A stretch of DNA of 64,000 nucleotides from Acidimicrobiales bacterium (GTDB taxonomy: Bacteria > Actinomycetota > Acidimicrobiia > Acidimicrobiales > VFJN01). Shown piece after piece: positions 1 to 64,000 of this stretch. A model generated the notes under the pieces. That model had not been told where the DNA came from, made no database searches, and saw nothing but the letters and a program-made list of their open reading frames with translations. Each line of letters begins with the position of its first letter. The first letter of the stretch is position 1. Where the stretch lies: positions 3,434 through 67,433 of the forward strand of contig DATHJB010000017.1 of the NCBI GenBank assembly GCA_035316325.1, given 5' to 3'. The position numbers were made by a program, and so were the translations under genes.

Positions 1-4
1 AGGC

Positions 5-1567
5 GTGAACAGTGCGGCCGCGACCCCGAGTCTGGCGGAGCTGGTCTCGACGCTGTCGATCGCGTCGGACCTGGGCATGGGTCGTCCGGTCGAGCGGGTG
101 CTGCGCCAGACGGTGATCGCGATGCGCCTGGCCGAGACGGCGGGCGTGGGCCCTGAGGTCCGGGCCGCCACGTACTACGCGTCGCTGCTGACCTGGGTCG
201 GCTGCGCGGCCGATACGAGCGACCTCGCGGTCCTGTTCGGCGAGGAGGCCGACCTGTACGCCGACACCCACGACGGCGACCTCACGCCCATGGCCATGGG
301 CATGTTCGTCGCCCGGCACCTCGGCCGGGGCGGCCCAGGCCTGCGCCGGGTCGGCATGGTCGGCCGGTTCCTGGCCACGGCCGGGCGTTCGGTGCGGAAG
401 GTGATGGAGTCGCACTGCCAGGCGGCCGGCGACTTCGCCGAGCGGCTCGGACTGGGTGACGACGTGCGCACGCCGCTGCTCCAGGCCTTCGAGCGCTGGG
501 ACGGCAAGGGTGTGCCGGGCAAGGTCGGCAGCCAGCAGGTGGCACCAGCCATCCGGCTCGTCCACCTGGCCGACAACGTGGAGGCGTTCCACCACGTCGG
601 CGGGGTCGAGGTCGCGGTCGCCGTGGCTCGCGAGCGGCGGGGCACGCAGTTCGATCCGGAGCTGGTCGACTGCTTCTGCGACCACGCCGCGGGGATCCTC
701 GCCGACCTCGCCGACCTGTCGGCCTGGGACGAGGTCATCGCGCTCGACCCGTCGCTCGGCAGGCCCATGGGCGACGGCCTCTTCGACGAGGCGCTCGCGA
801 CCTTCGGCGACTTCGCCGATCTCAAGGACCCGCACCGCACGGGGCACAGCCGGGGGGTGGCGACGCTGGCCGGCGGCGCCGCCTCGTTCCTCGGTCTGCC
901 GCCGTCCGAGGTGGCCGTCGTCCGCCGGGCGGGGTGGGTCCACGATGTGGGCGTCATCGGCGTGTCGAGCACGGTGTGGACGGAGACGGGCCAGTGGACG
1001 ATGGGCCAGCGCGAACGGGCCCGCACGCACCCGTACCTGACCGAGCGGATGTTGGCGCGCACGCCCACGCTGCGGCGCATCGGCCAGTGTGCGGCTCTCC
1101 ACCACGAGCGCCTCGACGGGTCGGGCTACCCGAAGGGCGTCACCGCCGACGCGATCCCGATCAGCGCTCGGGTCCTGGCTGCCGCCGATGTCTACGAGGC
1201 CCTGCGCGGGCCCCGACCGCACCGGCCGGCGGTGACGGCGCCGGAGGCCGAGCGGGTCCTGCGCGATGAGGTCGTCGCCGGTCGTCTCGACGGCGACGCC
1301 GTCAACGCCGTGTTGTCCGCCGGCGGGCACCGGGTGCGTCGACGGGCGGGCCTGCCCGGCGGGCTGACGCCCCGCGAGGTCGACGTCGTCGTGCAGCTGG
1401 CACGAGGCCGGTCGAATCCCGAGATCGCCGCCGCGCTGGGTGTGGCCCGCCGCACGGTCACCTCCCACCTGGAGCACGTGTACACGAAGCTCGGCGTCTC
1501 CGGTCGCACCGAGGCCGCGCTGTTCGCGATGCGCCACGGCCTGGTGGACGAGCCCACCGACGACTGA
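5..1567 (+). CDS. HD-GYP domain / LuxR-type HTH transcriptional regulator
   Basis: C-terminal HD-GYP motifs (VHDVG, HHERLDGSGYPKG), a degenerate N-terminal HD-like repeat (LLTWVGC...FERWDGKGVP) and a LuxR HTH (LTPREVDVV...GRSNPEIA...V.SHLEHVYTKLGV). Start is at the window edge. Confidence 0.85.
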   Translation: MNSAAATPSLAELVSTLSIASDLGMGRPVERVLRQTVIAMRLAETAGVGPEVRAATYYASLLTWVGCAADTSDLAVLFGEEADLYADTHDGDLTPMAMGMFVARHLGRGGPGLRRVGMVGRFLATAGRSVRKVMESHCQAAGDFAERLGLGDDVRTPLLQAFERWDGKGVPGKVGSQQVAPAIRLVHLADNVEAFHHVGGVEVAVAVARERRGTQFDPELVDCFCDHAAGILADLADLSAWDEVIALDPSLGRPMGDGLFDEALATFGDFADLKDPHRTGHSRGVATLAGGAASFLGLPPSEVAVVRRAGWVHDVGVIGVSSTVWTETGQWTMGQRERARTHPYLTERMLARTPTLRRIGQCAALHHERLDGSGYPKGVTADAIPISARVLAAADVYEALRGPRPHRPAVTAPEAERVLRDEVVAGRLDGDAVNAVLSAGGHRVRRRAGLPGGLTPREVDVVVQLARGRSNPEIAAALGVARRTVTSHLEHVYTKLGVSGRTEAALFAMRHGLVDEPTDD

Positions 1568-1600
1568 CCGGGCTGCCCGGGCTGACCGGGCTGACCGCTG
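1565..1600 (+). repeat. Short tandem repeat, 9-bp unit TG(A/C)CCGGGC, about 3.7 copies
   Basis: tgaccgggc-tgcccgggc-tgaccgggc-tgaccgc-tga begins at the regulator stop codon. Confidence 0.7.
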
Positions 1601-1625
1601 AAGTTTGAGCAGGAACATAAGTCAC

Positions 1626-1649
1626 CTGACCGATGCGCCGATCGGGCAG
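1626..1649. promoter_or_regulatory. Putative operator (imperfect palindrome) upstream of the NTF2-P450-OsmC operon
   Basis: ctgaccgat-N6-atcgggcag, 8/9 dyad, 18 bp upstream of ATG 1668 and directly downstream of a LuxR-HTH regulator. Confidence 0.45.
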
Positions 1650-1667
1650 CGTCCGTAGAACGGACGC

Positions 1668-2099
1668 ATGACTCCAACGGCCACCCCGACCGATCCCACG
1701 ACCGTCCCGGCCGACGACGCGCTCAGCTTCGAGGTCGCCGGCCGCTTCGTCGACGGGCTCGCCGCCCGCGACTTCGACCTGCTCGCCGGCACCCTCGCCG
1801 ACGCGGTGCGCTTCCGCGCCCTCCTCCCGCGCCGTGTCCTCGACCTGGAGGGGGCCGACGCCGTGCGCTCGACGTTCGCCCGGTGGTTCGGCGGTGCCGA
1901 GCGGTGGGAGATGGTCGAGGCGGTCGTCGGTGAGGTCGGCGGTCGCGTCCACCTGCACTGGCGGGTCCGCCTGTCCGACCCCGACATCGGCGAGGGGCCG
2001 TTGCTGGTCGAACAGCAGGTGTACGCCGACGCGGGGGCCGACGGTCGGCTGCGCGACGTGGCGCTCCTCTGCACGGGCTACCGGCCGGAGCGTTCGTGA
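1668..2099 (+). CDS. SnoaL/NTF2-like domain protein
   Basis: 143 aa with the pattern F..GLAARDFD.LAGTLADAVRFRALLP. Overlaps the P450 start (GTGA). Confidence 0.6.
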   Translation: MTPTATPTDPTTVPADDALSFEVAGRFVDGLAARDFDLLAGTLADAVRFRALLPRRVLDLEGADAVRSTFARWFGGAERWEMVEAVVGEVGGRVHLHWRVRLSDPDIGEGPLLVEQQVYADAGADGRLRDVALLCTGYRPERS

Positions 2100-3349
2100 G
2101 CGCCGTCGAGTGGGGCGGGTGGGGCGACGCCGTCCGCGACGACCCCTTCCCGACCTTCGCCGAGGCCCGCTCGCGCTGCCCGGTGCAGCACGTCCGGCTG
2201 CCCTTCGGCCACGACGCCTGGGTCGTGCTCGGCCACGCGGCCGCCCGCCAGGCGCTCGGCGACGACCGGCTGTCCAAGGACATGGTGGCCGCCCTCGACC
2301 AGGACCCCGACGTCGTGGCCGAAGGGCTCCCGGGCCCCGACTTCGCCCACCACATGCTGGCCATGGACGCACCCGACCACGGCCGGCTCCGGGGCCTGGT
2401 CGCCTCGGCGTTTCGCCCGTCGCAGGTCGCGGCCCTGCGCCCCGCCGTCGAGCGCCTCGCCGACCAGTTGCTCGACGAGCTCGCCGAGCGGGGACCCGAC
2501 ACCGTCGTCGACCTCCGCGGCGGCTTCGCCCACCCCTTGCCGTTCGCCGTCGTCTGCGAGCTCCTCGGCGTGGACGGCGCCCACCGCCGGGTCCTCCACG
2601 ACGCCTTCGCCACGCTGCTCCGGCCCTGGCCGTGGCCCCCGCCCCCCGAGGCGGTGGCCGCCTCGGACCTCGTCACGGGGACGCTCCGCGCCCTGGTGGA
2701 CGGCGCCACGCCGGACCCGGACGGCGACGTCGTAGCCGTGCTCGTCGCGGCCGTGGCCCGGGGCGACGCCACCCGCGCCGAGGCGCTCTCGTCGCTGTTC
2801 CAGCTGGTGGTGGCCGGTCACGACACCACGAGCAGCCTCATCGGCAACGGCGTGGTGGCCCTGCTCGACCATCCCGACCAGCTAGCACTGGTGCGTGACG
2901 ACGCCGGGCTCGTGCCCGGGGCCGTCGAGGAGCTGATGCGCTTCACGGCGCCCGTGCCCCACGCCACCTTCCGGGTCACGACCGCGCCGGTCGAGCTCGA
3001 CGGCGTGACGGTCCCGAGCGGCCGTCAGGTGCTGGTGAGCCTCGGTGCCGCCAACCGCGACCCCGCCTTCGTCGACGAGCCCGACCGCCTCGACGTCACC
3101 CGTCCACCCCGCCGGCACCTCGCGTTCGGTCACGGCGCCCACCACTGCCTCGGCGCCCCACTCGCCCGCATGGAGGCTGACGTCGCCTTCCGCCGGCTGC
3201 TCGGCCGCTTCCCCGACCTCCGCCTCGCCGTCCCCAGGGACGAGTTGGCCTGGTCGCACGGCGACGGCCTTGTGCTGCGCGGCCTCGGCGCCCTTCCCGT
3301 GGTGCTCGGCCCCGAGCAGCCGGCCCCGACCCCGACCTCGATCGCCTGA
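2096..3349 (+). CDS. Cytochrome P450
   Basis: I-helix AGHDTT, ExxR (EELMR) and heme-binding FGHGAHHCLG. Confidence 0.95.
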   Translation: MSAVEWGGWGDAVRDDPFPTFAEARSRCPVQHVRLPFGHDAWVVLGHAAARQALGDDRLSKDMVAALDQDPDVVAEGLPGPDFAHHMLAMDAPDHGRLRGLVASAFRPSQVAALRPAVERLADQLLDELAERGPDTVVDLRGGFAHPLPFAVVCELLGVDGAHRRVLHDAFATLLRPWPWPPPPEAVAASDLVTGTLRALVDGATPDPDGDVVAVLVAAVARGDATRAEALSSLFQLVVAGHDTTSSLIGNGVVALLDHPDQLALVRDDAGLVPGAVEELMRFTAPVPHATFRVTTAPVELDGVTVPSGRQVLVSLGAANRDPAFVDEPDRLDVTRPPRRHLAFGHGAHHCLGAPLARMEADVAFRRLLGRFPDLRLAVPRDELAWSHGDGLVLRGLGALPVVLGPEQPAPTPTSIA

Positions 3350-3384
3350 GCGCACCGACAACCGTCCGACGGAGGACAACTGCG

Positions 3385-3735
3385 ATGACCACCACCACCC
3401 AGCCCGTCGACAACGGCGTGGACGTGGACGCCCTGCTCGGCGCCCGCGCTGCGCTCAACGATGCGCCCGCCGAGGCGGCGGAGTTGACTTGGAAGGCCAC
3501 CTGCACCTGGTAGCGCGGCACCCACAGCCGCTCCACCGTCGACGGCTTCACCGGCCTCGGCACCGAGCACCGCCACCGGTCGACCTACACCTTCGACGTC
3601 GACCACCCGGAGTGCTTCGCCTCGGAGGACCACGGCGCCAGGCCTGTCGAGTACGTGCTCGTCGGCCTCGCCGGCTGTCGCACCGCCGGTGTGGCATCGG
3701 TCGCCCGGCACCGCGGGATCCAGGTCCGGTGTCTG
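3385..3735 (+). pseudogene. OsmC-family protein pseudogene (in-frame TAG at 3511-3513, 3' truncated)
   Basis: GGAGG RBS, then ATG 3385: MTTTTQPVDNGVDVDALLGAR...W*RGTHSRSTV...DHPECFASEDHGARPVEYVLVGLAGC..AGVASVA..RGIQVR. OsmC-like similarity ends near 3730, just before the duplicated oplB fragment. Confidence 0.8.
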
Positions 3736-3777
3736 GCCATGAGCACCGGCTCACCGAGCGGTCGGTCGACCACCGAA

Positions 3778-4162
3778 CCGGCGATCTCGCGCCTTGGGTC
3801 AGGGCGTTGTTGGGCCCAGCCGCCACCGCCGGGGGTGAGCATCCGGACGACATCGCCAGCCTTCAGGTGCATGGTGCACTTGTCAGGGAGGCGTTCGGCT
3901 CGGGACTCGTCGCCGCCGGGGAGCAGCCAGTTCTCTCCTATCGCACCCGGCCCGCCGCCCCAAAGGCCCCACGGTTGGGAGACACGGTGCTCGGTGATCA
4001 GCGACAGCGTGCAGTCCTCCAAGACCTGGAGGTCGCGCTCGATGCCCTCGCCCCCCGGGGAGAAGCCGGCGCCGCCGCTGCCAAGGCGCAGGCGGTAGCG
4101 CAGGACCCGCATCGGGAACGCACGCTCCAAAGCCTCGATCGGCGTGTTCTGGGTGTTGGTCA
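3778..4162 (-). pseudogene. Duplicated 3' fragment of the hydantoinase B/oxoprolinase gene (direct repeat of 9049-9434)
   Basis: About 91% identical to 9049-9434 by manual alignment (about 32 substitutions, mostly synonymous, plus a 1-nt deletion near the stop). Encodes TNTQNTPIEALERAFP...LTPGGGGW with no 5' part of the gene. Confidence 0.9.
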
Positions 4163-4386
4163 CCGCACGCGACACGCCGACCCGACGTCAGTCCGGCTAC
4201 CTGAGTAAGCCCAACAGAAGGCGCAGATTCCACAGTCTTCTTGCAGACACGACAGCAGGCGCCTCGCCCAACCCTCTCGAGGTGAGGTGCACCCCTCCAT
4301 TTCTAGGCGCTGAACGAGGACTGGACGACCCCCTCTCCGTGGGACACTCGAGGTGAGGAGCCGGCACGCTGGCGTCCGGAGGCGCG

Positions 4387-5976
4387 ATGGCGGTCACTGG
4401 TCGAGACGGTCGCGAGACCTTCTACGAGGCGCAGGCGCGCCACCGCCGGTCGTCGTGGCGCTTCACCGCCCTGTCGGCGGGTGCGGTGCTGGTGCTGGGC
4501 CTGCCGTTGAGCGTGCTGGTGTCGCCGTTCGCGTCGGCGCTGGTGCTCGTCACCGCCGACGTGGTGAACCTGGTGGTGCCCACGCCCGACATCGGCGACG
4601 GCTACGGCGGGCTCGACAACGTCCCGGTCGCCGGGGGCCTGCTCGTGCCGGGCATGGTGGTCATGGGCCTCGCCTGGCTGGCCGTGCGCCGCATCTTCAT
4701 GCGCTCGGCCGCCGGCGCGGTGGTGCTGGCCTCGGGCGCCCGTCTCCCCGACCTCACCGACCCGGAGGAGCGCCGGCTCGTCAACCTCGTGGAGGAGATG
4801 GCCCTCGCCGCTGGCATCGTGCCGCCGCGGGTGATGGTGGTCGACAGCGACGCCGTGAACGCGGCCGTGGTGGGCCGGTCGGTCGACGACGTGACGATCA
4901 TCGTCCACAAGGCCCTGCTCGAGGAGTTGGGCCGCGACCCCACCAGCGCGGTCATCGCCGACCTCCTGGCCACCGTGGTCAACGGCGACCTGCACGCGGC
5001 GCTGGTGGTCGCCTCGGTCTTCCAGACCTTCGACCTCGTGGGCGCCGCGCTGGCGGCCCCGTTCAGCCGCAAGACCCGGCGGGTGCTGCGGCGCCTGGTC
5101 CGCCTGGCGATGCGCCCCGACGGGCCGCTGAGGGACGGCCGTGAGGAGCACTACATCGCCGAGGAGATGGCCGACCTGGCCATGCTCGGCGGTGAGGAGG
5201 GGCCGGGCGACCGCCGCTCGGGTTGCCTGACCTTCCCGTTCCTGGCCTCGTCGGTGGCCTACAGCCTGACCCACGGCCTGGTCGGCCTCTTCCTCGTCAC
5301 CCCGATCATGGGCGCGCTGTGGCGACGGCGGCGGCTGCTGGCCGACGCCACCGCCGTCGAGCTCACCCGCAACCCGGACGCCCTGGTGCGGGCCTTCAAG
5401 CACCTGGGCCGGCGGTCGACCCCGGTGCCCGCGGGCCCGTGGTCGCACCTGTTCGTGGTGGGCCCCGAGATCGAGCAGGGGCTGGCCAAGCGCCGCTTCG
5501 ACGAGCGCATGCACGCCCTGCGGGCCGAGGCGCGTCGGCCCGGCGAGTCGACCAGGGACCACGTGCGGCGCCGCCTGAGCGAGAGCACCGCCGTCCAGGC
5601 CGAGTACCAGAAGGCCCTCAACGAGGCGGCCGGCGACGCCGGCGGGCAGAGCCTGATGCGCAGCGGGCTCGACCGCTTCATCCCGCCCATGGACGTGCGG
5701 CTGCGGCGGCTGGAGGCGATGGGCGCCCAGCTGTTGGCCGGCCCGGCCGGCGCTCCGGTGCTGCGCCGCCCCCGGCCCACCACGCCCTGGGGCTGGGTGA
5801 AGCGCGTGGTCGGCGACGCCGTCGGCTGGGTGCTGGGCGCACTGCTGGTCGTGACGATCGCCGTGTGCGTGCTGCTGCTGATCGCCCTGCTGGCCGGGCT
5901 CATCTACGGGGCCCTGCTGCTCCAGGTGCTGGTCGTGGCCCTGCCGGTGTACATCGTGCACGCCGTGCTGCGCTGA
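4387..5976 (+). CDS. HtpX/M48-like membrane protein lacking zinc-binding residues
   Basis: M48 scaffold (LVNLVEEMALAAGI..PRV.V.DS..NA, LADATAVELTRNPDAL) with several TM segments. The HExxH position reads ADLLAT. Confidence 0.7.
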   Translation: MAVTGRDGRETFYEAQARHRRSSWRFTALSAGAVLVLGLPLSVLVSPFASALVLVTADVVNLVVPTPDIGDGYGGLDNVPVAGGLLVPGMVVMGLAWLAVRRIFMRSAAGAVVLASGARLPDLTDPEERRLVNLVEEMALAAGIVPPRVMVVDSDAVNAAVVGRSVDDVTIIVHKALLEELGRDPTSAVIADLLATVVNGDLHAALVVASVFQTFDLVGAALAAPFSRKTRRVLRRLVRLAMRPDGPLRDGREEHYIAEEMADLAMLGGEEGPGDRRSGCLTFPFLASSVAYSLTHGLVGLFLVTPIMGALWRRRRLLADATAVELTRNPDALVRAFKHLGRRSTPVPAGPWSHLFVVGPEIEQGLAKRRFDERMHALRAEARRPGESTRDHVRRRLSESTAVQAEYQKALNEAAGDAGGQSLMRSGLDRFIPPMDVRLRRLEAMGAQLLAGPAGAPVLRRPRPTTPWGWVKRVVGDAVGWVLGALLVVTIAVCVLLLIALLAGLIYGALLLQVLVVALPVYIVHAVLR

Positions 5977-6017
5977 CCCGGCTGGCCGCTCGCCAGTTAC
6001 GAGTTGATAGGGCCGCA

Positions 6018-6152
6018 TGTAGCACCTGTCAGCTGTCGTGAGTTCGCTGACAGGGGTGTGGCGGGTGATCGCTGACACCTGAGTTGGGGTCTGGGGTAGT
6101 CCTGGCTGCCATGGCCCGGAAGGTGGTTGCGATGGAAGCCAAGTTGTTGGCG
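6018..6152 (+). mobile_element. Probable truncated IS481-family left end with first transposase codons
   Basis: TGT terminus (6018), repeated CTGTCAGC/GCTGACA subterminal motifs, then ATG 6111 MARKVVAMEAKLLA. This resembles, from memory, N-termini of actinobacterial IS481 transposases. Lower-GC segment. Confidence 0.4.
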
Positions 6153-6501
6153 GATGGCTGGTCGAAGCTGGACTCGATGGGCGCCGGTCACCCGAACAGA
6201 CCGCCGGGTGGCTGCATAGCTCGTGGCACCCGCCCGCGCTCCCTTGACATCGAGGTCGCCTGGTTAGGAAGGCCGTCGGTGACGGCGGCCGCCCACACGC
6301 ACCCAGCAACCACACCGAGCCTCGACCCTCCACACTCCCGGCGCGGCCACTGACGAGCTACGCCTCGGAGCATGGGCCCACCGAGGCCCCCTGCGACGAC
6401 ATTCGGCGGCGAGGCCGCGAAGCGACGAGGAGTTCCCACCGCGGCTGGCGCAAGGCCGCAGCAGCAGTTGCCACCGCCGGCGACGTCTCGCGACATTGAG
6501 C

Positions 6502-6533
6502 TTGACCTTGACGCGAGGTCAACCCTGCAGGCT
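6502..6533 (+). promoter_or_regulatory. MerR-type promoter/operator for the ABC exporter operon
   Basis: TTGACC (-35) overlaps the dyad TTGACCT-N7-AGGTCAA (6502-6522). Extended 20-bp spacer to CAGGCT (-10). ATG 6540 follows, probably leaderless. A MerR gene is in the same operon. Confidence 0.75.
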
Positions 6534-6539
6534 GGTTTC

Positions 6540-7364
6540 ATGAGTAGGACACCAGCCATCAGGATCGCCGGGCTCATGAAGTCGTACGGCGACCTCGAGG
6601 TGCTTCGCGGCGTCGACCTCGACGTGGCGCCGGGCAGCATCTTCGCCCTTCTCGGCTCCAATGGGGCCGGCAAGACCACGGTCGTGAAGATCCTCTCCAC
6701 GCTCCTCAGGGCCGACGGCGGCACGGCCGTGGTGAACGGGTTCGACGTCGTCACACAGGCCGCGGACGTCCGCGAGTCGATCAGTCTCACCGGGCAGTTC
6801 GCCGCCGTTGACGAGATCCTCACCGGACGCGAGAACCTGGTGCTGATCGCCAAGCTGCGGCACCTCGACCAACCGGGCCGGATCGCCGACGACCTGCTCG
6901 CCCGCTTCTCGCTCACTGACGCTGGGGGACGTCGGGTGGCGACCTACTCGGGCGGTATGCGCCGCCGTCTCGACATCGCGATGAGCCTGATCGGGAGCCC
7001 GCCGGTGGTGTTCCTCGACGAGCCGACCACCGGACTCGACCCGCACGCTCGCCTGGAGGTGTGGCAATCCGTCCGCGAACTCGCCCAGGGCGGCACCACG
7101 GTTCTGCTCACCACGCAGTACCTCGATGAAGCTGAGCAGCTCGCCGAACGGATCGCGATCCTCCACGAGGGCCGGATCCTCGTGAACGGCACGCTCGCCG
7201 AGCTCAAGGCGCTGATGCCTCCGGCCCAGGTGGAGTACGTCGAGAAGCAGCCGAGCCTCGAAGACATCTTCCTCGCTCTCGTCGGTCGTCGCACCGGTGG
7301 GGAAGCCCCCCTGAGCGACACAGCGGCCCCCCGGTCGCCACGGACAAGTGAGGTCGGACGATGA
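6540..7364 (+). CDS. DrrA-like ABC exporter ATP-binding subunit
   Basis: GSNGAGKT, YSGGMRRRL, VVFLDEPTTGLD. Start moved to ATG 6540 to fit the promoter. Confidence 0.92.
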   Translation: MSRTPAIRIAGLMKSYGDLEVLRGVDLDVAPGSIFALLGSNGAGKTTVVKILSTLLRADGGTAVVNGFDVVTQAADVRESISLTGQFAAVDEILTGRENLVLIAKLRHLDQPGRIADDLLARFSLTDAGGRRVATYSGGMRRRLDIAMSLIGSPPVVFLDEPTTGLDPHARLEVWQSVRELAQGGTTVLLTTQYLDEAEQLAERIAILHEGRILVNGTLAELKALMPPAQVEYVEKQPSLEDIFLALVGRRTGGEAPLSDTAAPRSPRTSEVGR

Positions 7365-8122
7365 ACAACCACTTCCTCAGCGACACGAGCGCGCTGCTGG
7401 GCCGCTCCCTGCGCCACATCCTGCGCAGCCCGGACACGATCATCACCACCGCGATCACACCGATCGTCATGTTGTTGATGTTCGTCTACGTCTTCGGCGG
7501 AGCGATCGACACGGGCGGCAGCAAGTACGTCAACTACCTCCTGCCGGGCATCCTGCTGATCACGGTCGCGTCAGGCGTCGCCTACACGTCCTTGCGCCTC
7601 TTCACCGATGTCTCCGGCGGGATCTTCGAGCGGTTCCAGTCGATGCCGATCGCCCGCTCGGCAGTCCTGTGGGGGCACGTGCTGACTTCGCTGATCGCCA
7701 ACCTGATCTCGCTCGTGCTGGTCGTCCTCGTCGCCCTGGCGATCGGGTTCCGCTCGGGAGCCGGCGTCGTCGCGTGGCTCGGGGTGCTTGGCATCATCGT
7801 GCTGTTCACCCTGGCGCTGACCTGGCTGGCAGTCAGCGCCGGGCTCGCCGCGAAGTCACCCGACGGCGCAGGCGCGTTCGCCTATCCGCTGCTGTTCCTG
7901 CCGTTCGTCAGCTCGGCCTTCGTGCCCACCACCGGGATGCCCGGCCCCGTGGAGTGGTTCGCCGAGCACCAGCCCGTCACCTCGATCGTCAACACGCTCC
8001 GGAACCTGTACGCCGACCAGCCGCTCGGTAACGATCTGTGGACCGCACTCGCCTGGTGCGTCGGCCTCCTGGTCGTGGCCTACGCGCTCGCCGTGCGCAC
8101 GTACCACCGCAAGCTCGCCTGA
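7361..8122 (+). CDS. ABC-2 type exporter permease (DrrB-like)
   Basis: Six TM segments, GIFERFQSMPIARS motif, coupled to the ATPase. Confidence 0.9.
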   Translation: MNNHFLSDTSALLGRSLRHILRSPDTIITTAITPIVMLLMFVYVFGGAIDTGGSKYVNYLLPGILLITVASGVAYTSLRLFTDVSGGIFERFQSMPIARSAVLWGHVLTSLIANLISLVLVVLVALAIGFRSGAGVVAWLGVLGIIVLFTLALTWLAVSAGLAAKSPDGAGAFAYPLLFLPFVSSAFVPTTGMPGPVEWFAEHQPVTSIVNTLRNLYADQPLGNDLWTALAWCVGLLVVAYALAVRTYHRKLA

Positions 8123-8161
8123 ACCGCCCGGCACACTGACCTCGATGAACAGCGGTCCGAC

Positions 8162-8938
8162 ATGCTGACGATCAGCCAGCTCGCGGCGTACGCCGGGGTG
8201 ACTGTGCGGGCGGTGCGCCACTACCACGCCAAGGGGTTGCTGCCCGAGCCTGAGCGCGACCACTCGGGGTACCGGCGCTACGACGCGGCAGCCGTCGTCG
8301 AGCTGATCCGGATCAAGACGCTGGCCGAGGCCGGCGTGCCGCTGTCGCGGGTGCAGGAGCTGTTGACCGCCGACGAGGAGGACTTCGCCGCGGCGATCGA
8401 GGAGATCGATCGCCGCCTGCGCTCCGAGATCTGCGAGCGCCAGCGCCACCGTGAACGCGTCACCGAGCTCGCGGCCGGCGACCGGCTAGCGCTGCCGCCC
8501 GAGGCGGTCGACTACCTCGACCGGCTGCGCGAGCTCGACGTCCCGGAGCGGGCGATCGAGATGGAGCGCGACGCCTGGATCCTCGTGGCCGCGCAGATCC
8601 CCGACCAGATGCCGGCACTGATGGCGCTCAAGCGCAGCCAGATCGAAGACCCGGCCGTCACCGCGATGTACGTCGACCTCGTCGAGGCGGCCGACTGGGA
8701 CACCGATGATCCACGCCTGCCCGCGGTCGCCGACCGGCTCGTGGCGATGTTCGAGGAGGACGCCGAACACTGGAGCGAGGACCAGATCGCCGACTTCGCG
8801 CTCGACGACGAGTTGGTCGCCTTGCTCGACGAGGTGTTCGTCAACGCGGTGCCGTTCGCCCGGAGGTTGCTGCGCCTACTCGAGGAGCGCGGCTGGAGCG
8901 GGTGGACCCAGCTCCAACGCATCAGCCCCCCGTCGTAG
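8162..8938 (+). CDS. MerR-family transcriptional regulator
   Basis: LTISQLAAYAGVTVRAVRHYHAKGLLPEPERDHSGYRRY. Confidence 0.92.
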   Translation: MLTISQLAAYAGVTVRAVRHYHAKGLLPEPERDHSGYRRYDAAAVVELIRIKTLAEAGVPLSRVQELLTADEEDFAAAIEEIDRRLRSEICERQRHRERVTELAAGDRLALPPEAVDYLDRLRELDVPERAIEMERDAWILVAAQIPDQMPALMALKRSQIEDPAVTAMYVDLVEAADWDTDDPRLPAVADRLVAMFEEDAEHWSEDQIADFALDDELVALLDEVFVNAVPFARRLLRLLEERGWSGWTQLQRISPPS

Positions 8939-9048
8939 CCGGCAACGGTCAGACGGCCAGCGCCACGACGACGAACTGCTGACACCGGGATCACGGGCAC
9001 GAGGCGCACAGAACCGCGGCGCCGCTCGCCCTGACACGAAGCGCGTAG

Positions 9049-9434
9049 CCGGCGATCTCGTGCCTTGGTTCAGGCCGGTGTTGGGCCCCAGCCGCCGCCA
9101 CCCGGCGTAAGCATTCGGACCACGTCACCGGACTTGAGTTGGATGGTGCACTTGTCAGGGAGGCGTTCGGCTCGGGACTCGTCACCGCCAGGGAGCAGCC
9201 AGTTCTCGCCGACCGCACCGGGCCCACCGCCCCACAGGCCCCACGGTTGGGAGACACGGCGCTCGGTGATCAGCGACAGCGTGCAGTCCTCCAGGACCTG
9301 GAGGTCGCGCTCGATGCCCTCACCGCCCGGGGAGAAGCCGGCGCCGCCGCTGCCAAGGCGCAGGCGGTAGCGCAGGACCCGCATCGGGAACGCCCGCTCC
9401 AAAGCCTCGATCGGGGTGTTCTGGGTGTTGGTCA
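9049..9434 (-). repeat. Second copy of the ~385-bp direct repeat (current 3' end of the hydantoinase B gene plus ~20 bp downstream)
   Basis: Aligns to 3778-4162. Confidence 0.9.
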
Positions 9435-10611
9435 TCCCCACTTGAATGCCTGACTCGCCGGGGTGGGGTCGGGGGCCCGGGCGGCCGCCCTGGCCGCCGC
9501 CGACGGTCTCGTAGTACACCCAGCCCGACCCGCCGACCAGGACGTTGTTCATCGTGCCCTGGCCCGCCGCCGGCACCCGGGGTCGGCACGGCTCGGCCAG
9601 CGCCCCCAGGCACACGTCGGCCACCCGCTGGCTCACCTCGACGTTGCCGGCGCCGACAGCGGCCGGCGGGAGCGCCGCCACCAGCGTGCCGGCGGGTGCT
9701 ACCACGGTGACCGGCCGCATCACGCCCCCGTTGGCAGGCAGCGTCGGGTCGACCGCGGCCCGCAGTGCGTACGACACCGCCGACACCGTCACCGCCTCCA
9801 CGGCGTTGACGTTGCCCCGGGACTGCGGGTCGGTCCCCGTGAAGTCGAACGTCACCGTGTCGCCCACCACCGTGACCGCGACCGCGACCCGGGCCGGGTG
9901 CTGCTGGTCGTCGGCGGAGCCGGTCGAGTCGAGCACATCCTCGAAGCGCCAACTCCCGTCCGGGAGGCCGTCGAGCGCGGCCCGCATCCGCCGCTCGCCG
10001 TAGTCGACGATCTCGGCCAGCGGCGCCCCGGCCAGCTCGGCCAGGCGGGCGACGCCGACGGCGTTGGCGCCGACCTGGGCGTCGAGGTCGCCGACCCGCT
10101 CGGCAGGAGTGCGCGAGTTGGCCTCGAACAGCGCCCGGACGTACGGCCCGTAGACGAGCGGCGGGATGCGCAGGCCCTCCTGGTGCACGTCGGTGGCGTC
10201 GGCGGGGATCGACCCGGGGGCGGCGCCGCCGAGGTCGGCGTGGTGGGCCCGGTTGGCCACCCAGCCGACCAGCGTCCCGTCGGCGAAGCAGGGAGCGACG
10301 AGGGTGACGTCGTTCAGGTGCGTGCCGCCGGCGAACGGATCGTTGAGGATCACCTGGTCGCCGGGGCCGAGCGTGTCCCCGAACGCATCGATGGCGGCCC
10401 GGACGCTGGCGGGCATCGAGCCGAGGTGCACCGGGATGTGCTCCGCCTGGACCATCAACTCGCCGTCGGGGGTGAACAGCGCCGCCGAGCAGTCGGCCCG
10501 CTCCTTGATGTTCGGGCTGTGCGCGGCCCGGCGCAGCACGGCGCCCATCGTCTCGGCGATGCCCGTGAGCCGGGACAAGAGCACCTGGAGACTGGCGGGA
10601 TCAAGGCTCAT
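9070..10611 (-). CDS. Hydantoinase B / 5-oxoprolinase subunit B
   Basis: SPNIKERADCS, HIPVHLGSM, NDPFAGGTHLND, YYETVGGGQG, MTNTQNTPIE, TPGGGGWG. Confidence 0.92.
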   Translation of the reverse strand: MSLDPASLQVLLSRLTGIAETMGAVLRRAAHSPNIKERADCSAALFTPDGELMVQAEHIPVHLGSMPASVRAAIDAFGDTLGPGDQVILNDPFAGGTHLNDVTLVAPCFADGTLVGWVANRAHHADLGGAAPGSIPADATDVHQEGLRIPPLVYGPYVRALFEANSRTPAERVGDLDAQVGANAVGVARLAELAGAPLAEIVDYGERRMRAALDGLPDGSWRFEDVLDSTGSADDQQHPARVAVAVTVVGDTVTFDFTGTDPQSRGNVNAVEAVTVSAVSYALRAAVDPTLPANGGVMRPVTVVAPAGTLVAALPPAAVGAGNVEVSQRVADVCLGALAEPCRPRVPAAGQGTMNNVLVGGSGWVYYETVGGGQGGRPGPRPHPGESGIQVGMTNTQNTPIEALERAFPMRVLRYRLRLGSGGAGFSPGGEGIERDLQVLEDCTLSLITERRVSQPWGLWGGGPGAVGENWLLPGGDESRAERLPDKCTIQLKSGDVVRMLTPGGGGWGPTPA

Positions 10612-10814
10612 CGTGGGGTCCGCCTCCGGGTGTCGACGCCAGGCGCGGCTGCGCCGCCTTAACTGTCACACCCTCTGAATATCGTCGTGTCAGGTTCATC
10701 GGAAAGGACGTGACATGCACAAGCACTCCACCAACCACTGCGCTGCGAGATACCCCCGTGACGCGCTGTAGTGTGCGGATCGCACTCTGAACGGCATCCA
10801 GGACACGGAGCACC

Positions 10815-11216
10815 ATGAGCATGCTTCCCGGGGGCAGGGCTGATCCCCCGACCAGAGATGACCTGCGGCGTCTCGAAGCCCGACTCGACGCCCGCCTACA
10901 AGAGGTCAACGCCCGCATAGTCCTGCACGATGGTCGCTTCGCAGCGATGGGCGATCGCATCAACCAGACCGAACGACGTACCGACGCCCTCGCGGCCCGC
11001 ATCGACTCCCGAATGCGCAGCATCGACCGCCGTTTCGACGGCGTCGAGAACCGGCTCGACAGCACCGACGCACGGGTGCAGCAGACACAGGACCGGCTCC
11101 TCGACGAGATGCGCGGCAGTCGGCGGCAGAGCACCCGGACGACGTTGCTCGGCTTCGCCGGCAGCACCGCCGTCACCGCGTCGCTCTGCTTCGGCACGCT
11201 CGTGGTGCTCATCTGA
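10815..11216 (+). CDS. Hypothetical coiled-coil protein with C-terminal TM anchor
   Basis: GGAG RBS, heptad-rich sequence (RFDGVENRLDSTDARV) and hydrophobic C-terminus. Lies antisense between the oxoprolinase A and B genes. Confidence 0.6.
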   Translation: MSMLPGGRADPPTRDDLRRLEARLDARLQEVNARIVLHDGRFAAMGDRINQTERRTDALAARIDSRMRSIDRRFDGVENRLDSTDARVQQTQDRLLDEMRGSRRQSTRTTLLGFAGSTAVTASLCFGTLVVLI

Positions 11217-11226
11217 GGGCTGTCCG

Positions 11227-13053
11227 TCAGTCCTGGCGGCGCAGGACCCACGCGCCGGCGGCGCCGGCTCGAGCGACCCAACCCTCAGGCACCCAGACGG
11301 TGCAATCGGCCTCGGCGAGGACCGCGGGCCCATAGGTCGACCGGCGGGGCGGGCCGTCCGGCAAAGGCAACCTGTCGAGGTCCACCGACGCGGCGCGACG
11401 CACGGTCGCACGTAGAGCGACCACCTCGACGGACTGCTCCAACCGGGCGTAGCCGTTGCGACGGGCGTGCTCGGCGTGGAAGGCGTCGACGTCAGGGACG
11501 GTCAGTTCGTGACTCTGGCCGGCATAGCGGCAGTCGAGCGAGGTCTCGACCTCCGTGTGAGCGCCGTCGTGGCGGTGGCCACTCGGGTCGAGCCCGCCGG
11601 AGGCGAGCTCTCCGGCCTCCTCGGCAAGGGCGTGGAGGGCGTCGGTCAGGCCGGTGTGGTCCGACGGCGTCGGCCACGACCGCACGAGGTCACGCCGCCG
11701 GGGTGCCGTCAGCAGCCCGACGGCCGACAGCACGCCGGCCCGCGACGGCACCACGACGGCGCTCATGCCCAACGCGTCCGCCAGCTCGGCGGCGTGGAGT
11801 GGGCCGGCGCCACCGAAGGCGACCAAGGCCAGGCCCCGGGGGTCGACGCCCCGTTCCACCGACACGGCCCGCAGCGCACGCTCCATGTTGGCGTTGACGA
11901 CAGCCACGACACCTTCGGCGGACACACCCGCCGAGGACAGAGCTGCCTCGGCCGCAGCGCGGTCGAGGCGGAGCCCAACGAAGGCCGACTCGGCCGGGAT
12001 GCGGCCGGCGACCAGGTTGGCGTCGGTCACGGTCGGCTGCGTGCCGCCCTGCCCGTAGCAGGCCGGGCCGGGCCGGGCTCCGGCGCTCTCCGGCCCCACC
12101 ACCAAGGCACCACCGGCGTCGAGCCGGGCGATCGAACCGCCACCGGCGCCGATCGTGTGCACGTCGAGCGAAGGGAACCGCACCGTGAACCCACCCACAT
12201 CGCGTTGGGCCGCCGGCGCCGGCTCGCCGTCGAGGATCAGGCAGACGTCGGTGGAGGTCCCACCCATGTCGAACGTGACCGCATCGGGGAAGGCGTTGGC
12301 CGCGGCCGCCGCGGCGCCCGCCCGCACACCCCCGGCCGGCCCCGACAGCAGCAGGGCCGCCGGCAGCTCCGCCGCGTCGGCCGTCGGGAGGAGCCCACCC
12401 GCGGAGGTCATCACCAGCACCTCGTCGGCCAGGTCGGTCAGGCGGCGGAGGTAGCCCCGGGTGCGCGGACGCAGCGAGGCGTTGATCACCGTGGTCACCG
12501 TCCGCTCGTACTCCCGCATCTCGGGCGACACCTCGTGCGAGCACACCACGTCGAGACCCCGCGCCCGCAGGTGGGCCGCCACCGCCCGCTCGTGGTCGGG
12601 GTTCAGGTCGGCGTGCAACAGGCAGACGGCCACGGTGTCGACGCCGTCGCCCAGCTCGAGTCGGGACAGCGAGCCCAGGTCCAGCGGCTCGATCTCGCGA
12701 CCGTCGGCGGCCAGGCGCCCGCGCACCTCGTAGCGGAGGTTCCGGGGCACCAGCGGCTCCGGTCGGTCCGCGAGCTGGTCGTAGAGCGACGGCCGGTCCT
12801 GCCGCCCGATCTCCACCACGTCGGCCAGGCCGTCGTTCGTCACCAGCGCCACCGCTGCGCCCCGCCGCTCGAGCAGAGCGTTCGTCGCCACCGTCGTGCC
12901 GTGGGCCAGGAGGCTCGGCCGCACCTGCAAGGCGTCCAACCCTGCCCCCACGGCCCGAGCCGGGTCGTCGGGGGTGGACAGCACCTTCGTCGACCGACCG
13001 TCCGCCGCCACGACGTCGGTGAACGTCCCACCTGTATCGACCCCGACCTGCAC
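11227..13053 (-). CDS. Hydantoinase A / 5-oxoprolinase subunit A
   Basis: GVDTGGTFTD, HGTTVATNALL, LSGPAGG, DMGGTSTD, GAGGGS, AFGGAGPLH. Start set at GTG 13053. Confidence 0.92.
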   Translation of the reverse strand: MQVGVDTGGTFTDVVAADGRSTKVLSTPDDPARAVGAGLDALQVRPSLLAHGTTVATNALLERRGAAVALVTNDGLADVVEIGRQDRPSLYDQLADRPEPLVPRNLRYEVRGRLAADGREIEPLDLGSLSRLELGDGVDTVAVCLLHADLNPDHERAVAAHLRARGLDVVCSHEVSPEMREYERTVTTVINASLRPRTRGYLRRLTDLADEVLVMTSAGGLLPTADAAELPAALLLSGPAGGVRAGAAAAAANAFPDAVTFDMGGTSTDVCLILDGEPAPAAQRDVGGFTVRFPSLDVHTIGAGGGSIARLDAGGALVVGPESAGARPGPACYGQGGTQPTVTDANLVAGRIPAESAFVGLRLDRAAAEAALSSAGVSAEGVVAVVNANMERALRAVSVERGVDPRGLALVAFGGAGPLHAAELADALGMSAVVVPSRAGVLSAVGLLTAPRRRDLVRSWPTPSDHTGLTDALHALAEEAGELASGGLDPSGHRHDGAHTEVETSLDCRYAGQSHELTVPDVDAFHAEHARRNGYARLEQSVEVVALRATVRRAASVDLDRLPLPDGPPRRSTYGPAVLAEADCTVWVPEGWVARAGAAGAWVLRRQD

Positions 13054-13130
13054 CCGCCGGACGCTACCCGCGCCCCCAACCCCGGATACCCCGCCGAGCC
13101 GACAAGGGCTGCCGGCCCCGGATCCCGAGG

Positions 13131-13580
13131 TTAGGGGGTGCCCGTCTGGGTGCGGGCGGCGGCGACGGCCAGTTCGTCGACGAGGTCGTTCATCGGGTTG
13201 CCGGAGTGGCCCTTGACCCAGCGGAACGTCACGTCGCCGCGGGAGCGGTAGAGCTCCACCAACGGCTCCCACAGGTCGCGGTTGGCGACCGGCTTGCGGG
13301 CGGAGTTCAACCAGCCGCGCCGGATCCACCCCTCCCACCAGCGGTCGCGGAAGCAGTTGACGACGTACGTCGAGTCGCTCACCACCTCCAGCCGGCCCGG
13401 CAGCGTCCGCAGGGCCATGAGCACCGCGGTCACCTCCATCCGCTGGTTGGTGGTGCGGGCCTCGGCGCCGCTGGCCGACGGTCCATCCACGGCCGCCCAC
13501 GCCCACCCGCCGGGGCCGGGGTTCCCCAGGCACGCCCCGTCCGTGAACACGACGGTGGTCCCAGGCACGCTTGCAGGCAT
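13131..13580 (-). CDS. rnhA: Ribonuclease HI
   Basis: FTDGACLGNPGPGGW, TTNQRME, SDSTYV, NRDLW, WVKGHSGNPMNDLVD. Confidence 0.95.
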   Translation of the reverse strand: MPASVPGTTVVFTDGACLGNPGPGGWAWAAVDGPSASGAEARTTNQRMEVTAVLMALRTLPGRLEVVSDSTYVVNCFRDRWWEGWIRRGWLNSARKPVANRDLWEPLVELYRSRGDVTFRWVKGHSGNPMNDLVDELAVAAARTQTGTP

Positions 13581-13702
13581 CGCCGCAAGCTAATGCGTGC
13601 CCGCCACCGCACCGGGACCCCCGGCCTCCAGGGGAGCCCGAGGAGCGGGATCATGCCGGGCCACGTGACGGGGACCCCACTTACGGCGGGCACAATGGGG
13701 CG

Positions 13703-16429
13703 ATGATCATCGACGGGTTCGTGCACCAGCTCCCCGACATCGACCCCGGTCAGACGCAGGAATGGCTCGACTCCCTCGACGCGGTCGTCGACGCCGGCGG
13801 CAAGAGCCGCGCCCGCTTCCTCATGTCGAAGCTCCTCGAACGGGCACGCGAGCTCCAGATCGGCAGCCCCGCATCGGTGTCGACGCCCTACGTCAACACG
13901 ATCCCGCCCGAGGAGGAACCCTGGTTCCCCGGCGACTTCGAGCTCGAACGCCGCATCCGGGCCTTCATCCGCTGGAACGCGGCGGTGATGGTGATCAAGG
14001 CCAACAAGCACGCCGACGGCATCGGCGGCCACCTGTCCACGTTCGCCTCCTCGGCGTCGCTCTACGACGTCGGCTTCAACTGGTTCTTCCGCGGCAAGGA
14101 GGACGGCCTCGCCGGCGACGCCGTCTACATCCAGGGCCACGCCGCCCCCGGCGTCTACGCCCGCGCCTACCTCGACGGCCGCCTCACCGAGGAGCAGCTC
14201 GACGGCTTCCGCCAGGAGGTCCAGGGCCACGGCCTCTCCAGCTACCCCCACCCCCGCCTGATGCCGGGCTTCTGGGAGTACCCCACGGTGTCGATGGGCC
14301 TCGGCCCCCTCAACTCGATCTACCACGCAAGGTTCCTCCGCTACCTGCACAACCGCCAGATCGACGACACCAGCAGCAGCCGGGTCTGGTGCTTCATCGG
14401 CGACGGCGAGTGCGACGAGCCGGAGACCCTCGGCGCCCTCACGCTCCCCGCCCGCGAGCAGCTCGACAACCTCATCTGGGTCGTCAACTGCAACCTGCAG
14501 CGCCTCGACGGCCCCGTACGCGGCAACGGCAAGGTCATCCAGGAGCTCGAGGCCCTCTTCCGCGGCGCCGGCTGGAACGTCATCAAGGTCGTCTGGGGCT
14601 CGCGCTGGGACGAGCTGCTCCTGAAGGACCGCGACGGCGTCCTGCTCAACAAGATGAACTCCACGGTCGACGGCGAGTTCCAACGCTACGCGGTCGAGTC
14701 CGGGGCCTACATCCGCGAGCACTTCTTCGGCCCCGACCCCCGCCTGCGCAAGATGGTGGAACACCTCTCCGACGACGACCTGCGCACCCTCCCCCGCGGC
14801 GGCCACGACTACCGCAAGCTCTACGCCGCCTACAAGGCCGCCACCGAGCAGGTGGGCGCGCCCACCGTCATCCTGGCGAAGACCATCAAGGGCTGGACGC
14901 TCGGCCCCGACGTCGAGGGCCGCAACGCCACCCACCAGATCAAGAAGATGACCGTCGAGCAGCTGCGGGCCATGCGCGCCCGCCTGTTCCTCGACGACGT
15001 CATCCCCGAGGACGCCCTGGCCGACGGCAAGGAGCCGCCCTACCTGCGCTTCGAGCCCGGTTCGGTGGAGCACACCTATCTGATCGACCGCCGCCGCCAG
15101 CTCGACGGCCCGCTCCCCCAGCGCCTCACGGAGACGAAGCGGCCGGTGACGATGCCGGGCGAGTCGACCTTCACCGAGGTGATGGCCGGGTCCGGCAAGC
15201 AGGAGGTGTCGACCACGATGGCCTTCACCCGCCTGCTGCGGAACCTGTGCCGCGACCCCCAGTTCGGGTCCCGCGTCGTGCCGATCATCCCGGACGAGGC
15301 CCGCACCTTCGGCATGGACGCCCTGTTCAAGGAGTTCAAGATCTACGCCGCGCAGGGCCAGGTCTACGAGCCGGTCGACGCCCAGCTGCTGCTCTCCTAC
15401 ACCGAGGCCCGCAACGGCCAGATCCTGGAGGAGGGCATCACCGAGGCCGGCTCGCTGGCCAGCTTCATCGCCGCCGGCACCTCGTACGCGCACCGCGGCG
15501 TGCCGATGGTGCCGTTCTTCACCTTCTACTCGATGTTCGGCTTCCAGCGGATCGGCGACCTGATCTGGTCGGCCGCCGACTCCCGGGCCCGTGGCTTCCT
15601 CCTCGGCGCCACCGCCGGGCGCACCACGCTGCTCGGCGAGGGCCTCCAGCACCAGGACGGCCACAGCCACGTGCTGGCCAGCACCGTGCCGACGGTCGAG
15701 GCGTGGGACCCGGCGTTCGCCTACGAGATGGCGACGATCATCCACCACGGCCTGCACGAGATGCTGGCCGACGAGCGCGACGTCATCCACTACCTCACGC
15801 TCTACAACGAGAACTACCTGATGCCGCCGCTGCCGGTCCCGGCCGAGGACGACGAGGACCCCGAGCGCGTCACCCGGGGGATCATCGAGGGCATCTACCG
15901 CTGGTCGGACGCCCCCGAGGGGCCCGACTCGCGGGCGACGATCCTGTTCTCCGGCACCGCCCAGGGCGCCGTCCGCGCCGCCCAGAAGGAGCTGGCCGAG
16001 CGCTGGGACGTCGGCGCCGAGCTGTGGTCGGTCACCTCCTACAAGCGGCTGCGTGAGCAGGCGCTGGAGACCGAGCGCTGGAACCGCCTCCATCCCACGG
16101 ACACGCCTCGCACGCCGCTCGTCACCCAGCGCCTCGGTGCCGAGGGCGGCCCGATCGTCGCCGTCACCGACTTCATGAAGATGGTCCCCGACCAGGTGGC
16201 CCGGTGGGTGCGGAGCCCGTTCGTGCCGCTGGGCACCGACGGCTTCGGTCGCTCCGACACCCGGGAGCAGCTGCGCTGGTTCTTCGAGGTCGACATGCCC
16301 CACGTGGTGGTCGCCACCCTGTGGGCGCTGGCCCGCCAGGGCGAGGTGAAGACGGAGGTCGTCGCCGAGGCGATCGCGCACTACGGCATCGACGCCGACC
16401 GGGTCGACCCCCGCGCCCACGACCTCTGA
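13703..16429 (+). CDS. aceE: Pyruvate dehydrogenase E1 component (homodimeric AceE type)
   Basis: DIDP.QT.EWLDSL, GGHLST, YPTVSMGLG, GDGECDE ThDP motif, NCNLQRLDGP, GEGLQHQDG, LGTDGFGRS. Start at ATG 13703. Confidence 0.95.
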   Translation: MIIDGFVHQLPDIDPGQTQEWLDSLDAVVDAGGKSRARFLMSKLLERARELQIGSPASVSTPYVNTIPPEEEPWFPGDFELERRIRAFIRWNAAVMVIKANKHADGIGGHLSTFASSASLYDVGFNWFFRGKEDGLAGDAVYIQGHAAPGVYARAYLDGRLTEEQLDGFRQEVQGHGLSSYPHPRLMPGFWEYPTVSMGLGPLNSIYHARFLRYLHNRQIDDTSSSRVWCFIGDGECDEPETLGALTLPAREQLDNLIWVVNCNLQRLDGPVRGNGKVIQELEALFRGAGWNVIKVVWGSRWDELLLKDRDGVLLNKMNSTVDGEFQRYAVESGAYIREHFFGPDPRLRKMVEHLSDDDLRTLPRGGHDYRKLYAAYKAATEQVGAPTVILAKTIKGWTLGPDVEGRNATHQIKKMTVEQLRAMRARLFLDDVIPEDALADGKEPPYLRFEPGSVEHTYLIDRRRQLDGPLPQRLTETKRPVTMPGESTFTEVMAGSGKQEVSTTMAFTRLLRNLCRDPQFGSRVVPIIPDEARTFGMDALFKEFKIYAAQGQVYEPVDAQLLLSYTEARNGQILEEGITEAGSLASFIAAGTSYAHRGVPMVPFFTFYSMFGFQRIGDLIWSAADSRARGFLLGATAGRTTLLGEGLQHQDGHSHVLASTVPTVEAWDPAFAYEMATIIHHGLHEMLADERDVIHYLTLYNENYLMPPLPVPAEDDEDPERVTRGIIEGIYRWSDAPEGPDSRATILFSGTAQGAVRAAQKELAERWDVGAELWSVTSYKRLREQALETERWNRLHPTDTPRTPLVTQRLGAEGGPIVAVTDFMKMVPDQVARWVRSPFVPLGTDGFGRSDTREQLRWFFEVDMPHVVVATLWALARQGEVKTEVVAEAIAHYGIDADRVDPRAHDL

Positions 16430-16520
16430 CGCCACCTCCGACCCCCGCCACATAGCGCCTGGTCACGCATAGCGGGCATTACACCGCCGTGCGTGGTGGG
16501 TTGGGTACATTGCCCTTCTG

Positions 16521-18440
16521 GTGTCCTCATCCCGTCGCGCGTTCGGCTACCTTCCCGCGCTCGACGGCCTGCGCGCCCTCGCGGTGGCCGCCGTCGTGGC
16601 CTACCACCTGGGCTACAGCGCGGTCCCGGGCGGCTACATCGGGGTCGAGGTGTTCTTCGTCCTGTCCGGCTGGCTGGTGTGCGCGCTGCTCCACACCGAG
16701 CGCGAGCAGACCGGCCGGATCGACCTCCGGCAGTTCTGGCTGCGCCGGGCCCGACGCCTGCTCCCCGCGGTCACCGTCGTCATCACGGCGACCCTGGTCG
16801 GAGCGACGCTGGCGCACTACGACCGCTTCGTCAGCCTGCGCGGCGACGCCCTGGCGTCGCTGGGCTACGTCCTCAACTGGCGGCTGATCTTCACCGAGCA
16901 GTCGTACTTCGCCGCCGCGGCGGGCCCGTCGCCGCTGCAGCACCTCTGGTCGCTGTCGATCGAGGAGCAGTTCTACCTGGCCCTGCCGCTGCTGCTCGGC
17001 GCGATCCTGGCCTTCCGGCCGACCGCCCGGCACGGGGCCATGCTGCTGCTGGGCGCGGCGCTCGTGTCGACCGCGTGGCGGTTCGCGCTGGAGGCACCGG
17101 GCGTCGACCCCTCGCGCATCTACTACGGCACCGACACCCGGGCCGCCGGCCTCCTGATCGGCGCCACCCTGGCGATGGTGTGGGTGCCGAGCCGGCTGCG
17201 CCAGGTGCCGGGACGTTGGGCGGCCCCGGTGCTCGACCTGGTGGCCCTGGCGGCGCTGGTGGTGGTCGGCCGCTACACGCTCGACGTCAGCGAGCACGAC
17301 CCGGACGCCTTCGGGATGGGGCTCAGCACCGTGCAGCTGGCGACGGTCGTGCTGATCGCGGTGGTGGTCCACCCGGTGCAGGGGCTGGTGGCGAAGGGCC
17401 TGTCGCTGGCGCCGCTGCGCTGGGTGGGCCAGCGTTCGTACGGCATCTACCTGTGGCACTGGCCGATCGTCGTGGCGCTGGCGGTCGCGCCGGGCGAGCA
17501 GCCGGAATCGCCGCTGCGGTCGGCCGGCATGGTCGTCCTCACGCTGCTGCTGGCGGGCGCGTCGTACCGCTGGGTGGAGCAGCCCATCCGCCAGCGAGGC
17601 TTCCTCCAGTCGCTCGACGACCTGCGGCGCTGGCTGCCCGGCGAGATGCTGCGGCGCCCGCTGTTCGGTGCGCTGGCATCCGGGGCGACGCTGCTGACGC
17701 TGGCCGCGGTCGCCGTCACCGGCCACCACCTGGTGACCACGCCCCCCGACGTGGGCCTCACCTCGGAGATGGCGGGCGCCCCGATCGGCGACACGCTCCC
17801 GCCGCCCACCACCGTCGCCCCGCAGGCGGCGCCCGTGAGCCCGGGCCAGTCGGCGTCGGCGGCCGGTCAACCGCAACCCGTGCCCGCCCAGGTCGCGCCG
17901 CCGCCGACGCTGCCCCCGCCCGTCCCGCTGCCGCCGATCACCGGCATCGGCGACTCGGTGATGCTGGGCGCCGCCCCGGCCCTCAGCGCCCGCCTCGGCC
18001 CGACGCTGCAGGTGGAGGCGAAGGTGGGCCGGCAGATGGTCGACACACCCGGCCTGGTCGCCGACCTCGCCGACCACGGCCGCCTCGGCGACGTGGTCGT
18101 CCTCCACCTGGGCGCCAACGGGCCGTTCCCGGACGAGGCCATCGACGACATCGTCGACATCGCCGGGAGGCGGCAGCTCCTGCTGGTCAACGTGAAGGTG
18201 CCGCGCCGCTGGGAGGGCGAGGTCAACGACCGGATCGACGCCGCCGTCGACCGCCACCATGAGATCACGCTGGTCGACTGGCGCCACGTCGCCGACGCCG
18301 AGCCCGGCCTGCTGACCCGCGACGGCTACCACCTGACCCCCGTCGGCGCCCAGCGCTACACCGACGTGGTCGCCGCGGCCGTCACCGAGGCGCTGAAGCC
18401 GAAGCCGAAGTCGGGCCGGCTCGGCCACCGGCCCTTCTGA
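16521..18440 (+). CDS. OatA/OafA-like O-acyltransferase (AT3 + SGNH)
   Basis: LDGLRALAV, GVEVFFVLSG, HLWSLSIEEQFY, YLWHWP, plus SGNH motifs GDSV, HLGAN and DGYH. Confidence 0.9.
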   Translation: MSSSRRAFGYLPALDGLRALAVAAVVAYHLGYSAVPGGYIGVEVFFVLSGWLVCALLHTEREQTGRIDLRQFWLRRARRLLPAVTVVITATLVGATLAHYDRFVSLRGDALASLGYVLNWRLIFTEQSYFAAAAGPSPLQHLWSLSIEEQFYLALPLLLGAILAFRPTARHGAMLLLGAALVSTAWRFALEAPGVDPSRIYYGTDTRAAGLLIGATLAMVWVPSRLRQVPGRWAAPVLDLVALAALVVVGRYTLDVSEHDPDAFGMGLSTVQLATVVLIAVVVHPVQGLVAKGLSLAPLRWVGQRSYGIYLWHWPIVVALAVAPGEQPESPLRSAGMVVLTLLLAGASYRWVEQPIRQRGFLQSLDDLRRWLPGEMLRRPLFGALASGATLLTLAAVAVTGHHLVTTPPDVGLTSEMAGAPIGDTLPPPTTVAPQAAPVSPGQSASAAGQPQPVPAQVAPPPTLPPPVPLPPITGIGDSVMLGAAPALSARLGPTLQVEAKVGRQMVDTPGLVADLADHGRLGDVVVLHLGANGPFPDEAIDDIVDIAGRRQLLLVNVKVPRRWEGEVNDRIDAAVDRHHEITLVDWRHVADAEPGLLTRDGYHLTPVGAQRYTDVVAAAVTEALKPKPKSGRLGHRPF

Positions 18441-18485
18441 GGTAGCGACTCCGAGGTAGCGACCGGCCGCTACGGTGATCGGCCT

Positions 18486-19067
18486 ATGAGCACGCCGACC
18501 CTGCCGGTGACGGGTGAGCCGGCCGCCGATCAGCTCCTCATCGACGACCCGCTGGCCCTCCTCCTCGGCATGCTGCTCGACCAGCAGTTCCCGATGGAGC
18601 GGGCCTTCGTGGCGCCCTACCGGCTGCAGGAGCGCCGGGGCCGCAAGCTCGACGCCGCCGACCTGGCCACCGCCGACCCCGAGGAGATCGCCGCGGTCTT
18701 CCGGCAGCCGCCCGCCCTGCACCGCTACTGGGGTGCGATGGCGAAGCGGACGCAGGCGCTGTGCCAGATCCTGGTCGACGAGTACGGCGGCGACGCCGAT
18801 GCCCTGTGGCGCGACGCTCCGACCGGCGCCGAGCTGCTCAAGCGGCTGCGGGCCCTGCCCGGGTTCGGTGCCGAGAAGTCGAAGATCTTCATGGCCCTGC
18901 TGGCGAAGCGCTTCGACGTCCGGCCCGAGGGCTGGGAGAAGGCGGCGAGCCCGTTCGACGACGACGAGCCCCGCTCCGTCGCCGACATCGACACGCCCGA
19001 GAACTTCAAGCGGGTCCGGGCCTGGAAGCAGGCCAAGCGGGCCGCGGGGAAGACCAAGCAAGAGTAG
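18486..19067 (+). CDS. HhH-GPD-type base-excision DNA repair protein
   Basis: LLLGMLLDQQFPMERAF, HhH LPGFGAEKSKIF, RSVADID. Confidence 0.85.
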   Translation: MSTPTLPVTGEPAADQLLIDDPLALLLGMLLDQQFPMERAFVAPYRLQERRGRKLDAADLATADPEEIAAVFRQPPALHRYWGAMAKRTQALCQILVDEYGGDADALWRDAPTGAELLKRLRALPGFGAEKSKIFMALLAKRFDVRPEGWEKAASPFDDDEPRSVADIDTPENFKRVRAWKQAKRAAGKTKQE

Positions 19068-19106
19068 GTAGCGGTCAACGCGGCGAAGCCGCCCTTGACA
19101 CCGCTG

Positions 19107-19135
19107 GGGGCGGCGGCGGGGAGGTCGGCATGGGT
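19107..19135 (+). repeat. 29-bp inverted repeat, copy 1 (pairs with 21566-21594)
   Basis: ggggcggcggcggggaggtcggcatgggt. Its reverse complement matches 21566-21594 at 28/29. Confidence 0.85.
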
Positions 19136-19161
19136 AACGACCTCCGGCCACACTGGGCGGC

Positions 19162-20382
19162 ATGGGTCAACGCCTGCTCTTCCACGGTGGCCGGGTGTTC
19201 GACGCCGTGGGCGCCGAACCGAACGCAGCCGACGCCGACATCGTCGTCGAGGACGACCGCATCGTGGAGGTGGGCCCCGGCCTCGACGGCGACGTGGCGG
19301 TCGACTGCACCGGCACGACGCTGGTGCCGGGCCTGTTCGACTGCCACACCCACGTGATGATCAGCCAGTTCGACCTGTGGAAGATGGCCCAGACGCCGTT
19401 CTCGCTGCAGTTCTTCGAGGCGGCGAAGAACCTGGAAGCCACCCTGCGCATCGGGATCACCAGCATCCGCGACGCCGGGGGTGCCGACCTCGGCGTGAAG
19501 ACCGCCGTGGAGCAGGGCCTGGTCGACGGCCCCCGCATGCAGATCTCGCTCACGATGCTCAGCCAGACCGGCGGCCACGCCGACAAGTGGATGGTGTGCG
19601 GCGGCCACTTCCCCAGCCCCTTCGGGATGACGCACCCGGGCAAGCCGGGCGCGATCGTCGACGGGCCGCTGGAGATGCGCAAGAAGGTGAGGGAGCTCGT
19701 CCGGGCGGGCGCCGACGTGATCAAGCTGGCGGCCAGCGGCGGCGTCCTGTCGCCCCGCGACGACCCCCGCCACGGCCACTTCCGCGACGACGAGCTGGAG
19801 GCCGCCGTCGAGGAGGCCACCGCGGCCGGGCTCTGGGTGATGGCCCACGCCCAGGCGACCGAGGGCATCAAGGCGTCGATCCGGGCGGGCATCCGGTCGA
19901 TCGAGCACGGCATCTACCTCGACGACGAGGCGATCGGGATGATGCTGGAGAACGGCACCTACCTGGTGCCCACGCTCCTGGCGCCTCGGGGCGTCATCGA
20001 CGCGGCCGCGGCCGGCGCCAACGTGGCCGACGAGAGCCTGCGGAAGGCCGAGATGGTCGTCGAGGAGCATGCCGACTCCGTGTCCCGGGCCATCGCCGCC
20101 GGGGTGAAGGTAGCGATGGGCACCGACTCGGGCGTCACGCCCCACGGGGAGAACCTGCGTGAGCTGCCCCTCATGGTCGAGCGGGGCCTGACGCCGGCCC
20201 AGTCGCTGGTGGCGACGTCCCGCACCGCGGCCGAGCTGCTGGGAGTGGACGCCGAGCTGGGCACCCTCGAGCCGGGCAAGCGGGCCGACATCGTGATGGT
20301 CGACGGCGACGCCCTCGACGTCGACAACCTCGGTGACCGCGTCCGAGCGGTGTGGAAGGACGGCGAGCAGGTCGCCGGCTGA
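19162..20382 (+). CDS. Metal-dependent amidohydrolase (Xaa-Pro dipeptidase-like)
   Basis: PGLFDCHTH, GADVIK, MAHA, SIEHG, MGTDSG, GKRADIV. Confidence 0.9.
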   Translation: MGQRLLFHGGRVFDAVGAEPNAADADIVVEDDRIVEVGPGLDGDVAVDCTGTTLVPGLFDCHTHVMISQFDLWKMAQTPFSLQFFEAAKNLEATLRIGITSIRDAGGADLGVKTAVEQGLVDGPRMQISLTMLSQTGGHADKWMVCGGHFPSPFGMTHPGKPGAIVDGPLEMRKKVRELVRAGADVIKLAASGGVLSPRDDPRHGHFRDDELEAAVEEATAAGLWVMAHAQATEGIKASIRAGIRSIEHGIYLDDEAIGMMLENGTYLVPTLLAPRGVIDAAAAGANVADESLRKAEMVVEEHADSVSRAIAAGVKVAMGTDSGVTPHGENLRELPLMVERGLTPAQSLVATSRTAAELLGVDAELGTLEPGKRADIVMVDGDALDVDNLGDRVRAVWKDGEQVAG

Positions 20383-20394
20383 CGGCGAACCAAC

Positions 20395-20445
20395 CGAAAC
20401 TGCGTGGCTGGCGGCCGCAATAGGGCCGTGAGCCACGCAATTTCG
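20395..20445. terminator. Large intergenic stem-loop (bidirectional terminator or REP-like)
   Basis: cgaaactgcgtggct-N21-agccacgcaatttcg (14/15), between convergent genes. Confidence 0.7.
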
Positions 20446-20450
20446 AGGGG

Positions 20451-21221
20451 TCAGCGGCGGAGGAGGTGGCGTTGGCGGTCGAGCCAGCCCAGCAGCACGG
20501 CGACCGCCCGGGGGTCGTGGCGCAGGCGGTGGCCGGCGCCGGTGACGAACCGCAGCTCGCCGGAGCCGTGGGCGTCGACCAGCACCCGGGCGTCGAACGG
20601 CGGCACCACGTCGTCGTCGCTGCCGTGGGCCACGAGCAGCGGCCGGGGCGCGTACTCCTGCACGCAGGCGATGGCCCGGATCGCCCGGAACTCCTTCGAC
20701 CAGGAGTCGAGCGACTGCGGGAACGCGGCGTCGGTGATCAGGCCCACCTCGCGGCTGTGCTGCAGCAACCGCCGGGGCTGCGAGGCCCAGTCGTCGAAGT
20801 CGGCGGGCGCCCCCAGCGCGGCGACGCCCCGGATGCGGTCGTCGCGGGCGCCGGCGCAGATCGCCAGCCCGCCGCTCGTCCCGAACCCCGCCAGCCACAC
20901 GCCGAGCGGCCGCTCCTCCTTCTCCAGGTGGTCGACGGTGGCGGTGATGTCGTCGAGCCACCCGCCGATCGAGAACTGGCCCTCGGACCCGCTGCAACCC
21001 CGCAGCGCCACCGCGACGGCGATCCAGCCCATCTCGGCAGCGATGCGGTCGGCCAGCTCGGGCAGGCTGTTGGCCACCGTGGCGGCCGACTCGACCACCG
21101 TCGGGTAGCCGTGGATGAGCACCACGGCCGGCCAGACGCCGGACTGGCGCCCCTCGGGGCGGGCGATGTGCGCGACCAGGTTCAGCCCGTCGGACACCAC
21201 CCGGTCGTCCATCACGGCCAC
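20451..21221 (-). CDS. Alpha/beta hydrolase-fold protein
   Basis: VLIHG, LRGCSGSEG, WLAGFGTSGG elbow, HGSDDDVV, GAGHRL. Confidence 0.8.
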   Translation of the reverse strand: MAVMDDRVVSDGLNLVAHIARPEGRQSGVWPAVVLIHGYPTVVESAATVANSLPELADRIAAEMGWIAVAVALRGCSGSEGQFSIGGWLDDITATVDHLEKEERPLGVWLAGFGTSGGLAICAGARDDRIRGVAALGAPADFDDWASQPRRLLQHSREVGLITDAAFPQSLDSWSKEFRAIRAIACVQEYAPRPLLVAHGSDDDVVPPFDARVLVDAHGSGELRFVTGAGHRLRHDPRAVAVLLGWLDRQRHLLRR

Positions 21222-21255
21222 GGCAGCCTCCCGCCGGCGCTCACCGGGGGTGGGC

Positions 21256-21474
21256 TCAGTCGGACGAGCGGACGCCTTCGCACTTGCCGCAACGTCGGTA
21301 GCCCCGGTTGCGCGCCTCGGGCAGCGTGTCGGGGCCGAAGCACAGGTAGGTCTCGGCCTTCACGAGCTCGTCGAGCACGTCGGGGGCGGTGCAGGCGTCG
21401 ACGTCGTGGACGACCTGGCTGCGCTTGTCGCCGACCCACTGGTTGTGCTCGAAACGTCCGAGGCGCTCCATCAC
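21256..21474 (-). CDS. Small hypothetical protein with Cys/His residues (possible Zn binding)
   Basis: 72 aa: VVHD...C...CF.PDTL.EARNRGYRRCGKC. Confidence 0.6.
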   Translation of the reverse strand: MMERLGRFEHNQWVGDKRSQVVHDVDACTAPDVLDELVKAETYLCFGPDTLPEARNRGYRRCGKCEGVRSSD

Positions 21475-21565
21475 GCGGACGCTACACCGCTCCCCGAGAG
21501 AGTCCGAAACAAGTAGCGGGGCAATGACAGGAAAGCCTTACCTCAACCTGGCCATCCCCCGGCAG

Positions 21566-21594
21566 ACCCATGCCAACCTCCCCGCCGCCGCCCC
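21566..21594 (-). repeat. 29-bp inverted repeat, copy 2
   Basis: acccatgccaacctccccgccgccgcccc. Confidence 0.85.
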
Positions 21595-21638
21595 AAGAGG
21601 TGAAGGCTGCGCCTCCGCTGCCACACTGAACATCCGTC

Positions 21639-23444
21639 ATGTCCACCCTCTCCACCAGCGCGCCCGGAGTCGCGCCCGACGAACCCGCAGCCTCGATGAT
21701 GCGCCGTGGCGCGTCGCTGATCTGGGAGGCGATGCGCAGCCATCCCGGCCCCTTCGTGCTGGCCGTCGGCGGCTCGACGCTGTACGCGCTGATGGCGGTA
21801 GGTGGGTCGGTGGCGCTGGGCCGGGTGACCGACGAGGTGATCAGCCCGGGCTTCGAGGAGGGCGTCGACGGCACGACGATCGCGGCCGGTGGCGCGGCGA
21901 TCATGGCGGTGGCCACTCTGCGGGCGGTCGGGGCGATGCTGCGCCGCTACTACGGCATGGACGCCAGCCTGCAGATGCAGAAGACCTGGTTCATGCGGGT
22001 GGTCGACAAGTACCTGTCGGTGCCGCTCGACTTCTTCGGCCGCCACCAGACCGGCACCCTGCTGGCCCACGCCGACGCCGACATCGAGCGCGCGGTCACC
22101 GCCCTCCAGCCGGTGCCGATGTCGATCGGTGTGGTGGTGCTGCTGGTGGCGGCGGTCGGCAGCCTGGGCGTGGTCGACCCGCTGCTGATGCTCGTCGGCC
22201 TGGCCCTGTTCCCGACGCTGGGCCTGCTCAACCGGGTCTACGCCCGCCGCATCGAGATCCCGGCGGCGGAGACCCAGAACCGGCTGGGCCGGGTGGCGGC
22301 GGTGGCCCACGAGTCGTTCGACGGCGCCCTGGTGGTGAAGACGCTCGGCCTCGAGCAGCGGGAGCAGGCCCGACTGGAGACCGAGGCCCAGGCGCTGCGC
22401 AACGCCCGCCTGGAGGTCGGCTGGCTGCGCGCCACCTTCGAGCCCGGCCTCGACACCCTGCCGCAGCTGGGCACCATCGTGCTGCTGGCGGTCGGGTCGT
22501 GGCGGGTGTCGACCGGTGCGCTCGACATCGGCGGCCTGGTGCAGGCGATGGCGCTGTTCGGCATCCTCGCGTTCCCGACCCGGGTGCTCGGCTACATGCT
22601 GGAGGAGCTGCCCCGGGCGGTCGTGTCGGTCGACCGGCTGCGCACGGTGCTCGCCTACCCCGCCCGCACCCGCCCGGCCGACGGCGAGGGCGAGCCGCTC
22701 CCGGACGGCCCGCTGGCGGCCGAGCTCGACGCCGTGCGCTTCGGCTACGACGACGCCGAGCCGGTGCTCGACGACTGCAGCCTGCGGGTCGAGCCCGGCG
22801 AGGTCGTGGCGCTGGTGGGGGCGACCGGGTCGGGCAAGTCCAGCCTGTGCCTGCTGCTGGCGCACCTCCACGACCCCGACGCCGGCGTGGTGCGGGTCGG
22901 CGACGTCGACCTGGCCCACGCCGATCCCGCCGGGGTGCGCCGGGGCGTGGCCCTCGCCTTCCAGGAGTCGTTCCTGTTCGTGGCCTCCGTGCGCGACAAC
23001 CTGACCTTCGGCGAGGCGGGCATCGGCGACGCCGACCTGCGCTGGGCGCTGGAGGTGGCCCGCGCCGATCGCTTCGTCGCCCGCCTGCCCAACGGCCTCG
23101 ACCACGTGGTCGGCGAGCGGGGCGTCACGCTGTCGGGTGGCCAGCGGCAGCGGCTGGCCCTCGCCCGGGCGCTGCTGCGTCGGCCCGGCCTGCTGCTGCT
23201 CGACGACGCCACCTCGGCGGTCGACCCGGTGATCGAGCAGCAGGTCCTGGCCAACCTGCGGGGCTCCCTGACCACCACCACGCTGATCGTCGCCCACCGC
23301 CTGTCGACCATCGCGGTGGCCGATCGGGTGCTGTTCCTGCAGGACGGCCGCATCGCCGCGTCGGGCCCCCACACCGAGCTGGTCGCCACCGTGCCCGCCT
23401 ACGCCACCCTGGCCCGCGCCTACGAGCAGGACGACGTGGCGTGA
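21639..23444 (+). CDS. Heterodimeric ABC exporter subunit (TMD+NBD, degenerate Walker B)
   Basis: GATGSGKS, LSGGQRQR, LLLDDATS. Confidence 0.92.
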   Translation: MSTLSTSAPGVAPDEPAASMMRRGASLIWEAMRSHPGPFVLAVGGSTLYALMAVGGSVALGRVTDEVISPGFEEGVDGTTIAAGGAAIMAVATLRAVGAMLRRYYGMDASLQMQKTWFMRVVDKYLSVPLDFFGRHQTGTLLAHADADIERAVTALQPVPMSIGVVVLLVAAVGSLGVVDPLLMLVGLALFPTLGLLNRVYARRIEIPAAETQNRLGRVAAVAHESFDGALVVKTLGLEQREQARLETEAQALRNARLEVGWLRATFEPGLDTLPQLGTIVLLAVGSWRVSTGALDIGGLVQAMALFGILAFPTRVLGYMLEELPRAVVSVDRLRTVLAYPARTRPADGEGEPLPDGPLAAELDAVRFGYDDAEPVLDDCSLRVEPGEVVALVGATGSGKSSLCLLLAHLHDPDAGVVRVGDVDLAHADPAGVRRGVALAFQESFLFVASVRDNLTFGEAGIGDADLRWALEVARADRFVARLPNGLDHVVGERGVTLSGGQRQRLALARALLRRPGLLLLDDATSAVDPVIEQQVLANLRGSLTTTTLIVAHRLSTIAVADRVLFLQDGRIAASGPHTELVATVPAYATLARAYEQDDVA

Positions 23445-25387
23445 CGACGGTCGACAGGAACGGGCGGGAGCCGCGCGACGGGCGGGACGGGCGCGAGCCG
23501 GTCGACCCGCACGACGCCGCGGTCGAGGTGCTGCGCGACGCCGCGCCGGCCGGGGCGATCGACGAGGAGGCGCACCGGCCCGAGCCGACCCCCGAAGAGG
23601 AGCACATGGGCGACCTGGCCAGGGCCGGGGCCATCGCCGTCCTGCGCCGGGGCCTCGCCGTCACCCCCGAGCTGCGCGAGGGGCTGCGGCTCACGGTCCT
23701 GCTGGCCATCCTGACCGCGGCCGGGAAGCTGGTCCTGCCGATCCTCATCCAGCAGGTGCTCGACCGGGGCGTGCGGGGCGACCAGGGCTTCCGGCCCGCC
23801 TTCGTCTACGGCACCTCGGCCGCCACCGCGGTCGCGGTGATGCTCCTGTACCTGCTGGCCCGGGCCACCTACCTGCGGCTGGTGCGGGCCACCGAGGCGG
23901 CGCTGCTGGGCCTGCGCCTGCGGGCCTTCGAGCACATCCACAAGCTGTCGGTCGCCGAGCACAGCGACCAGCGCCGGGGCGCCCTCGTCGCCCGGGTGAC
24001 CAGCGACGTCGAGACACTGGCCCAGTTCACCGAGTGGGGCGCCGTGGCCTGGATCGTCGACAACACCGTCATCGCCGGGGCGTTCGGCGTGATGGCGGTG
24101 TACGACTGGCGGCTGGCGCTGCAGACGATGCTGCTGTTCGTCCCGGTCGCGATCCTGCTCCCCTGGTTGCAGCGCCGGCAGCTCGCCGCCCAGGACGACG
24201 TCCGCACGGTGGTGGGCGAGACGTTCTCGGAGGTGTCGGAGGTGATCACCGGCGCCCCGCTCGTGCGGTCGTACGGCCTGGAGCCCCGCCGCCGACGCAC
24301 CCTGGCCGACACCATCGAGCGCCAGTACGACGCCCGCATGCTGGCGTCGCGCTACTCGGCGATGACGCTGCCGCTGGCCGACATCTTCGGGGCGCTGGCG
24401 CTGGCCGGCGCCGTGGTGACCGGAGTTGCCTGGGGCCCGGGCTGGGGCCTCGACTTCGGCGAGCTGGTGGCCTTCCTGTTCCTCATCGGCCTGCTGCTGA
24501 ACCCGCTGGGCGAGCTGGCGGAGATCGTCGACCGCACCCAGATCGGCATCGCCGGCTGGCGCAAGCTGCTCGGCGTGCTGGCCACCCCGATCGACGTGCC
24601 GGACCCCGACCCGGTCGACGGCGTCGAGATGCCGACGGGACCGCTGTCGATCGAGGCCGCGAACCTGCACTTCGCGTACCGCGACGGGGTGCCGGTGCTG
24701 CGCGACGTCGATCTGGTGGTGCCGGCCGGCCGGCGGGTGGCGGTGGTGGGCGAGACGGGGTCGGGCAAGACGACGTTCGCCAAGCTGCTGTGCCGCCTGG
24801 CCGACCCGACCGTGGGGACGCTGCGGATCGGCGGCGTCGACCTGCGCGACACCACGTCGGACAGCCGGCAGCGGGCCATCCGCCTGGTGCCCCAGGACGG
24901 GTTCCTGTTCGACGCCACCGTCGGCGACAACGTGCGGCTGGGCCGGATGGATGCCACCGACGACGAGGTGCGGGCGTCGTTCCGGTCGCTGGGGCTGGGC
25001 TGGTGGCTCGACGACCTGCCGTTCGGGCTCGCCACGCCGGTGGGTGAGCGGGGCGCCAACCTGTCGGTGGGCGAACGCCAGCTGGTGGCACTGGCCCGGG
25101 CGCAGCTCGGCAACCCCGGCCTGCTGGTGCTCGACGAGGCGACCTCGGCCGTCGACCCCGAGACCGAGCGGGCGCTCACCGTGGCACTTGCCCGCCTGGC
25201 GCAGGGGCGGACGATGGTGTCGATCGCGCACCGCCTGTCGACCGCCGAGGCCGCCGACGAGGTGATCGTCTTCGAGAGCGGTCGGGTGGTGGAGCACGGC
25301 CGCCACCACGACCTGGTGGCCGCGGGCGGCGTCTACGCCACGCTCTTCGAGAGCTGGCTGGGCAGCACCCGCACCGCCGACGACTAG
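23441..25387 (+). CDS. Heterodimeric ABC exporter subunit (TMD+NBD)
   Basis: GTGA overlap with the upstream gene. GETGSGKT, LSVGERQ, LVLDEATS. Confidence 0.9.
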   Translation: MTTVDRNGREPRDGRDGREPVDPHDAAVEVLRDAAPAGAIDEEAHRPEPTPEEEHMGDLARAGAIAVLRRGLAVTPELREGLRLTVLLAILTAAGKLVLPILIQQVLDRGVRGDQGFRPAFVYGTSAATAVAVMLLYLLARATYLRLVRATEAALLGLRLRAFEHIHKLSVAEHSDQRRGALVARVTSDVETLAQFTEWGAVAWIVDNTVIAGAFGVMAVYDWRLALQTMLLFVPVAILLPWLQRRQLAAQDDVRTVVGETFSEVSEVITGAPLVRSYGLEPRRRRTLADTIERQYDARMLASRYSAMTLPLADIFGALALAGAVVTGVAWGPGWGLDFGELVAFLFLIGLLLNPLGELAEIVDRTQIGIAGWRKLLGVLATPIDVPDPDPVDGVEMPTGPLSIEAANLHFAYRDGVPVLRDVDLVVPAGRRVAVVGETGSGKTTFAKLLCRLADPTVGTLRIGGVDLRDTTSDSRQRAIRLVPQDGFLFDATVGDNVRLGRMDATDDEVRASFRSLGLGWWLDDLPFGLATPVGERGANLSVGERQLVALARAQLGNPGLLVLDEATSAVDPETERALTVALARLAQGRTMVSIAHRLSTAEAADEVIVFESGRVVEHGRHHDLVAAGGVYATLFESWLGSTRTADD

Positions 25388-25797
25388 GCCTTCGGGCCGA
25401 TGGCGCCGATCTCGGCCAGGTAGTTGTGCAGCGACTCGACGACCAGCACGACGTCCTCGTCGACCACGTCGAGGCCCTCGGCCAGCAGCAAGGCGACGGC
25501 GTCGTCCTCGCTCACCACCACGTCGTCGCCGGGGCGGGGCTCCTCGCCCGGGTAGCCGAAGATGCCCTCGTCGCGCAGGTGGTCGAGCTCGGCCAGCACC
25601 AGCTCCCGCACCTCGTCGTAGGTGAGGCGGGCCTGGGCGTCGTCGGGGATGTCGTCGGCGACGTAGTCGACCGCCTCGTCGAGATCGAAGATCGTCGCCG
25701 GCGGCTCGTGCCCCAGCCGGAACGCCTCCCGCCCCACCGTGGCCGCCGCGACGGCGAACACGATCAGGGCGGCGAGGACGAAGAACAGCCAGATCAC
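25384..25797 (-). CDS. Hypothetical membrane-anchored acidic protein
   Basis: N-terminal TM segment followed by an acidic domain, with good codon bias. Confidence 0.65.
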   Translation of the reverse strand: MIWLFFVLAALIVFAVAAATVGREAFRLGHEPPATIFDLDEAVDYVADDIPDDAQARLTYDEVRELVLAELDHLRDEGIFGYPGEEPRPGDDVVVSEDDAVALLLAEGLDVVDEDVVLVVESLHNYLAEIGAIGPKA

Positions 25798-25812
25798 CCG
25801 GCCATTCTTAGC

Positions 25813-25858
25813 TTCTGTCTTCGCTCAGCCGGGCATGGCCGCCTGAGCGAAGACAGAA
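25813..25858. terminator. Perfect 16-bp stem-loop downstream of the acyl-CoA dehydrogenase
   Basis: ttctgtcttcgctcag-N14-ctgagcgaagacagaa. Confidence 0.8.
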
Positions 25859-25866
25859 CGAGGGCT

Positions 25867-26982
25867 TCAGATGCCCAGGCGCTGGGCGAGCAGCTCGCGG
25901 TGGTAGGTCGGGTCGCCGAAGAGCAGCTCCGACGACTTGGCCCGCTTGAAGTAGAGGTGCGCCGGGTGCTCCCAGGTGAAGCCGATGCCGCCGTGGATCT
26001 GGATGTTCTCGGCGGAGGCGTGGAAGTAGGCCTCGGAGCAGTAGGCCTTGGCCAGGCAGGCGACCTCGGGCAGCTCGTCGTTCAGCTCGGCGGCGCACCA
26101 GGCGGCGTAGTAGGCGGCCGACTTGGCCGACTCGACCTCGAGCAGCATGTCGGCGCACTTGTGCTTGATGGCCTGGAAGGAGCCGATCGGGCGACCGAAC
26201 TGCACCCGGTCCTTGGCGTACTGCACGGCCATCTCCAGCACCTTCTGGGCGCCACCCACCTGCTCGGCGGCGAGGCCGACGGCGGCCAGGTCGAGCACCC
26301 GGTCCAGCGTCGTCCAGCCGGCGCCGTCGGTGCCGATCAGGGTGGCGGGCACCCCGGCGAGCTCGAGCTTGGCCTGCTTGCGGGTCTGGTCCATCGTCGA
26401 CAGCGCCGTACGGGTGAGGCCCGGGGCGTCGCCGTCGACCTTGAACAGCGACGTCCCCGCGTCCGTCTTGGCGGCGACGATGATCACGTTGGCGACGTGG
26501 CCGTCGATCACGAACATCTTCGTGCCGTCGATCGTCCAGCCGTCGCCGCTCTTGGTGGCGGTGGCCTCGATGCCGCTCTCGTCCCAACGGCCGTTGGGCT
26601 CGGTGAACGCCAGGGTGGCGATGGTCTCGCCGGACGCGATGCCGGGGAGCAGGTCCTTCTGGGCGGCCTCGTCACCGGAGTGGAGCAGCGTGTTGGTGGC
26701 GAGCACGACGGTCGAGAAGAACGGGGCGCACACCAGGGCCCGGCCCATCTCCTCGAGCACCACGGTCAGCTCGACGTAGGTGAAGCCCTGGCCGCCGTGC
26801 TCCTCGGGCACGATCAGCGACTGGAGCCCCAGCTCGTTCGCCATCTGCGCCCACACCGCGGGGTCGTAGCCGTCGGTGGTGTCCATCTGCGTCCGCACCT
26901 CCGCCTCGGGCGACTTGGCCTCGAGGAACTGCCGGGTGATGCGCCGCAGCTCTTCCTGCTCTTCGGAGAAGGCGAAGTTCAT
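25867..26982 (-). CDS. Acyl-CoA dehydrogenase family protein
   Basis: MNFAFSEEQEEL, TLAFTE, IDGTKMFV, RVQFGRPIGSFQAIKH, IQIHGGIGFTWEH. Confidence 0.93.
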   Translation of the reverse strand: MNFAFSEEQEELRRITRQFLEAKSPEAEVRTQMDTTDGYDPAVWAQMANELGLQSLIVPEEHGGQGFTYVELTVVLEEMGRALVCAPFFSTVVLATNTLLHSGDEAAQKDLLPGIASGETIATLAFTEPNGRWDESGIEATATKSGDGWTIDGTKMFVIDGHVANVIIVAAKTDAGTSLFKVDGDAPGLTRTALSTMDQTRKQAKLELAGVPATLIGTDGAGWTTLDRVLDLAAVGLAAEQVGGAQKVLEMAVQYAKDRVQFGRPIGSFQAIKHKCADMLLEVESAKSAAYYAAWCAAELNDELPEVACLAKAYCSEAYFHASAENIQIHGGIGFTWEHPAHLYFKRAKSSELLFGDPTYHRELLAQRLGI

Positions 26983-27023
26983 GGTCGAGACGCTAGGCGT
27001 GGTCGTCGGACCGCGCCACCGGG

Positions 27024-27037
27024 CGCGTGTACACGCG
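27024..27037. promoter_or_regulatory. Putative toxin-antitoxin autoregulatory operator
   Basis: Perfect 14-bp palindrome CGCGTGTACACGCG, 15 bp upstream of the antitoxin ATG. Confidence 0.6.
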
Positions 27038-27052
27038 TGCTACACCAGGGCC

Positions 27053-27328
27053 ATGGAGCATGTCGGGATCCGGGAGCTGCGCAACAACGTCGCCGCGGTC
27101 GTCCGTCGGGCCGCGGCCGGCGAGCGGGTGGTCGTCACCGTCGACGGCGTCGCCACCGCCCAGCTGGGGCCGCTGGAGCCGGTGGGCGGGGTGACGCTCG
27201 ACGACCTCGTCGCCGCGGGGCTGGCGCTACCACCGGGCCGGCGCGACCGACCGGACGTCGCCGACCTGGAGGACGTCCCCGTCGACGCCCGTCCCGACCG
27301 CGTCCTCGACGAGCTGCGCGGGTCGTGA
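27053..27328 (+). CDS. Phd/YefM-family antitoxin
   Basis: MEHVGIRELRNN...AGERVVVTVDG..TAQLGP. Confidence 0.85.
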   Translation: MEHVGIRELRNNVAAVVRRAAAGERVVVTVDGVATAQLGPLEPVGGVTLDDLVAAGLALPPGRRDRPDVADLEDVPVDARPDRVLDELRGS

Positions 27329-27738
27329 CGCTGTTCCTCGACACGTCGGCCCTGGTCCGTCGGTACGTCCACGGGCCCGACCAGGCACTGGTGGCCGACG
27401 CCATGGCCGCCGACGACGTGTGGTGCGCCTCGGCGCTGTGCCGCAGCGAGACCCTGCTGGCCCTGCACCGCCTGGCGGCGACTCCCAGCCAGCACGCCCG
27501 GCTGTGGAGCCGGCTGCGCGACGACTGGGACGCCTTCGTCGTCGTGCCGGTGGACGACCGCTGCCTGGCCCGGGCCGTCGAGCTGGGGGCGAGCTACGGC
27601 CTGCGGACCGTCGACGCCCTGCACCTCGCCGCCGCCGACCGCCTCCCTCGCCCGGCGAGCTACGCCACCTTCGACCGCCACCAGATCCCGGCGGCCGCCG
27701 CCCTCGGCTTCGACGTCCTGTCCCCCGTGGAGGCATGA
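27325..27738 (+). CDS. vapC: VapC PIN-domain toxin
   Basis: FLDTSAL, CRSE, RTVDALHLAAA, TFD. GTGA overlap with the antitoxin. Confidence 0.88.
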   Translation: MTLFLDTSALVRRYVHGPDQALVADAMAADDVWCASALCRSETLLALHRLAATPSQHARLWSRLRDDWDAFVVVPVDDRCLARAVELGASYGLRTVDALHLAAADRLPRPASYATFDRHQIPAAAALGFDVLSPVEA

Positions 27739-27802
27739 GCGGCACGGAGGGAGTGGCTGGGTAGCCTCCGCGGCGGCGGGACCAGCCAGAAGGAAGCACT
27801 CC

Positions 27803-28522
27803 GTGTCCGAGAACCCGCCCGTCGAGCCCGATCCCGAGCAGCCGCGCCTCCCCGACGTCCCCCCGCCCCCGCCCCCGTCGCCGGACCCGGCGCCGGAGCC
27901 CGGCATCGACCCGGCACCGCCCACCCCCGAGCCGGAGCCCGTCGGAGCCGACGAGGTCCCGGACGTTCCCGCCGCCCCCGCCGCCCCCGACTCCCCCGAG
28001 GCCCCCGACTCCCCGGACCTCCCGCCGTCGCCCGATCGACCCGCCTCCCCGCTGTCGACCGGCTTCGGCAGCCCCGAGGAGCCGTTCGGGCGGCCGCCCA
28101 GCAGCGGAGGCGGAGGCCGCAAGGTCCTGCTGATCGTCGGCGGCCTCGTGGTGCTGGCGCTGATCGTCGGCGGCCTCCTCTTCGCCATGGGCGACAGTGA
28201 CAGCGACGACTCCCCCGAGCAGGCCGTGCGCGACTTCTTCGATGCGTCGGAGGACAAGGACTGCGCCCGCCTCACCGAACTGGTCGTCGAGAAGTCGTGG
28301 TCGCAGGGCGGCACCGTCACCCGCGAGAACGCGATCGAGCAGTGCAGCGACGAGATGGAGGCCGGCCCGCCGCTCGACACCGAGCTGAAGTCGGTGGACA
28401 CCAAGTCCGAGCAGGGCGACAAGGCCGTCGTCAGCGTGAACTACACCCTCGACGACGAGACCGTCGACACCGAGATCGACCTGGTCAAGGAAGACGGCGA
28501 CTGGAAGATCGACAGCGTCTGA
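27803..28522 (+). CDS. Proline-rich membrane-anchored protein with extracellular NTF2-like (DUF4878-like) domain
   Basis: Pro-rich N-terminus, one TM, SPEQAVRDFF...DC...KEDGDWKID. Confidence 0.7.
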   Translation: MSENPPVEPDPEQPRLPDVPPPPPPSPDPAPEPGIDPAPPTPEPEPVGADEVPDVPAAPAAPDSPEAPDSPDLPPSPDRPASPLSTGFGSPEEPFGRPPSSGGGGRKVLLIVGGLVVLALIVGGLLFAMGDSDSDDSPEQAVRDFFDASEDKDCARLTELVVEKSWSQGGTVTRENAIEQCSDEMEAGPPLDTELKSVDTKSEQGDKAVVSVNYTLDDETVDTEIDLVKEDGDWKIDSV

Positions 28523-28611
28523 CACGGAGGGTGACTGCGACACCGGGGTCCCGCCTGGCTACCCTCGGACGTTTCTGAGGAAACGAACCATACGAAGCTG
28601 AGGAAACCCCC

Positions 28612-29484
28612 GTGTCGCAGTTCCCCCCTGGCCCCCCACCGAACATCCCCCCGGGAGGCCAGCAGCCGCCCGGTCCACCGCAGCAGCCCCCGGGTCCGCC
28701 CGGCCAGCCGCCCGGCCAGCCCGGCTGGGGCGCCCCGCCGCCGGGCCCTGCCCCACAGCCCGGCTACCCGCCGCAGCAGCCGCCTGGTCCGCCCGGTCAG
28801 CCTCCGGGCCAGCCCGGCTGGGGGCAGCAGCCCTACCCGCCGGCCACGCCTCCCTCCGGCGGTGGCGGCGGTGGTGGCCTCAAGATCCTCATCGGCGTGG
28901 CCGTGGTGGCCGTCGTCGCGATCGGCGCCTTCCTCGTCCTGGGAGGCAGCGACAGCGGCAGCAGCCCGGAGGACGCCCTCAACGACTTCTTCGCCGCGGC
29001 CCAGGACGGTGACTGCGCCGGGATGATGGACCTGATCACCACCTCGTCGTTCGCCGGCGCCGACCTCGACCAGGTGCGCAGCGAGTGCGAGGCGTCGATC
29101 GAGGCCGGCGACAACATCTTCAGCCCGGGCGACTCGATCGACAGCATCGAGACGAAGTCGGAGGAGGGCAACACCGCCGTGCTCACGGTCGCCACCACCA
29201 CCGACGGCGAGCAGACCACCGACGAGATCACCCTCCGCAAGGAGGACGGCGACTGGAAGATCGACTTCTCGGAGATCGGCAGCTCCGACGACTCCGGCGG
29301 TGGAGGCTCCGGCAGCTCTGACGGCTCCGGCGACTCCGGCGACCTCCCGACCGACGACAGCGTCGAGGTCCCCGACGTCTCGATCCCCGAGGACCTCGAC
29401 CTGCCCGACGACATCCCGCCGGAGTGCGACTTCTCGTCGTCCGACTACGACCCGGACGCCTGCCTCGACGCGATGGGCGGCTGA
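28612..29484 (+). CDS. Paralogous proline-rich membrane protein with DUF4878-like domain
   Basis: Duplicated PQQPPGPPGQPPGQPGWG, one TM, SPEDALNDFF...DC...KEDGDWKID, acidic Cys-containing tail. Confidence 0.7.
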   Translation: MSQFPPGPPPNIPPGGQQPPGPPQQPPGPPGQPPGQPGWGAPPPGPAPQPGYPPQQPPGPPGQPPGQPGWGQQPYPPATPPSGGGGGGGLKILIGVAVVAVVAIGAFLVLGGSDSGSSPEDALNDFFAAAQDGDCAGMMDLITTSSFAGADLDQVRSECEASIEAGDNIFSPGDSIDSIETKSEEGNTAVLTVATTTDGEQTTDEITLRKEDGDWKIDFSEIGSSDDSGGGGSGSSDGSGDSGDLPTDDSVEVPDVSIPEDLDLPDDIPPECDFSSSDYDPDACLDAMGG

Positions 29485-29501
29485 CCCGGGAGAATGAACC
29501 C

Positions 29502-30128
29502 ATGACGACCGGTCCGACGCCCACCACCCTGCATGTCGACGACACTGCCTGGGAGATCCACAAGCTGGTCGTCGGACCGGTCGACAACAACGTGTTCGTG
29601 CTGCGCTGCAAGTCCACCGGCGACGCCGTCCTGCTCGACGCCGCCAACGAGCACGACAAGCTGCTGGAGCTGTGCCGGGCGCTCAACGTGCGGCAGGTGC
29701 TGGAGACCCACGGTCACTGGGACCACATCCAGGCCGTGCCCCAGCTGCGCGACGCCGGCTACTCCGTGCACGTCACCGCGGCCGACGCCGACATGCTGCC
29801 GTCGTACGACCAGGTGCTGGAGCACGACACGGTGATCGAGGTGGGCGACCTGCGGCTGCGCACGATCCTCACGCCGGGCCACACGCCCGGGTCGATCTGC
29901 TTCCGGCTGGAGGGCTCGCCGATCCTGTTCAGCGGCGACACCCTGTTCCCGGGCGGGCCGGGGAACACCAAGTTCCCGGGCGGCGACTTCCCCACGATCG
30001 TCACCTCGATCGAGGACCGCCTGTTCACGTTGCCGCCCGACATCCTGGTGCTGCCCGGCCACGGCGACGACACCACGATCGGCAACGAACGGCCCCACCT
30101 GCAGGAGTGGATCGACCGGGGCTGGTAG
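29502..30128 (+). CDS. MBL-fold metallo-hydrolase (glyoxalase II-like)
   Basis: THGHWDH, TPGHTPGS, FSGDTLF, PGHG. Confidence 0.92.
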   Translation: MTTGPTPTTLHVDDTAWEIHKLVVGPVDNNVFVLRCKSTGDAVLLDAANEHDKLLELCRALNVRQVLETHGHWDHIQAVPQLRDAGYSVHVTAADADMLPSYDQVLEHDTVIEVGDLRLRTILTPGHTPGSICFRLEGSPILFSGDTLFPGGPGNTKFPGGDFPTIVTSIEDRLFTLPPDILVLPGHGDDTTIGNERPHLQEWIDRGW

Positions 30129-30147
30129 GGCTGGTAGGACCGCCGCC

Positions 30148-30543
30148 GTGACCGACCCCACCCGACCGCTCCGCTACGACGAGCGTCCTGTCGACGACAC
30201 GCCCGTCCACACCGTCGACCTCCCACCCACGCCGGTGCGCGACCGCAACATCCCGGCGACGGCGTGGGTCGAGGCGCCCGACGAGCTGCTCCACCTGGGC
30301 GACGACCTGCCGGGCCGCCCCGTCGCCGAGTACAAGCGCCGCATCGGCCCGTGGCTGCTGTGGCGCTCCGGCGGTGCCACCAAGGCCGATGCCCGCTACT
30401 GGGCCGCCCTCGCCGACGACCTCGCCACCACCCACGTGTTCCGCCTCTACCCCGACGGCACCGGCACCGGCGAGGGCGCCGCCCACACCCGGCACACCCG
30501 CTTCCGCACCTGGAAGGAATCCCTCCGCGACGCCACGGTATGA
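30148..30543 (+). CDS. Hypothetical protein
   Basis: 131 aa, Trp-rich, host-like codon use. Confidence 0.6.
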   Translation: MTDPTRPLRYDERPVDDTPVHTVDLPPTPVRDRNIPATAWVEAPDELLHLGDDLPGRPVAEYKRRIGPWLLWRSGGATKADARYWAALADDLATTHVFRLYPDGTGTGEGAAHTRHTRFRTWKESLRDATV

Positions 30544-30565
30544 CGCCCGGACCTCGGACCGGACT

Positions 30566-30581
30566 GGACTAGACTTAGTCC
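30566..30581. promoter_or_regulatory. Putative toxin-antitoxin operator
   Basis: GGACTA-N4-TAGTCC immediately before ATG 30582, with additional GGACT/GGACC direct repeats upstream. Confidence 0.6.
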
Positions 30582-30812
30582 ATGGTGGTCAACATCCATC
30601 AAGCGAAGACCCACTTCTCGCGGTACGTCGACGCCGCTGCCGCCGGCGAGGACATCGTGATCGCCAAGGCGGGTCGGCCGGTGGCTCGACTGGTGCCGTA
30701 CGTCGAGCGCGGTCCGGCGCGGCACCCGGGGCGGTGGGCCGGCCGGATGACCATCGCGGACGACTTCGACAGCACGCCCGCATGGCTGGTCGACGCGTTC
30801 GAGGGCGCGTGA
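30582..30812 (+). CDS. Phd/YefM-family antitoxin
   Basis: VNIHQAKTHFSRYV...AGEDIVIAKAGRPVARLVP. Confidence 0.92.
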   Translation: MVVNIHQAKTHFSRYVDAAAAGEDIVIAKAGRPVARLVPYVERGPARHPGRWAGRMTIADDFDSTPAWLVDAFEGA

Positions 30813-31183
30813 ACCTCCTACTCGACACGCACGCGTTCCTCTGGTGGCTCGAGGGCACGCACCTTCCGGAGGAGGTGGCCGCCCGGATCTCCGATCCCGA
30901 GCAACCGGTGGCGGTCAGCGCCGCATCGATCTGGGAAGCCTCGGTCAAGGAGGCCCTGGGGAAGCTCCACACACCTGAACCGCTCGTCGAGGTCGTCGCC
31001 GACGACGGGTTCCGGCCGCTCGCGATCAGCTTCGAGCACGCGGCGCGGGCCGCCGAGCTGCCGCCGCACCACCGCGATCCGTTCGATCGGATGCTGATCG
31101 CGCAGGCGCAGATCGAGGGGCTGACGATCGTCACGCACGACGCGCAGTTCGCCCGCTACGACGTCCCGATCCTGAGCTGCTGA
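30809..31183 (+). CDS. vapC: VapC PIN-domain toxin
   Basis: LLLDTHAFLW, SAASIWE, HRDPFDRMLIAQA, VTHD. Confidence 0.92.
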   Translation: MNLLLDTHAFLWWLEGTHLPEEVAARISDPEQPVAVSAASIWEASVKEALGKLHTPEPLVEVVADDGFRPLAISFEHAARAAELPPHHRDPFDRMLIAQAQIEGLTIVTHDAQFARYDVPILSC

Positions 31184-31401
31184 GCCGGAAACCCATCTCC
31201 GCCGCTGGTTTGTCACGCCGGGGCCGCGCGTTCTGCCATCCTGGAGGTGCGCACCAGCGGCGGGCTCCGGCTGGCGCAACGAGGCGGTTCGGGCGCATCC
31301 GCGGACGGCGGTTGTGGCGGCACCGGCGATGGCGGCACCTGGGGCACCCGACAACGGTCGCGCGTCGACAGGTCCACGGGCTCGACCCAGGGAGGACGCC
31401 C

Positions 31402-32085
31402 ATGCGACGAGGCTTCACGATCCACCACAACGGTCCCCCGGCCGACTGCCTCGGTCAGCCGCACTCCCGCTGCGTCGCCTTCTGGGCCGGGGTCAAGCGC
31501 TTCCACACCGCCGAGCCGCCCCGCGGCAACGGCTGGTCGGACATCGCCTACAGCTTCGGCATCTGCCCCCACGGCGAGCGGCTGGTGGGCCGCGGCTGGG
31601 ACAAGCGGCAGTTCGCCAACGGCTCCGACGACGTGGGCGCCGACGACGGCGGCGACTCGGAGTGGTACACGGTCCTCACCTTCATCGGCGGCGACGTCTC
31701 CACCCGCGACGAGGAGAAGCCGCCACCCAAGATGGTCGCGGCCACCGCCGCCCTCATCGGCGAGGGCCGCAGGACCGGACGCTGCGGCGACCGCGTCACG
31801 CCCCACAACTTCTGGAAGAAGAAGCCCTGCCCGGGGCCGGTGTTCACCGCCCTGGCCCGGGAGTGGGACAACCGACCGCTCCCGACCAACTTCGAAGTCC
31901 AAGAACCGGAGGAACCCGAGATGCTCATCATCGACAGCCCCGGCCGACCCGCCCTGGTCGTCGGCCTCGGCGGCGTCAAGACGATCAACCCCGCCCAGCG
32001 CAACGCGCTGCGGGCCATCGGCGTCGAACCCAAGCAGGTCGACGGCGCGACCTCGGACGCGCTGCTGTCGCTCCAGGACGACTAG
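31402..32085 (+). CDS. N-acetylmuramoyl-L-alanine amidase (Amidase_2/PGRP-like)
   Basis: GGAGG RBS. TIHH, GWSDIAYSF, GRGW, TPH...KKPCPG supply the His/His/Cys zinc ligands. No signal peptide evident. Confidence 0.8.
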   Translation: MRRGFTIHHNGPPADCLGQPHSRCVAFWAGVKRFHTAEPPRGNGWSDIAYSFGICPHGERLVGRGWDKRQFANGSDDVGADDGGDSEWYTVLTFIGGDVSTRDEEKPPPKMVAATAALIGEGRRTGRCGDRVTPHNFWKKKPCPGPVFTALAREWDNRPLPTNFEVQEPEEPEMLIIDSPGRPALVVGLGGVKTINPAQRNALRAIGVEPKQVDGATSDALLSLQDD

Positions 32086-32123
32086 CAGGCCCCCGACGGA
32101 GCCGTAGGTCACACCCGCGAGCT

Positions 32124-32149
32124 ATTTCTCCTATCCGCGTAGTGCGAAT
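32124..32149. promoter_or_regulatory. 26-bp dyad operator upstream of sufC-sufS-sufU
   Basis: ATTTCTCCTA-TCCGCG-TAGT-GCG-AAT, abutting a TAGAAT -10-like box (32149-32154). Same layout as 55678-55703. Confidence 0.75.
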
Positions 32150-32152
32150 AGA

Positions 32153-32932
32153 ATGCCCCGCATGCCTGAGCCCGTGACAGAGCCGTCGCCTGAGCTCTTC
32201 GCTGTCCAGAACCTGCACGTCCGGGTCGCCGGGACCGACAACGAGATCCTCCGCGGCGTCGACCTCGCCATCGGCGCGGGCGAGCTGCACGCCCTGATGG
32301 GGCCCAACGGGTCGGGCAAGTCGACCCTGGCCAACGCCCTGCTCGCCAGCCCCGAGTACGAGGTCACCGACGGGCGCATCCTGTTCCGGGGCGAGGACGT
32401 CACCGACTGGGACACCGAGGTCCTCGGCAAGGCCGGCATCTTCCTGGCCTTCCAGTACCCGCAGACCATCCAGGGCGTGTCGGTGATCAACTTCCTCCGC
32501 CAGGCGCTGTCGGCCCGCAAGGGCATCGACCTCTCGGTCCTCGAGCTGCGCCTGGCGATCATGGAGTGGATGGAGCGCCTCGACATGGATCCGGCGTTCG
32601 CCGACCGGTACCTCAACGAGGGCTTCTCGGGCGGCGAGAAGAAACGCAACGAGATCCTCCAGATGGCCATCCTCGAGCCCGAGGTGGCGATCCTCGACGA
32701 GACCGACTCCGGCCTCGACATCGACGCGCTCAAGGTGGTCGCCCGAGGCGTCGAGGAGGTCCGCAAGGACCGGCCCGAGCTGGGCATCCTGGCCATCACC
32801 CACTACCAGCGGCTGCTCGACTACCTGCAGCCCGACGTGGTCCACATCCTGATCGACGGACGGATCGTCGCCTCGGGCGGTCCGGAGCTGGCGAAGCAGC
32901 TCGAAGCGGAGGGTTACGAGGCATGGCGTTGA
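32153..32932 (+). CDS. sufC: Fe-S assembly ATPase SufC (copy 1)
   Basis: MGPNGSGKSTL, FQYP, NEGFSGGEKKRNE, LDETDSGLDIDAL. ATG 32162 is an alternative, possibly leaderless, start. Confidence 0.95.
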   Translation: MPRMPEPVTEPSPELFAVQNLHVRVAGTDNEILRGVDLAIGAGELHALMGPNGSGKSTLANALLASPEYEVTDGRILFRGEDVTDWDTEVLGKAGIFLAFQYPQTIQGVSVINFLRQALSARKGIDLSVLELRLAIMEWMERLDMDPAFADRYLNEGFSGGEKKRNEILQMAILEPEVAILDETDSGLDIDALKVVARGVEEVRKDRPELGILAITHYQRLLDYLQPDVVHILIDGRIVASGGPELAKQLEAEGYEAWR

Positions 32933-34191
32933 ACCACACCCCCGGAGCGGCCGACGTGCCCGAGCTCGACGTCCCTACCATCCGCAAGAAGTTCCCCATC
33001 CTCGACCAGCAGATGAACGGCCACCGCCTCGTCTACGTCGACTCGGCGTCGTCGTCGCAGAAGCCGGCGTCGGTCATCGACGCCATGAGCCGCTACTACG
33101 AGACCACCCACGCCAACGTGCACCGCGGCGTCTACGCCATCGCCGAGGAGGCCACCCGCCTCTACGAGCAGGCCCGCACCAAGGTGGCCCGCTTCGTCGG
33201 CGCCCCCTCCCCCAACGGCGTGATCTTCACCAAGAACGTCACCGAGGCCATCAACCTGGTGGCGTACTCGTGGGGCCGGGCCAACCTGCAGGCCGGCGAC
33301 GCCATCCTGCTCACCGAGATGGAGCACCACGCCAACCTGGTGCCGTGGCTGATCCTGGCCCAGGAGCGGGGCGTCGAGCTCCGGTACCTGCCGGTCACCG
33401 ACGACTACCAGCTCGACCTGACCGAACTCGACCGCCTCGTCGACGGCGTGAAGCTGGTCTCGGTCACCGCCATGTCGAACGTGCTCGGCACGCTCACGCC
33501 GCTCGACCGCCTGGTCGACGCCGCCCACGCCGCCGGCGCGCTGATCCTGGTCGACGGCGCCCAATACGTCCCCCACCTGCCCACCGACGTGCAGGCCCTC
33601 GACGTCGACTTCTTCGGCTTCACCGGCCACAAGATGCTCGGGCCGACCGGCATCGGCGTGCTGTGGGCCCGCGAGGAGCTGCTGGAGGCCATGCCGGCGT
33701 TCCTCGGCGGCGGCGAGATGATCCGCGACGTGCGGCTCGACGGCTGGACGCCCAACGACCTTCCCTGGAAGTTCGAGGCCGGCACGCCACCGATCGCCGA
33801 GGCCGTGGGCCTGGCCGTGGCGGTCGACGAGCTGACCGCCATCGGTATGGACGCCGTGCGGGCCCACGAGGTGTCGCTGACGGGGTACGCCCTGCGCACG
33901 CTCACCGAGCGCTTCGGCGACGACCTCGCCATCCACGGTCCCTCCGAGCCGTCGCAGCGAGGCGGCGTCGTGTCGATGCAGCTGGGTGACATCCACGCGC
34001 ACGACGTCTCGCAGGTGCTCGACCAGCACGGTGTGTGCGTGCGGGCCGGGCACCACTGCGCCAAGCCGCTGATGCGGCGTCTCGGCGTCAACGCCACGGC
34101 CCGGGCGTCGTTCTACGTGTACAACGACACGGACGACGTCGACGCACTGGCCGACGCGCTCGCAGCGACGCGAGACTTCTTCGCCATCTAG
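32923..34191 (+). CDS. sufS: Cysteine desulfurase SufS
   Basis: YVDSASSSQKP, ANVHRG, EMEHHAN, TGHKM, EAGTP, RAGHHCA. Confidence 0.95.
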   Translation: MALNHTPGAADVPELDVPTIRKKFPILDQQMNGHRLVYVDSASSSQKPASVIDAMSRYYETTHANVHRGVYAIAEEATRLYEQARTKVARFVGAPSPNGVIFTKNVTEAINLVAYSWGRANLQAGDAILLTEMEHHANLVPWLILAQERGVELRYLPVTDDYQLDLTELDRLVDGVKLVSVTAMSNVLGTLTPLDRLVDAAHAAGALILVDGAQYVPHLPTDVQALDVDFFGFTGHKMLGPTGIGVLWAREELLEAMPAFLGGGEMIRDVRLDGWTPNDLPWKFEAGTPPIAEAVGLAVAVDELTAIGMDAVRAHEVSLTGYALRTLTERFGDDLAIHGPSEPSQRGGVVSMQLGDIHAHDVSQVLDQHGVCVRAGHHCAKPLMRRLGVNATARASFYVYNDTDDVDALADALAATRDFFAI

Positions 34192-34211
34192 TCCGGAAGG
34201 AACCCCAGCGC

Positions 34212-34712
34212 ATGCCCGGTCTCGAAGATCTCTACCGCGAGATCATCCTCGACCACTATCGCAACCCACGGAACCGGGGTGAGCTCCCCGTGCCGCCCAG
34301 CACCCGGGTGGAGGGGTTCAACCCGCTGTGCGGCGACGAGATCGTGGTCTACCTCGAGGTCGATCCCGACACCGACACCGTGAGCGACCTGCGCATCGAT
34401 GGGCAGGGCTGCTCGATCAGCCAGTCGTCGGCGTCGATGATGTCGGCGGCGGTGAAGGGCAGGACGCTCGACGAGGTGCGGGCGCTCTCCCGGGCGTTCA
34501 AGGCGATGATGTCGATCCACGAGCAGGCGCTCGACGACGGGTCCGACGGCGCCGACGCCACCACGGCCGACGACCTGGAGATCCACGAGGACGTGAAGCT
34601 CGGCGACCTGGAGGCTCTCCGCGGGGTCGTGAAGTTCCCGGTCCGCATCAAGTGCGCGACCCTCTCGTGGAACACCCTGCTCCAGGGCCTCGAGGAGACC
34701 GCCAAGCCGTAA
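34212..34712 (+). CDS. sufU: SufU (NifU/IscU-like sulfur transfer protein)
   Basis: LYREIILDHY.NPRN.G, NPLCGD, GCSISQ.SASMM, RIKCATL. Confidence 0.93.
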   Translation: MPGLEDLYREIILDHYRNPRNRGELPVPPSTRVEGFNPLCGDEIVVYLEVDPDTDTVSDLRIDGQGCSISQSSASMMSAAVKGRTLDEVRALSRAFKAMMSIHEQALDDGSDGADATTADDLEIHEDVKLGDLEALRGVVKFPVRIKCATLSWNTLLQGLEETAKP

Positions 34713-34724
34713 CGCCGCCGATCC

Positions 34725-34769
34725 CCCAACCTCCGCCCGGGACACCGCGCTTCGGGGCGGAACGGGGGA
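34725..34769 (+). terminator. Probable hairpin terminator after sufU
   Basis: ccccc-aacctccgccc...ggggcggaac-ggggg imperfect stem. Confidence 0.4.
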
Positions 34770-34783
34770 AGCATGCGGAGGAT

Positions 34784-35166
34784 CTCTGGACCGCGGAGCT
34801 GGGCGCGGCGATCAGCGTCGCCCCTGCCGTCGCCGGCGACACGATCCTGGTGGCGGCCGACGACGGGCGGCTGGTGGCGCTCCCCGCGGCCGGCTGCGGC
34901 GCCCCGACCTGCACGCCGGGGTGGGAGGCGTCGGTGGGTGGCACGCCCGCGACGGCGCCGGTGGTCGGTGGCGAGGTGGTGTACGTCGCCACCACGGCGG
35001 GCGACGTGGCCGCCTTCCCGCTCGGCGGCTGCGCGTCGCCACCGCCGTGCGCGCCGCTGACCACGGTCTCGGCCGGCAGCCGGGTCACGGGTGGCACGCC
35101 CGCGACGGCCGGGTGGTGGTCGGCACGGAGGACGGCCGCCTGGTCGCCTTCGGACTCCCGGGGTAA
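34784..35166 (+). pseudogene. 5'-truncated, frameshifted PQQ-like beta-propeller gene fragment
   Basis: LWTAELG...AGCGAPTCTP...VVYVA, then a frameshift near 35100 to GRVVVGTEDGRLVAFGLPG*. Parallels the C-terminus of 35522-36712. Confidence 0.7.
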
Positions 35167-35173
35167 CCGCCCG

Positions 35174-35458
35174 CTACTCGCCGAGGGCGCTGTTGACGGC
35201 GGCGGCGAGGGCGAAGCACTGCTCGGTGATGCCGCCCTCGGCGTGGCTGGAGATGTCGATCACCACCCGGTTCCAGCTGTTCGACCAGTCGGGGTGGTGG
35301 TTCAGCTTCTCGGCATGGATGGCGACCATGGTCATGAAGCCGAAGGCCTCCACGAAGTTGCGGAGCTCGATCTCCCGGTGGAGCCGACCGTCGGCGAGCC
35401 CCCAGCCCGGCACTTCGACCAGGCGGGCCTCGGCTTCGTCGTGACTGAGGCGTGTCAT
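35174..35458 (-). CDS. phhB: Pterin-4-alpha-carbinolamine dehydratase
   Basis: GW...L.R...F..AFGFM..VA..AEKLNHHPDWSNSWNRV.I...SH..GGIT. Confidence 0.9.
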   Translation of the reverse strand: MTRLSHDEAEARLVEVPGWGLADGRLHREIELRNFVEAFGFMTMVAIHAEKLNHHPDWSNSWNRVVIDISSHAEGGITEQCFALAAAVNSALGE

Positions 35459-35521
35459 GCCAGATCCTTGCCCCGCCGGCACGGGATAGATTCCTGCCCG
35501 AGGCGAACCAGGGGGAAAGCG

Positions 35522-36712
35522 ATGCGCAGGTTCTGGGGGATTCTGGGCGTGGCCGCGCTCGCCACGTCGTTGGGCGGCTGCTGGCTCCAGCAGGGGTTCG
35601 ACGCGGGGCACACCCGCTACAACCCCGACGAGACGGCGATCACCAGCGCCAACGTCGACCAGGTCGTGCAGCTGTGGTCGGCCGACACGGGTGACGTACC
35701 CGTCACGTGGCCGCTGTCGGTGAACGGGTGGGTCTTCGCGGTCTCCCCGACCGACGGGACGTCGGGGAACCGCATCATCGGGGTCGACGCCGCCACCGGC
35801 GCGATCGCCTGGGACACCACGCACTCCGTGTCGGGGTGGCAAATGGGCGCTCCCGTGTACCTCGACGGCAACGTCGTCGTGCCCTACGGCTACCTCCGGG
35901 TCGGCGGCTACGCCTTCGTCGAGGCGACGACGGGCGCCATCGTCGACGACCGGGGGCAGTCGAGCGGCACGTGGGGCAGCGCCGTGGTCGACGGCGAGCT
36001 CGTCACCACGGGCTCCTTCTACGGCTCGGTCATCCCGATCCCCTACAGCGCCTCGATCTACGGGCCGTGCACCGCGTCCATCGCCGGCGTCATGCCCAAC
36101 TCCCCACCGCCGCCGCGGACCGACTTCGCCTACGTCGGCACCGACGTCATGTGGAACTCGGGTACGCGTGCACAGGGTTTCGTCGGCTGCGACCCCGAGA
36201 CCGGGCAGTACACCACGACGTGGCTCACCGAGCTGGGCGGCCAGCCCACCGGCGTGGTCGCCGTCGGCGACGACGACGTCGCCTACACCGACGCGACCGG
36301 CACCCTCACGGTGCTCGACTCGAGCACGGGAGCTGTCCTCTGGACCGCCGAGCTGGGTGGCTCCCCCGCCGCACCGGCCGTCGCCGAGGGACAACTGTTC
36401 GCCACGACCGGCGACAACCGGCTGGTCGTGCTCAACGCCGCCACCGGGGCCGTGCAGTGGGAGGCCGCGCTCGGCGAGGGCGGCAGGGCCACCGTGGCCG
36501 GCGACGTCGTGTACGTGACGCAGGTCGCCGGCGACACGATCCTCGCCTTCGCCCGTGCCGGCTGCGGTGCCGCGACCTGCACCCCGTTGACGACGATCAC
36601 CGTCGGCGGCGACATGACGAGCGACCCCATCGTCGACGACGGGCGCCTGGTGGTCGGCACCACCGACGGCCGCATCGTCGCCTACGGGCTTCCCGACGAT
36701 TACTCCGGGTAG
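35522..36712 (+). CDS. PQQ-like beta-propeller repeat lipoprotein
   Basis: Signal peptide with LGGC lipobox. Repeated DA.TG..(L)W / LNAATGAVQW blades. Confidence 0.8.
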   Translation: MRRFWGILGVAALATSLGGCWLQQGFDAGHTRYNPDETAITSANVDQVVQLWSADTGDVPVTWPLSVNGWVFAVSPTDGTSGNRIIGVDAATGAIAWDTTHSVSGWQMGAPVYLDGNVVVPYGYLRVGGYAFVEATTGAIVDDRGQSSGTWGSAVVDGELVTTGSFYGSVIPIPYSASIYGPCTASIAGVMPNSPPPPRTDFAYVGTDVMWNSGTRAQGFVGCDPETGQYTTTWLTELGGQPTGVVAVGDDDVAYTDATGTLTVLDSSTGAVLWTAELGGSPAAPAVAEGQLFATTGDNRLVVLNAATGAVQWEAALGEGGRATVAGDVVYVTQVAGDTILAFARAGCGAATCTPLTTITVGGDMTSDPIVDDGRLVVGTTDGRIVAYGLPDDYSG

Positions 36713-36748
36713 GGTCTCGCTCCACCGATCCAGCGACCGGGGGATGCG

Positions 36749-38152
36749 ATGGGACTCGACCAAGCCGAGCTGACGCCGTTGTTCGAGAAGGTCGTCGGAG
36801 CCGGCAACGTGCTCGCCGGCGACGCCGCCAGCGACGACTACAGCCACGACGAGGCCCTCACCACCCCGCCCGTCGCTCCGGCCGCCGTGGTGCTCCCGGC
36901 GACGACCGAGGAGGTCGCCGCGGTCCTCCGGCTGGCCGACGAGCACCGCATCCCCGTGACCGCCCGCGGTGCCGGCACCGGCATGTCGGGCGCCTGCGTC
37001 CCCCAGGCCGACGGCATCGTCGTGTCCTTCGAGCGCATGAACCACGTGCTGGAGGTCGACGAGGAGAACTACGTCGCCGTGGTCGAGCCGGGCGTGCAGC
37101 TCGACCAGCTCGACGCCGTGCTCGCCCCGCTCGGCCTCGTCTACCCGGTGTTCCCCGGCGAGTACTCGGCCAGCCTGGGCGGCAACGTGAGCACCAACGC
37201 CGGCGGCATGCGGGCCGTGAAGTACGGCGTCACCCGCCAGCACGTGCTGGGCCTCGACGCCGTGCTGCCGTCGGGCGAGGTGATCCAGTGCGGCGGCAAG
37301 ATCGTGAAGGTCTCCACCGGCTACGACCTCACCCAGCTCGTCGTCGGCTCCGAGGGCACGCTCGCCCTGGTCACCAAGGCCTACCTCAAGCTCTATCCCC
37401 GCCCGGCCCACGGCGCCACCGTGCTCGCGCCCTTCACCACGCTCGACGAGGTGACCAACGCGGTGCCGAAGATCGTGGCCAGCGGCGTCGGCCCGCTCAT
37501 CCTCGAGTACATCGACATGCTGACGATGGCCGCCATGTCGTCGCACCTCGGGCTGGAGCTGGGCATCCCCGACGACGTGAAGGAGCGGGCCTTCGCCTAC
37601 CTGGTGGTCGGGCTGGAGAGCACCCACGCCGACCGCCTGGACGAGGATGCCCAGACGGTCAGCGAGCTGATCGCCGAGCTGGGCGCCATCGACGTGTACG
37701 TGCTGCCGCCCGCCGCCGCCACCCAGCTCATCGACGCCCGCGAGAAGGCGTTCTGGGTGGCCAAGGCCAGCGGCGCCGACGACATCATCGACGTGGTCGT
37801 GCCCCGGGCCAGCGTCCCGGAGTTCATGCAGAAGGTGGGCGAGATCGCGTCCGCCAACGGCGCCTGGATCGCCGGCTGCGGCCATGCCGGCGACGGGAAC
37901 GTCCACATGGCGGTGTTCCAGAAGGACGAGGAGGCGCGCCACCGGGTGATGACCGAGCTGTTCCGGACGGGCATGGACCTGGGCGGTGCGATCTCCGGGG
38001 AGCACGGGCTCGGGCGGGCCAAGAAGGGGTACTTCCTCGAACTGGAGGATCCCGCCAAGATCGCCCTGATGCGCCGCATCAAGACCGCCTTCGACCCCAA
38101 CGGGATCCTCAACCCCGGCACGATCTTCGACGACGAGGAGTATCACGCATGA
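36749..38152 (+). CDS. FAD-linked oxidase, GlcD/D-2-hydroxyacid dehydrogenase family
   Basis: RGAGTGMSG, SLGGNVSTNAGG..AVKYG, GSEGTL, GHAGDGNVH, SGEHGLG, DPNGILNPG. Confidence 0.9.
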   Translation: MGLDQAELTPLFEKVVGAGNVLAGDAASDDYSHDEALTTPPVAPAAVVLPATTEEVAAVLRLADEHRIPVTARGAGTGMSGACVPQADGIVVSFERMNHVLEVDEENYVAVVEPGVQLDQLDAVLAPLGLVYPVFPGEYSASLGGNVSTNAGGMRAVKYGVTRQHVLGLDAVLPSGEVIQCGGKIVKVSTGYDLTQLVVGSEGTLALVTKAYLKLYPRPAHGATVLAPFTTLDEVTNAVPKIVASGVGPLILEYIDMLTMAAMSSHLGLELGIPDDVKERAFAYLVVGLESTHADRLDEDAQTVSELIAELGAIDVYVLPPAAATQLIDAREKAFWVAKASGADDIIDVVVPRASVPEFMQKVGEIASANGAWIAGCGHAGDGNVHMAVFQKDEEARHRVMTELFRTGMDLGGAISGEHGLGRAKKGYFLELEDPAKIALMRRIKTAFDPNGILNPGTIFDDEEYHA

Positions 38153-39705
38153 ACGGTGCCCAGGCCCTGATCCGCACCCTGGTGGCGAGCGGGGTCGACA
38201 CCTGCTTCGCCAACCCGGGCACGTCGGAGATGCACTTCGTCGCCGCGCTCGACACCGTCCCCGAGATGCAGGGCGTGCTGGCGCTGTTCGAGGGCGTCGC
38301 CACCGGTGCCGCCGACGGCTACGCCCGCATGTCCGGCCGGCCGGCCGCCACCCTGCTGCACCTCGGCCCGGGCCTGGGCAACGGCCTCGCCAACCTCCAC
38401 AACGCCCGCAAGGGGCATGTGCCGATCGTCAACGTCGTCGGCGACCACGCCACCTACCACAAGCACTACGACGCCCAGCTGGAGTCCGACATCGAGACCG
38501 TGGCCCGCAACGTGTCGCCGTGGATCCGCACGTCGGCGTCGTCGGCCGACGTGGGGCGCGACGCCGCCGAGGCCGTCGCCGCCGCCGTCGGTCCGCCGGG
38601 CGAGGTGGCCACGCTGATCCTGCCGGCCGACGTGAGCTGGCTCGACGGGGGCGAGGTGGCCGACCCGGTGGCGCCCCGGGCCCGGGCGGAGGTCGACGGC
38701 GACGTGGTCGACGCCGTGGCCAAGGCGCTGCGCTCGGGTGAGCCGACGGCGTTCCTGCTGGGCGGGGCGGCCCTGGTCGAGCCGGCGCTGCTGGCCGCCA
38801 GCCGGGCCGCCAACGCGGCCGGGGCGAAGCTGCTGGCCGAGACGTTCCCCACCCGCGTCGAGCGGGGCGCCGGCCTGCCGGGGGTCGAGCGGATCGCCTA
38901 CCTGGCCGAGTTCGCGGCCATGCAGCTGGGTGGCCTGCGCCACCTGGTGGTGGTCGACAGCAAGGCGCCGGTGAGCTTCTTCGCCTACCCGGGCAAGGAC
39001 AGCTACCTGGTGCCCGACGGCTGCGAGGTGCACGTGCTGGCCGAGGGCCACCACGACGTCACCGGTGCCCTGGAGGCCCTCGCGGAAGCGGTGGGCGCTC
39101 CGGCCGACGGTGCCGTGCTGCAGCCGTCGATGCTCCCCGGCACGCCGTCCGGGCCCCTGACCCCCGACGCCATCGCCCAGGCCATCGGGGCGCTGCTGCC
39201 GGAGGGGGCGATCGTGTCGGACGAGGCCAACACGTCGGGCCTGTCGATCCCCGGCCACACCGCAGGCTCGCCCCGGCACGACTGGCTGTGCCTCACCGGT
39301 GGGGCGATCGGCCAGGGCATGCCGGTGGCGACCGGTGCCGCCGTCGCCTGCCCGGACCGCAAGGTGCTGAGCCTGCAGGCCGACGGCAGCGCCCTCTACA
39401 CCCTCCAGTCGCTGTGGACCCAGGCCCGCCACGGGCTCGACGTGGTCACGATCCTCTACAACAACCGGTCGTACGCGGTGCTCAACATGGAGCTCAACCG
39501 GGTCGGCGCCGAGGCGCCCGGTCCCAAGGCGAAGGCCCTGCTCGACCTCTCGGGCCCCGACATCGACTTCGTGTCGCTGTCCCAGGGACTCGGCGTCCCC
39601 GCCACCCGCGCCACCACGGCCGACGAGCTCTCCGACCAGCTCGCCCGAGCCCTCGCCACCGAAGGCCCCACCCTCATCGAGGCGATGGTCCCCTCGATCA
39701 TGTAG
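38149..39705 (+). CDS. ThDP-dependent enzyme, acetolactate synthase large-subunit-like
   Basis: MNGAQALI, FANPGTSEMH, LFEGVATGAADGY, ADGSALYT...NN ThDP motif. ATGA overlap. Confidence 0.88.
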   Translation: MNGAQALIRTLVASGVDTCFANPGTSEMHFVAALDTVPEMQGVLALFEGVATGAADGYARMSGRPAATLLHLGPGLGNGLANLHNARKGHVPIVNVVGDHATYHKHYDAQLESDIETVARNVSPWIRTSASSADVGRDAAEAVAAAVGPPGEVATLILPADVSWLDGGEVADPVAPRARAEVDGDVVDAVAKALRSGEPTAFLLGGAALVEPALLAASRAANAAGAKLLAETFPTRVERGAGLPGVERIAYLAEFAAMQLGGLRHLVVVDSKAPVSFFAYPGKDSYLVPDGCEVHVLAEGHHDVTGALEALAEAVGAPADGAVLQPSMLPGTPSGPLTPDAIAQAIGALLPEGAIVSDEANTSGLSIPGHTAGSPRHDWLCLTGGAIGQGMPVATGAAVACPDRKVLSLQADGSALYTLQSLWTQARHGLDVVTILYNNRSYAVLNMELNRVGAEAPGPKAKALLDLSGPDIDFVSLSQGLGVPATRATTADELSDQLARALATEGPTLIEAMVPSIM

Positions 39706-39718
39706 GCGGTCGCTCCGG

Positions 39719-40231
39719 TCAGGTGGCGACCAGGGCCTCCCAGTCGGGGATCGCGTCGAGGACAGGTTGCACGTAGGCGTCGACGACCTCCGCGGGCGCC
39801 TCGTTGGCGCCGCCGCACACCGAGAAGGAGGTGTCGGCCAGGGTCTCGCCGCGGTCCGTGATCTCGAGGGACCGGCTGGTGCCACCGTCACAGCCGCCGT
39901 CGTCCTCGACGTCGAGGTCGGCGACGGTTCCGCCGTCGGACACCAGGTCGTCCCAGACGTCGGCGGGCAGGGGCGCGGTGACGTCCTCGATCACGTCGCC
40001 GTAGCTGTCGACCACCGCGCGGACCTCGGTCGCGTCGATCGTCAGGGTGTAGCTGCGGTGGAACTCCGGCGGCACCGACGCGTCGCCGAACTCGTAGGTG
40101 ATCGAGGCCTCGTCGCTGAGCGTGACGTCGTCGCCGTCGTCGGCACCGTCGTCGTCGCCGCACGCCGCGGCGACGCCCACGAGGCCGATGATGGCGAGGA
40201 CGAGTGCCAGCCTCGCCGTCGTCGCCGTCAC
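39719..40231 (-). CDS. Hypothetical lipoprotein
   Basis: Signal peptide with AAAC lipobox and an acidic mature domain containing a Cys pair. Confidence 0.7.
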   Translation of the reverse strand: MTATTARLALVLAIIGLVGVAAACGDDDGADDGDDVTLSDEASITYEFGDASVPPEFHRSYTLTIDATEVRAVVDSYGDVIEDVTAPLPADVWDDLVSDGGTVADLDVEDDGGCDGGTSRSLEITDRGETLADTSFSVCGGANEAPAEVVDAYVQPVLDAIPDWEALVAT

Positions 40232-40542
40232 CCCGGAGCGCTCCCGGGGAGGGTGAACCAGGGGCCCGTGCGGCCGTGGGTGATGTCGATCTGTCGCCAG
40301 ATGTCGTGGACCTTGTAGGGCTCGTCGTCGAGCCAGGCTTCGACGTCGGCACGGGTGGGGAGGTCGACCACCATCACCGAGCCGATCATCCGCTCGGCGT
40401 CGTTCAGCAGGGCGACCGCGAACAGGAGCGTGCCCAGCTCCACCATCTTCTCGCAGCGGGCCATGTGCTCCGGCCGCACCGCGATCCGACGCTCGCGCGC
40501 ACCGTCGTCGTCATGGTCATGGGCGATCACCACGAACTGCAT
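40228..40542 (-). CDS. YciI-family protein
   Basis: MQFVVIAHD...RR...RPEH, GSVMVV, W..DEPY. Confidence 0.85.
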   Translation of the reverse strand: MQFVVIAHDHDDDGARERRIAVRPEHMARCEKMVELGTLLFAVALLNDAERMIGSVMVVDLPTRADVEAWLDDEPYKVHDIWRQIDITHGRTGPWFTLPGSAPG

Positions 40543-40614
40543 CGCCCGACCATGCCCCAGCCGGCACCGGGGGTGCACGTTTCACGGGCAAATGCTTGAC
40601 CTGAGGGTCGAGGT

Positions 40615-43600
40615 GTGGCGAGGGTAAGGGCCGTCCCCGCGATCGAACGGGCGCCGGCTGGTGGAGGCGCGTACAGTCAGAAGCCGCTGGCGGAGAGAAC
40701 GACCTTGTCCGATGTCCTGACGTTCCTTCTCATCGAACTCCCCCCGGACGACTCCCACGTCACGGGTGTCGCGCCTGCTGCCGTGGTGCAGGAGGCCGTC
40801 CGGGCGGCGGGCGGGACCGTCACCGACGAGGGCGCCGGAGCCGGCGGCGACGCGACGGGCGCGCACACCGCCGTCTTCCACATCGCCAGCGGCGCCGCGC
40901 TGGCCGCGGTGCAGGTCGCCCGCACCCTCGCCGCCGCCCCGCCCCGCATGGCGCTGTGCACCGGCGACGCCGACGCCCGCTCCACCCTCGGCGGCGCCGC
41001 CCGCCAGCGCGCCGGAGCCCTGCTGCGCCTGACGCAACGCCGGCAGATCCTGGTCACGGCGTCGACAGCGGTGATGGCGAGCCCGGCGCTGCCCCGCCAG
41101 GCCGAGCTGGTCGACTGCGGCGTCCGCGCCCTCGACCCCACCCGTCCGCCCGAGCGCATCTACGAGCTGCGCCCCGGCTCGCTGGACCCCGGCGACCTCG
41201 CCACCACCCACGACGACGACCTCACCAGCTCCAACCTCGAATGGGCCCGCCGCGCCGCCCACGGCCCGGTGCTCGGCCGCGAGGACCCGCTCGCCGCGCT
41301 CGAAGCCGCCTGGCAGGCAACCCTGCACGGCAAGCGTCGCACGGTCGTGCTCTCCGGCGAGGGCGGCATCGGCAAGACCACCGTCGCCGCCGAGCTGGCC
41401 CTGCGCCTCCACGCCGAGGGCGCCCTCGTGCTCTACGGCCGCTGGGATCCCGAGCCCCTCGCCCCCTACCAGGCCATGCGGGAAGCACTGGGCTCCTACG
41501 CCAGCGCCTGCCCCACGCCCCGCCTGCGCATCGACCTCGACGGCTGGGGCGACGAGCTGTCCCGCCTGCTGCCCGACGTCGGGGCCCGGGTCGGCGGCGT
41601 CCGCTCCCCGCTGCGGGGCGACCCCGAGAGCGAGCGCCTGCGCCTGTTCGAGGCCATCGAGACCTGGCTGGACCGCCTGGCCAGCCGCCGCGGCCTGCTG
41701 GTGGTGCTCGACGACCTGCACTGGGCCGAGCGCTCGTCGTGGCTGCTGCTCGACCACCTGCGCCACTCCCCCGGCACCGCCCCCCGGATGATCCTCACGA
41801 CCCTGCGCGAGGGCGAGGCCGGCGCCGACAGCTTCGAGCGCGACAGCGAGGGCCTCGAGCACGTGCGCCTCGGCGGGCTCGACGAGGCCGTGGTGGCCCA
41901 GCTCGTGGAGCAGACCCTCGGCCACACCGGCGGCCCGCTCGACGACGACCTGGTCACGTGGCTCACCGACGGGACCGCCGGCAACCCGCTGTTCGTCCAG
42001 GAGGTGCTGCGGGGCGTCGGCCGCAGCGACGACACGAGCCGGGCGCTGCGGGCGGCCCGTGATGCCGTCCCCGGAAGGTTGGCCGACGTGGTGGCCTGGC
42101 GGCTCAAGCAGCTCCCGGCCGCCACGAGCAGCCTCCTGGCCGACGCCGCCCTGATCGGCCCGACCTTCGACCTCGACCTGCTGGCCAGCGCCCGGGCGGC
42201 GACGCCGATCTCCCTGCAGGCCGCCCTGGACGACGGCGTCCGGACGGGTCTGCTGCAGGCCCGTGAGCCCGGGGGCTCGCGCTACGCCTTCACCCACGAC
42301 CTGGTGCGCCGCGCCCTCCAGGAGACCCGTGAGGGCAGCGAGAGCGCGTCGCTGCACCGTCGCATCGCCACCGCCCTCGCCAACCGGGCGCTGGCCGGCG
42401 GCGAGGTGATCGCCGCCGAGGTGGCCCACCACCACCTGCTCGGCGCCGACTACCAGACCATCGGCCCCGCGGTCCGCTGGGCCCGCAACGCCGCCGAGGC
42501 CGCCCGCCGGGAGACCGCCTTCGAGACCGCGGTCAACCTGCTCGGCCGGGCCATCGACGCCCACGACCGGTTCTACGGCATCGCCCACCTGCTCGCCGAG
42601 CCCGAGGCGCAGGACCTGGTCGGCAGCACGATCGAGGACGACGTCGCCCTGGCCTGCGAGCTGCGCCTGGAGCTGGCCGAGGCCCACGACCGCGCCGGCG
42701 AGTTCACCGCCCGCGACGAGCGCCACATGGAGGCCGCCGAGCTGGCCCGGCGCCTCGACCGCACCGACCTGTTCGTGCGCGCCGCCCTCGGCTTCGGCGG
42801 CATCCTGCCTGCCGCCGCACCCCCGAACCCCGACGCCAGCGGCCTGCTCGCCGAGGCTCTCGAGCGCATGCCCACCAGCGACAGCCGCTCCCGGGCCATC
42901 GCCCTGGCCCGCTACGCCCAGGTGCAGAACCTGGTCGCCCCCTATCCCGAGCGCCGGGCCCAGTCCGACGAGGCCGTCGCCATGGCCCGCCGGATCGACG
43001 CACCCGTCGTGCTGGCCCAGGTGCTGATGGCCCGCTGCCTCACCCTCGACGGCCCCGAGGACGCCGAGGAGCAGGTCGCCGTCGGCGAGGAGATCACCCG
43101 CCTGGGCGAGCGCACCGCGGATCCCGAGCTGGTCCTCCAGGGTGCCCGCGCCCGCATGCCGGCGCTCATCAACCTGGCGTGCCAGGACGAGGCCAGCGCC
43201 CTGGCCGAGACCTTCGCCCGCCTCGCCGACCAGGTCCGCCACCCCGACCACCTGCGGCTGGCCCGCATGTGGCGGATCATGCGGACCGGGCTCGACGGCC
43301 GCTACATCGAGGCCGAGGCCCAGGCCGACCAACTGCTCGACGAGCTCCTCGCCGCCGGCCACGTGCAGGGCGTCGGCATCCACTTCGTCCAGACGTTCGG
43401 CGGCCGCTGGCTTCACGGCGACCTCGAGCGCAGCCGCCCCGCCCTGGAAGCCATGAAGATGGTCTTCCCCAGCTCCATCCGCTTCTGGGCCATCTCGCTG
43501 TGGCTCGACATGTTCTCCGGCGAGGACGAGCGGGCCCGGGCCGAGCTGGCTGCCGCCGACCCCCGCCAGGTCCGTGAGCTGCCCTGGGACTACTTCTGGT

Positions 43601-44022
43601 GGCCGACGGTGCTGGCGTGGACCGTCGTGGCCACCCAGGGCGCCACCGTCGGGCAGGCCGACCGCGAGTGGGCCGCCGAGCTCTACGACGCCATGGAGCC
43701 CTACCGCGGCCGCAACTGCGCCCTCGGCTACGCGGCCTACGGCGGCGCCGTCGACCACTACCTCGGCACCCTCGCGACCGTCCTCGACCGCCACGACGAG
43801 GCCGTCACCCTGCTCGAGTCCGGGCTCGCCCGGCACCGCGAGCTCGAGGCCGTCGAGCTCACCGCCCTCTCCACCCGCTGGCTGGCCCACGCCCTGGCGG
43901 CCCGTGCCGGCCCCGACGACGTCGAGCGCGCCGGCCGCCTGCTCGACGAGAGCCTGGCCGCCGAGCGCGAGCTGGGCCTCCACGGGCTGCCGCCCGCGGC
44001 GGAGCTGCCGCTCAGCCGTTGA
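40615..44022 (+). CDS. STAND/AAA ATPase with degenerate class III cyclase-like N-terminus and helical TPR-like C-terminus
   Basis: Walker A GEGGIGKT, Walker B VVLDDLHW, TAGNPLF, YAFTHDL. The N-terminus has a cyclase-like layout (TFLLIE...RMALCTG...QILVT...ERIYEL). True start may be TTG 40705. Confidence 0.8.
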   Translation: MARVRAVPAIERAPAGGGAYSQKPLAERTTLSDVLTFLLIELPPDDSHVTGVAPAAVVQEAVRAAGGTVTDEGAGAGGDATGAHTAVFHIASGAALAAVQVARTLAAAPPRMALCTGDADARSTLGGAARQRAGALLRLTQRRQILVTASTAVMASPALPRQAELVDCGVRALDPTRPPERIYELRPGSLDPGDLATTHDDDLTSSNLEWARRAAHGPVLGREDPLAALEAAWQATLHGKRRTVVLSGEGGIGKTTVAAELALRLHAEGALVLYGRWDPEPLAPYQAMREALGSYASACPTPRLRIDLDGWGDELSRLLPDVGARVGGVRSPLRGDPESERLRLFEAIETWLDRLASRRGLLVVLDDLHWAERSSWLLLDHLRHSPGTAPRMILTTLREGEAGADSFERDSEGLEHVRLGGLDEAVVAQLVEQTLGHTGGPLDDDLVTWLTDGTAGNPLFVQEVLRGVGRSDDTSRALRAARDAVPGRLADVVAWRLKQLPAATSSLLADAALIGPTFDLDLLASARAATPISLQAALDDGVRTGLLQAREPGGSRYAFTHDLVRRALQETREGSESASLHRRIATALANRALAGGEVIAAEVAHHHLLGADYQTIGPAVRWARNAAEAARRETAFETAVNLLGRAIDAHDRFYGIAHLLAEPEAQDLVGSTIEDDVALACELRLELAEAHDRAGEFTARDERHMEAAELARRLDRTDLFVRAALGFGGILPAAAPPNPDASGLLAEALERMPTSDSRSRAIALARYAQVQNLVAPYPERRAQSDEAVAMARRIDAPVVLAQVLMARCLTLDGPEDAEEQVAVGEEITRLGERTADPELVLQGARARMPALINLACQDEASALAETFARLADQVRHPDHLRLARMWRIMRTGLDGRYIEAEAQADQLLDELLAAGHVQGVGIHFVQTFGGRWLHGDLERSRPALEAMKMVFPSSIRFWAISLWLDMFSGEDERARAELAAADPRQVRELPWDYFWWPTVLAWTVVATQGATVGQADREWAAELYDAMEPYRGRNCALGYAAYGGAVDHYLGTLATVLDRHDEAVTLLESGLARHRELEAVELTALSTRWLAHALAARAGPDDVERAGRLLDESLAAERELGLHGLPPAAELPLSR

Positions 44023-47000
44023 AGCGGTCGAGGTGGGCCGACAACAGCGGGAACACGTCGCGCGCCGCGTTGCGGCCGATCAGCGCGTCGAGGTGGGCGT
44101 AGTCGGGCAGCACCAGCCGCTCGTAGAGCTTGGGGTCGTTGGCCTGCTGCAGCCAGCGCAGCGTCCGCAGGCTGCCCTCCGGGTGGAAGATCTGGTTGTG
44201 GGCGCCCTGCACCAGCAGCAGCGGCAGGCCCAGCCGCTCGGGATGGGCCCGGTAGACGTCGGCGCCCGCGGCGTCGAGCACGCCGCGGCGCTGGGTGACG
44301 TCGGCGAAGTGCTGGAACGTCGCCAGGTTGCCGACGCCGAACAGCTCGTCGAGCAGGTCGTGGGTGGCGTCGTCGAGCTGCTCGTGCCGATGGGTGCAGC
44401 CGTACATGGCGTTCACCCAGCGGCACACGGCCTTGCCGCAGCGCTCGTCGGACGCGATCGGCACCACCCGCAACAGCGTGTCGAGCACGGAGTTCGGCAC
44501 CGTCGGCCCGCGCAGCGGCTGCACCCGCTGCAGGCCGAGCGCTGCGGCGATCTTCGGGATGCGCAGCGCCGCCTTGGTCTGGTTCAGCAGCGAGCTGGCG
44601 GTGTGCAGCGTGAACTGCATGCACACGCCCGACCGCACGCCGTCGAGACCGGAGGCCAGCGCCATCAGCAGCGTCGCCGACCCGACGCAGTGGCCCAGCG
44701 CCTGCACGCTGCCGGCCCCGGTCACCCGCAGGACCTCGGCCACGGCGGTCGGCCAGTCCTCGGTGGCGATGTCGTCGAGGTTGAACTGGCTCTTCGACGA
44801 CTCGAGGTCGATGCTGGCGCGGTAGTCGAACAGCCAGACGTCGTAGCCCCGGGCCACCAGGTGCTCGGTGAGGTTGGTCTCGACGGTGCTGAGCAGGAAC
44901 GACGTGGCCGACATGCCGAAGCCCCCCGCCAGCAGCACCGGGCCCCGCCGGCCGCCCTCGAACCGGGTGAGGCGCAGCCAGGCGTCGTCGCCGAGGTCGT
45001 TGCCCTCGTGCCAGCGCCCCGATCCGTCGCACCAGCGGGGCTCGGCCTGCGGGAGCCGCAGCTTCCGGCTCCCGTCGCCGGTGAGCGTGAGCGGCGTGCG
45101 CTTGGCGCCAGGCAGGTGGGGCAGGACGTCGTCGAGCGGGCCGCCGTACACCTTGAGCAGCGACTTCAGGAACGTGACGCTGAAGCGGCCCTGCCAGCGG
45201 GCCCGCTCCCAGCGGCTCGCCACGCCGCCCACCCGCATGGTGGTCATCTGGCGGGCGAAGTCGCCGGGGCCCAGGTGCATCACGCCGGTGGCGACCAGGC
45301 GGCCGGGTGCGCGCTCGTCGGTGACGGCGACGTACATGGTGGTGGTGTCGCCCCAGGCGTCGAGGCCGGCCCGGTCGTGGAGCACCTTCGTGCCCTCGAA
45401 CCGGTAGCGCCGGCCGTCCACGGCGACGAGGCGCATCGAGTAGCGCATCAGCCAGCTGTCGACGTGGGTCTTGTCCTCGGCGACCAGCTGGAAGTGGCCG
45501 TCGACCACCACCAGCCGGTGGGGCGACAGCAGCGGGGCGACCACCGTGCCCGCAAGGGTGCCGGGCCGCGAGGGGTCGTCGAGCAGGGCGGGCAGGTCGT
45601 CGACGCCCACGCTCAGCACGAACTCGACCGTCGAGCCGTCGGCCCGGCCCCGGTCGGCCCCGGCCCGTCCGGCGGCCAGCAGGTCCTCGCGGTCGACCGG
45701 CAGCGGCGTCTCGACCGGGCCGAGGTGGCCCCGCATCCGCTCCGTGAACCGCAGGCTCGGGGTGGGCGTGGGCGCCCCCGGCGACCCGGGCTGCGACGCC
45801 GTGGATGACGGGCGCCTCGCGCGCGACGTGATGAACGGTGTCACCGCCTCCAGCCACGAGTCGTCGGGGGCGCGCTCGCCGTAGTCGACCTCCACCAGCG
45901 GTTCGAGCTCGAGCTCGACGAGGCCGGCGGTCGCCACCAGGTCGTCGACCAGCAGGTCAGCGGCCCGCTCGGCCAGCGCCGAGATCGTGAGCAGCGGGTT
46001 CACCGCCAGCGGCCGAGGCACGATCGACCCGTCGACCACCGACAGGCCCTCGTGCAACGCGGTGCCGTCGCCGTCGAACACCCGGCCCCGGTGGTCGACC
46101 ACGCCGGTGCCGGCATCGTCGCCCATGGGGCAACCGCCGAGGGGGTGCACCGTGATCAGCGAGTCGTGGAACATCGGGGTGGAGAACGGGTTGCGCACCA
46201 GCTTGGCGTTCAGCGCCTTGCTGGCGGTCGTGAGGGCAGCCTCGCCCCGGTCGAACACCGGCTCGTCGCCGGCGCCGGTCCACTCGACGTCGACGCCGTC
46301 GCCCCCGTCGTAGGTGAGGCGGCCCTCGCCACCGTCGTCGCCCATGACCAGGTAGGTGAGGGTCCGCTGCAGGGCACCCGACGACGTCCGCAGCCGGGTG
46401 ACCACCCGGCGCAGGAAGCTGAACGGGCCACCCGCCCTGCCCGTCTCGGCGGCGAAAGCGAACGCGGCGGGCAGCACCGTACGGAGTGCACCCGGCAGGG
46501 CGCCTTCCTCGACGAGCAGCTCGCCACGCGGCCCGTCGGGGATGCGCACCATGCCGGTGATGCACGGTCCGACCTCGGTGTCGGGCGTCGGGGGACGGCG
46601 CCCGAGACCGAGGCCTCGCACGGGGGCGTCAGCGTCGTAGGCGAACGCGAGGGCGTCGCCGTTGCCGCTGAACCCGTGGCCCAGCCGAGGGGAGACGGCC
46701 AGGCCTTCCGTGCGGGAACGAAACAGGATCTCCGTCGAGCCGAGGGCGCCCGCCGCCAGCACGACGTTGTCGGCGTGGACGAACAGCGACGGGGCGTCGC
46801 CGAAGCGGCCCCGCCGGTCGGCCACCGAGTCGAATGACACCCGCCAACGACCGCCGCTCGACGGGCGGGCCGGCAGCACCGTGCGGACCTCCGCCTCGGT
46901 GAAGACGTGCGCCCCGTGCTGCACGGCGTGGGGCAGGTAGTTGGTGTTCACGGTTCGCTTCGCGCCGTAGTTGCAACCGGTGACGCAGTCGCCGCAGAGC

Positions 47001-47677
47001 TGGCAGCTGCCCGGGTCGTCCCGGCGGCCGAACTGCACCGTCACCGGCGCGCGCTCCACCGTGACGCCCAGCGACTCGGCGGCCGTGCCGAGCGCACGGA
47101 GCTTGGTCGGCGTCGGCCACTCGCCGCCGGGCTCGGGGTAGCGGGAGACGCCCAGCATGTGCTCGGCCCGGGTCAGGTAGGGGTCGAGCACCTCGCCCTG
47201 CTTGTGCAGCTCGGCGGGCCAGCGCTCGTCGTCGAACACCCAGGCCGGCGGGCGCAGGGCGACCCCGGCGTTGATCAGCGACGTGCCGCCCAGCCCGCAG
47301 CCGACCAGCACGCTCACGTCGTGGCCGGCGTGGAGGTCGAAGAGGCCGGTGCGCGAGCCGTGACGACGGCCCCGCCGGCGCCACTGGATCTGGCGGATCG
47401 CGTCGCGCAGCGTGTCGGGGAAGTCGCCGGGGTGCAGCTCGCGGCCCCGCTCGAGGATGCACACCGAGTGCCCGGCCGCCGCCAGCCGGGCGGCCATGAT
47501 CGCACCGCCGTAGCCGGAGCCCACCACGACCACGTCGTAGCGGGCCTCGAGGCGGTCGAGGGTGGAAGACAGGCGCGGTGGCATGTGGGTCGCAGGGTGG
47601 CGTTTGCGTGCGCGACCGTCAAACGGTGTCCCGCGACCAGCACCGGCCGTGTCGCTGCGCAGTGTCGTGTCGGTCAC
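44012..47677 (-). CDS. GMC (cholesterol oxidase-like) oxidoreductase fused to alpha/beta hydrolase
   Basis: YDVVVVGSGYGG, GCGLGGTSLIN, LAAGALGS, TVHPLGGC, VVDGS, then GHCVG and YAHLD. Start GTG 47677 has an AAGGAG RBS. Confidence 0.88.
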   Translation of the reverse strand: MTDTTLRSDTAGAGRGTPFDGRARKRHPATHMPPRLSSTLDRLEARYDVVVVGSGYGGAIMAARLAAAGHSVCILERGRELHPGDFPDTLRDAIRQIQWRRRGRRHGSRTGLFDLHAGHDVSVLVGCGLGGTSLINAGVALRPPAWVFDDERWPAELHKQGEVLDPYLTRAEHMLGVSRYPEPGGEWPTPTKLRALGTAAESLGVTVERAPVTVQFGRRDDPGSCQLCGDCVTGCNYGAKRTVNTNYLPHAVQHGAHVFTEAEVRTVLPARPSSGGRWRVSFDSVADRRGRFGDAPSLFVHADNVVLAAGALGSTEILFRSRTEGLAVSPRLGHGFSGNGDALAFAYDADAPVRGLGLGRRPPTPDTEVGPCITGMVRIPDGPRGELLVEEGALPGALRTVLPAAFAFAAETGRAGGPFSFLRRVVTRLRTSSGALQRTLTYLVMGDDGGEGRLTYDGGDGVDVEWTGAGDEPVFDRGEAALTTASKALNAKLVRNPFSTPMFHDSLITVHPLGGCPMGDDAGTGVVDHRGRVFDGDGTALHEGLSVVDGSIVPRPLAVNPLLTISALAERAADLLVDDLVATAGLVELELEPLVEVDYGERAPDDSWLEAVTPFITSRARRPSSTASQPGSPGAPTPTPSLRFTERMRGHLGPVETPLPVDREDLLAAGRAGADRGRADGSTVEFVLSVGVDDLPALLDDPSRPGTLAGTVVAPLLSPHRLVVVDGHFQLVAEDKTHVDSWLMRYSMRLVAVDGRRYRFEGTKVLHDRAGLDAWGDTTTMYVAVTDERAPGRLVATGVMHLGPGDFARQMTTMRVGGVASRWERARWQGRFSVTFLKSLLKVYGGPLDDVLPHLPGAKRTPLTLTGDGSRKLRLPQAEPRWCDGSGRWHEGNDLGDDAWLRLTRFEGGRRGPVLLAGGFGMSATSFLLSTVETNLTEHLVARGYDVWLFDYRASIDLESSKSQFNLDDIATEDWPTAVAEVLRVTGAGSVQALGHCVGSATLLMALASGLDGVRSGVCMQFTLHTASSLLNQTKAALRIPKIAAALGLQRVQPLRGPTVPNSVLDTLLRVVPIASDERCGKAVCRWVNAMYGCTHRHEQLDDATHDLLDELFGVGNLATFQHFADVTQRRGVLDAAGADVYRAHPERLGLPLLLVQGAHNQIFHPEGSLRTLRWLQQANDPKLYERLVLPDYAHLDALIGRNAARDVFPLLSAHLDRFNG

Positions 47678-47820
47678 CAGGTCGCTCCTTCCCCAGACTG
47701 GGCTAGTGGGCCGGCCCCGCCGCAGGCCGGCCCACCGCCGCGGTGTCCAGGAACCGGTCTCCGCTCCGCCACGAACGTGACCACCGCTGGCTCCCAGGAC
47801 GTTTCCGCTGATGAGCACTT

Positions 47821-47850
47821 TGCAACAGGGCCCGCAAAGAACGCGCAACG
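47821..47850. promoter_or_regulatory. GCAA direct repeats at about one helical turn spacing in the divergent promoter
   Basis: GCAA at 47822, 47834 and 47845, between the GMC gene and the SARP gene. Confidence 0.35.
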
Positions 47851-47977
47851 TCGCCGACAGCAGAGCGCGCGAGGTGTTCGCACGACCGCGACCAGCGGTG
47901 GCGGCCTTTGCCCTGTCTCGCGCACGCAGTGTCACACTGGGTGTCGGCTCTTCCGGGACGACGGTACGGGGAGGCAG

Positions 47978-50900
47978 ATGGGGCTCGAGATCACGCTCGT
48001 GGGGGACGTGACCATCCGTCGGACGAACGCGGCCGACGGGACCGGCGTCGACCAGCCCCGTCGGCTGCGCAGCGCCCAGGCGCGCGTGGCCTTCGCCCTG
48101 CTCACCCTGGAGCGCCAGCGGGGCGTCACCCGAGATGCCCTGGCCGAGGCCGTGTGGCCCGAGGGACTGCCCGCCACCTGGGAATCGGCGCTGCGGACGG
48201 TGGTGAGCCGGGTGCGGGCGTTCGTCGCCCCCGACGCCGCCTCGGGCGACGACGGCGGGCCGCTGGTGGCCCACGGCGGCCGCTACCTGCTGCACCTGCC
48301 CGACGACGTGGTGGTCGACGTCGAGCACGCCGACACCTGCCTGACGGAGGCCCAGTCGGCGACCGCGGCGGGCGACGTCGAGCGGGCCCGGCGGCTCGCG
48401 CAGACCGCGGTCGATCGTTTGCGCCCGCCGTTCCTGCCCGACCATGACGGCGAGTGGGTGACCAACCAGCGCGAGCAGGTCGCGGCCCAGCTGGTGACCG
48501 GGCTGGAGCTGCTCAGCCAGACGGCCTCCCAGCTGGGTGACCACGCCAGCGCCCTGGCCGCCGCCAACGACGCCGTCGCCCGGACGCCGTTGCGCGAGAG
48601 CGCCCACCGCTGCCGCATGGCGGCCCACGCTGCCGCCGGCAACCGCGCCGAGGCGCTGCGGGCCTACCAGCAGCTGCGCACGATGCTGGTCGACGAGATG
48701 GGCGTCGACCCGTCGCCCGAGACCGAGACCGCCTACCTGTCGCTGCTGGGCCCGCTCCCGGCGACCCACCGGCCGGTGCTGGCCGCGGCCGACGCCCCTC
48801 GCGCCGCCGCACCCGCCATGCCGCCGGGCTCACCGCCCCCGTTCGTGGGCCGGGAGGCCGAGCTGGCGGAGCTGCGTGCGGCGTGGCGGGCCGCGCGGGC
48901 GGGGCAACCCCGGCTGGTGCTGATCAGCGGCGAGGCGGGCAGCGGCAAGACCCGGCTGGCGAGCGAGGCGGCCCGTGAGATCGGCGCCGACGGTGCCCTG
49001 GTGCTGCTGGGCCGCTGCGACCCCACCCACGGCACCCCCTACCAGCCACTGGTCGAGCTGCTCGACGGCTTCCTCTACGCCCTCCCCCGCGACTGGACGC
49101 AGGAGTGGCGGCCCATGGTGCGCGCCGCGCTGGCCACGGTGTTCCCGTCGGTCGCCGGCCCCGACGACCCTCCGCCCGGAGCGATCCACGACCGGGCCCA
49201 GCTGTTCGACGCGGTCACCGAGATCCTGGTCGACGCCGCCGGCGACCGACCCATCCTGATCGTGCTCGACGACGCCCCCGCCGCCGACGAGGACTCCCTG
49301 GCCCTGCTCCGGCACCTGGTGCGCCACGTCGGCGAGGCGCCGCTGCTGGTGGTGGCGCTGGCCCAGCCCCGCGTCCCCTACGGCCACCCGCTCGCCGACA
49401 CGCTCCGGGCCCTCGACCGCGACGGCCTGCTGCAGCGCCTCCCGCTGGGCGGGCTCACCGAGAACGACGTGCGCGACCTGCTGGAGCTGATCCGCCCCGG
49501 CGACTCCGTCGAGGCGCGGGCGCGGCTCACCCGGTCGCTGCTGGCCGACACATCGGGCAACCCGCTGATGCTGGTGGAGCTGCTGCGCGACATCGACGAG
49601 GGTCCCGACCACGTCGTGCCGGCCGGCGTGCAGGACCTGGTCGAGCGCAAGCTCGACGGGCTGGGCGACGCGGCGCACGACCTGCTGCGGGCCGCCGCGG
49701 TGGCGGCCGTGGGCGGGCAGGAGTTCGACCTCGACCTGGTGGAGCACGCCCTCGGCCTCGACCGCCTGGCCGTGCTCGACGCCCTCGACGAGGCCCTCGA
49801 CAGCGGGCTGGTGGCCGAGGTGGGCACCGGCTACCGCTTCACCCAGGAGGTGACGCGCCGCACGCTGTACGACCGCCTCAGCGAGCCCCGGCGCCGCCAC
49901 CTGCACGAACGCCTGGCCGACGCCATCGAGGCGCTCCGGGCCGGGTCGCCGGACGACCACGCGGCCACGCTCGCCGAGCACCGCTTCGCCGCGGCGACAA
50001 GCGGCGGTGACCGCCGGGCGGTGGCGTCGGCCCGTGCCGCGGCAGCTCGGGCCCGGGCCGACCGGGCGCCGGCCGAGGTCGTGCGGCTCTGCGAGGTGGC
50101 CCTGGCCCACGTGCCGGGCGACGACCTCGTCCTGCAGACCGAGGTGCTCACCGACCTGGGCCTGGCGCTGGCCGACGCCGGCGAGAGCCGCGCCGAGCAG
50201 GTGCTCCTCGGCGCCGCTCTCCAGGCCCGCCGCTGCGCCCGCCCCGACCTGGCCGCCCGGGCCGCGCTCGGCCTGGCCGACATGGCCCGCGCCCTGCCCG
50301 CCCTCCGCCCGGACGTGGCGGCGCTGGTGGACGACCTCGTCGACTCGGTGGAGCCGACCGACCTCGTGACCGCTCGGCTGGTCGCCAGGCACGTGGAGCT
50401 CGGCGCCGGCGACGGGGTGTCACAGCAGGTCGTCACCACCGCGTCGAGCACGCTGCTCGCCCGGCTCGACGAGCTGGCCGGCCCGGAGGACCTCGCCGAA
50501 CGCCTCAGCCTGGCGACCGAGCTGGTCGCCCTCAGCACGCGACTCGACCACGACCGCGCCGCCGCTCTGGCCGCAGCCGCCGCCCACCACCGGGCCATGG
50601 CCGCGGCGCTGACGGGCGACTGGAAGACCGCCGACCACACCCTCGGCCGGGCCGGTGACCAGGCCATGCGGGCGCAACGGGCGGTCGTGGTGGCGGTGAC
50701 GCAGGGCGACTTCGCCGGAGCCGCGGCGCTGGCCGAGAAAGGCGCGCCAACGGCGTCGGCCCGCCGCCAGCTGCTGGTGGCCCGCTGGCTCCAGGGCCGC
50801 CTCGGCGCCGACGACGCCGACGACGACACCGGCTACGACCCTGCCGAGCAGGTGCTGATCGCCCTCGACCGCGGCAACCGGGGCCAGGCCCGTCTGGCGA

Positions 50901-51331
50901 TGCACGACCTGGCCAACGGCGTCGATCCCCTGCCGGGCGGCGACACCTGCCTGCATTCGCTGGGCCTGCTGGCGCTGGCCGCGGTCGAGCTGGGCGACGC
51001 CGCCACCGCCGAGGCCGTGCGCCGGCAGCTGGCGCCCCACGCCGAGCTGTGGTGCGCCGACGGCTACCGCAGCTTCGTCGGCACGGCCGGCTTCCACATG
51101 GGCCGGCTGGCCGCGGTGGGCGGCGACCTGGCCTATGCCGAGCGCTACCTCATGCCCGCGCTCAGCCAGCACGCCGAGATGCAGGCCCGCCCGTGGGTCG
51201 CCCTCACCCAGCACGCCCTCGCCGACGTGCTGGCCGCCCGGGGCCGGGCGTCGGACCGCGACTGGGTCGACGCCCTGCGCTCCGAGGTCCGCTGGATGGC
51301 CGCCGACCTCGGCCTCCGCCCCCTCAAATAA
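47978..51331 (+). CDS. SARP (wHTH+BTAD)-AAA ATPase-TPR transcriptional regulator (AfsR-like)
   Basis: ALLTLER..V.RDALAEAVW, PLRESAH..RM.A.AAAGNRAEALR.Y, GVDPSPET, GEAGSGKT, IVLDD, TSGNP. Confidence 0.9.
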   Translation: MGLEITLVGDVTIRRTNAADGTGVDQPRRLRSAQARVAFALLTLERQRGVTRDALAEAVWPEGLPATWESALRTVVSRVRAFVAPDAASGDDGGPLVAHGGRYLLHLPDDVVVDVEHADTCLTEAQSATAAGDVERARRLAQTAVDRLRPPFLPDHDGEWVTNQREQVAAQLVTGLELLSQTASQLGDHASALAAANDAVARTPLRESAHRCRMAAHAAAGNRAEALRAYQQLRTMLVDEMGVDPSPETETAYLSLLGPLPATHRPVLAAADAPRAAAPAMPPGSPPPFVGREAELAELRAAWRAARAGQPRLVLISGEAGSGKTRLASEAAREIGADGALVLLGRCDPTHGTPYQPLVELLDGFLYALPRDWTQEWRPMVRAALATVFPSVAGPDDPPPGAIHDRAQLFDAVTEILVDAAGDRPILIVLDDAPAADEDSLALLRHLVRHVGEAPLLVVALAQPRVPYGHPLADTLRALDRDGLLQRLPLGGLTENDVRDLLELIRPGDSVEARARLTRSLLADTSGNPLMLVELLRDIDEGPDHVVPAGVQDLVERKLDGLGDAAHDLLRAAAVAAVGGQEFDLDLVEHALGLDRLAVLDALDEALDSGLVAEVGTGYRFTQEVTRRTLYDRLSEPRRRHLHERLADAIEALRAGSPDDHAATLAEHRFAAATSGGDRRAVASARAAAARARADRAPAEVVRLCEVALAHVPGDDLVLQTEVLTDLGLALADAGESRAEQVLLGAALQARRCARPDLAARAALGLADMARALPALRPDVAALVDDLVDSVEPTDLVTARLVARHVELGAGDGVSQQVVTTASSTLLARLDELAGPEDLAERLSLATELVALSTRLDHDRAAALAAAAAHHRAMAAALTGDWKTADHTLGRAGDQAMRAQRAVVVAVTQGDFAGAAALAEKGAPTASARRQLLVARWLQGRLGADDADDDTGYDPAEQVLIALDRGNRGQARLAMHDLANGVDPLPGGDTCLHSLGLLALAAVELGDAATAEAVRRQLAPHAELWCADGYRSFVGTAGFHMGRLAAVGGDLAYAERYLMPALSQHAEMQARPWVALTQHALADVLAARGRASDRDWVDALRSEVRWMAADLGLRPLK

Positions 51332-51333
51332 CC

Positions 51334-51386
51334 CCGAAACTTCGACACAGATGGCGCCATGGCCACCACTTCTGTCGAGATTTCGG
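51334..51386. terminator. Intergenic stem-loop filling the gap between convergent genes
   Basis: ccgaaacttcgacacaga...tctgtcgagatttcgg. Confidence 0.6.
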
Positions 51387-52184
51387 CTATTCGCCGCCGA
51401 AGAGGTCGGCGAAGGTCTCGGTGCGGCGGATCGTGACCGGCTCCTCCTCGGCCAGCTCGGAGCCGAGCATCCCGGCGTAGCCGTCGCGCTCCAGCTCCTC
51501 GGCCAGCTCGGGGCCGCCCGAGCGCACCACCATCCCCCGGGCGAGCACGTGCACCCGGTCGGCCCGCAGCTCGGAGAGCAACCGGCTGTAGTGGGTGATC
51601 GCCAGCACGCCGAGGCCGTTGTTGGTGGCGGCCTCGATGCGCCGGGAGCAGGCCCGCAGCGCGTCGACGTCGAGCCCGGAGTCGAGCTCGTCGAGCACGG
51701 CGATCGCCGGCTGCAGCACCGCCAGCTGCAGGGTCTCGTTCTTCTTCTTCTCGCCGCCCGACAGGTCGACGTTGAGCGCCCGGCCCAGCAGGCGGGCGTC
51801 GAGGTCGAGCCGCGACGCCTCGGCCTCGATGCGCAGGTCGACGCCCTCGGGGTCGCGCCCTGCCGCCGCCAGCGCATAGCTCAGCAGCTCCTGCAGCGAC
51901 ACGCCCGGCACCTCGGTCGGGTACTGCAGCGCCAGGAACAGCCCGGCCTGCGCCCGCTCGTAGGGGGTCATCGCGAGGATGTCCCGGCCGTCGAGCGTCA
52001 CCGAGCCGCCCAGCACCTCGTAGCCGGGGCGCCCCATGATCACGTGGGCCAGCGTCGACTTGCCTGACCCGTTGGGCCCCATCACCGCGTGCACCTCGCC
52101 CGACCGCACGGTCAGGTCGACGCCCCGCAGGATCTCCTTACCGGCGACACCGGCCCGCAGGCCCGAGATCTCGAGGACAGCCAT
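51387..52184 (-). CDS. sufC: Fe-S assembly ATPase SufC (copy 2)
   Basis: MGPNGSGKSTL, LQYP, NVDLSGGEKKKNE, LDELDSGLDVDAL. Confidence 0.92.
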   Translation of the reverse strand: MAVLEISGLRAGVAGKEILRGVDLTVRSGEVHAVMGPNGSGKSTLAHVIMGRPGYEVLGGSVTLDGRDILAMTPYERAQAGLFLALQYPTEVPGVSLQELLSYALAAAGRDPEGVDLRIEAEASRLDLDARLLGRALNVDLSGGEKKKNETLQLAVLQPAIAVLDELDSGLDVDALRACSRRIEAATNNGLGVLAITHYSRLLSELRADRVHVLARGMVVRSGGPELAEELERDGYAGMLGSELAEEEPVTIRRTETFADLFGGE

Positions 52185-52495
52185 CAGTCGACCACCACCA
52201 ACACGTCGTCGCCGTCGACGACGACCTCGTAGACGGGCACACCCTTGGTGGCCGGCAGGGTCAGCGACTCGCCGGTCTCCAGCGAGAACTCGCTGCCGTG
52301 CTTCCAGCACTCGATGGTCTTCTCACCGGTGTGGATCTCGCCCTCGGACAGCGAGATGTTCTGGTGCGAGCAGACGTCGCCGATGGCGTACACGTCGTCG
52401 TCCAGGCGCACCACGGCGATGTGCCGCCCGTCGACGTCGAACCGCCGAGCCGTGTTCGGCTCCAGCTCGTCGAACGCGCAGATCCGCTGCTTCAC
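52184..52495 (-). CDS. Rieske-type [2Fe-2S] ferredoxin
   Basis: CSH...ECWKHGS Rieske motifs. GTG start at 52495 overlaps the sufD stop. Confidence 0.92.
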   Translation of the reverse strand: MKQRICAFDELEPNTARRFDVDGRHIAVVRLDDDVYAIGDVCSHQNISLSEGEIHTGEKTIECWKHGSEFSLETGESLTLPATKGVPVYEVVVDGDDVLVVVD

Positions 52496-53775
52496 GATTC
52501 TCTCCGGTCGAACTTGGCGGCCACGGTCTTCGCCAGCACCGAAGCGAGGCCCGCGACGGGCAGCTTGGCCAGCACCTCGCCGAAGAAGCCGCCCACGATG
52601 AGGCGCTCGGCCACGTCGGTCGGCAGGCCCCGGCTCTCCAGGTAGAAGCGCTGCTCCTCGTCGATCGGGCCAACGGCCGAGGCGTGGCTGCAGCGCACGT
52701 CGTTGTTCTCGATCATCAGGTTGGGGATCGACTCGGCCCACGCCTGCTCGGACAGCTTCACGTTGCGGTTCGTCTGGAAGGCGTTGGTGCCCCGGGCATC
52801 CTTCCCGACCCGGATGAGCCCCGTGTACACCGAGCGGGAACGACCGCCACCGGCCCCCTTGAACAGCAGGTTGCTGGTGCAGTCAGGGGCGACGTGCTCC
52901 TGGAAGGTGCGGAAGTCGAGCGTCTGGTCGCCCTCGCCGAAGTAGATGGCGTCGAGCTCGCCGGTGGCGCCCCGGCCGACCATGCGGCAGTCGGTGCGCA
53001 GGCGGGCGTACTCGCCGCCGAAGCCCACCGACGTGGAGCGGAACGTGGCCTCGGCCTCGACCCGGGAGGCCTGCAGGCCGATCTGCCAGGTGGACAGGTC
53101 GAGCTGCTGCACGTTGACGAAGCCGACCCGGGCGGCCCGCTCGGCCACGATCTCGGTGACCGGCACCACCAGGCCACCCTGGCCCGCCGACACCTGCACC
53201 TCGATCACCGACGCCGAGCTGTCGGCGCCGGCGTGGACCACCAGGCGGGGGAAGGCCGCCACCCGGTCGCCCTCGGTGACGTGCACGACCACCACGGGGG
53301 CGGGCAGCACCAGGCCGTCGGGGATGCGCACGACGACGGGCTCCAGCTGGGCGGCGTCGTTCAGGAGGGTGAAGGCGTCGGTGGCGGAGGGAGTGGGGCC
53401 CTCGCTGGAGAGCGCCTCGCCCAGCACGCCGACGTCGCCCTCGGCCGCCGGTCCGACCAGCAGGCCCTTGGCGGCGAGGCCCTCGTCGACCTCGACGTCG
53501 ACCACCCGGCCGTTGCGGGCGACGACCGTGGCCGCCCGGTCGACCAGGGCGCCGAGTACGTCGGGCACGTGCGACGACACGCCGCCGCGGCCGGGACCGT
53601 CGGACAGGGTGTACCCGTCGAGGTCGAGGTCGTCGATGCGGCTGTAGCGCCACAGCTCCTCGTCGGTGCTGGGCATGTCGACCTTGGCGAAGGCGGCGAG
53701 CGCCTCGGCCCGCCGCTCACGCAGCCAGTCGGGGCCGTCCAGCTCGAGGACGGCATCGGTCAGCGACGTGCTCAC
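52492..53775 (-). CDS. sufD: Fe-S assembly protein SufD
   Basis: DEELWRYS, DFRTFQEH.APDC.SNLLFKG, NAFQTNRN, SIPNL.IENNDVRCSH, FYLESRG. Confidence 0.92.
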   Translation of the reverse strand: MSTSLTDAVLELDGPDWLRERRAEALAAFAKVDMPSTDEELWRYSRIDDLDLDGYTLSDGPGRGGVSSHVPDVLGALVDRAATVVARNGRVVDVEVDEGLAAKGLLVGPAAEGDVGVLGEALSSEGPTPSATDAFTLLNDAAQLEPVVVRIPDGLVLPAPVVVVHVTEGDRVAAFPRLVVHAGADSSASVIEVQVSAGQGGLVVPVTEIVAERAARVGFVNVQQLDLSTWQIGLQASRVEAEATFRSTSVGFGGEYARLRTDCRMVGRGATGELDAIYFGEGDQTLDFRTFQEHVAPDCTSNLLFKGAGGGRSRSVYTGLIRVGKDARGTNAFQTNRNVKLSEQAWAESIPNLMIENNDVRCSHASAVGPIDEEQRFYLESRGLPTDVAERLIVGGFFGEVLAKLPVAGLASVLAKTVAAKFDRRES

Positions 53776-53808
53776 GTGTGAACCTCTACCTCGACCCGGA
53801 GCTCAGAC

Positions 53809-54168
53809 TCAGGAACGCTTGCGCCACCAGCGCTTCCAGCGGGGAGACTCCTCCTCGCGGCGCTGGGCCTGCACCTCGGCCAGGACGGAAGGCCCGACCG
53901 AGTTGATGATCTCCTCGGCCTCGTCGAGCAGCTTGGCCACCGAACCGTCGCCACGGTCGAGCGCGTCGAGCGGCTCGGCCGGTGTGGCCGGGGTGACCAG
54001 GGTGCCGTGGGCCCAGTTGACGTCGGCCATGCGCCGCTCGTAGCGGGGACAGTCGGCCGGGCAACGCCAAGGGGCCTCGGGGGCGAGATCGAGATCGCAC
54101 TTCCGCACCGTCTCGCCGTTGCGATAGGTGCGGGACTCGAAGTGCTTGCAGTCCTGGCGCATCGGCAC
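53809..54168 (-). CDS. Uncharacterised 4-Cys protein inside the suf operon
   Basis: MRQDCKHFESRTY.NGETVRKCDLDLAPEAPWRCPADCPRYERR. Co-oriented between sufB and sufD. Confidence 0.8.
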   Translation of the reverse strand: MPMRQDCKHFESRTYRNGETVRKCDLDLAPEAPWRCPADCPRYERRMADVNWAHGTLVTPATPAEPLDALDRGDGSVAKLLDEAEEIINSVGPSVLAEVQAQRREEESPRWKRWWRKRS

Positions 54169-54232
54169 AGCGCCATTGTGCCAGGACTGCAGGATGGAGC
54201 GGTATGCAGGTCAGCGGACATTCAGCTTGGGT

Positions 54233-55633
54233 CTAACCGACCGAGCCTTCCATCTGGAGCTCGATCAGCCGCGACCACTCCACGGCGTACTCCATGGGCA
54301 GGGTGCGGGTGACGGGCTCGATGAAGCCGTTGACGATCATGCTCATCGCCTGCTCGTCGCTGAGACCTCGGCTCTTCAGGTAGAAGAGCTGCTCGTCGGC
54401 CACCTTCGACACCGTCGCCTCGTGACCGACGACCGCGTCGCGGGCACCGATCTCCATGGTGGGGAAGGTGTCGCTGATCGAGTCCTCGTCGAGGATCAGG
54501 GCGTCGCACTGCACGTGGCTCTTGCAGCCGTAGGCGTCGTCCTCGACCCGGACCAGGCCGCGGTACGACGTGCGGCCGCCGTCCTTGGAGATCGACTTCG
54601 ACACGATCTTCGAGGTGGTCTCGGGGGCAGCGTGCACCATCTTGGCGCCGGCGTCCTGGTGCTGGCCCGGCCCTGCGTAGGCGACCGAGAGAACCTCGCC
54701 CGACGCCTTCGGGCCGACCATGTACACCGACGGGTACTTCATGGTGAGCCGCGAGCCGATGTTGCCGTCGATCCACTCCATGTGGCCCTCGGCCTCGACC
54801 CGCGCCCGCTTGGTGACCAGGTTGAACACGTTGTTCGACCAGTTCTGGATGGTCGTGTAGGTGACCCGGGCGCTGGGCTTGACCACGATCTCGACCACCG
54901 CGGAGTGCAGCGAGTCGGACGTGTACACCGGCGCCGAGCAGCCCTCGATGTAGTGCACCCGCGAGCCCTCGTCGGCGATGATCAGCGTGCGCTCGAACTG
55001 GCCCATGTTCTCGGTGTTGATCCGGAAGTAGGCCTGCAGGGGCATGTCGACCTCGACGCCCGGCGGCACGTAGATGAACGACCCGCCCGACCACACCGAC
55101 GAGTTCAGCGCCGAGAACTTGTTGTCGTTCTTGGGGATGATCTTGCCGAAGTAGGGCTTGACGATCTCGGGGTAGTCGCGCAGCGCCGTGTCCATGTCGC
55201 AGAAGATGACGCCCTGCTTCTCGAGGTCCTCACGGTTGCGGTGGAACACGACCTCGGACTCGTACTGGGCGGTGACGCCGGCCAGGTACTTCCGCTCCGC
55301 CTCCGGGATGCCCAGCTTCTCGTAGGTGTTCTTGATGGCGTCGGGCAGCTCGTCCCACTGGTCGACCTGACCCTCGGTGGGCTTCACGTAGTAGAAGATG
55401 TCGTCGAAGAAGATCTGGGACATGTCGCCGCCCCAGTTCGGCATGGGACGACGTTCGAAGTGCTTGAGCGAGCTGAGGCGGAAGTCGAGCATCCAGTCGG
55501 GCTCGCCCTTCATCCACGACATCTCGCGGACGATCTCCTCGTTCAGGCCCTTGCGGGGCTTGAAGACGTAGTTGCTCTCTTCGTCGGACCAACCGAGCTT
55601 GTAACGCCCCAGGTCGAGATCAGCAACGGCCAT
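54233..55633 (-). CDS. sufB: Fe-S assembly protein SufB
   Basis: [47 protein letters not shown]. Confidence 0.97.
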
Positions 55634-55677
55634 GTGTGCGGTTCCTTCGTCCTTGACGGTCGGCAGAAGGCTGCGGA

Positions 55678-55703
55678 ATTTCTCCTACGGCGATAGTAGC
55701 AAT
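55678..55703. promoter_or_regulatory. 26-bp dyad operator upstream of sufB
   Basis: ATTTCTCCTA-CGGCGA-TAGT-AGC-AAT, overlapping a TACTAT -10-like box on the minus strand. 17/26 identical to 32124-32149 with no gaps. Confidence 0.75.
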
Positions 55704-55772
55704 CCCCTCGCGCCGCTCCACAGACCTGACCGCGCGTCTTGACGACTTCGCCGCTCACGGTGGGAAGCTGTC

Positions 55773-56513
55773 GTGCTCATGCCGGGAAGACAGGACGACG
55801 GGCCGCGCCCGCTGGTGCTGCTGGCCGACGACGAGGAGGCCATCACCGCCAACCTGGCGCCCTTCCTCGAACGGTCGGGCTTCCGGGTGCACGTGGTGCA
55901 CGACGGCGAGGCCGCGCTGCGGGCCGTCCACGACCGCGATCCCGACCTCTGCGTGCTCGACGTGCTGATGCCCAGGCTCAACGGCCGTGAGGTGCTGCGC
56001 CGCCTGCGGGCCGACGGCATGTGGGGGCCGGTGCTGCTGCTCACCCAGGTCGGCGAGGCGGGCGAGCGGGCCATGGCGCTGGAGGAGGGGGCCGACGACT
56101 ACCTCAACAAGCCGTTCGACCCCCAGGAGCTGGTGGCCCGCATCCGGGCGGTGCTCCGCCGGGCCCGGCCCGGCCGACCGCCGCTCAGCGCCGCCGGCAC
56201 CCTCCGGAGCGGTCGCCTGCGCTTCGACCGGGTGGCCCGGCGCGCCTGGCTCGGCGACGGCGAGCTCACGCTGACGCCGAAGGCGCTGACCCTGCTCGAC
56301 TACCTGCTCACGCATCCCGACGAGCTGCTCACGCGGGAGCGCCTGCTCGACGTCATCTGGGGCTTCACCACCCCGGTGGGCACCCGGGCGGTCGACAACC
56401 GCGTCGCCGAGCTGCGCCGCCTCCTCGGCGACGACGCCGCCGACCCCACCTGGATCGAGACCGTGTCCGGCCTCGGCTACCGCTTCTGCGCCAAGGTGGA
56501 GACCGCGTCGTGA
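55773..56513 (+). CDS. OmpR-family response regulator
   Basis: LLADDE, LDVLMP, DDYLNKPF and C-terminal wHTH (IETVSGLGYRF). Confidence 0.95.
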   Translation: MLMPGRQDDGPRPLVLLADDEEAITANLAPFLERSGFRVHVVHDGEAALRAVHDRDPDLCVLDVLMPRLNGREVLRRLRADGMWGPVLLLTQVGEAGERAMALEEGADDYLNKPFDPQELVARIRAVLRRARPGRPPLSAAGTLRSGRLRFDRVARRAWLGDGELTLTPKALTLLDYLLTHPDELLTRERLLDVIWGFTTPVGTRAVDNRVAELRRLLGDDAADPTWIETVSGLGYRFCAKVETAS

Positions 56514-57433
56514 GCGCACCGCCCGTCTCCCCTCCTTCTTTGCAGGAAAGGCGCCCTCTACGGGCGCTGGTCCTTCAAGGAGCGGTGGCCCCAGCGGCCC
56601 TGGGCCTCGCGGTGGCCGCCTTCCTGCGCCTCCGGTCACCCACCCAGAACGTCTACACGGAGACCCGGCTGTGGATCGCCGCGGCGATCGCCGGGCTGCT
56701 GGTGTCGGCCGTCCTGGTCGCGGTGACGCTGGGGCGGGAGCGGCTGGCGGCCGCCCGGACCGAGGCCCTGGTGACCGCGGGCGAGGAGCACCGGCGGTTC
56801 CTGCTGCGGCTGGACCACGAGCTGAAGAACCCGGTCACCGCCATCCAGGCGGGGCTGGCCAACCTCCCCGCGTCGGGAGCGGCGGCGAGCGTGTCGGCCC
56901 AGGCCCGCCGGCTGGCCGACCTGGTGGCCGACCTGCGCAAGCTCGCCGAGCTGGAGACCCGGCCGCTGGAGCGGGCGCCGGTCGACGTGGCCGAGATGCT
57001 CACCGAGATCCACGAGGTCGCCGTCGAGCTGCCCGGGGCCGACCAGCGGGCCCTCACGCTCAGCCTGCCGCAGGCCCCCTGGCCGGTCGGCACCATCCCC
57101 GGCGACCGCGACCTGCTGTTCCTGGCCATCCACAACCTGGTCGTGAACGCCGTGAAGTTCTCGCACCCGGGCGACCGCATCGAGATGCGCGCCCGCGACG
57201 AGGGCGACCACGTGGTGGTCGAGGTGGCCGACACCGGCATCGGCATCCCGGGCGACGAGGTGGACCACATCTGGGACGACCTGGCCCGCGGCTCAGCCGC
57301 CGCCGGCACGCCCGGGAGCGGGTTGGGCCTCGCCCTGGCCCGGGTCGTCGTCGGGCGCCACGGCGGCAGCGTCTGGGTGCGCAGCCGGGTCGGCGACGGG
57401 ACCGTGATGGGCCTGCGACTCCCGGCGGCATGA
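56510..57433 (+). CDS. Sensor histidine kinase (two TM, minimal extracellular loop)
   Basis: DHELKNP, NLVVNAVKF, DTGIGI, GSGLGL. Confidence 0.92.
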   Translation: MSAPPVSPPSLQERRPLRALVLQGAVAPAALGLAVAAFLRLRSPTQNVYTETRLWIAAAIAGLLVSAVLVAVTLGRERLAAARTEALVTAGEEHRRFLLRLDHELKNPVTAIQAGLANLPASGAAASVSAQARRLADLVADLRKLAELETRPLERAPVDVAEMLTEIHEVAVELPGADQRALTLSLPQAPWPVGTIPGDRDLLFLAIHNLVVNAVKFSHPGDRIEMRARDEGDHVVVEVADTGIGIPGDEVDHIWDDLARGSAAAGTPGSGLGLALARVVVGRHGGSVWVRSRVGDGTVMGLRLPAA

Positions 57434-57446
57434 CCCGTCGCCGGAT

Positions 57447-57494
57447 TGCGACCCGTGTCGCAGGACTGCGACACGGTCCTCCTACCGCTGCGAC
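57447..57494. promoter_or_regulatory. TGCGAC repeat array / 11-bp palindrome upstream of the VWA lipoprotein
   Basis: TGCGAC at 57447, 57467 and 57489. Perfect inverted repeat CCGTGTCGCAG-GA-CTGCGACACGG (57453-57476). Confidence 0.6.
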
Positions 57495-57551
57495 AACGGC
57501 TTCTCAAGATGCCCACGAGAAGCCAACCCCCTGGATGTTGAGGAGAGGACG

Positions 57552-58757
57552 ATGAAGAGGAGATCGGGAGCGCTGCTCGTCATGGCAACCCTGCTGGTGG
57601 CGGTCGCGGGCTGCTCGGTGGGCACCAACGACGACAAGGCCGGCGACGTCGAGATCGACAGCGGCGACGGCGGCGACGACACGACCACCACCACCGAGGC
57701 CCCGGCCGACGACGGCGACAACGGCGACGGCGACACGACCGAGGAAGCCCCCGAGGGCGCCCTCCTGCTGATCATGGACGCGTCCGGGTCGATGAACGAG
57801 CTCGACTCGACGGGCAAGCCGCTGATCGACAGCGCCAAGGAGGCCCTGCACGGTGTCGTCGACAGCCTGCCCGACGGCCTGCACACCGGCCTCCGGGTGT
57901 TCGGCCACCGCTACCCCAACACCGACAAGGCCAACGGCTGCCGGGACAGCGAGCTGATCTCCCCGATCGACCCGCTCGACCGGGAGGCGCTCAACGACGC
58001 CATCGACGGCTACCAGGCCAAGGGCTTCACGCCGATCGGCTACTCCCTGCAGGAGGCGGCCAAGGACCTGCCGCCGGAGGGCCCGCGCACGATCATCCTG
58101 GTGTCCGACGGCGACGACACCTGCGCCCCGCCCGACCCCTGCCAGATCGCCCAGGACCTGCGGGCCGACGGCGTCGAGGTGGTCGTCAACACGGTCGGGT
58201 TCGCCCTCGGCGACAACCAGACCGCCCGTGACCAGCTCACCTGCATCGCGGAGGCGACCGATGGCCAGTTCACCGACGTCGCCGAGGCCGGCGACCTGGC
58301 CTCCACCCTGGAGGACGTCTCGGCCCGGGAGACCCGCCGCATCGAGACCCGCGGCCAGGAGCTGACGGGCGCGGCCATCCCTCGCGACGCCGAGACGGGC
58401 GAGCTGGACACCCAGTACGTCGACACCGTGGTCCACGGCGAGGTGAACTTCTACCGGTTCGAGATCGAGCCGGGCAGCCGGGTCGAGGCCGAGGTGTACA
58501 CGGCCGGCAACCCGAACGGCGACAGCGACCTCCACTGCATGGCCACCTACCTCGTCGACAAGGCCGACACGTTCTACGCCTACAGCGACCAGGGCGGCGA
58601 CTCCGCCTCCGAGGACCAGATCGACATCATCGAGCCGACTGACGTGAACGACGCCGACGAGGTCTTCCTCAAGCTCGACTCGTCGGACTGCATGGGCAGC
58701 GGCGGCAACCCGAACATCCAGTTCGACGTCGAGCTGCTGGTGCGGGTGGTCGAGTAG
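57552..58757 (+). CDS. VWA-domain lipoprotein
   Basis: VAGC lipobox, MIDAS DASGS, FTPI, VSDG, and a C-terminal beta-rich domain. Confidence 0.88.
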   Translation: MKRRSGALLVMATLLVAVAGCSVGTNDDKAGDVEIDSGDGGDDTTTTTEAPADDGDNGDGDTTEEAPEGALLLIMDASGSMNELDSTGKPLIDSAKEALHGVVDSLPDGLHTGLRVFGHRYPNTDKANGCRDSELISPIDPLDREALNDAIDGYQAKGFTPIGYSLQEAAKDLPPEGPRTIILVSDGDDTCAPPDPCQIAQDLRADGVEVVVNTVGFALGDNQTARDQLTCIAEATDGQFTDVAEAGDLASTLEDVSARETRRIETRGQELTGAAIPRDAETGELDTQYVDTVVHGEVNFYRFEIEPGSRVEAEVYTAGNPNGDSDLHCMATYLVDKADTFYAYSDQGGDSASEDQIDIIEPTDVNDADEVFLKLDSSDCMGSGGNPNIQFDVELLVRVVE

Positions 58758-58814
58758 CCACCACGGTCGGCGAGGCGGTGCGTCCCGCGCGGAGGACGCA
58801 CCGCCTCGGCGCGC

Positions 58815-60683
58815 CTACGCGCCGACGGCGTCGGTCTCGGGCTCGGTATCGGTGTCGTCGGCCACCGAGGCACCCCCGGCGATCCACGTGGCGTAGAGCT
58901 TGGTGTAGTGGCCGCCGGCGTCGAGCAGCTCGTCGTGGCTGCCCAGCTCCACCAGCTCGCCGTCGGCCACCACGCCCACCCGGTCGGAGCGCTCGGCGGT
59001 CGACAGGCGGTGGGCGATCACCACCACCGTGCGGCCGTCGAGGAGCCGGTCGACGGCGTCCTCCACCAACGCCTCCGTGCCGGGGTCGAGGCTCGACGTG
59101 GCCTCGTCGAGCACCAGCACCGCCGGGTTGGCCAGCGCCGCCCGGGCCAGCGAGATGAGCTGCTTCTCCCCCGCGGACAGCCGGCTGCCCCGCTCGCGCA
59201 CCTCCGTCTCGAGGCCCTCGGGCATGGCGGCGAAGCGCTCGTAGGCGCCGACCGCCCGCAGCGCGGCGTCGACCTCCTCCTCGCCGGCGTCGATCCGGGC
59301 GAGCCGCACGTTGTCGCGGATCGAGCCGTTGAACAGGAACCCCTCCTGGGGGATGACCACCACCCGATCGCGCAGGGAGCCCAACGTGGCGTCCCGCAGG
59401 TCGACGCCACCGAAGCGCACCCGGCCCTCGGTCGGGTCGTAGAGCCGGGCGATCAGCTTGGCCAGGGTCGACTTGCCCGCCCCGGTGGGCCCCACCAGCG
59501 CCAGGCGGGAGCCGGCCGGGATGGACAGCGACACGTCGGACAGCACGGGGTCGGGGTCGACGTCGCGGGTCTCCTCGGCATCGGGGTCCGCCACCACCTC
59601 GTAGGCGAAGCTCACCCCGTCGACCTCGATGTCGCCCCTCGCCGGCAGGTCGACGGCCGCCTGCCGCTCGGGCACGTCGACGGGCGTGTCGAGCAGGTCG
59701 AACAGCTTGTGCAGCCCGGCCGCCGCCGACTGCACCATGTTGAACAGCTGGCTGAGCTGCTGCAGCGGCTCGAACAGGTTGGCCAGGGCCAGCACGAAGA
59801 ACGCCACGGTCCCCACCGAGACGCTGCCGTCGTGCACCAGCCAGCCGCCGAAGCCCAGCGCCAGGGCGGTGGTGCCCCACCCGGCCAGCTCGATCACCGG
59901 CATGTACCAGGCCGACACCCACACCGACCGCATGTGGCTGTCGAACAGGCGCCGGCTGCGGGTGCGGAAGCGGTCGACCTCCACGTCCTCGCGGGCGAAG
60001 GCCTGCACCACCCGCACCCCGGCGATGCCCTCCTGGAGGTGCGACAGCGTGGAGCCGATGTCCTCGCGCACGTCGAGGTAGGCCTCGTTGGAGTCGCGCT
60101 GGAACTTGATGCTGGCGACGATCACCGGCGGCATCGCCAGGGCGCACACCAGCAGCAGCTGCCACGACACGGTGGCCAGCACCACCACGGAGATCACCAG
60201 CAGCAGGCCGTTGCTCACGAACATCGCCAGGCCCATCTGCACGAGCTCGGCCAGCGAGTCGATGTCGGAGGTCATGCGCGACACGATCACGCCGGCCTTC
60301 TCGCGGTCGTAGTACGGCATCGACAGGCGTTGCAGGTGGGCGAACACGCTGATGCGCAGGTCGCGGAGGAACTCCTCGCCGATCCGGCTGATCGACATGA
60401 ACTGCACCCGGTTGGCCAGGTAGGCGAGGGCGGCGACGATCACGTAGCCGATCACCGCCCGGTCGAGGACGCCGCCGTCGTCGCGCTCGATGCCCGAGTC
60501 GATGCCCCAGCGGACCAGCAGCGGCCCGGCCAGCACGGTGGCGGTCCACAGCATCACCATGGCCAGGGAGAACAGCACCCGCCGGCGCTGGGGCCGCAGC
60601 CGGGCCGCAGCGCGCCGCATCACCGAGCCCGCCTGCTTGACGTCGAGGCGCTCCTCGTCGCTCACACCGGCGCTACGCCACAT
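58815..60683 (-). CDS. Heterodimeric ABC exporter subunit (TMD+NBD)
   Basis: GPTGAGKS, LSAGEKQ, LVLDEATS. Start at ATG 60683. Confidence 0.92.
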   Translation of the reverse strand: MWRSAGVSDEERLDVKQAGSVMRRAAARLRPQRRRVLFSLAMVMLWTATVLAGPLLVRWGIDSGIERDDGGVLDRAVIGYVIVAALAYLANRVQFMSISRIGEEFLRDLRISVFAHLQRLSMPYYDREKAGVIVSRMTSDIDSLAELVQMGLAMFVSNGLLLVISVVVLATVSWQLLLVCALAMPPVIVASIKFQRDSNEAYLDVREDIGSTLSHLQEGIAGVRVVQAFAREDVEVDRFRTRSRRLFDSHMRSVWVSAWYMPVIELAGWGTTALALGFGGWLVHDGSVSVGTVAFFVLALANLFEPLQQLSQLFNMVQSAAAGLHKLFDLLDTPVDVPERQAAVDLPARGDIEVDGVSFAYEVVADPDAEETRDVDPDPVLSDVSLSIPAGSRLALVGPTGAGKSTLAKLIARLYDPTEGRVRFGGVDLRDATLGSLRDRVVVIPQEGFLFNGSIRDNVRLARIDAGEEEVDAALRAVGAYERFAAMPEGLETEVRERGSRLSAGEKQLISLARAALANPAVLVLDEATSSLDPGTEALVEDAVDRLLDGRTVVVIAHRLSTAERSDRVGVVADGELVELGSHDELLDAGGHYTKLYATWIAGGASVADDTDTEPETDAVGA

Positions 60684-62496
60684 GCGTCGCTCCCCTGTCA
60701 CTGTTGGCGGCGAGCACCTCGCGGTACCGCGAGCTGGTCGCCAGCAGCTCGTCGTGCGTGCCCGTGGCGGCGACCCGGCCACCGTCGATCAGGACCACCC
60801 GGTCGGCCAGGGCGATCGTCGCCGGCCGGTGGGCGATCACGAGCGTCGTCCGACCCGCCATCACCTCGCCGAGGGCGCCGCGGATCTCGTGCTCCTTGGT
60901 GGGGTCGACGGCCGACGTGGCGTCGTCGAGGATCAGCACCCGCGGGTCGGCCAGGATGGCCCGGGCGATGGCGAGGCGCTGCCGCTGGCCGCCCGACAGC
61001 GAGTAGCCCCGCTCGCCGATGCGGGTGTCGTAGCCGTCGGTCAGCCCCCGCACGAAGTCGTCGGCGCCGGCCAGGCGGGCCGCCCGCACCACCTCCTCCG
61101 GCGCCGCGCCCGGGTCCGCGAAGGCGATGTTCATGGCCACGGTGTCGCTGAACAGGAACGTCTCCTCGAACACGATCCCGACGGCCCGCCGCAGCTCCCG
61201 CAGGGCCACGTCGCGCACGTCGACGCCGTCGAGCAGGATCCGACCGCCGTCGACGTCGTAGTAGCGGGGCAGCAGCCGGCCGATCGTGCTCTTGCCCGAC
61301 CCGGTGGAGCCCACCAGGGCCACCGACTCGCCGGGCCGGATGGTCAGGTCGAACCCGGCGAACACCGGCGCCCCTCCGTAACCGAACGTCACGTCCTCGA
61401 AGCGCACCTCGCCGACGGGCCCGTCCGTCGAGCCGCCGTTGCCGCCGGGGCCGTCGGTGCCGCGGTCCCGGACGACCGCCGGCAGCGACACCGGGTGGTG
61501 GGGGTCGGTGACCTCCGGCTCGGTGGCCAGCACCTCCTGCACCCGGCCCGCCGACACCGCCGCCCGCTGCGCCTGGGCCACGATCCAGCCGAGCATCCGC
61601 AGCGGCCAGATCAGCATGGTCACGTACACGTTGAAGGCGACGAGGTCGCCCAGGCTGAGGCTGCCCTCGAGCACCCGGTGGCCGCCGTAGCCGAGCACGG
61701 CGATGAAGCCGATCATCGGCAGCAGCTCCAGCGCCGGCACGAACTGGGCGCGGGTGCGGGCGGCGCCCAGCGACTCGCTGAACACGTCGTCGGCCTCGAC
61801 CTGCAGGCGGGCGGCCTGGATCTGCTCGGCGCCGAGCCCCTTCACCACCCGCACGCCGGCCACCGACTCCTCCACCACCGCGGCCAGCTCCGCCGACTCC
61901 CGCTGGATGCCGGTCACGAACGGGTGCAGGCGCCGGGAGAAGCGGGTGGCCAGCACGTTCATCAGCGGCAGCGACCCCAGCGCCAGCAGCGTGAGCAGCG
62001 GGTCGATGGCGACGAGGATCGCGGTGACCGCCAGCACGGTGGCGCCGTTGGAGATCGTCAGCGGGACCAGCACCAGGAACGCCTGCACCTGCTGCAGGTC
62101 GGTGTTGGCCCGGCTCATCAGCTCGCCGGCCTGGGCCCGGTCGTGGAAGCCGAAGTGGAGCCGCTGCAGGTGGGCGAACATCCGCTCGCGCAGGTCGGTC
62201 TCCACCCAGCGGGCGACGCGGAACGCGTGGTAGCGGCGCAGGCCGGTGAACACGGCCGAGACGACGGCGACGGCTCCGAGCGCCAGCGACCAGGTGCGCA
62301 GGGCACCCGCGTCGTCGGCCTTGATGCCCTCGTCGATGGCCTGCTTCACCAGCACGCCGGTGCTGACCTTGGCGGCCGTCCACACCAGTCCGGCGGCGAC
62401 GGCGGCGGCGATGCCTCTTCGCTGCTGACGAGCCTCCGCACGGATGAGACCCCAGCCGGCTGCCGAGGTCGTGTCCTGGCCCATCCGCTCCGCCAT
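60673..62496 (-). CDS. Heterodimeric ABC exporter subunit (degenerate Walker B)
   Basis: GSTGSGKS, LSGGQRQ, LILDDATS. Confidence 0.92.
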   Translation of the reverse strand: MAERMGQDTTSAAGWGLIRAEARQQRRGIAAAVAAGLVWTAAKVSTGVLVKQAIDEGIKADDAGALRTWSLALGAVAVVSAVFTGLRRYHAFRVARWVETDLRERMFAHLQRLHFGFHDRAQAGELMSRANTDLQQVQAFLVLVPLTISNGATVLAVTAILVAIDPLLTLLALGSLPLMNVLATRFSRRLHPFVTGIQRESAELAAVVEESVAGVRVVKGLGAEQIQAARLQVEADDVFSESLGAARTRAQFVPALELLPMIGFIAVLGYGGHRVLEGSLSLGDLVAFNVYVTMLIWPLRMLGWIVAQAQRAAVSAGRVQEVLATEPEVTDPHHPVSLPAVVRDRGTDGPGGNGGSTDGPVGEVRFEDVTFGYGGAPVFAGFDLTIRPGESVALVGSTGSGKSTIGRLLPRYYDVDGGRILLDGVDVRDVALRELRRAVGIVFEETFLFSDTVAMNIAFADPGAAPEEVVRAARLAGADDFVRGLTDGYDTRIGERGYSLSGGQRQRLAIARAILADPRVLILDDATSAVDPTKEHEIRGALGEVMAGRTTLVIAHRPATIALADRVVLIDGGRVAATGTHDELLATSSRYREVLAANSDRGATHVA

Positions 62497-62672
62497 GTCC
62501 CGCTATGACCCCCCTGCCCTGGCGCCTGACCCGGCGGTCAGGTTAGCGGCGGGGTGGACGAGTCCTTCCGGGCCGCGACTGTGCCCGGGCGACCCGCCAT
62601 GCCCGTTCCGCTACGTCCACTCCCTATGGTACGAAACCGGCCCGGGTTGTGCCGAGCCGGGGTTCGGAACGG

Positions 62673-63575
62673 TCAGTCGGCCTGCACCCGGACGTGGTCG
62701 CCGACGCGCACTCGACCGCCCGCCTGCACCTCGCAGTAGACCCCGGCACAGGCCCACGTCCCGAAGCCCGCGATCTCCACCCGGTTGTGGGCCGCGATGG
62801 TCCTCAGGGTGCGGCGGTCGCGGGGCAGCTCCTCCTGCGCCAGCGTCGTCATCACGCAGCGCATGGTCGGGAGCTGGACGCCGAGCGTCGCGCCGTCGTC
62901 GCCCAGCACCACCTTCCGTCCGACCCAGTCGTTCTCCACGAAGCCCTCACCCGCGGCCTCGGCCTCGGCCTCGAGGAGCACGTTGGGCCGGTAGCGGCGC
63001 ACGTCGAAGGTGGCCTCGGGGTCGAGCTCCGCCAGCCTCGCCAGCGTCGCCGTGGTCAGCAGGTGCACCACCGACAGGTCGAAGAACGTCCCGGGTGGTG
63101 CGAACAGCCCCGCCGGGATGGCGCTGACCACGTCGCCGTCCTCTTCACGGCCGATGGCGGTCTGGTCGACGAACTCCTCCGGCGCGAGGCCGGCGATGTC
63201 CGGCCACACCTCCTCGAACTCCAGACCCGTGGTGTGGGGCGTCGCCACGGCGAGCCGCACGTCGCGGCCGAGGGCCTTCGACAGCCAGGTGTCGACGTCG
63301 GGATCGTCGGAGCGCACCGCGCCGTCGGGCCCGGTGATCACCACGGGCGGCGGCGGGCCGGCAACCGTCGGCTCGTCGACGAACCGGGCGGCGAAGCCGA
63401 GCAGCCCGGCCCACTTGCGAGGGTTCTTGGCGCTGGCGATCTTCCCGTCGACCTGGTCGATCAGGGCGTAGGCCCGGTCGCCCAGCACCCCCGCCGGGCC
63501 GACCACGGCCTCGTCGAGCACCTCGCCCCGCATCGACTTGACCGGGTACCGATACAGACCGTGCACCACCGGCAT
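62673..63575 (-). CDS. MOSC domain protein
   Basis: LYRYPVKSMRGE, GDRAYA, RYRPN, RCVMT. Confidence 0.9.
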   Translation of the reverse strand: MPVVHGLYRYPVKSMRGEVLDEAVVGPAGVLGDRAYALIDQVDGKIASAKNPRKWAGLLGFAARFVDEPTVAGPPPPVVITGPDGAVRSDDPDVDTWLSKALGRDVRLAVATPHTTGLEFEEVWPDIAGLAPEEFVDQTAIGREEDGDVVSAIPAGLFAPPGTFFDLSVVHLLTTATLARLAELDPEATFDVRRYRPNVLLEAEAEAAGEGFVENDWVGRKVVLGDDGATLGVQLPTMRCVMTTLAQEELPRDRRTLRTIAAHNRVEIAGFGTWACAGVYCEVQAGGRVRVGDHVRVQAD

Positions 63576-63614
63576 CGCTCCCCCTCCCGTTGGGGGGCGA
63601 CGCTACCGTGAGCC

Positions 63615-64000
63615 GTGGTGAGCGCCTCCGACCTGGTCCCCGTGGTGTCGCCGGAGACGGCGGACGTCGACCGCCGGGGCGTCGTGAGCCGGCTGGCCGT
63701 GCTGGGCGGGATCGCCGGCGTGACCGGCTACGTGTTCCTCGCCGACCCCGACGGCACCGGCACCTACCCCCGCTGCCCGAGCCGCTGGCTGCTGGGGATC
63801 GACTGCCCGGCGTGCGGCGGCCTGCGGGGCACCAACGCCCTGCTGCACGGCCGCATCGGCGAGGCCCTCGACCACAACCTGCTGTTGCCGGGTCTCCTCG
63901 GCGCCTTCGCACTGCTGCTGGGGCTGTGGCTGCTGCCGCTCTTCGGCCGCCCGGAGCGTCAGCTGCGCCTGCCCGCCTGGCTGGCGGTCACGCTGGTGGG
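63615..64000 (+). CDS. DUF2752-like membrane protein (runs off the window)
   Basis: YPRCPSRWLLGIDCPACGGLRG..ALLHG...A..HN, flanked by TM segments. Confidence 0.8.
   Translation, partial: MVSASDLVPVVSPETADVDRRGVVSRLAVLGGIAGVTGYVFLADPDGTGTYPRCPSRWLLGIDCPACGGLRGTNALLHGRIGEALDHNLLLPGLLGAFALLLGLWLLPLFGRPERQLRLPAWLAVTLV

Follow-up and report, generated by a model that had tools for sequence, protein, structure and literature searches.

A direct repeat at the 3′ end of hyuB in an Acidimicrobiales genome, probably a scar left when a mobile element integrated at a fixed position in the gene

Why does the 3′ end of a hydantoinase B/oxoprolinase gene, hyuB, occur twice within a few kilobases of Acidimicrobiales DNA? 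The locus lies in a stretch of 64,000 nt on contig C17, hereafter called the window. A preliminary description had reported a ∼385-bp direct repeat at the hyuB 3′ end, about 91% identical and bracketing 4.9 kb of cargo, and this was reproduced by repeat search as well as by blastn. Within the 6.4-Mb genome, blastn aligned 3778-4162 with 9049-9434 at 91.45% identity over 386 columns with one indel (E = 4e-155), while the repeat search returned the sub-blocks 3812-4111 versus 9084-9383 (300 nt, 91%) and 3778-3817 versus 9049-9088 (90%). The two copies, A and B, are separated by 4886 bp. As set out below, the repeat is probably the scar of a mobile element that integrated at a fixed site inside hyuB. 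The features concerned are:

9070..10611, minus strand: intact hyuB, hydantoinase B/oxoprolinase family, 513 aa (PF02538 1-518/519, E 9e-177), the last 121 codons being copy B
9049..9434, minus strand: copy B, putative gene-attached replacement 3′ end, attL-like (hyuB codons 393-513 plus 21-24 nt beyond the stop)
9006..9069, minus strand: post-stop tail, also present in the attP-like hyuB′ module on contig C52 of genome G001
3778..4162, minus strand: copy A, putative displaced orphan hyuB 3′ end, attR-like (codons 393-513; PF02538 positions 400-517)

The first repeated nucleotide is the T of codon Met393 (ATG = 9435-9433), and the last lies 21-24 nt 3′ of the stop codon. Copy A has GTG instead of ATG at Met393 and a 1-nt deletion near 3818, its last five codons being frameshifted. 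In line with the earlier remark that the differences between the copies are mostly synonymous, 23 synonymous and 6 non-synonymous differences were counted (dS = 0.31, dN = 0.024). The resulting dN/dS of 0.08, far from 1, at this level of dS indicates that the copies diverged while both were under purifying selection. Their divergence is mosaic, with a dS of 0.18 in the first 291 nt and saturation in the last 54 nt, indicating that gene conversion or homologous recombination acted here too. At 91%, the window copies are closer to each other than the corresponding pairs in genomes G013 and G035 (72-78%). In blastn, window positions 9006-9434, including the tail shared with the G001:C52 module, match L022 (3135-2700) at 80.5%.

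Codon usage changes at the same place. GC3 amounts to 0.949 in codons 1-392 of hyuB, about 0.85 (0.843-0.85) in copy B and 0.87 in copy A. In naive relatives, which carry no island, GC3 is host-like across codon 393 without a drop, compared with the step from 0.949 to 0.843 in the window. An A/T-rich 3′ end shared by island-less relatives, named beforehand as an observation that would speak against an integration hotspot, was thus not found. The shift had been said to begin just upstream of the repeat, and it does, since the A/T-ending codons TCA, ATT and CAA are already present at 9445-9459, within the following stretch:

9435..9462, minus strand: A/T-ending-codon stretch ahead of the repeat, GAG TCA GGC ATT CAA GTG GGG ATG

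When compared with the attL sequences CCAGTC.GG.ATTCA.AC.GGCATGAC of canonical elements (see below), this stretch resembles the 'extension' that precedes hyuB′ there, to which it may be related.

Recurrence in relatives bears out the proposal that the hyuB 3′ end is an integration hotspot. Extra C-terminal hyuB fragments are found 1-32 kb downstream of hyuB, with variable cargo, in six genomes (G001, G013, G021, G027, G033 and G035). These orphan fragments share one start point, A-TGA|CC-AACAC (Met393), all beginning within ∼3 nt of TGACCAACAC. Of 201 genomes sampled from the order, 73 bear hyuB, and 13-15 of these contain at least two copies of the hyuB end, often in tandem. No paper was found in the literature in which a hydantoinase or oxoprolinase gene is tied to an att site.

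The analogy with e14 would suggest a tyrosine integrase at the site. No match to PF00589 was obtained in any hyuB island of eight genomes, nor on C17; instead, the linked recombinase is a large serine recombinase (LSR). PF00239 matches directly adjoin the distal fragment in G013 and G035, and both recombinases, 45% identical over their full length, combine Resolvase, Recombinase and Zn_ribbon_recom domains. At least 26 of the 33 loci holding relatives of these two LSRs have a hyuB fragment divergently adjacent to the LSR gene, 20-30 nt from its start, and the LSR-fragment loci have a conserved P arm in common (GGTCAACTCATTACTCTTTGACTACCTATG). The attL junctions read host ...ATGA|CCAACAC-AGATCAAGTTGACTACC. 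From the junctions an attP can be rebuilt that consists of the inverted repeat GGTAGTCAA/TTGACTACC, perfect over 9 bp and symmetric about TGA|CC, the canonical half-sites being P = GGTAGTCAA at -24..-16 (attR) and P′ = TTGACTACC at +16..+24 (attL). The counterpart in the gene, as obtained from alignments of 27 gene ends or fragments together with attL/attR junctions, is:

9413..9451, minus strand: attB-type 38-bp dyad, centre TGA|CC between 9432 and 9431

The dyad reads GGCGTGCACACCGGCATGA|CCAACACGAAGAACACGCC in naive relatives and GGCATTCAAGTGGGGATGA|CCAACACCCAGAACACCCC in the window. Intact elements, such as those of G013, G035, L045 and L059, measure 6-32 kb and carry the LSR, a MobF/TrwC relaxase and cargo (TIR, helicase/REase or methylase); their canonical form adds an in-frame insertion of ∼24 codons to hyuB. 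At locus L059, GC3 is 0.943 in the 5′ part of the gene, 0.762 in the gene-attached end and 0.958 in the LSR-side fragment, and the contrast runs in the same direction in G035 and G013. This points to the element as the supplier of the replacement hyuB end, with the displaced host end on the LSR side. The arrangement known from e14, a diverged replacement 3′ end with the old end persisting downstream, is found here as well; phage genes were not seen in the annotated islands. Three genomes whose hyuB has a GC3 drop (G005, G007 and G034) gave no fragment or LSR within 6-16 kb.

These observations can be accommodated by a model in which a family of integrative mobilizable elements with an LSR and a MobF/TrwC relaxase, distributed over Acidimicrobiales and some other Actinomycetota, would recombine a 48-bp attP (GGTAGTCAA-N30-TTGACTACC, centre TGA|CC) with the 38-bp hyuB dyad at codons Met393-Thr394. 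Just past attP the element would carry a version of the final ∼135 codons of hyuB, so that integration would leave hyuB full-length with a 3′ end now derived from the element, and the former 3′ end of the host would be moved to the element's far side, beside the LSR gene. Repeated integration combined with decay would yield tandem orphan fragments. Applied to the window, copy B would be the imported end and copy A the previously resident one; the 5.3-kb unit 4163-9434 would be an island lacking recombinase and relaxase, comparable to a CIME or pseudo-SCC element, with an older island and a relic to its left. The genes predicted between the copies are:

4387..5976, plus strand: 529-aa membrane protein with a partial HtpX/M48-like region (PF01435 E 1e-7; HtpX models E 2.5e-20, far below cut-off)
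6372..7364, plus strand: ABC ATPase, DrrA-like (PF00005; TIGR01188 drrA 279.8 bits vs cut-off 312)
7361..8122, plus strand: ABC-2 permease, DrrB-like (PF01061; TIGR00025/TIGR01247 matches below cut-off)
8162..8938, plus strand: MerR-family regulator (PF13411/PF00376; NCBIfam MerR-type HTH matches only, all below cut-off)

The cargo would accordingly comprise a protease resembling HtpX, an ABC exporter of the DrrAB type and a regulator of the MerR family, and its GC content is 0.65-0.70 versus 0.73-0.76 in the surroundings. The HtpX-like gene occupies the position that the recombinase gene has in canonical elements. No relaxase or mobilization module is present among these genes, no PF00239 match was obtained on C17, and tblastn with both LSRs revealed no close homologue in the 96.8% complete assembly, the best matches being 27-29% identical and on other contigs. 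Neither did tblastn give a signal for an LSR gene remnant inside the window; matches to residues 1-84 of 'lsr13' proved to be a stop-to-stop ORF artefact in the antisense frame of hyuB′. No tRNA gene and no Rfam match above noise was detected in 1-14000.

At the junctions, the crossover feature of the family is present: both window copies begin at the T of A-TGACC (9434 and 4162), the start point of the LSR-linked fragments at the at least 26 loci. The central TGACCAACAC and the attB-type outer motifs are retained, while the canonical P arm (attR) and P′ arm (attL) are absent, copy A being preceded by a sequence termed flank X and copy B being without the in-frame P′ insertion. The window island thus occupies the same target as functional elements and is bounded by target-end repeats, without genes for recombination or transfer, as in CIMEs and pseudo-SCC elements; recombinase-less islands of like kind occur in G001, G021 and G033. 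In our reading, it belongs to a tandem array as a decayed, CIME-like unit, which appears to descend from an LSR-type element, or a genus-specific flank X variant of one, rather than from homologous recombination alone, and which probably can no longer move by itself. Given that recognizable canonical att arms are lacking, its mobilization in cis is doubtful too.

Flank X itself is specific to the genus:

4163..4330, minus strand: flank X, abutting copy A precisely at the crossover and carrying GGCGTGT at -19..-13

About 95 nt of it are clearly conserved, and up to ∼170 nt weakly. Homologues were found only at G000:C69, G001:C206, G001:C52 and G001:C92, these two genomes being the only ones among 80 of the family; in total there are five occurrences in two genomes of the genus, with different neighbours each time and a recombinase beside none. 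On G001:C52, an attP-like module combines flank X as in copy A with the post-stop tail as in copy B. Flank X resembles neither the canonical P arm nor the P′ arm, and its local alignment with the P′ arm plus extension is no better than with shuffled sequences (z < 1.5). Homology to type II LSR leaders (L047/L058/L061/L062) was unconvincing, as one short motif (GCACGCGACACGCC vs GGACGCGACACCC) aligns and the rest does not. The 13 metagenome-contig matches to a degenerate flank X pattern have no hyuB or LSR nearby and are therefore chance matches.

The region to the left of copy A bears on serial integration.

1..3777, no strand assigned: probable older island between copy A and a third relic (genes by Pfam)
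5-1567, plus strand: HD-GYP/LuxR regulator (Pfam)
2096-3349, plus strand: cytochrome P450 (Pfam)

At the DNA level, 1..3777 matched nothing downstream of hyuB in genomes of the same genus. The preliminary description had placed the native 3′ end and an integrase to the left of the window. A third copy does lie there, at C17:3289-3354 (window -144..-79; aa 444-465, 82% identity, tblastn and blastn), but this degenerate 66-nt relic, the only trace of a further copy on that side, is not recognizable as a native end, with 15 of 22 codons G- or C-ending (∼0.68, counted by hand), and an integrase is absent from the 3.4 kb left of the window and from the rest of the contig. Of two ORFs scanned in the remaining 3.3 kb, one encodes a glyoxalase-family protein and the other is without a Pfam match. 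Tblastx comparison of the left flank with relatives was dominated by spurious matches in this 73% GC DNA. The third relic, together with the tandem fragments common in relatives, indicates that the serial, tandem integration suggested at the outset is real here.

Other routes to the same arrangement have to be weighed. A circular DNA with the module 'flank X + hyuB codons 393-513 + tail', like that on G001:C52, might have entered by a RecA-mediated, Campbell-type single crossover in the 385-bp homology, without any site-specific recombinase in this lineage and with the TGA|CC boundary inherited along with the module. Such an event would fit the absence of the canonical P arm and the lack of a P′ arm at copy B, the onset of the codon-usage change ∼30 nt upstream of the repeat, the mosaic divergence, the missing LSR in the assembly and the presence of the module at non-hyuB sites in the genus. 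The 5′ junction of the module, however, matches to the nucleotide the LSR crossover of at least 26 independent loci, so site-specific recombination would still be required for the module's origin, and we consider a Campbell-type entry rather unlikely. It differs from site-specific integration in the last step only. Decidedly less probable is that the module serves in this genus as a portable landing pad or exchangeable cassette, either as a decoy or secondary attB capturing hyuB-targeting elements or as a promoterless spare C-terminal module swapped into hyuB. The attB-type dyad of the X-O-B′ sequence (GGCGTGT-N24-ACACGCC) is better than that of hyuB, and copies of the module lie in at least five places in two genomes with no recombinase alongside, so that it could act as a decoy; were it swapped in as a spare, elements would diversify the HyuB C-terminal domain and not merely restore it.

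An e14-like prophage or island with a tyrosine integrase beyond the left end of the window would explain the replacement 3′ end, the displaced pseudo-end and the third relic, yet it is very improbable in view of the missing PF00589 matches on C17 and in the hyuB islands of eight genomes, the serine recombinase consistently tied to the site and the lack of phage genes in the annotated islands. Equally hard to credit is that the hyuB end was copied by local segmental duplication, with unrelated insertions and neutral decay coming later: the frameshift and the lost ATG of copy A agree with decay, but the dN/dS is not near 1, the boundary is not arbitrary but coincides with the LSR crossover across genera, the cargo is lower in GC and the same pattern recurs in many genera. 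That assembly or binning joined the hyuB alleles of two strains is barely conceivable; the metagenome-derived genome consists of 244 contigs and the copies share 91% identity, but copy A has unique flanks on both sides and the same architecture is seen in independent assemblies, large contigs included. Site-specific integration inside hyuB is therefore our preferred reading.

Several known systems resemble the hyuB elements in part. The large serine recombinases CcrAB or CcrC are responsible for SCCmec, pseudo-SCC and composite SCC islands at the rlmH (orfX) 3′ end. At both loci the LSR target is the 3′ end of a conserved protein gene that stays intact, tandem or composite islands are split by repeated att sequences, and recombinase-less derivatives occupy the same site. 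SCC restores few codons and leaves short direct repeats, whereas hyuB elements carry ∼135 target-gene codons; moreover, the hyuB LSR is only distantly related to CcrB/CcrC (NCBIfam E 1e-7 to 1e-8, far below cut-off), and hyuB elements, unlike SCC, have a MobF relaxase and hosts among the Acidimicrobiia. The prophages e14 and phage 21 integrate in icd by means of a tyrosine integrase. They too provide a diverged replacement 3′ end for a metabolic gene, with the original end as a downstream pseudo-fragment and mostly synonymous differences, but hyuB elements use a serine recombinase, are mobilizable rather than viral, and canonically insert ∼24 codons in frame. Mycobacteriophage Bxb1 integrates in groEL1 and likewise represents an actinobacterial mobile element whose LSR uses an attB in the 3′ part of a protein gene; unlike the hyuB elements, it is a phage that alters or truncates its target and brings no replacement end.

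CIMEs and tandem accretion at the fda 3′ end have been described for ICESt1/ICESt3-type elements (Pavlovic 2004; Bellanger 2011; reviewed in PMC5704250). The pattern at hyuB is the same, the recombinases being tyrosine integrases there and an LSR here. Tn4451, the rumA-targeting IMEs and other Firmicutes IMEs of the serine-recombinase kind (PMC5704250) are, like hyuB elements, small and carry a relaxase along with a single site-specific serine recombinase. The serine-recombinase IMEs known in 2017 had very short repeats and disrupted their target genes (PMC5704250), unlike hyuB elements, which preserve the target via a long replacement segment.

On its own, the window offers the more modest case of a decayed, probably immobile island in a tandem array. 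More broadly, hyuB emerges as a previously undescribed target of a previously undescribed element family, defined from sequence alone by an LSR, a MobF relaxase and one 38-bp dyad, with reconstructable attB and attP and a range across Acidimicrobiales and some other Actinomycetota. Its members would keep the target gene open in a way familiar from elements with a tyrosine integrase, for example e14 in icd. In bacteria that are little studied and for the most part uncultured, this would account for a variable region beside hyuB where genes for efflux, metal uptake, regulation and defence gather. The natural LSR/attB/attP set is a candidate recombination tool, and orphan hyuB ends, because they flag island borders, can be used as a marker in annotation.

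A ~385-bp direct repeat of about 91% identity had been counted by hand in the preliminary description. It is real: blastn gives 91.45% identity over 386 columns (E 4e-155), and a repeat search returned two segments, 3812-4111 against 9084-9383 (91%) and 3778-3817 against 9049-9088 (90%). The window, high-GC DNA (~73%), is part of contig C17 in a 6.4-Mb genome of 244 contigs. The features concerned are as follows.

9070-10611, minus strand: hyuB, intact hydantoinase B/oxoprolinase family gene (513 aa, Hydantoinase_B), with hyuA upstream and copy B of the repeat (9049-9434) as its end
3778-4162: copy A, the orphan repeat, in which GTG replaces ATG and a 1-nt deletion near 3818 shifts the last codons
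Between the copies: 529-aa membrane protein with a partial HtpX/M48-like region
Between the copies: ABC ATPase, DrrA-like
Between the copies: ABC-2 permease, DrrB-like
Between the copies: MerR-family regulator

The first base of the repeat is the T of codon Met393 (ATG = 9435-9433), and its last lies 21-24 nt beyond the stop. The two copies are separated by 4886 bp encoding these four proteins, with a GC content of 0.65-0.70 versus 0.73-0.76 in the surroundings. Copies B and A have GC3 values of 0.85 and 0.87, compared with 0.949 for hyuB codons 1-392. Copies A and B show 23 synonymous and 6 non-synonymous differences (dS 0.31, dN/dS 0.08); dS is uneven, with a value of 0.18 in the first 291 nt and saturation in the final 54 nt. 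The intergenic region between the HtpX-like and DrrA-like genes (6024-6153) is 83% identical to another stretch of the same genome (C88:54501-54628) and may be a small dispersed repeat. The hyuA-hyuB spacer (10612-11226, ~600 nt) has a lower GC content (0.64-0.68) and is conserved in two same-genus genomes, one of which, G001, has a 135-aa divergent ORF within it.

Orphan gene ends also occur in relatives. Among 41 related genomes searched, 26 carry hyuB orthologues, and in six (G001, G013, G021, G027, G033 and G035) the gene is followed, at a distance of 1-32 kb, by additional C-terminal fragments. In an even sample of the order Acidimicrobiales (201 genomes), the hyuB gene end was found in 73, at least two copies in 15 (clearly orthologous in 13), and four copies within 5 kb in one. 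The densest tandem array seen, four hyuB 3' copies in 5 kb, is at G197:C43:148716-153739. Most of the genomes used are metagenome-assembled. In an alignment of 27 gene ends and fragments, nearly all fragments start within ~3 nt of TGACCAACAC (Met393-Thr394), the exceptions being the 5'-truncated fragment of G021 and that of G027, which reaches further upstream. The window's genome holds two other orphan pieces: one at C69:50660-50844 (within 50660-50920), flanked by genes for an AAA ATPase and an amidohydrolase, with the common breakpoint and truncated at aa 456, and one at C72:26694-26813, covering aa 405-447 only. Plain duplication is excluded by the dN/dS of 0.08 together with the conserved breakpoint.

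Tyrosine integrases (PF00589) are absent from every hyuB island of eight genomes. Serine recombinase matches (PF00239) directly adjoin the distal fragment, in divergent orientation, in G035 and G013; both proteins have the Resolvase, Recombinase and Zn_ribbon_recom architecture of large serine recombinases (LSRs) and are 45% identical over their full length. A scan with an alignment of these two proteins against one genome per species returned 33 loci; most belong to Acidimicrobiia, and Nocardioidaceae, Nostocoides, Solirubrobacterales and other metagenome-assembled genomes account for a few. For at least 26 of the 33, the strand opposite the LSR carries a hyuB fragment (aa 393 to ~505) whose end is 20-170 nt upstream of the LSR start; contig ends cut most of the remaining loci. 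Several loci carry two to four tandem fragments. One contig (JAFIEP010000138) contains identical inverted truncated LSR regions at 8794-29828 and, reversed, 38543-59577, each with a hyuB fragment ~3.7 kb off, the result either of a large inverted duplication or of faulty assembly.

The attachment sites were assigned by comparing junctions (marked here by a slash). In hyuB orientation, attR, on the LSR side, reads CAT-AGGTAGTCAAAGAGTAATGAGT-TGA/CCAACAC and continues into the host gene end; CAT corresponds to the start codon of the LSR, which is encoded on the opposite strand. On the gene side, attL consists of host sequence ending in GGCGTCCACACCGGCATGA/CCAACAC, followed by AGATCAAGTTGACTACC and, ~45 nt beyond, a second ATGAC.AA.AC that opens element-borne hyuB codons ~380-513. 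Integration would thus insert ~24 codons in frame and duplicate MTNT, which explains why the G013 and G035 genes match as two overlapping pieces. Joining the arms P and P' gives a predicted attP of GGTAGTCAA-N30-TTGACTACC, a perfect 9-bp inverted repeat centred on TGA/CC; as reconstructed, it spans 48 bp, GGTAGTCAAAGAGTAATGAGTTGA/CCAACACAGATCAAGTTGACTACC. The 38-bp host site in hyuB (attB) is also a dyad, with GGCGTGC at -19..-13 and ACACGCC at +13..+19. Compared with attB, the outer motifs of attP are displaced outwards by ~5 bp, the layout usual for LSR sites.

Serial integration is directly evidenced. The hyuB gene of locus L041 (QEUP01000022, 20600-20800) contains two stacked in-frame P' insertions and three successive ATGA/C.AACAC sites spaced 72-87 nt apart, which record two successive integrations inside the reading frame. 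Moreover, displaced older pieces in G027, L037 and L045 still carry the P' arm.

At loci with a compositional difference, it is the gene-attached end that resembles the element and the LSR-side fragment that resembles the host.

GC3 of hyuB parts at three LSR loci
L059: gene 5' part 0.943; gene-attached 3' end 0.762; LSR-side fragment 0.958
G035: gene 5' part ~0.95; gene-attached 3' end 0.79; LSR-side fragment 0.90
G013: gene 5' part 0.84; gene-attached 3' end 0.76; LSR-side fragment 0.82

The A/T-rich end of the window gene, previously attributed to replacement, is not shared by relatives lacking the cargo: in the five island-less relatives G023, G004, G008, G006 and G040, GC3 shows no drop at the breakpoint, while in the window it drops by 0.106. 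No empty site was found in a close relative. In three further genomes, G010 (L009), G005 (L012/L068) and G007 (L017/L069), hyuB GC3 drops by 0.11-0.21 at the breakpoint codon. No fragment or LSR lies within 6-10 kb downstream of hyuB in G005 and G007, and the G010 contig stops ~390 nt past hyuB; in these genomes the gene end may have been replaced and the island subsequently lost by deletion.

Intact elements measure 6-32 kb. That of L045 encodes an LSR (3131-4495), a TIR-domain protein, a MobF/TrwC relaxase and three small ORFs; that of L059 an LSR (10001-11373), a DUF4011 helicase with MTES_1575 nuclease, a relaxase and an AAA ATPase; and that of G035 an LSR, a relaxase, two DNA methylases, Fe-S proteins and two IS transposases. 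Because a relaxase is present and mating-pore genes are absent, at least in the smaller elements, they qualify as integrative mobilizable elements (IMEs). Islands between hyuB and an orphan end that lack a recombinase are also known from G001 (RibD_C protein and ECF sigma factor), G021 (ZnuABC, Fur and YibE/F proteins) and G033 (short, unannotated).

The window island and the canonical elements have in common the exact breakpoint, the duplicated gene end, foreign composition and a tandem context. The island contains neither LSR nor relaxase, and the window's genome has no close homologue of the hyuB-linked LSR. Copy B lacks the P' insertion, and copy A is preceded, where the canonical P arm would be, by a different sequence, flank X (4163 to ~4330). 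The window's two sites around the breakpoint fall at 9413-9451 and, with flank X, at 4141-4179. Flank X occurs in five places in two genomes of the genus, including the C69 orphan piece, and nowhere else among 80 genomes of the family; in all five it joins the duplicated end, hyuB', at TGA/CC, with unrelated genes past ~95-170 nt, and it bears an attB-type outer motif, GGCGTGT, at -19..-13. One of the five, a module on G001:C52, shares flank X with copy A and a 64-nt post-stop tail with copy B, and is what an attP-like donor of the window island would look like. An IS110-family transposase gene (L022:3211-4359) lies 76 nt past its tail. In the window gene, Met393 is preceded by 30 nt (GAG TCA GGC ATT CAA GTG GGG) that resemble the extension carried by canonical elements, in agreement with the codon shift placed at 9460-9480 in the preliminary description; an earlier canonical insertion may have been tidied here by a small deletion.

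Element integration at the hyuB site is well supported as the general mechanism; the last step for the window island is less certain. One possibility is site-specific integration of the island, either as a genus-specific variant element in its own right or in company with one, followed by decay. Alternatively, circular DNA carrying the flank X-hyuB'-tail module may have entered by homologous recombination within the 385-bp homology. Both routes yield an identical product. The mosaic divergence of the copies and their 91% identity, versus 72-78% for the copy pairs of G013 and G035, show that homologous exchange acted as well.

The nearest LSR analogues of the hyuB elements are the SCCmec and pseudo-SCC islands at rlmH, and the nearest analogue for the replacement end is e14 in icd. 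In the literature searched, no link of hydantoinase or oxoprolinase genes to an att site was found. Integration, decay to a CIME (a decayed island without recombination or transfer genes) and accretion of a new element is a pattern described for ICEs and IMEs (PMC5704250). According to that review, the direct repeats of serine-recombinase IMEs are very short and their insertion disrupts genes that are dispensable. The hyuB elements differ by their long replacement gene end.

Accretion probably also extends to the left of the window. A 66-nt hyuB relic at C17:3289-3354 (window -144..-79), oriented like copies A and B, corresponds to codons 444-465 (AVSLITERRVSHPWGLWGGEPG) at 82% identity, with an HD-GYP/LuxR gene directly downstream, and implies an older island spanning window positions 1-3777.

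Follow-up and report, generated by a model that had tools for sequence, protein, structure and literature searches.

Two 26-bp dyads at the promoters of the divided suf genes in the window (the whole stretch of 64,000 nucleotides that was analysed) are probably operators of one transcription factor for Fe-S cluster biogenesis, and a SufR-like (COG2345) protein encoded on another contig, C181, is its likeliest identity. At both suf units and at the regulator's own gene, the predicted operator shares positions with the -10 box, and Fe-S biogenesis genes flank all three sites found in the genome. The sequence-only reading had proposed that both suf halves are under the joint control of a repressor whose gene lies outside the window. 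This is still the best reading, given that the third dyad fronts the regulator gene and that the sites are conserved, while the identity of the binder, repression and the sensing of an Fe-S cluster are what we infer from sequence.

Dyads and suf genes in the window

The first suf unit lies on the + strand and comprises sufC1 (32162..32932, ATG at 32162; TIGR01978, 306 bits), encoding the Fe-S assembly ATPase, which aligns over its full length with close homologues of 255-257 aa; sufS (32923..34191; PF00266, E = 1.8e-134), a class V aminotransferase/cysteine desulfurase gene; and sufU (34212..34712; TIGR01994, 139 bits), encoding a sulfur-transfer protein. The second unit, on the - strand, consists of sufB (54233..55633; TIGR01980, 705 bits), ORF X (53809..54168), sufD (52492..53775; TIGR01981, 220 bits), a gene for a Rieske-type [2Fe-2S] ferredoxin (52184..52495; the CSHQ...CWKHG motif was read by eye in the translation) and sufC2 (51387..52184; TIGR01978, 271 bits), a second SufC paralogue whose product is 49% identical to SufC1. 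These profile matches uphold the gene assignments made earlier for both clusters, and sufR is missing from the window as had been stated, with no sufR-like gene found there. ORF X, a small 4-Cys protein between sufB and sufD, matched no family in Pfam or NCBIfam, and its counterpart is kept downstream of sufB in relatives at 43-70% identity. An OmpR-type response regulator gene (55773..56513, +; PF00072 and PF00486) is transcribed divergently from sufB and is a doubtful member of the regulon; none of the metagenome sufB loci showed a response-regulator homologue upstream of this gene.

Operator 1, ATTTCTCCTATCCGCGTAGTGCGAAT (window 32124-32149; 37.2 bits), is located upstream of sufC1-sufS-sufU and forms the predicted dyad ATTTCTCCTA-TCCGCG-TAGTGCGAAT. 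Operator 2, ATTTCTCCTACGGCGATAGTAGCAAT on the forward strand (window 55678-55703; 40.6 bits), is located at the promoter of sufB-X-sufD-Rieske-sufC2, 44 nt from the sufB ATG, and its predicted dyad reads ATTGCTACTA-TCGCCG-TAGGAGAAAT towards sufB. Both 26-bp dyads match ATT-N4-CTA-N6-TAG-N4-AAT. The sequences of the two sites were recovered at these positions exactly as first described, together with their 17/26 identity on the + strand; read in gene direction (sufC1 +, sufB -), 18/26 positions agree, owing to the dyad symmetry. Relative to their genes, the two sites are oppositely oriented, a point missing from the sequence-only reading and immaterial for a dyad. The pattern ATT-N3-MCTA-N6-TAGK-N3-AAT, proposed earlier, holds for both sites and occurs nowhere else in the window (2 matches, versus 0.00 expected from 100 shuffles), and the GC-rich context, put at about 73%, was measured at 72.5% G+C for the window.

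The -10-like boxes reported at both sites are also present. At sufC1, the putative -10 box TAGAAT (32149..32154, +) begins with the final T of the dyad, only 7 nt before the ATG, so that the mRNA is probably leaderless, with a transcription start predicted from this spacing. TAGACT or TACACT occurs in the equivalent place at the sufC1 loci of relatives, 5-7 nt from the ATG, and a scan of the sufC1 promoter with an E. coli-type -35/-10 consensus found nothing. At sufB, TACTAT (55693..55698, -) occupies dyad positions 6-11, as it does in 29/39 distinct sufB-class sites, and may serve as the -10 box of that unit.

The third site and its SufR-like gene

The sequence-only reading had suggested scanning the genome, regulator genes included, with a weight matrix. 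A symmetrised matrix run over the 6.37-Mb draft genome gave exactly three sites (37-41 bits), and no fourth dyad was found, with no further position above 12 bits anywhere in the draft; the assembly consists of 244 contigs, and further sites or regulators could therefore be missing from the set. The third dyad lies beyond the window on C181, flanked on one side by mrp/apbC, a gene for an Fe-S carrier, and on the other by an operon that encodes the SufR-like regulator (about 13868-14581, -) and an IscS/NifS-like cysteine desulfurase. It is placed in the regulator's own promoter and ends 7 nt upstream of the GTG start. The joint occurrence of regulator and dyads in one genome was checked in the present genome.

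The N-terminus of the regulator matches PF12840 HTH_20 (E = 1.2e-12), and SufR_cyano matches the protein weakly (E = 9e-5) but over the greater part of it, residues 22-194. The AF2 model (pLDDT 87.8) consists of a wHTH, a helical linker of long helices and an alpha/beta sensor domain, and Foldseek related its N-terminus to ArsR/SmtB and its C-terminus to Bet3/V4R-like sensors. Among 52 homologues, down to 32% identity, at least 90% conservation was found for G78, R79 and P80 of the AT-hook GAGRPSKRY, for R53, H54 and H55 of the helix NVARHHLDKL, which carries ARHH rather than RRH, and for the three Cys of the motif C178-X12-C191-A-V-D194 ... C226. CAVD occurs in 77/80 orthologues and CALD in one more, giving Asp in 78/80. 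By Cys spacing only, this Asp appears to correspond to the Glu195 cluster ligand of Mycobacterium tuberculosis SufR, and the metal-binding position three after the second Cys can be taken by Asp in SufR-like proteins. The sequence and fold traits of the SufR family, namely an ArsR-type wHTH with linker and sensor, a GRP AT-hook, an Arg/His helix and three Cys plus an acidic residue, are found in this protein. Binding of a [4Fe-4S] cluster and repression in the holo form also characterise the family, and the C181 regulator may share them.

Closeness to SufR proper is another matter. Against TIGR02702 the regulator scored 22.2 bits, below the equivalog cut-off of 178.8, so the curated SufR model does not cover it; classical operon-linked actinobacterial SufRs also fall below this cut-off, with 77-88 bits, and the gap between 22 bits and these scores places the regulator in a separate, more distant subfamily. 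In sequence it resembles classical SufR only distantly (24-32%). An AT-flanked palindrome over a suf promoter and over its own promoter, as in SufR proper, is present by sequence layout, while the gene is neither at the head of a suf operon nor divergent from one. No canonical SufR was detectable in the draft genome.

A second COG2345 paralogue (C148:21441-22028, - strand), 31% identical to the C181 regulator, could instead be the binder, or the operator could be common to both paralogues. It belongs to the same family, has the same CPF...C...C sensor motif and GRP hook, is likewise divergent from an mrp paralogue, and was the only COG2345 gene found when three classical SufR queries were run against the genome, one of which (L159) picked it, and not the C181 gene, at E = 4.6e-4. 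However, a dyad was looked for in its own intergenic region and none was found, and its recognition helix differs (NTVRPHLERM vs NVARHHLDKL), whereas all 80 orthologues of the C181 regulator share one and the same helix, and the operator arms are likewise invariant. We therefore regard a role of this paralogue at the dyad as quite improbable.

Conservation in Acidimicrobiales and the nature of the dyad

The sequence-only reading had named the lack of conservation upstream of orthologous suf genes as a result that would speak against it; the motif is conserved at sufB, sufC1 and regulator loci in Acidimicrobiales. At the regulator loci, the exact dyad, in the form ATT-N4-CTA-N6-TAGGTAGAAT or ATT-N4-CTA-N6-TAGGTACAAT, was found in 50/80 species-level Acidimicrobiales genomes, mostly 6-7 nt ahead of the regulator start, and mrp is divergent from the regulator gene in nearly all 80 loci; the other 30/80 orthologues are without a dyad in their own promoter. 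In 52/77 sufB loci from metagenomes the dyad was found with no more than 2 mismatches, and the exact dyad was present in 6/6 distinct sufC1-sufS-sufU loci of relatives. The chromosome of Actinomarinicola tropica (CP045851.1) is among these six. Classical sufR-sufBDCS loci are without the dyad, and dyad-bearing sufB loci are without an adjacent sufR. The information sits in the fixed arms; the flanks and the N6 spacer carry none, the latter occurring in 29 different versions per site class.

Dyads of about this length are also bound by Rrf2 proteins, and the repressor had initially been proposed to be of this type (IscR/CymR). An E. coli IscR query detected three Rrf2 genes in the genome (C142, C88 and C11), the one on C142 encoding a protein with a Cys-rich stretch, and the dyad might be the operator of an unlinked regulator from another family, such as one of these IscR/RsrR-like proteins. 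However, none of the three genes has a dyad nearby and the three sites of the genome are all accounted for, the third being directly occupied by the SufR-like gene in 50/80 genomes; the AT-ended 26-bp layout also agrees with the M. tuberculosis SufR operator. The Rrf2 proposal thus gained no positive evidence, with a SufR-like gene at the dyad instead, and we consider a regulator of another family unlikely.

The conserved A/T blocks could also be promoter elements only, either -10 boxes or an alternative sigma site, with no repressor involved. Some stretches of the dyad are at once -10-like hexamers (TAGAAT at regulator-class sites, TACTAT at sufB-class sites), and regulator orthologues without the left arm retain TAGAAT followed by 6-7 nt and GTG. 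However, the one 26-bp dyad is combined with the -10 box in three registers (dyad positions 6-11, 21-26 and 26-31), which points to an operator and not to a promoter element. Conservation extends to both arms even at sites where one of them lies in the -35 region or the 5'UTR, no -10 box includes the CTA-N6-TAG core, and the twofold symmetry suits a dimeric protein, making a promoter-only role very improbable.

A further reading, in which the element works at the RNA level as a hairpin or a riboswitch-like leader, or is a repeat that is mobile or arose by chance, is disfavoured to the point of being hardly credible. The dyad is palindromic and its right arm at sufB is probably transcribed, but an Rfam search with the element gave no match, folding of the three 26-mers was no better than that of shuffles (z = -1.1, -0.3 and +0.6), and the conservation concerns specific bases, not covarying pairs. 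At sufC1 and the regulator gene, the dyad stands upstream of a probably leaderless start, and the genome has only three dyad copies, all by Fe-S genes.

Proposed control and comparison with known regulators

With the C181 regulator as binder, a dimer would hold an Fe-S cluster via Cys178, Cys191, Asp194 and Cys226; its GRP AT-hooks would reach into the minor groove where the dyad ends in ATT/AAT, and the wHTH helix NVARHHLDKL would cover the inner CTA/TAG triplets. Since the operators overlap -10 boxes and start sites, binding would block RNA polymerase at sufC1-sufS-sufU, at sufB-X-sufD-Rieske-sufC2, at the operon of the regulator and the IscS/NifS-like desulfurase, and at the divergent mrp/apbC. 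Under iron limitation or exposure to oxidants or NO, with clusters in short supply or damaged, the regulator would lose its cluster and leave the DNA, and the units would be derepressed jointly.

We also lean, with somewhat less confidence than for the operators themselves, towards a broader view, in which a distinct COG2345 subfamily replaces the canonical operon-linked SufR in Acidimicrobiia and governs a class-wide, dispersed Fe-S regulon via ATT-N4-CTA-N6-TAG-N4-AAT. Its members would be the two suf units, mrp and the additional desulfurase, to which some relatives add an internal sufD promoter. The regulon had been called undescribed. This does not apply to its type of control, which is that known from SufR, but it stands for the operator sequence, the unlinked regulator, the wider regulon (mrp, iscS-like) and the gene layout, for none of which a description was found in the searched literature. 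The finding is a lineage-specific variant of SufR control and reveals no new mechanism. Acidimicrobiia are abundant and barely studied, and now have a candidate regulon with three operators, a named regulator candidate and a consensus site, which would account for in-step expression of a suf system split over two distant operons with two SufC paralogues. The broader view, if true, would be a natural case of SufR function shifted to a paralogous lineage with rewired targets. The fixed outer ATT/AAT and inner CTA/TAG around a free spacer form a data set for the model of SufR-like recognition by AT-hook plus HTH, and would then be a clean operator set for this "dual-module" model.

The closest known system is SufR (Rv1460) of M. 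tuberculosis, whose operator, ATTTTGTCACACT-N5-TGTGAAAAT, is 27 bp long with AT ends (PMC8371249). SufR binding needs flanking A/T tracts, via AT-hooks (bioRxiv 10.64898/2025.12.26.696629), and helix alpha-3 carries the motif RRH, with R50 and H52 as conserved positions. The two systems share COG2345, the ArsR-like wHTH, the GRP AT-hook in the wing, an Arg/His-rich helix 3, three Cys plus an acidic ligand, and an AT-ended dyad of about 26-27 bp at a suf promoter; M. tuberculosis SufR is autoregulated, and the dyad at the C181 regulator's own promoter suggests the same. They differ in that the regulator gene here is away from the suf operons and paired with mrp and an iscS-like gene, and in having three operators instead of one, CCTA/TAGG-like inner half-sites instead of CACA/TGTG, Asp instead of Glu at the ligand position, and ARHH instead of RRH in helix 3.

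SufR of Synechocystis and Streptomyces avermitilis is cited as an Fe-S-sensing suf repressor with the operator CAAC-N6-GTTG, resembling the present dyad as a palindrome with an N6 spacer, and cluster sensing would be common to both. Unlike here, the half-sites have other sequences and the regulator is encoded at the suf operon, and the cut-off of TIGR02702 lies far above the score of the present regulator (178.8 vs 22 bits). IscR/Rrf2 control is alike in that a cluster-sensing repressor ties Fe-S demand to several biogenesis operons, unlinked ones included, but its protein fold and DNA motif are different and no Rrf2 gene is tied to the dyad here. ArnR of Corynebacterium glutamicum, a COG2345 member that is not SufR, controls nitrate respiration (narK) and hmp, in contrast to the Fe-S assembly genes here, and shows that COG2345 paralogues with the AT-hook plus [4Fe-4S] design regulate genes unlinked to their own.

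Dyad sites and suf genes in the window

Two separated suf operons had been proposed from the sequence to share an operator, and both 26-bp sequences are present, one at 32124-32149 (site 1, ATTTCTCCTATCCGCGTAGTGCGAAT), preceding the plus-strand gene sufC1, and one at 55678-55703 (site 2, ATTTCTCCTACGGCGATAGTAGCAAT), preceding the minus-strand gene sufB. Because site 1 faces a plus-strand gene and site 2 a minus-strand gene, the two sites are inverted relative to their genes; read gene-wise, they agree at 18 of 26 positions, which is expected of a dyad. The 10-mer ATTTCTCCTA is common to both sites and has no other occurrence in the window. The setting is GC-rich, as had been described (72.5% G+C in the window), and the degenerate dyad gave two matches in the window compared with 0.00 expected from shuffles. 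The window spans C17:3434-67433 of a draft genome of 6.37 Mb (72% G+C, 244 contigs), in which the pattern ATT-N4-CTA-N6-TAG-N4-AAT occurs at exactly three sites. The third one (C181:14589-14614, ATTCTACCTACGGCCATAGTGCTAAT) lies on another contig, in the divergent intergenic region between mrp and a gene for a SufR-like (COG2345) regulator. A genome scan with a symmetrised weight matrix, the check suggested by the sequence-only reading and built here from 65 distinct sites of relatives, recovered three sites at 40.6, 38.3, and 37.2 bits, with no further position above 12 bits.

The suf gene assignments were upheld by family scans. Site 1 is followed by sufC1 (32162-32932, +), sufS (32923-34191, +), and sufU (34212-34712, +), while site 2 is followed by sufB (55633-54233, -), a small Cys-rich ORF X (54168-53809, -), sufD (53775-52492, -), a Rieske-type ferredoxin gene (52495-52184, -), and a second SufC gene, sufC2 (52184-51387, -). 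The two SufC paralogues share 49% identity; SufC1 resembles its counterparts in classical sufBDCS operons (50-57% identity), and SufC2, encoded after sufD and the Rieske gene, is a separate type kept in dyad-bearing loci. ORF X matched no Pfam or NCBIfam family. Its position between sufB and sufD is kept in relatives (43-70% identity), in some of which it is parted from sufB by 1-2 kb of other genes. The divergent response regulator gene (55773-56513) was considered as a regulon member and rejected as unsupported, since no response regulator homologue was found upstream of sufB in any metagenome locus.

Conservation of the dyad in relatives

By its named homologues, the genome belongs to the Acidimicrobiales, phylum Actinomycetota. 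The proposal of a shared operator had been made to depend beforehand on conservation of the motif upstream of orthologous suf genes. The dyad was found, with at most two mismatches, in 52 of the 77 metagenome loci with usable DNA upstream of sufB, where its usual form is ATTGTTACTA-N6-TAGGAGAAAT or -TAGTGGAAAT, and it is exact in all six distinct sufC1-sufS-sufU loci, including the complete Actinomarinicola tropica chromosome CP045851.1. Where SufB identity is 70% or higher, almost every high-G+C sufB locus has the dyad. Among 80 species-level genomes with the regulator, the dyad is exact in 50, reads ATT-N4-CTA-N6-TAGGTAGAAT or -TAGGTACAAT, and mostly lies 6-7 nt before the GTG or ATG of the regulator; nearly all of these loci have mrp in divergent orientation, and a desulfurase gene is often found downstream. 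Classical actinobacterial sufR-sufB-sufD-sufC-sufS loci are without the dyad. Upstream of the classical sufR genes in the metagenome loci, no comparable AT-ended dyad was seen, an uninformative result.

Only the arms of the dyad carry information; its flanks and N6 spacer vary freely, and each large class contains 29 different spacers. The footprint rows were selected by pattern, so the evidence is the matching fraction of loci against a chance expectation of about zero. An RNA element, or a chance or mobile repeat, is a weaker explanation of the repeated sequence; the RNA element was rejected, since Rfam gave no match and the sequences did not fold better as RNA than shuffled ones.

In several relatives, a second dyad (21-33 bits) lies within the sufB operon, immediately before sufD (L086:5286, L087:5909, L114:4312, L119:4312, L121:2103, and L140:5137), suggesting an internal regulated promoter; none is present upstream of sufD in the genome under study. 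The dyad is missing from the own promoter of 30 of the 80 regulator orthologues (L013, L017, L020-L022, L024-L026, L028, and others), some of which retain TAGAAT and a leaderless GTG, the start of mrp being just ~15 nt away. These lineages seem to have lost autoregulation or shifted it elsewhere. One dyad-bearing locus with an Acidimicrobiia-type regulator and mrp (L077, CAMCTW010000054.1) is labelled 'MAG: Bifidobacterium breve'; it is almost identical to the Candidatus Microthrix contig L078, and is therefore probably mis-binned or mislabelled.

A SufR-like candidate regulator

At the third site, the mrp gene encodes an Mrp/ApbC-type Fe-S carrier (FeS_assembly_P and ParA/NUBPL domains) with its ATG 17 nt from the dyad, and on the opposite side the regulator, a protein of 238 aa, has its GTG start 7 nt from the dyad. 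The gene immediately following the regulator codes for an IscS/NifS-like type-I cysteine desulfurase (C181:12855-13856, -; motifs SAHK and HSGSACAS), and most of the 80 related genomes have a comparable gene after the regulator, so that the regulon would hold a second sulfur donor besides SufS.

The operators are best read as bound by a SufR-like, probably Fe-S-sensing, autoregulated, and trans-encoded repressor, a mechanism of the known SufR kind. Such a repressor would silence mrp, the two suf halves, and the operon that encodes it together with the additional desulfurase, and a shortage of clusters would make it release all of these units together. The trans-encoded repressor of the earlier proposal is thus supported, given the third dyad at the regulator gene, whereas its supposed Rrf2 type is not. 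The genome has three Rrf2-family genes (C142:23479-23877, C88:12884-13132, and C11:119779-120171), and binding by an Rrf2 or another unlinked protein is the weaker reading because no Rrf2 gene lies near a dyad. The Rrf2 protein on C142 has a Cys-rich stretch. Our literature search returned nothing linking Acidimicrobiia with SufR and nothing describing the dyad operator.

The SufR-like regulator carries an N-terminal ArsR-type HTH_20 domain; its match to the cyanobacterial SufR model is weak (E = 9e-5) but covers almost the entire protein. Helix-3 ARHH, wing GRP, Cys178, Cys191, and Cys226 are at least 90% conserved among 52 homologues, down to 32% identity, and at the second Cys 77 of the 80 orthologues read CAVD and one further reads CALD. 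The DNA-contact residues are invariant whether or not the own promoter has the dyad, including the 30 orthologues without it, and so do not tell the two groups apart. Published hallmarks of SufR are an RRH helix, three Cys, and, at the Glu195 position, a residue that can bind metal, acidic or otherwise; in addition, its AT-hook reads the flanking A/T tracts (bioRxiv 10.64898/2025.12.26.696629); by sequence, the motifs of the regulator match these hallmarks. An AF2 model from the 52-sequence alignment (pLDDT 87.8) shows a wHTH, long helices, and an alpha/beta sensor domain, whereas an earlier one from 15 close homologues (pLDDT 55) was unusable. Foldseek could name only two domain folds in the model, ArsR/SmtB at the N-terminus and Bet3/V4R-type sensor folds at the C-terminus, and neither single-sequence nor profile search found a SufR structure in the PDB.

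The SufR operator of Mycobacterium tuberculosis forms part of ATTTTGTCACACT-N5-TGTGAAAAT (PMC8371249); the dyad resembles it in the AT-ended layout and the length of ~27 bp but differs in the inner bases. The regulator itself is only 24-32% identical to operon-linked actinobacterial SufRs of the loci collected here, which score 77-88 bits against TIGR02702 compared with 22 bits for the regulator. No canonical SufR was detectable in the draft genome.

A second COG2345 regulator (locus C148:21378-23288), 31% identical to the first, is divergent from a second mrp/apbC gene whose product is 48% identical to that of the first mrp. This paralogue is a weaker candidate for the binder, because no ATT...AAT dyad lies between it and the second mrp/apbC gene (mrp2) and because it has a different recognition helix from the C181 regulator. 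This intergenic region contains an inverted repeat of 7 bp, CCGGTGA-N22-TCACCGG, and TAGAAT occurs 7 nt ahead of the mrp2 GTG.

Position of the dyad relative to promoters

A scan for E. coli-type -35/-10 elements found no promoter at either window site, so the -10 boxes were assigned from TAnnnT hexamers that relatives share. For sufC1, the first base of the hexamer is the final T of the dyad; the hexamer reads TAGAAT in the genome under study and TAGACT or TACACT in related ones. It is separated from the ATG by 5-7 nt, and no Shine-Dalgarno sequence is present, so the mRNA is probably leaderless. For the regulator, TAGAAT occupies dyad positions 21-26, 6-7 nt before the GTG, and the predicted mRNA is probably leaderless as well. 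For sufB, 29 of 39 distinct sites have TACTAT at dyad positions 6-11, and a leader with a Shine-Dalgarno sequence follows. That the dyad might be purely a promoter element is a weaker explanation, since it occurs in three registers relative to the putative -10 box; this arrangement fits a site at which a bound repressor would occlude RNA polymerase.

Follow-up and report, generated by a model that had tools for sequence, protein, structure and literature searches.

A four-cysteine gene inside a suf operon

The window, by which we mean the whole 64,000-nucleotide stretch of DNA that was analysed, carries on its minus strand a suf operon in which a gene for a small protein with four N-terminal cysteines lies between sufB and sufD, 64 nt from the end of sufB and 33 nt from the start of sufD. 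An initial annotation had described a co-oriented, 119-residue open-reading frame with the cysteine spacing C-x16-C-x11-C-x3-C at this position (53809..54168, minus strand); the open-reading frame list and the sequence confirmed both the frame and its placement, with all genes concerned on the minus strand. The GTG start given there was also right, as the position of the start codon is kept in 69/69 and 80/80 homologues, in which an ATG or GTG stands exactly two codons before a conserved Met-Arg (M-P-M-R). The encoded protein, referred to here as the four-Cys protein, begins MPMRQDCKHFESRTYRNGETVRKCDLDLAPEAPWRCPADCPRYERRMADV, ends RWKRWWRKRS and has its cysteines at residues 7, 24, 36 and 40. 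In-frame GC3 of the gene is 0.89, against 0.57-0.87 in the overlapping frames, and dN/dS relative to five close homologues is approximately 0.19-0.56; the open-reading frame is a genuine gene under purifying selection. The features of the locus, all on the minus strand, are as follows.

54233..55633, minus strand: sufB, the upstream neighbour (TIGR01980, 705 bits; PF01458)
54175..54183, minus strand: predicted promoter -10 region (position-specific conservation relative to the start codon)
53809..54168, minus strand: four-Cys protein coding sequence (GTG start at 54168, conserved Met-Arg from 54162, stop codon 53809-53811)
54028..54162, minus strand: N-terminal Cys4 domain, residues 3-47 (invariant core A29 P30 P33 C36 P37 C40 in alignments)
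54148-54150, 54097-54099, 54061-54063 and 54049-54051, minus strand: codons of C7, C24, C36 and C40, respectively
53944..54027, minus strand: Pro-rich linker, residues 48-75 (moderately conserved, ADVxWxHGxLVxPxTPxEP in an alignment of 41 sequences)
53848..53943, minus strand: acidic amphipathic helix, residues 76-107 (conserved LLDEAExIVN motif; AF2)
53812..53847, minus strand: basic Trp-rich C-terminal tail, residues 108-119, EESPRWKRWWRKRS region (charge statistics, AF2)
52492..53775, minus strand: sufD, the downstream neighbour (PF01458; TIGR01981, 220 bits)
52184..52501, minus strand: Rieske-type [2Fe-2S] ferredoxin gene, exact start not fixed (PF00355, E = 1.7e-18)
51387..52184, minus strand: sufC of the sufB/sufD operon (TIGR01978, 271 bits)

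No terminator-like site was found between sufB, the four-Cys gene, sufD, the Rieske gene and sufC, and a scan of the operon against Rfam returned no known RNA element at E ≤ 0.1. A second, partial suf cluster, sufC'-sufS-sufU, is present on the opposite strand at 32153-34712 of the window (plus strand), 18 kb from the sufB-four-Cys-sufD-Rieske-sufC cluster; its sufC' (TIGR01978, 306 bits) is 49% identical to the sufC listed above, and its sufU lies at about 34.2-34.7 kb. The usual actinobacterial suf operon appears to be split in two here, with sufC duplicated. Nothing contradicted the statement in the initial annotation that the window holds no SufT, SufA or SufE; two DUF59/SufT-type genes and one A-type carrier gene occur on other contigs of the genome, and the idea that the four-Cys protein stands in for a missing SufA, SufT or SufU was rejected because such carriers are present elsewhere in the genome. 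There is no SufR gene at the position usual for Actinomycetota, and matches to SufR (TIGR02702) elsewhere in the genome are weak, the best full-length-like one having E = 3.5e-4. Divergent from sufB, at 55773-57433 (plus strand), are genes for an OmpR/PhoB-type response regulator and a histidine kinase.

Conservation and predicted fold of the protein

Conservation of the cysteines across homologues had been named as a check on the proposed metal binding, and C7, C24, C36 and C40 proved invariant in all alignments. In alignments of 41, 23 and 82 sequences the invariant positions are C7, C24, A29, P30, P33, C36, P37 and C40, giving the core APxxPxxCP, whilst R4, S12, R13, G18, L26, L28, A32, W34 and R35 are near-invariant. 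The C-x16-C-x11-C-x3-C spacing itself is kept in 230 of 270 retrieved homologues, the rest of which look like fragments or frameshifted calls. Two AF2 models were built, one of the full-length protein (mean pLDDT 77) and one of the N-terminal domain alone from 82 sequences (mean pLDDT 69). In the cysteine region, residues 10-14 and 20-24, lying between C7 and C24, are predicted to form a beta-hairpin, and C36 and C40 sit in loops (pLDDT ~66-86); this region is followed by a linker of low confidence (residues 48-75, pLDDT 56-77), a helix at residues 76-107 (pLDDT >90) and a short basic helix at residues 111-118. Neither model had a match in the PDB by Foldseek, the best hits being WW-domain hairpins at E ~1.5.

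The acidic helical region and the basic, Trp-rich tail RWKRWWRKRS described in the initial annotation are borne out by the sequence, by AF2 and by 174 full-length homologues. Across these the acidic helix has a median net charge of -6 over 25 residues, with L81 and A84 nearly invariant (alignment of 41 sequences), and the C-terminal 15 residues carry a median net charge of +5, reaching +4 or more in 88% and containing W, F or Y in 92%, with the recurring pattern (P)RW+R(W/L/F)xRR+.

The presence of four invariant cysteines and no other conserved ligand indicates a single metal centre, which the four cysteines would bind, with a lean to Fe-S over Zn. The lean towards Fe-S comes from the lack of a CxxC zinc knuckle, the terminal C-x3-C-P and the Fe-S and redox genes in the neighbourhood; sequence alone cannot settle between Fe-S and Zn.

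A large family confined to the Acidimicrobiia

The four-Cys family is large and wholly unannotated. A word-seeded search gave 6595 clusters at 90% identity, all designated hypothetical protein and without a Pfam domain, the named sources being Acidimicrobiales or Acidimicrobiia MAGs, and an exhaustive HMMER scan of 1.84 billion representatives gave 271 clusters at 50% identity, likewise without a family name. At least 581 species genomes encode a relative in a scan of species genomes, the carriers including Microthrixaceae, Ilumatobacteraceae, Aquihabitans, 'Ca. Aldehydirespirator', 'Ca. Poriferisocius' and one cultured organism, Actinospongicola halichondriae Hal317. Within the class, the gene was found in 155 of 301 sampled Acidimicrobiia genomes, 74/76 in the order of the window and 81/225 in the other orders, and some families of the class are wholly without it, among them one with 1.1-Mb genomes.

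Outside the Acidimicrobiia, a search of ~370 genomes of the phylum with an N-domain profile found one convincing relative, itself part of the training set of the profile. This relative (loci L018/L116), from another class of the phylum, has the same cysteine spacing and a hydrophobic C-terminal segment, and adjoins a DUF6504 gene and a gene for an error-prone-type DNA polymerase III alpha subunit. The range of the family hardly extends beyond the class Acidimicrobiia, which upholds the view of the four-Cys protein as lineage-specific. The protein also matches no known family: Pfam and NCBIfam scans gave no match at E ≤ 0.1, PDB sequence and profile searches with full-length and N-domain alignments turned up nothing beyond a trivial local resemblance to C2H2 fingers, and a second profile search of the protein database returned close relatives only among the matches listed. 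We found no description of the family in the literature. Paralogues of ~60 residues that consist of the Cys4 module alone occur in three genomes (loci L112 in G362, L114 in G366 and L115 in G225), and in two families such short paralogues are divergent from a gene for a pyridine-nucleotide disulfide oxidoreductase (Pyr_redox_2 plus dimerisation domain), a further neighbour with a redox function.

A close parallel is with the WhiB-like proteins (Wbl, PF02467), [4Fe-4S] proteins that are likewise small (about 80-130 residues) and actinobacterial, with four conserved cysteines in the N-terminal half and a basic C-terminus, and both are plausible Fe-S or redox sensors. The Wbl spacing is, however, C-x(14-22)-C-x2-C-x5-C followed by a G[V/I]WGG turn, whereas the four-Cys protein has C-x16-C-x11-C-x3-C and no GxWGG motif, and the cysteine module is helical in Wbl but a beta-hairpin with loops in the AF2 prediction. 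Homology to Wbl was rejected, since PF02467 gave no match at E ≤ 0.1 and hhalign against an alignment of eight Wbl proteins of the genome gave a probability of 0.3% over 1 aligned column. The genome has nine ordinary Wbl genes, and the Wbl proteins examined all have the Wbl spacing and the G[V/I]WGG turn.

The ferredoxins of Fe-S operons (Fdx of isc, the Rieske protein of actinobacterial suf) offer another parallel, that of a gene for a small Cys-ligated metalloprotein, putative in the four-Cys case, beside the scaffold genes, and a Rieske gene lies two genes downstream in the same operon. The four-Cys protein differs from them in sharing only the terminal C-x3-C-P of CxxCxxCxxxCP, in having an extra acidic helix, a basic tail and a predicted promoter of its own, and in that most orders of the class carry its gene apart from suf. 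A Fer4 ferredoxin was rejected as no ferredoxin family model, Fer4 included, matched in a search that did recognise a true Fer4_15 ferredoxin beside a homologue in another locus (L117). A zinc ribbon or C2H2 finger was likewise set aside, there being no CxxC pair and no Foldseek match; the likeness to designed C2H2 fingers in the PDB profile search extends over 15-17 residues (EAPWRCPxxC against EKPYKCPEC), repeated over six fingers. With SufA (PF01521), SufT/DUF59 (PF01883), SufU and SufE the four-Cys protein shares small size, linkage to a suf operon and a non-scaffold nature, and no Pfam or NCBIfam profile for SufA, SufT, SufU (TIGR01994), SufE or SufR (TIGR02702) matched it.

Linkage to suf across genomes

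The initial annotation had inferred a lineage-specific Fe-S- or Zn-binding carrier, sensor or membrane-tethering subunit of Suf and had taken co-localisation of its homologues with suf as the yardstick; by that measure only half of the claim to a subunit of Suf is borne out. In the order of the window 12/12 loci and 25/28 loci (1.5 kb flanks) and 74/80 loci (2.5 kb flanks, the 80 best-matching of at least 581 species genomes) are linked, and in the other orders the homologues are unlinked. There, all of 34 four-Cys loci, a count that includes both copies where two exist, lack sufB, sufD and sufC within 5 kb.

Among the 80 best-matching species genomes the arrangement varies. The order sufB-four-Cys-sufD is found in 42, and 19 have four-Cys-sufD-Rieske-sufC without sufB within 2.5 kb upstream; seven have sufB-four-Cys without a sufD match downstream (the flank being shorter than 800 nt in four of these), five show the four-Cys gene divergent from sufD and one a different arrangement again, and the last six lack any suf gene nearby. 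The four-Cys gene is thus directly upstream of sufD and co-oriented with it in 61 of the 80, and these counts point to sufD rather than sufB as its constant partner. In almost every related locus, also in the other orders, the Rieske gene comes after sufD.

In the other orders the homologues are equally conserved. Nine of their genomes show the empty site, where sufD comes straight after sufB at a distance of ~26-125 nt. At ~10 of 20 first-copy loci in these orders a divergent gene for a PAS-GGDEF protein (diguanylate cyclase) lies immediately upstream, for example at 5481-7094 of locus L064, whilst for the second, 'ARFC'-type paralogues of some other-order genomes no conserved neighbourhood was found and the neighbours vary. 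A quick tree of the family follows taxonomy, so that the location in suf has the look of a single ancestral move, kept from then on.

Several rearrangements of the surrounding region were also seen. Additional genes often lie between sufB and the four-Cys gene. In one genus (g2; loci L007, L008, L010 and L011) the gene found there is for a 333-residue EamA-like membrane protein, an EamA-type transporter, and many further genomes have a gap of 0.5-2 kb in this place, which suggests that insertion here is recurrent. Another genus, of the order of the window (genomes G346 and G514; loci L138, L139, L141 and L117), has a divergent second-type cluster ferredoxin-sufB-sufC-sufD in which sufB is 42-44% identical, and here the four-Cys gene follows, in G346, a 4Fe-4S ferredoxin and a 338-residue SufBD-core paralogue and, in G514, only the ferredoxin. 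Three genomes of other orders (G314, G304 and G359; loci L136, L137, L140 and L142-L144) have a SufB with inserts of ~1.1 kb or more inside one frame of ~1000-1100 residues, placed after residue 125 and, in G359, a second time after residue 293; the inserts are intein-like in look.

A predicted promoter and leaderless start

Upstream of the fixed start codon, in DNA that is otherwise unconserved, an element is kept at constant distance, with G at -14 in 66-88% of loci, A at -11 in 64-85%, A at -9 in 60-74% and T at -7 in 69-82%. The combination of A(-11) and T(-7) occurs in 50/69 and 48/80 loci (77/80 when a shift of ±1 nt is allowed), compared with 0-3 at control offsets, and a Shine-Dalgarno-like motif was seen in 6/35, 4/20 and 9/80 loci (19/135 in all). 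In the window, the element comprises T54183 and G54182, forming the 'TG' of an extended -10, and the hexamer CACAAT at 54180..54175, followed by 6 nt and the GTG at 54168; position -12 of the -10-like hexamer is C or A, without the usual T.

Mycobacterial transcription start sites are preceded at 7-12 bp by a TANNNT motif, of which TGN is the extended form (PMC3898074). The spacing of the element matches that of an actinobacterial -10 relative to the transcription start, which makes the start codon itself the predicted 5' end of a leaderless mRNA. We infer transcription of the four-Cys gene from an extended -10 promoter that belongs to it, giving a leaderless mRNA with its 5' end at the GTG at 54168. 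In its start codon fixed 6 nt after nAnAAT, the G at -14 and the usual absence of a Shine-Dalgarno motif it resembles leaderless genes of Actinomycetota, where the transcription start is the start codon and TANNNT lies at -12..-7; it differs from them in the C or A at -12 and in lying inside an operon, 64 nt after sufB. A sigma-54 reading of the 'TGGCAC' found in some of the promoters was rejected, as the motif is present in a subset only and lies at -15..-10 from the start codon, not at -24/-12 from the start site; to our knowledge, Actinomycetota generally lack sigma-54.

With a promoter of its own, the four-Cys protein would be made independently of the sufB promoter. The initial annotation had placed the gene under an operator shared by the operon, a claim that we regard as doubtful: the DNA upstream of sufB showed no inverted repeat, and the four-Cys gene has its own -10-like element, so control by a shared operator seems unlikely. 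No 11-mer from the region upstream of sufB recurs at meaningful places in the window. The -10-like motif is equally present in four-Cys copies inside and outside suf, suggesting that the gene was already autonomous when it came into the operon. From its position, the predicted internal promoter could also read into sufD-Rieske-sufC, and the 19 species that lack sufB upstream probably transcribe the sufD-Rieske-sufC unit from it.

Possible roles of the four-Cys protein

Our preferred reading, offered tentatively and held at somewhat less than even confidence, is that the four-Cys protein binds metal through its Cys4 site, probably as Fe-S, works with SufBCD as an accessory or sensor and is expressed from its own leaderless promoter. 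On this reading the four cysteines would hold one metal centre, most likely an Fe-S cluster, and the protein would assist the SufBCD scaffold in a cluster-dependent way, whether by sensing or as an adaptor/carrier. The acidic helix may form a protein-contact surface and the basic, aromatic tail may bind a polyanionic surface, either membrane or nucleic acid. The strongest point for a functional tie to SUF is that adjacency to sufD persists through inversions and operon splits in the order, and the strongest point against an obligate SUF subunit is the existence of unlinked homologues in other orders. As these suf-unlinked homologues are equally conserved, the core function of the protein needs no linkage to suf. 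The predicted cysteine module also counts against the preferred reading, its AF2 confidence being moderate (66-86) and without a structural analogue.

The order-wide linkage could instead be inherited gene order, kept because the four-Cys promoter serves sufD-Rieske-sufC. It would then be possible for the protein to be a structural Zn(Cys)4 mini-protein with a role unrelated to Fe-S assembly, e.g. as a membrane-peripheral or nucleic-acid-associated factor, its site in suf being the frozen accident of one ancestral insertion, retained since the promoter drives the downstream suf genes. We think this unlikely, though it accounts for a linkage restricted to a single order and in step with taxonomy on the tree, for the 6/80 species of the order that have lost the linkage, for the local resemblance of 'EAPWRCPxxC' to the C2H2 knuckle 'EKPYKCPEC' and for the 19/80 species in which the gene heads four-Cys-sufD-Rieske-sufC, so that its promoter is likely that of the operon. 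The usual zinc-ribbon signature, a CxxC pair, is however absent, and adjacency to sufD is kept even in the 5/80 species where the gene is inverted and driving sufD is impossible, as is adjacency to the SufBD paralogue and ferredoxin after rearrangement. Adjacency kept through both inversion and rearrangement indicates more than a role as promoter donor.

A redox- or Fe-S-sensing regulator unrelated to cluster delivery, whose Cys4 centre reports oxidative or iron status and whose tail binds DNA, RNA or the transcription machinery, would be a functional analogue of WhiB-like proteins without homology to them, and its position in suf would do no more than place its own expression and that of sufD-Rieske-sufC under one promoter. 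Such a role, which we consider rather unlikely, is in keeping with an autonomous gene that has its own conserved predicted promoter in every context and is equally conserved away from suf beside signalling genes (PAS-GGDEF), with the small size and polybasic tail of the protein, and with a genome offering only weak SufR-like matches (best full-length-like E = 3.5e-4); against it, the protein has no recognisable DNA-binding fold, the hhalign comparison with Wbl gave 0.3%, no conserved operator was found and the Trp/Phe-rich tail looks at least as suited to a membrane interface as to nucleic acid. That last property would fit a membrane tether, in which the Arg/Trp tail anchors the protein, and via the acidic helix also SufBCD, at the cytoplasmic face of the membrane for membrane Fe-S clients or iron import. 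The tail pattern, (P)RW+R(W/L/F)(W/F/L)RR+, is conserved, and both the relative outside the class (L018/L116) and one 242-residue homologue (P0180) have a TM-like hydrophobic segment after the basic stretch, but such a segment occurs in only 2 of 174 full-length homologues, possibly mis-called fusions, and some tails are pure poly-Lys, a better fit to nucleic acid; we regard a tether as improbable.

A more specific form of the preferred reading, an Fe-S accessory or sensor tied to SufBCD, is bolder and, in our estimation, quite unlikely to hold in full: the protein would be a hitherto unrecognised, class-specific part of SUF, a leaderless-expressed Cys4 Fe-S protein that docks on SufD/SufBCD and either gauges cluster occupancy, tuning scaffold output via the internal promoter, or passes clusters to recipients at the membrane. 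Such a SUF partner would be of a new kind, lacking a counterpart in E. coli, Bacillus and Mycobacterium.

In Actinomycetota, Fe-S assembly runs mainly or solely through SUF, a pathway whose accessory factors have been little described beyond model organisms. The four-Cys family is very large, sharply lineage-restricted and wholly unannotated, with an invariant Cys4 site, and lies beside the scaffold genes across a whole order; the existence of at least one cultured carrier, A. halichondriae Hal317, opens the question to experiment. Even if the protein turned out to bind Zn and to have nothing to do with Fe-S assembly, it would represent a new domain family, with an internal promoter that splits the suf operon. 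If instead it binds a cluster and contacts SufD/SufBCD, it would be a new component of the SUF pathway, and its gene an autonomous, leaderless one captured by an essential operon, reshaping the transcription of that operon.
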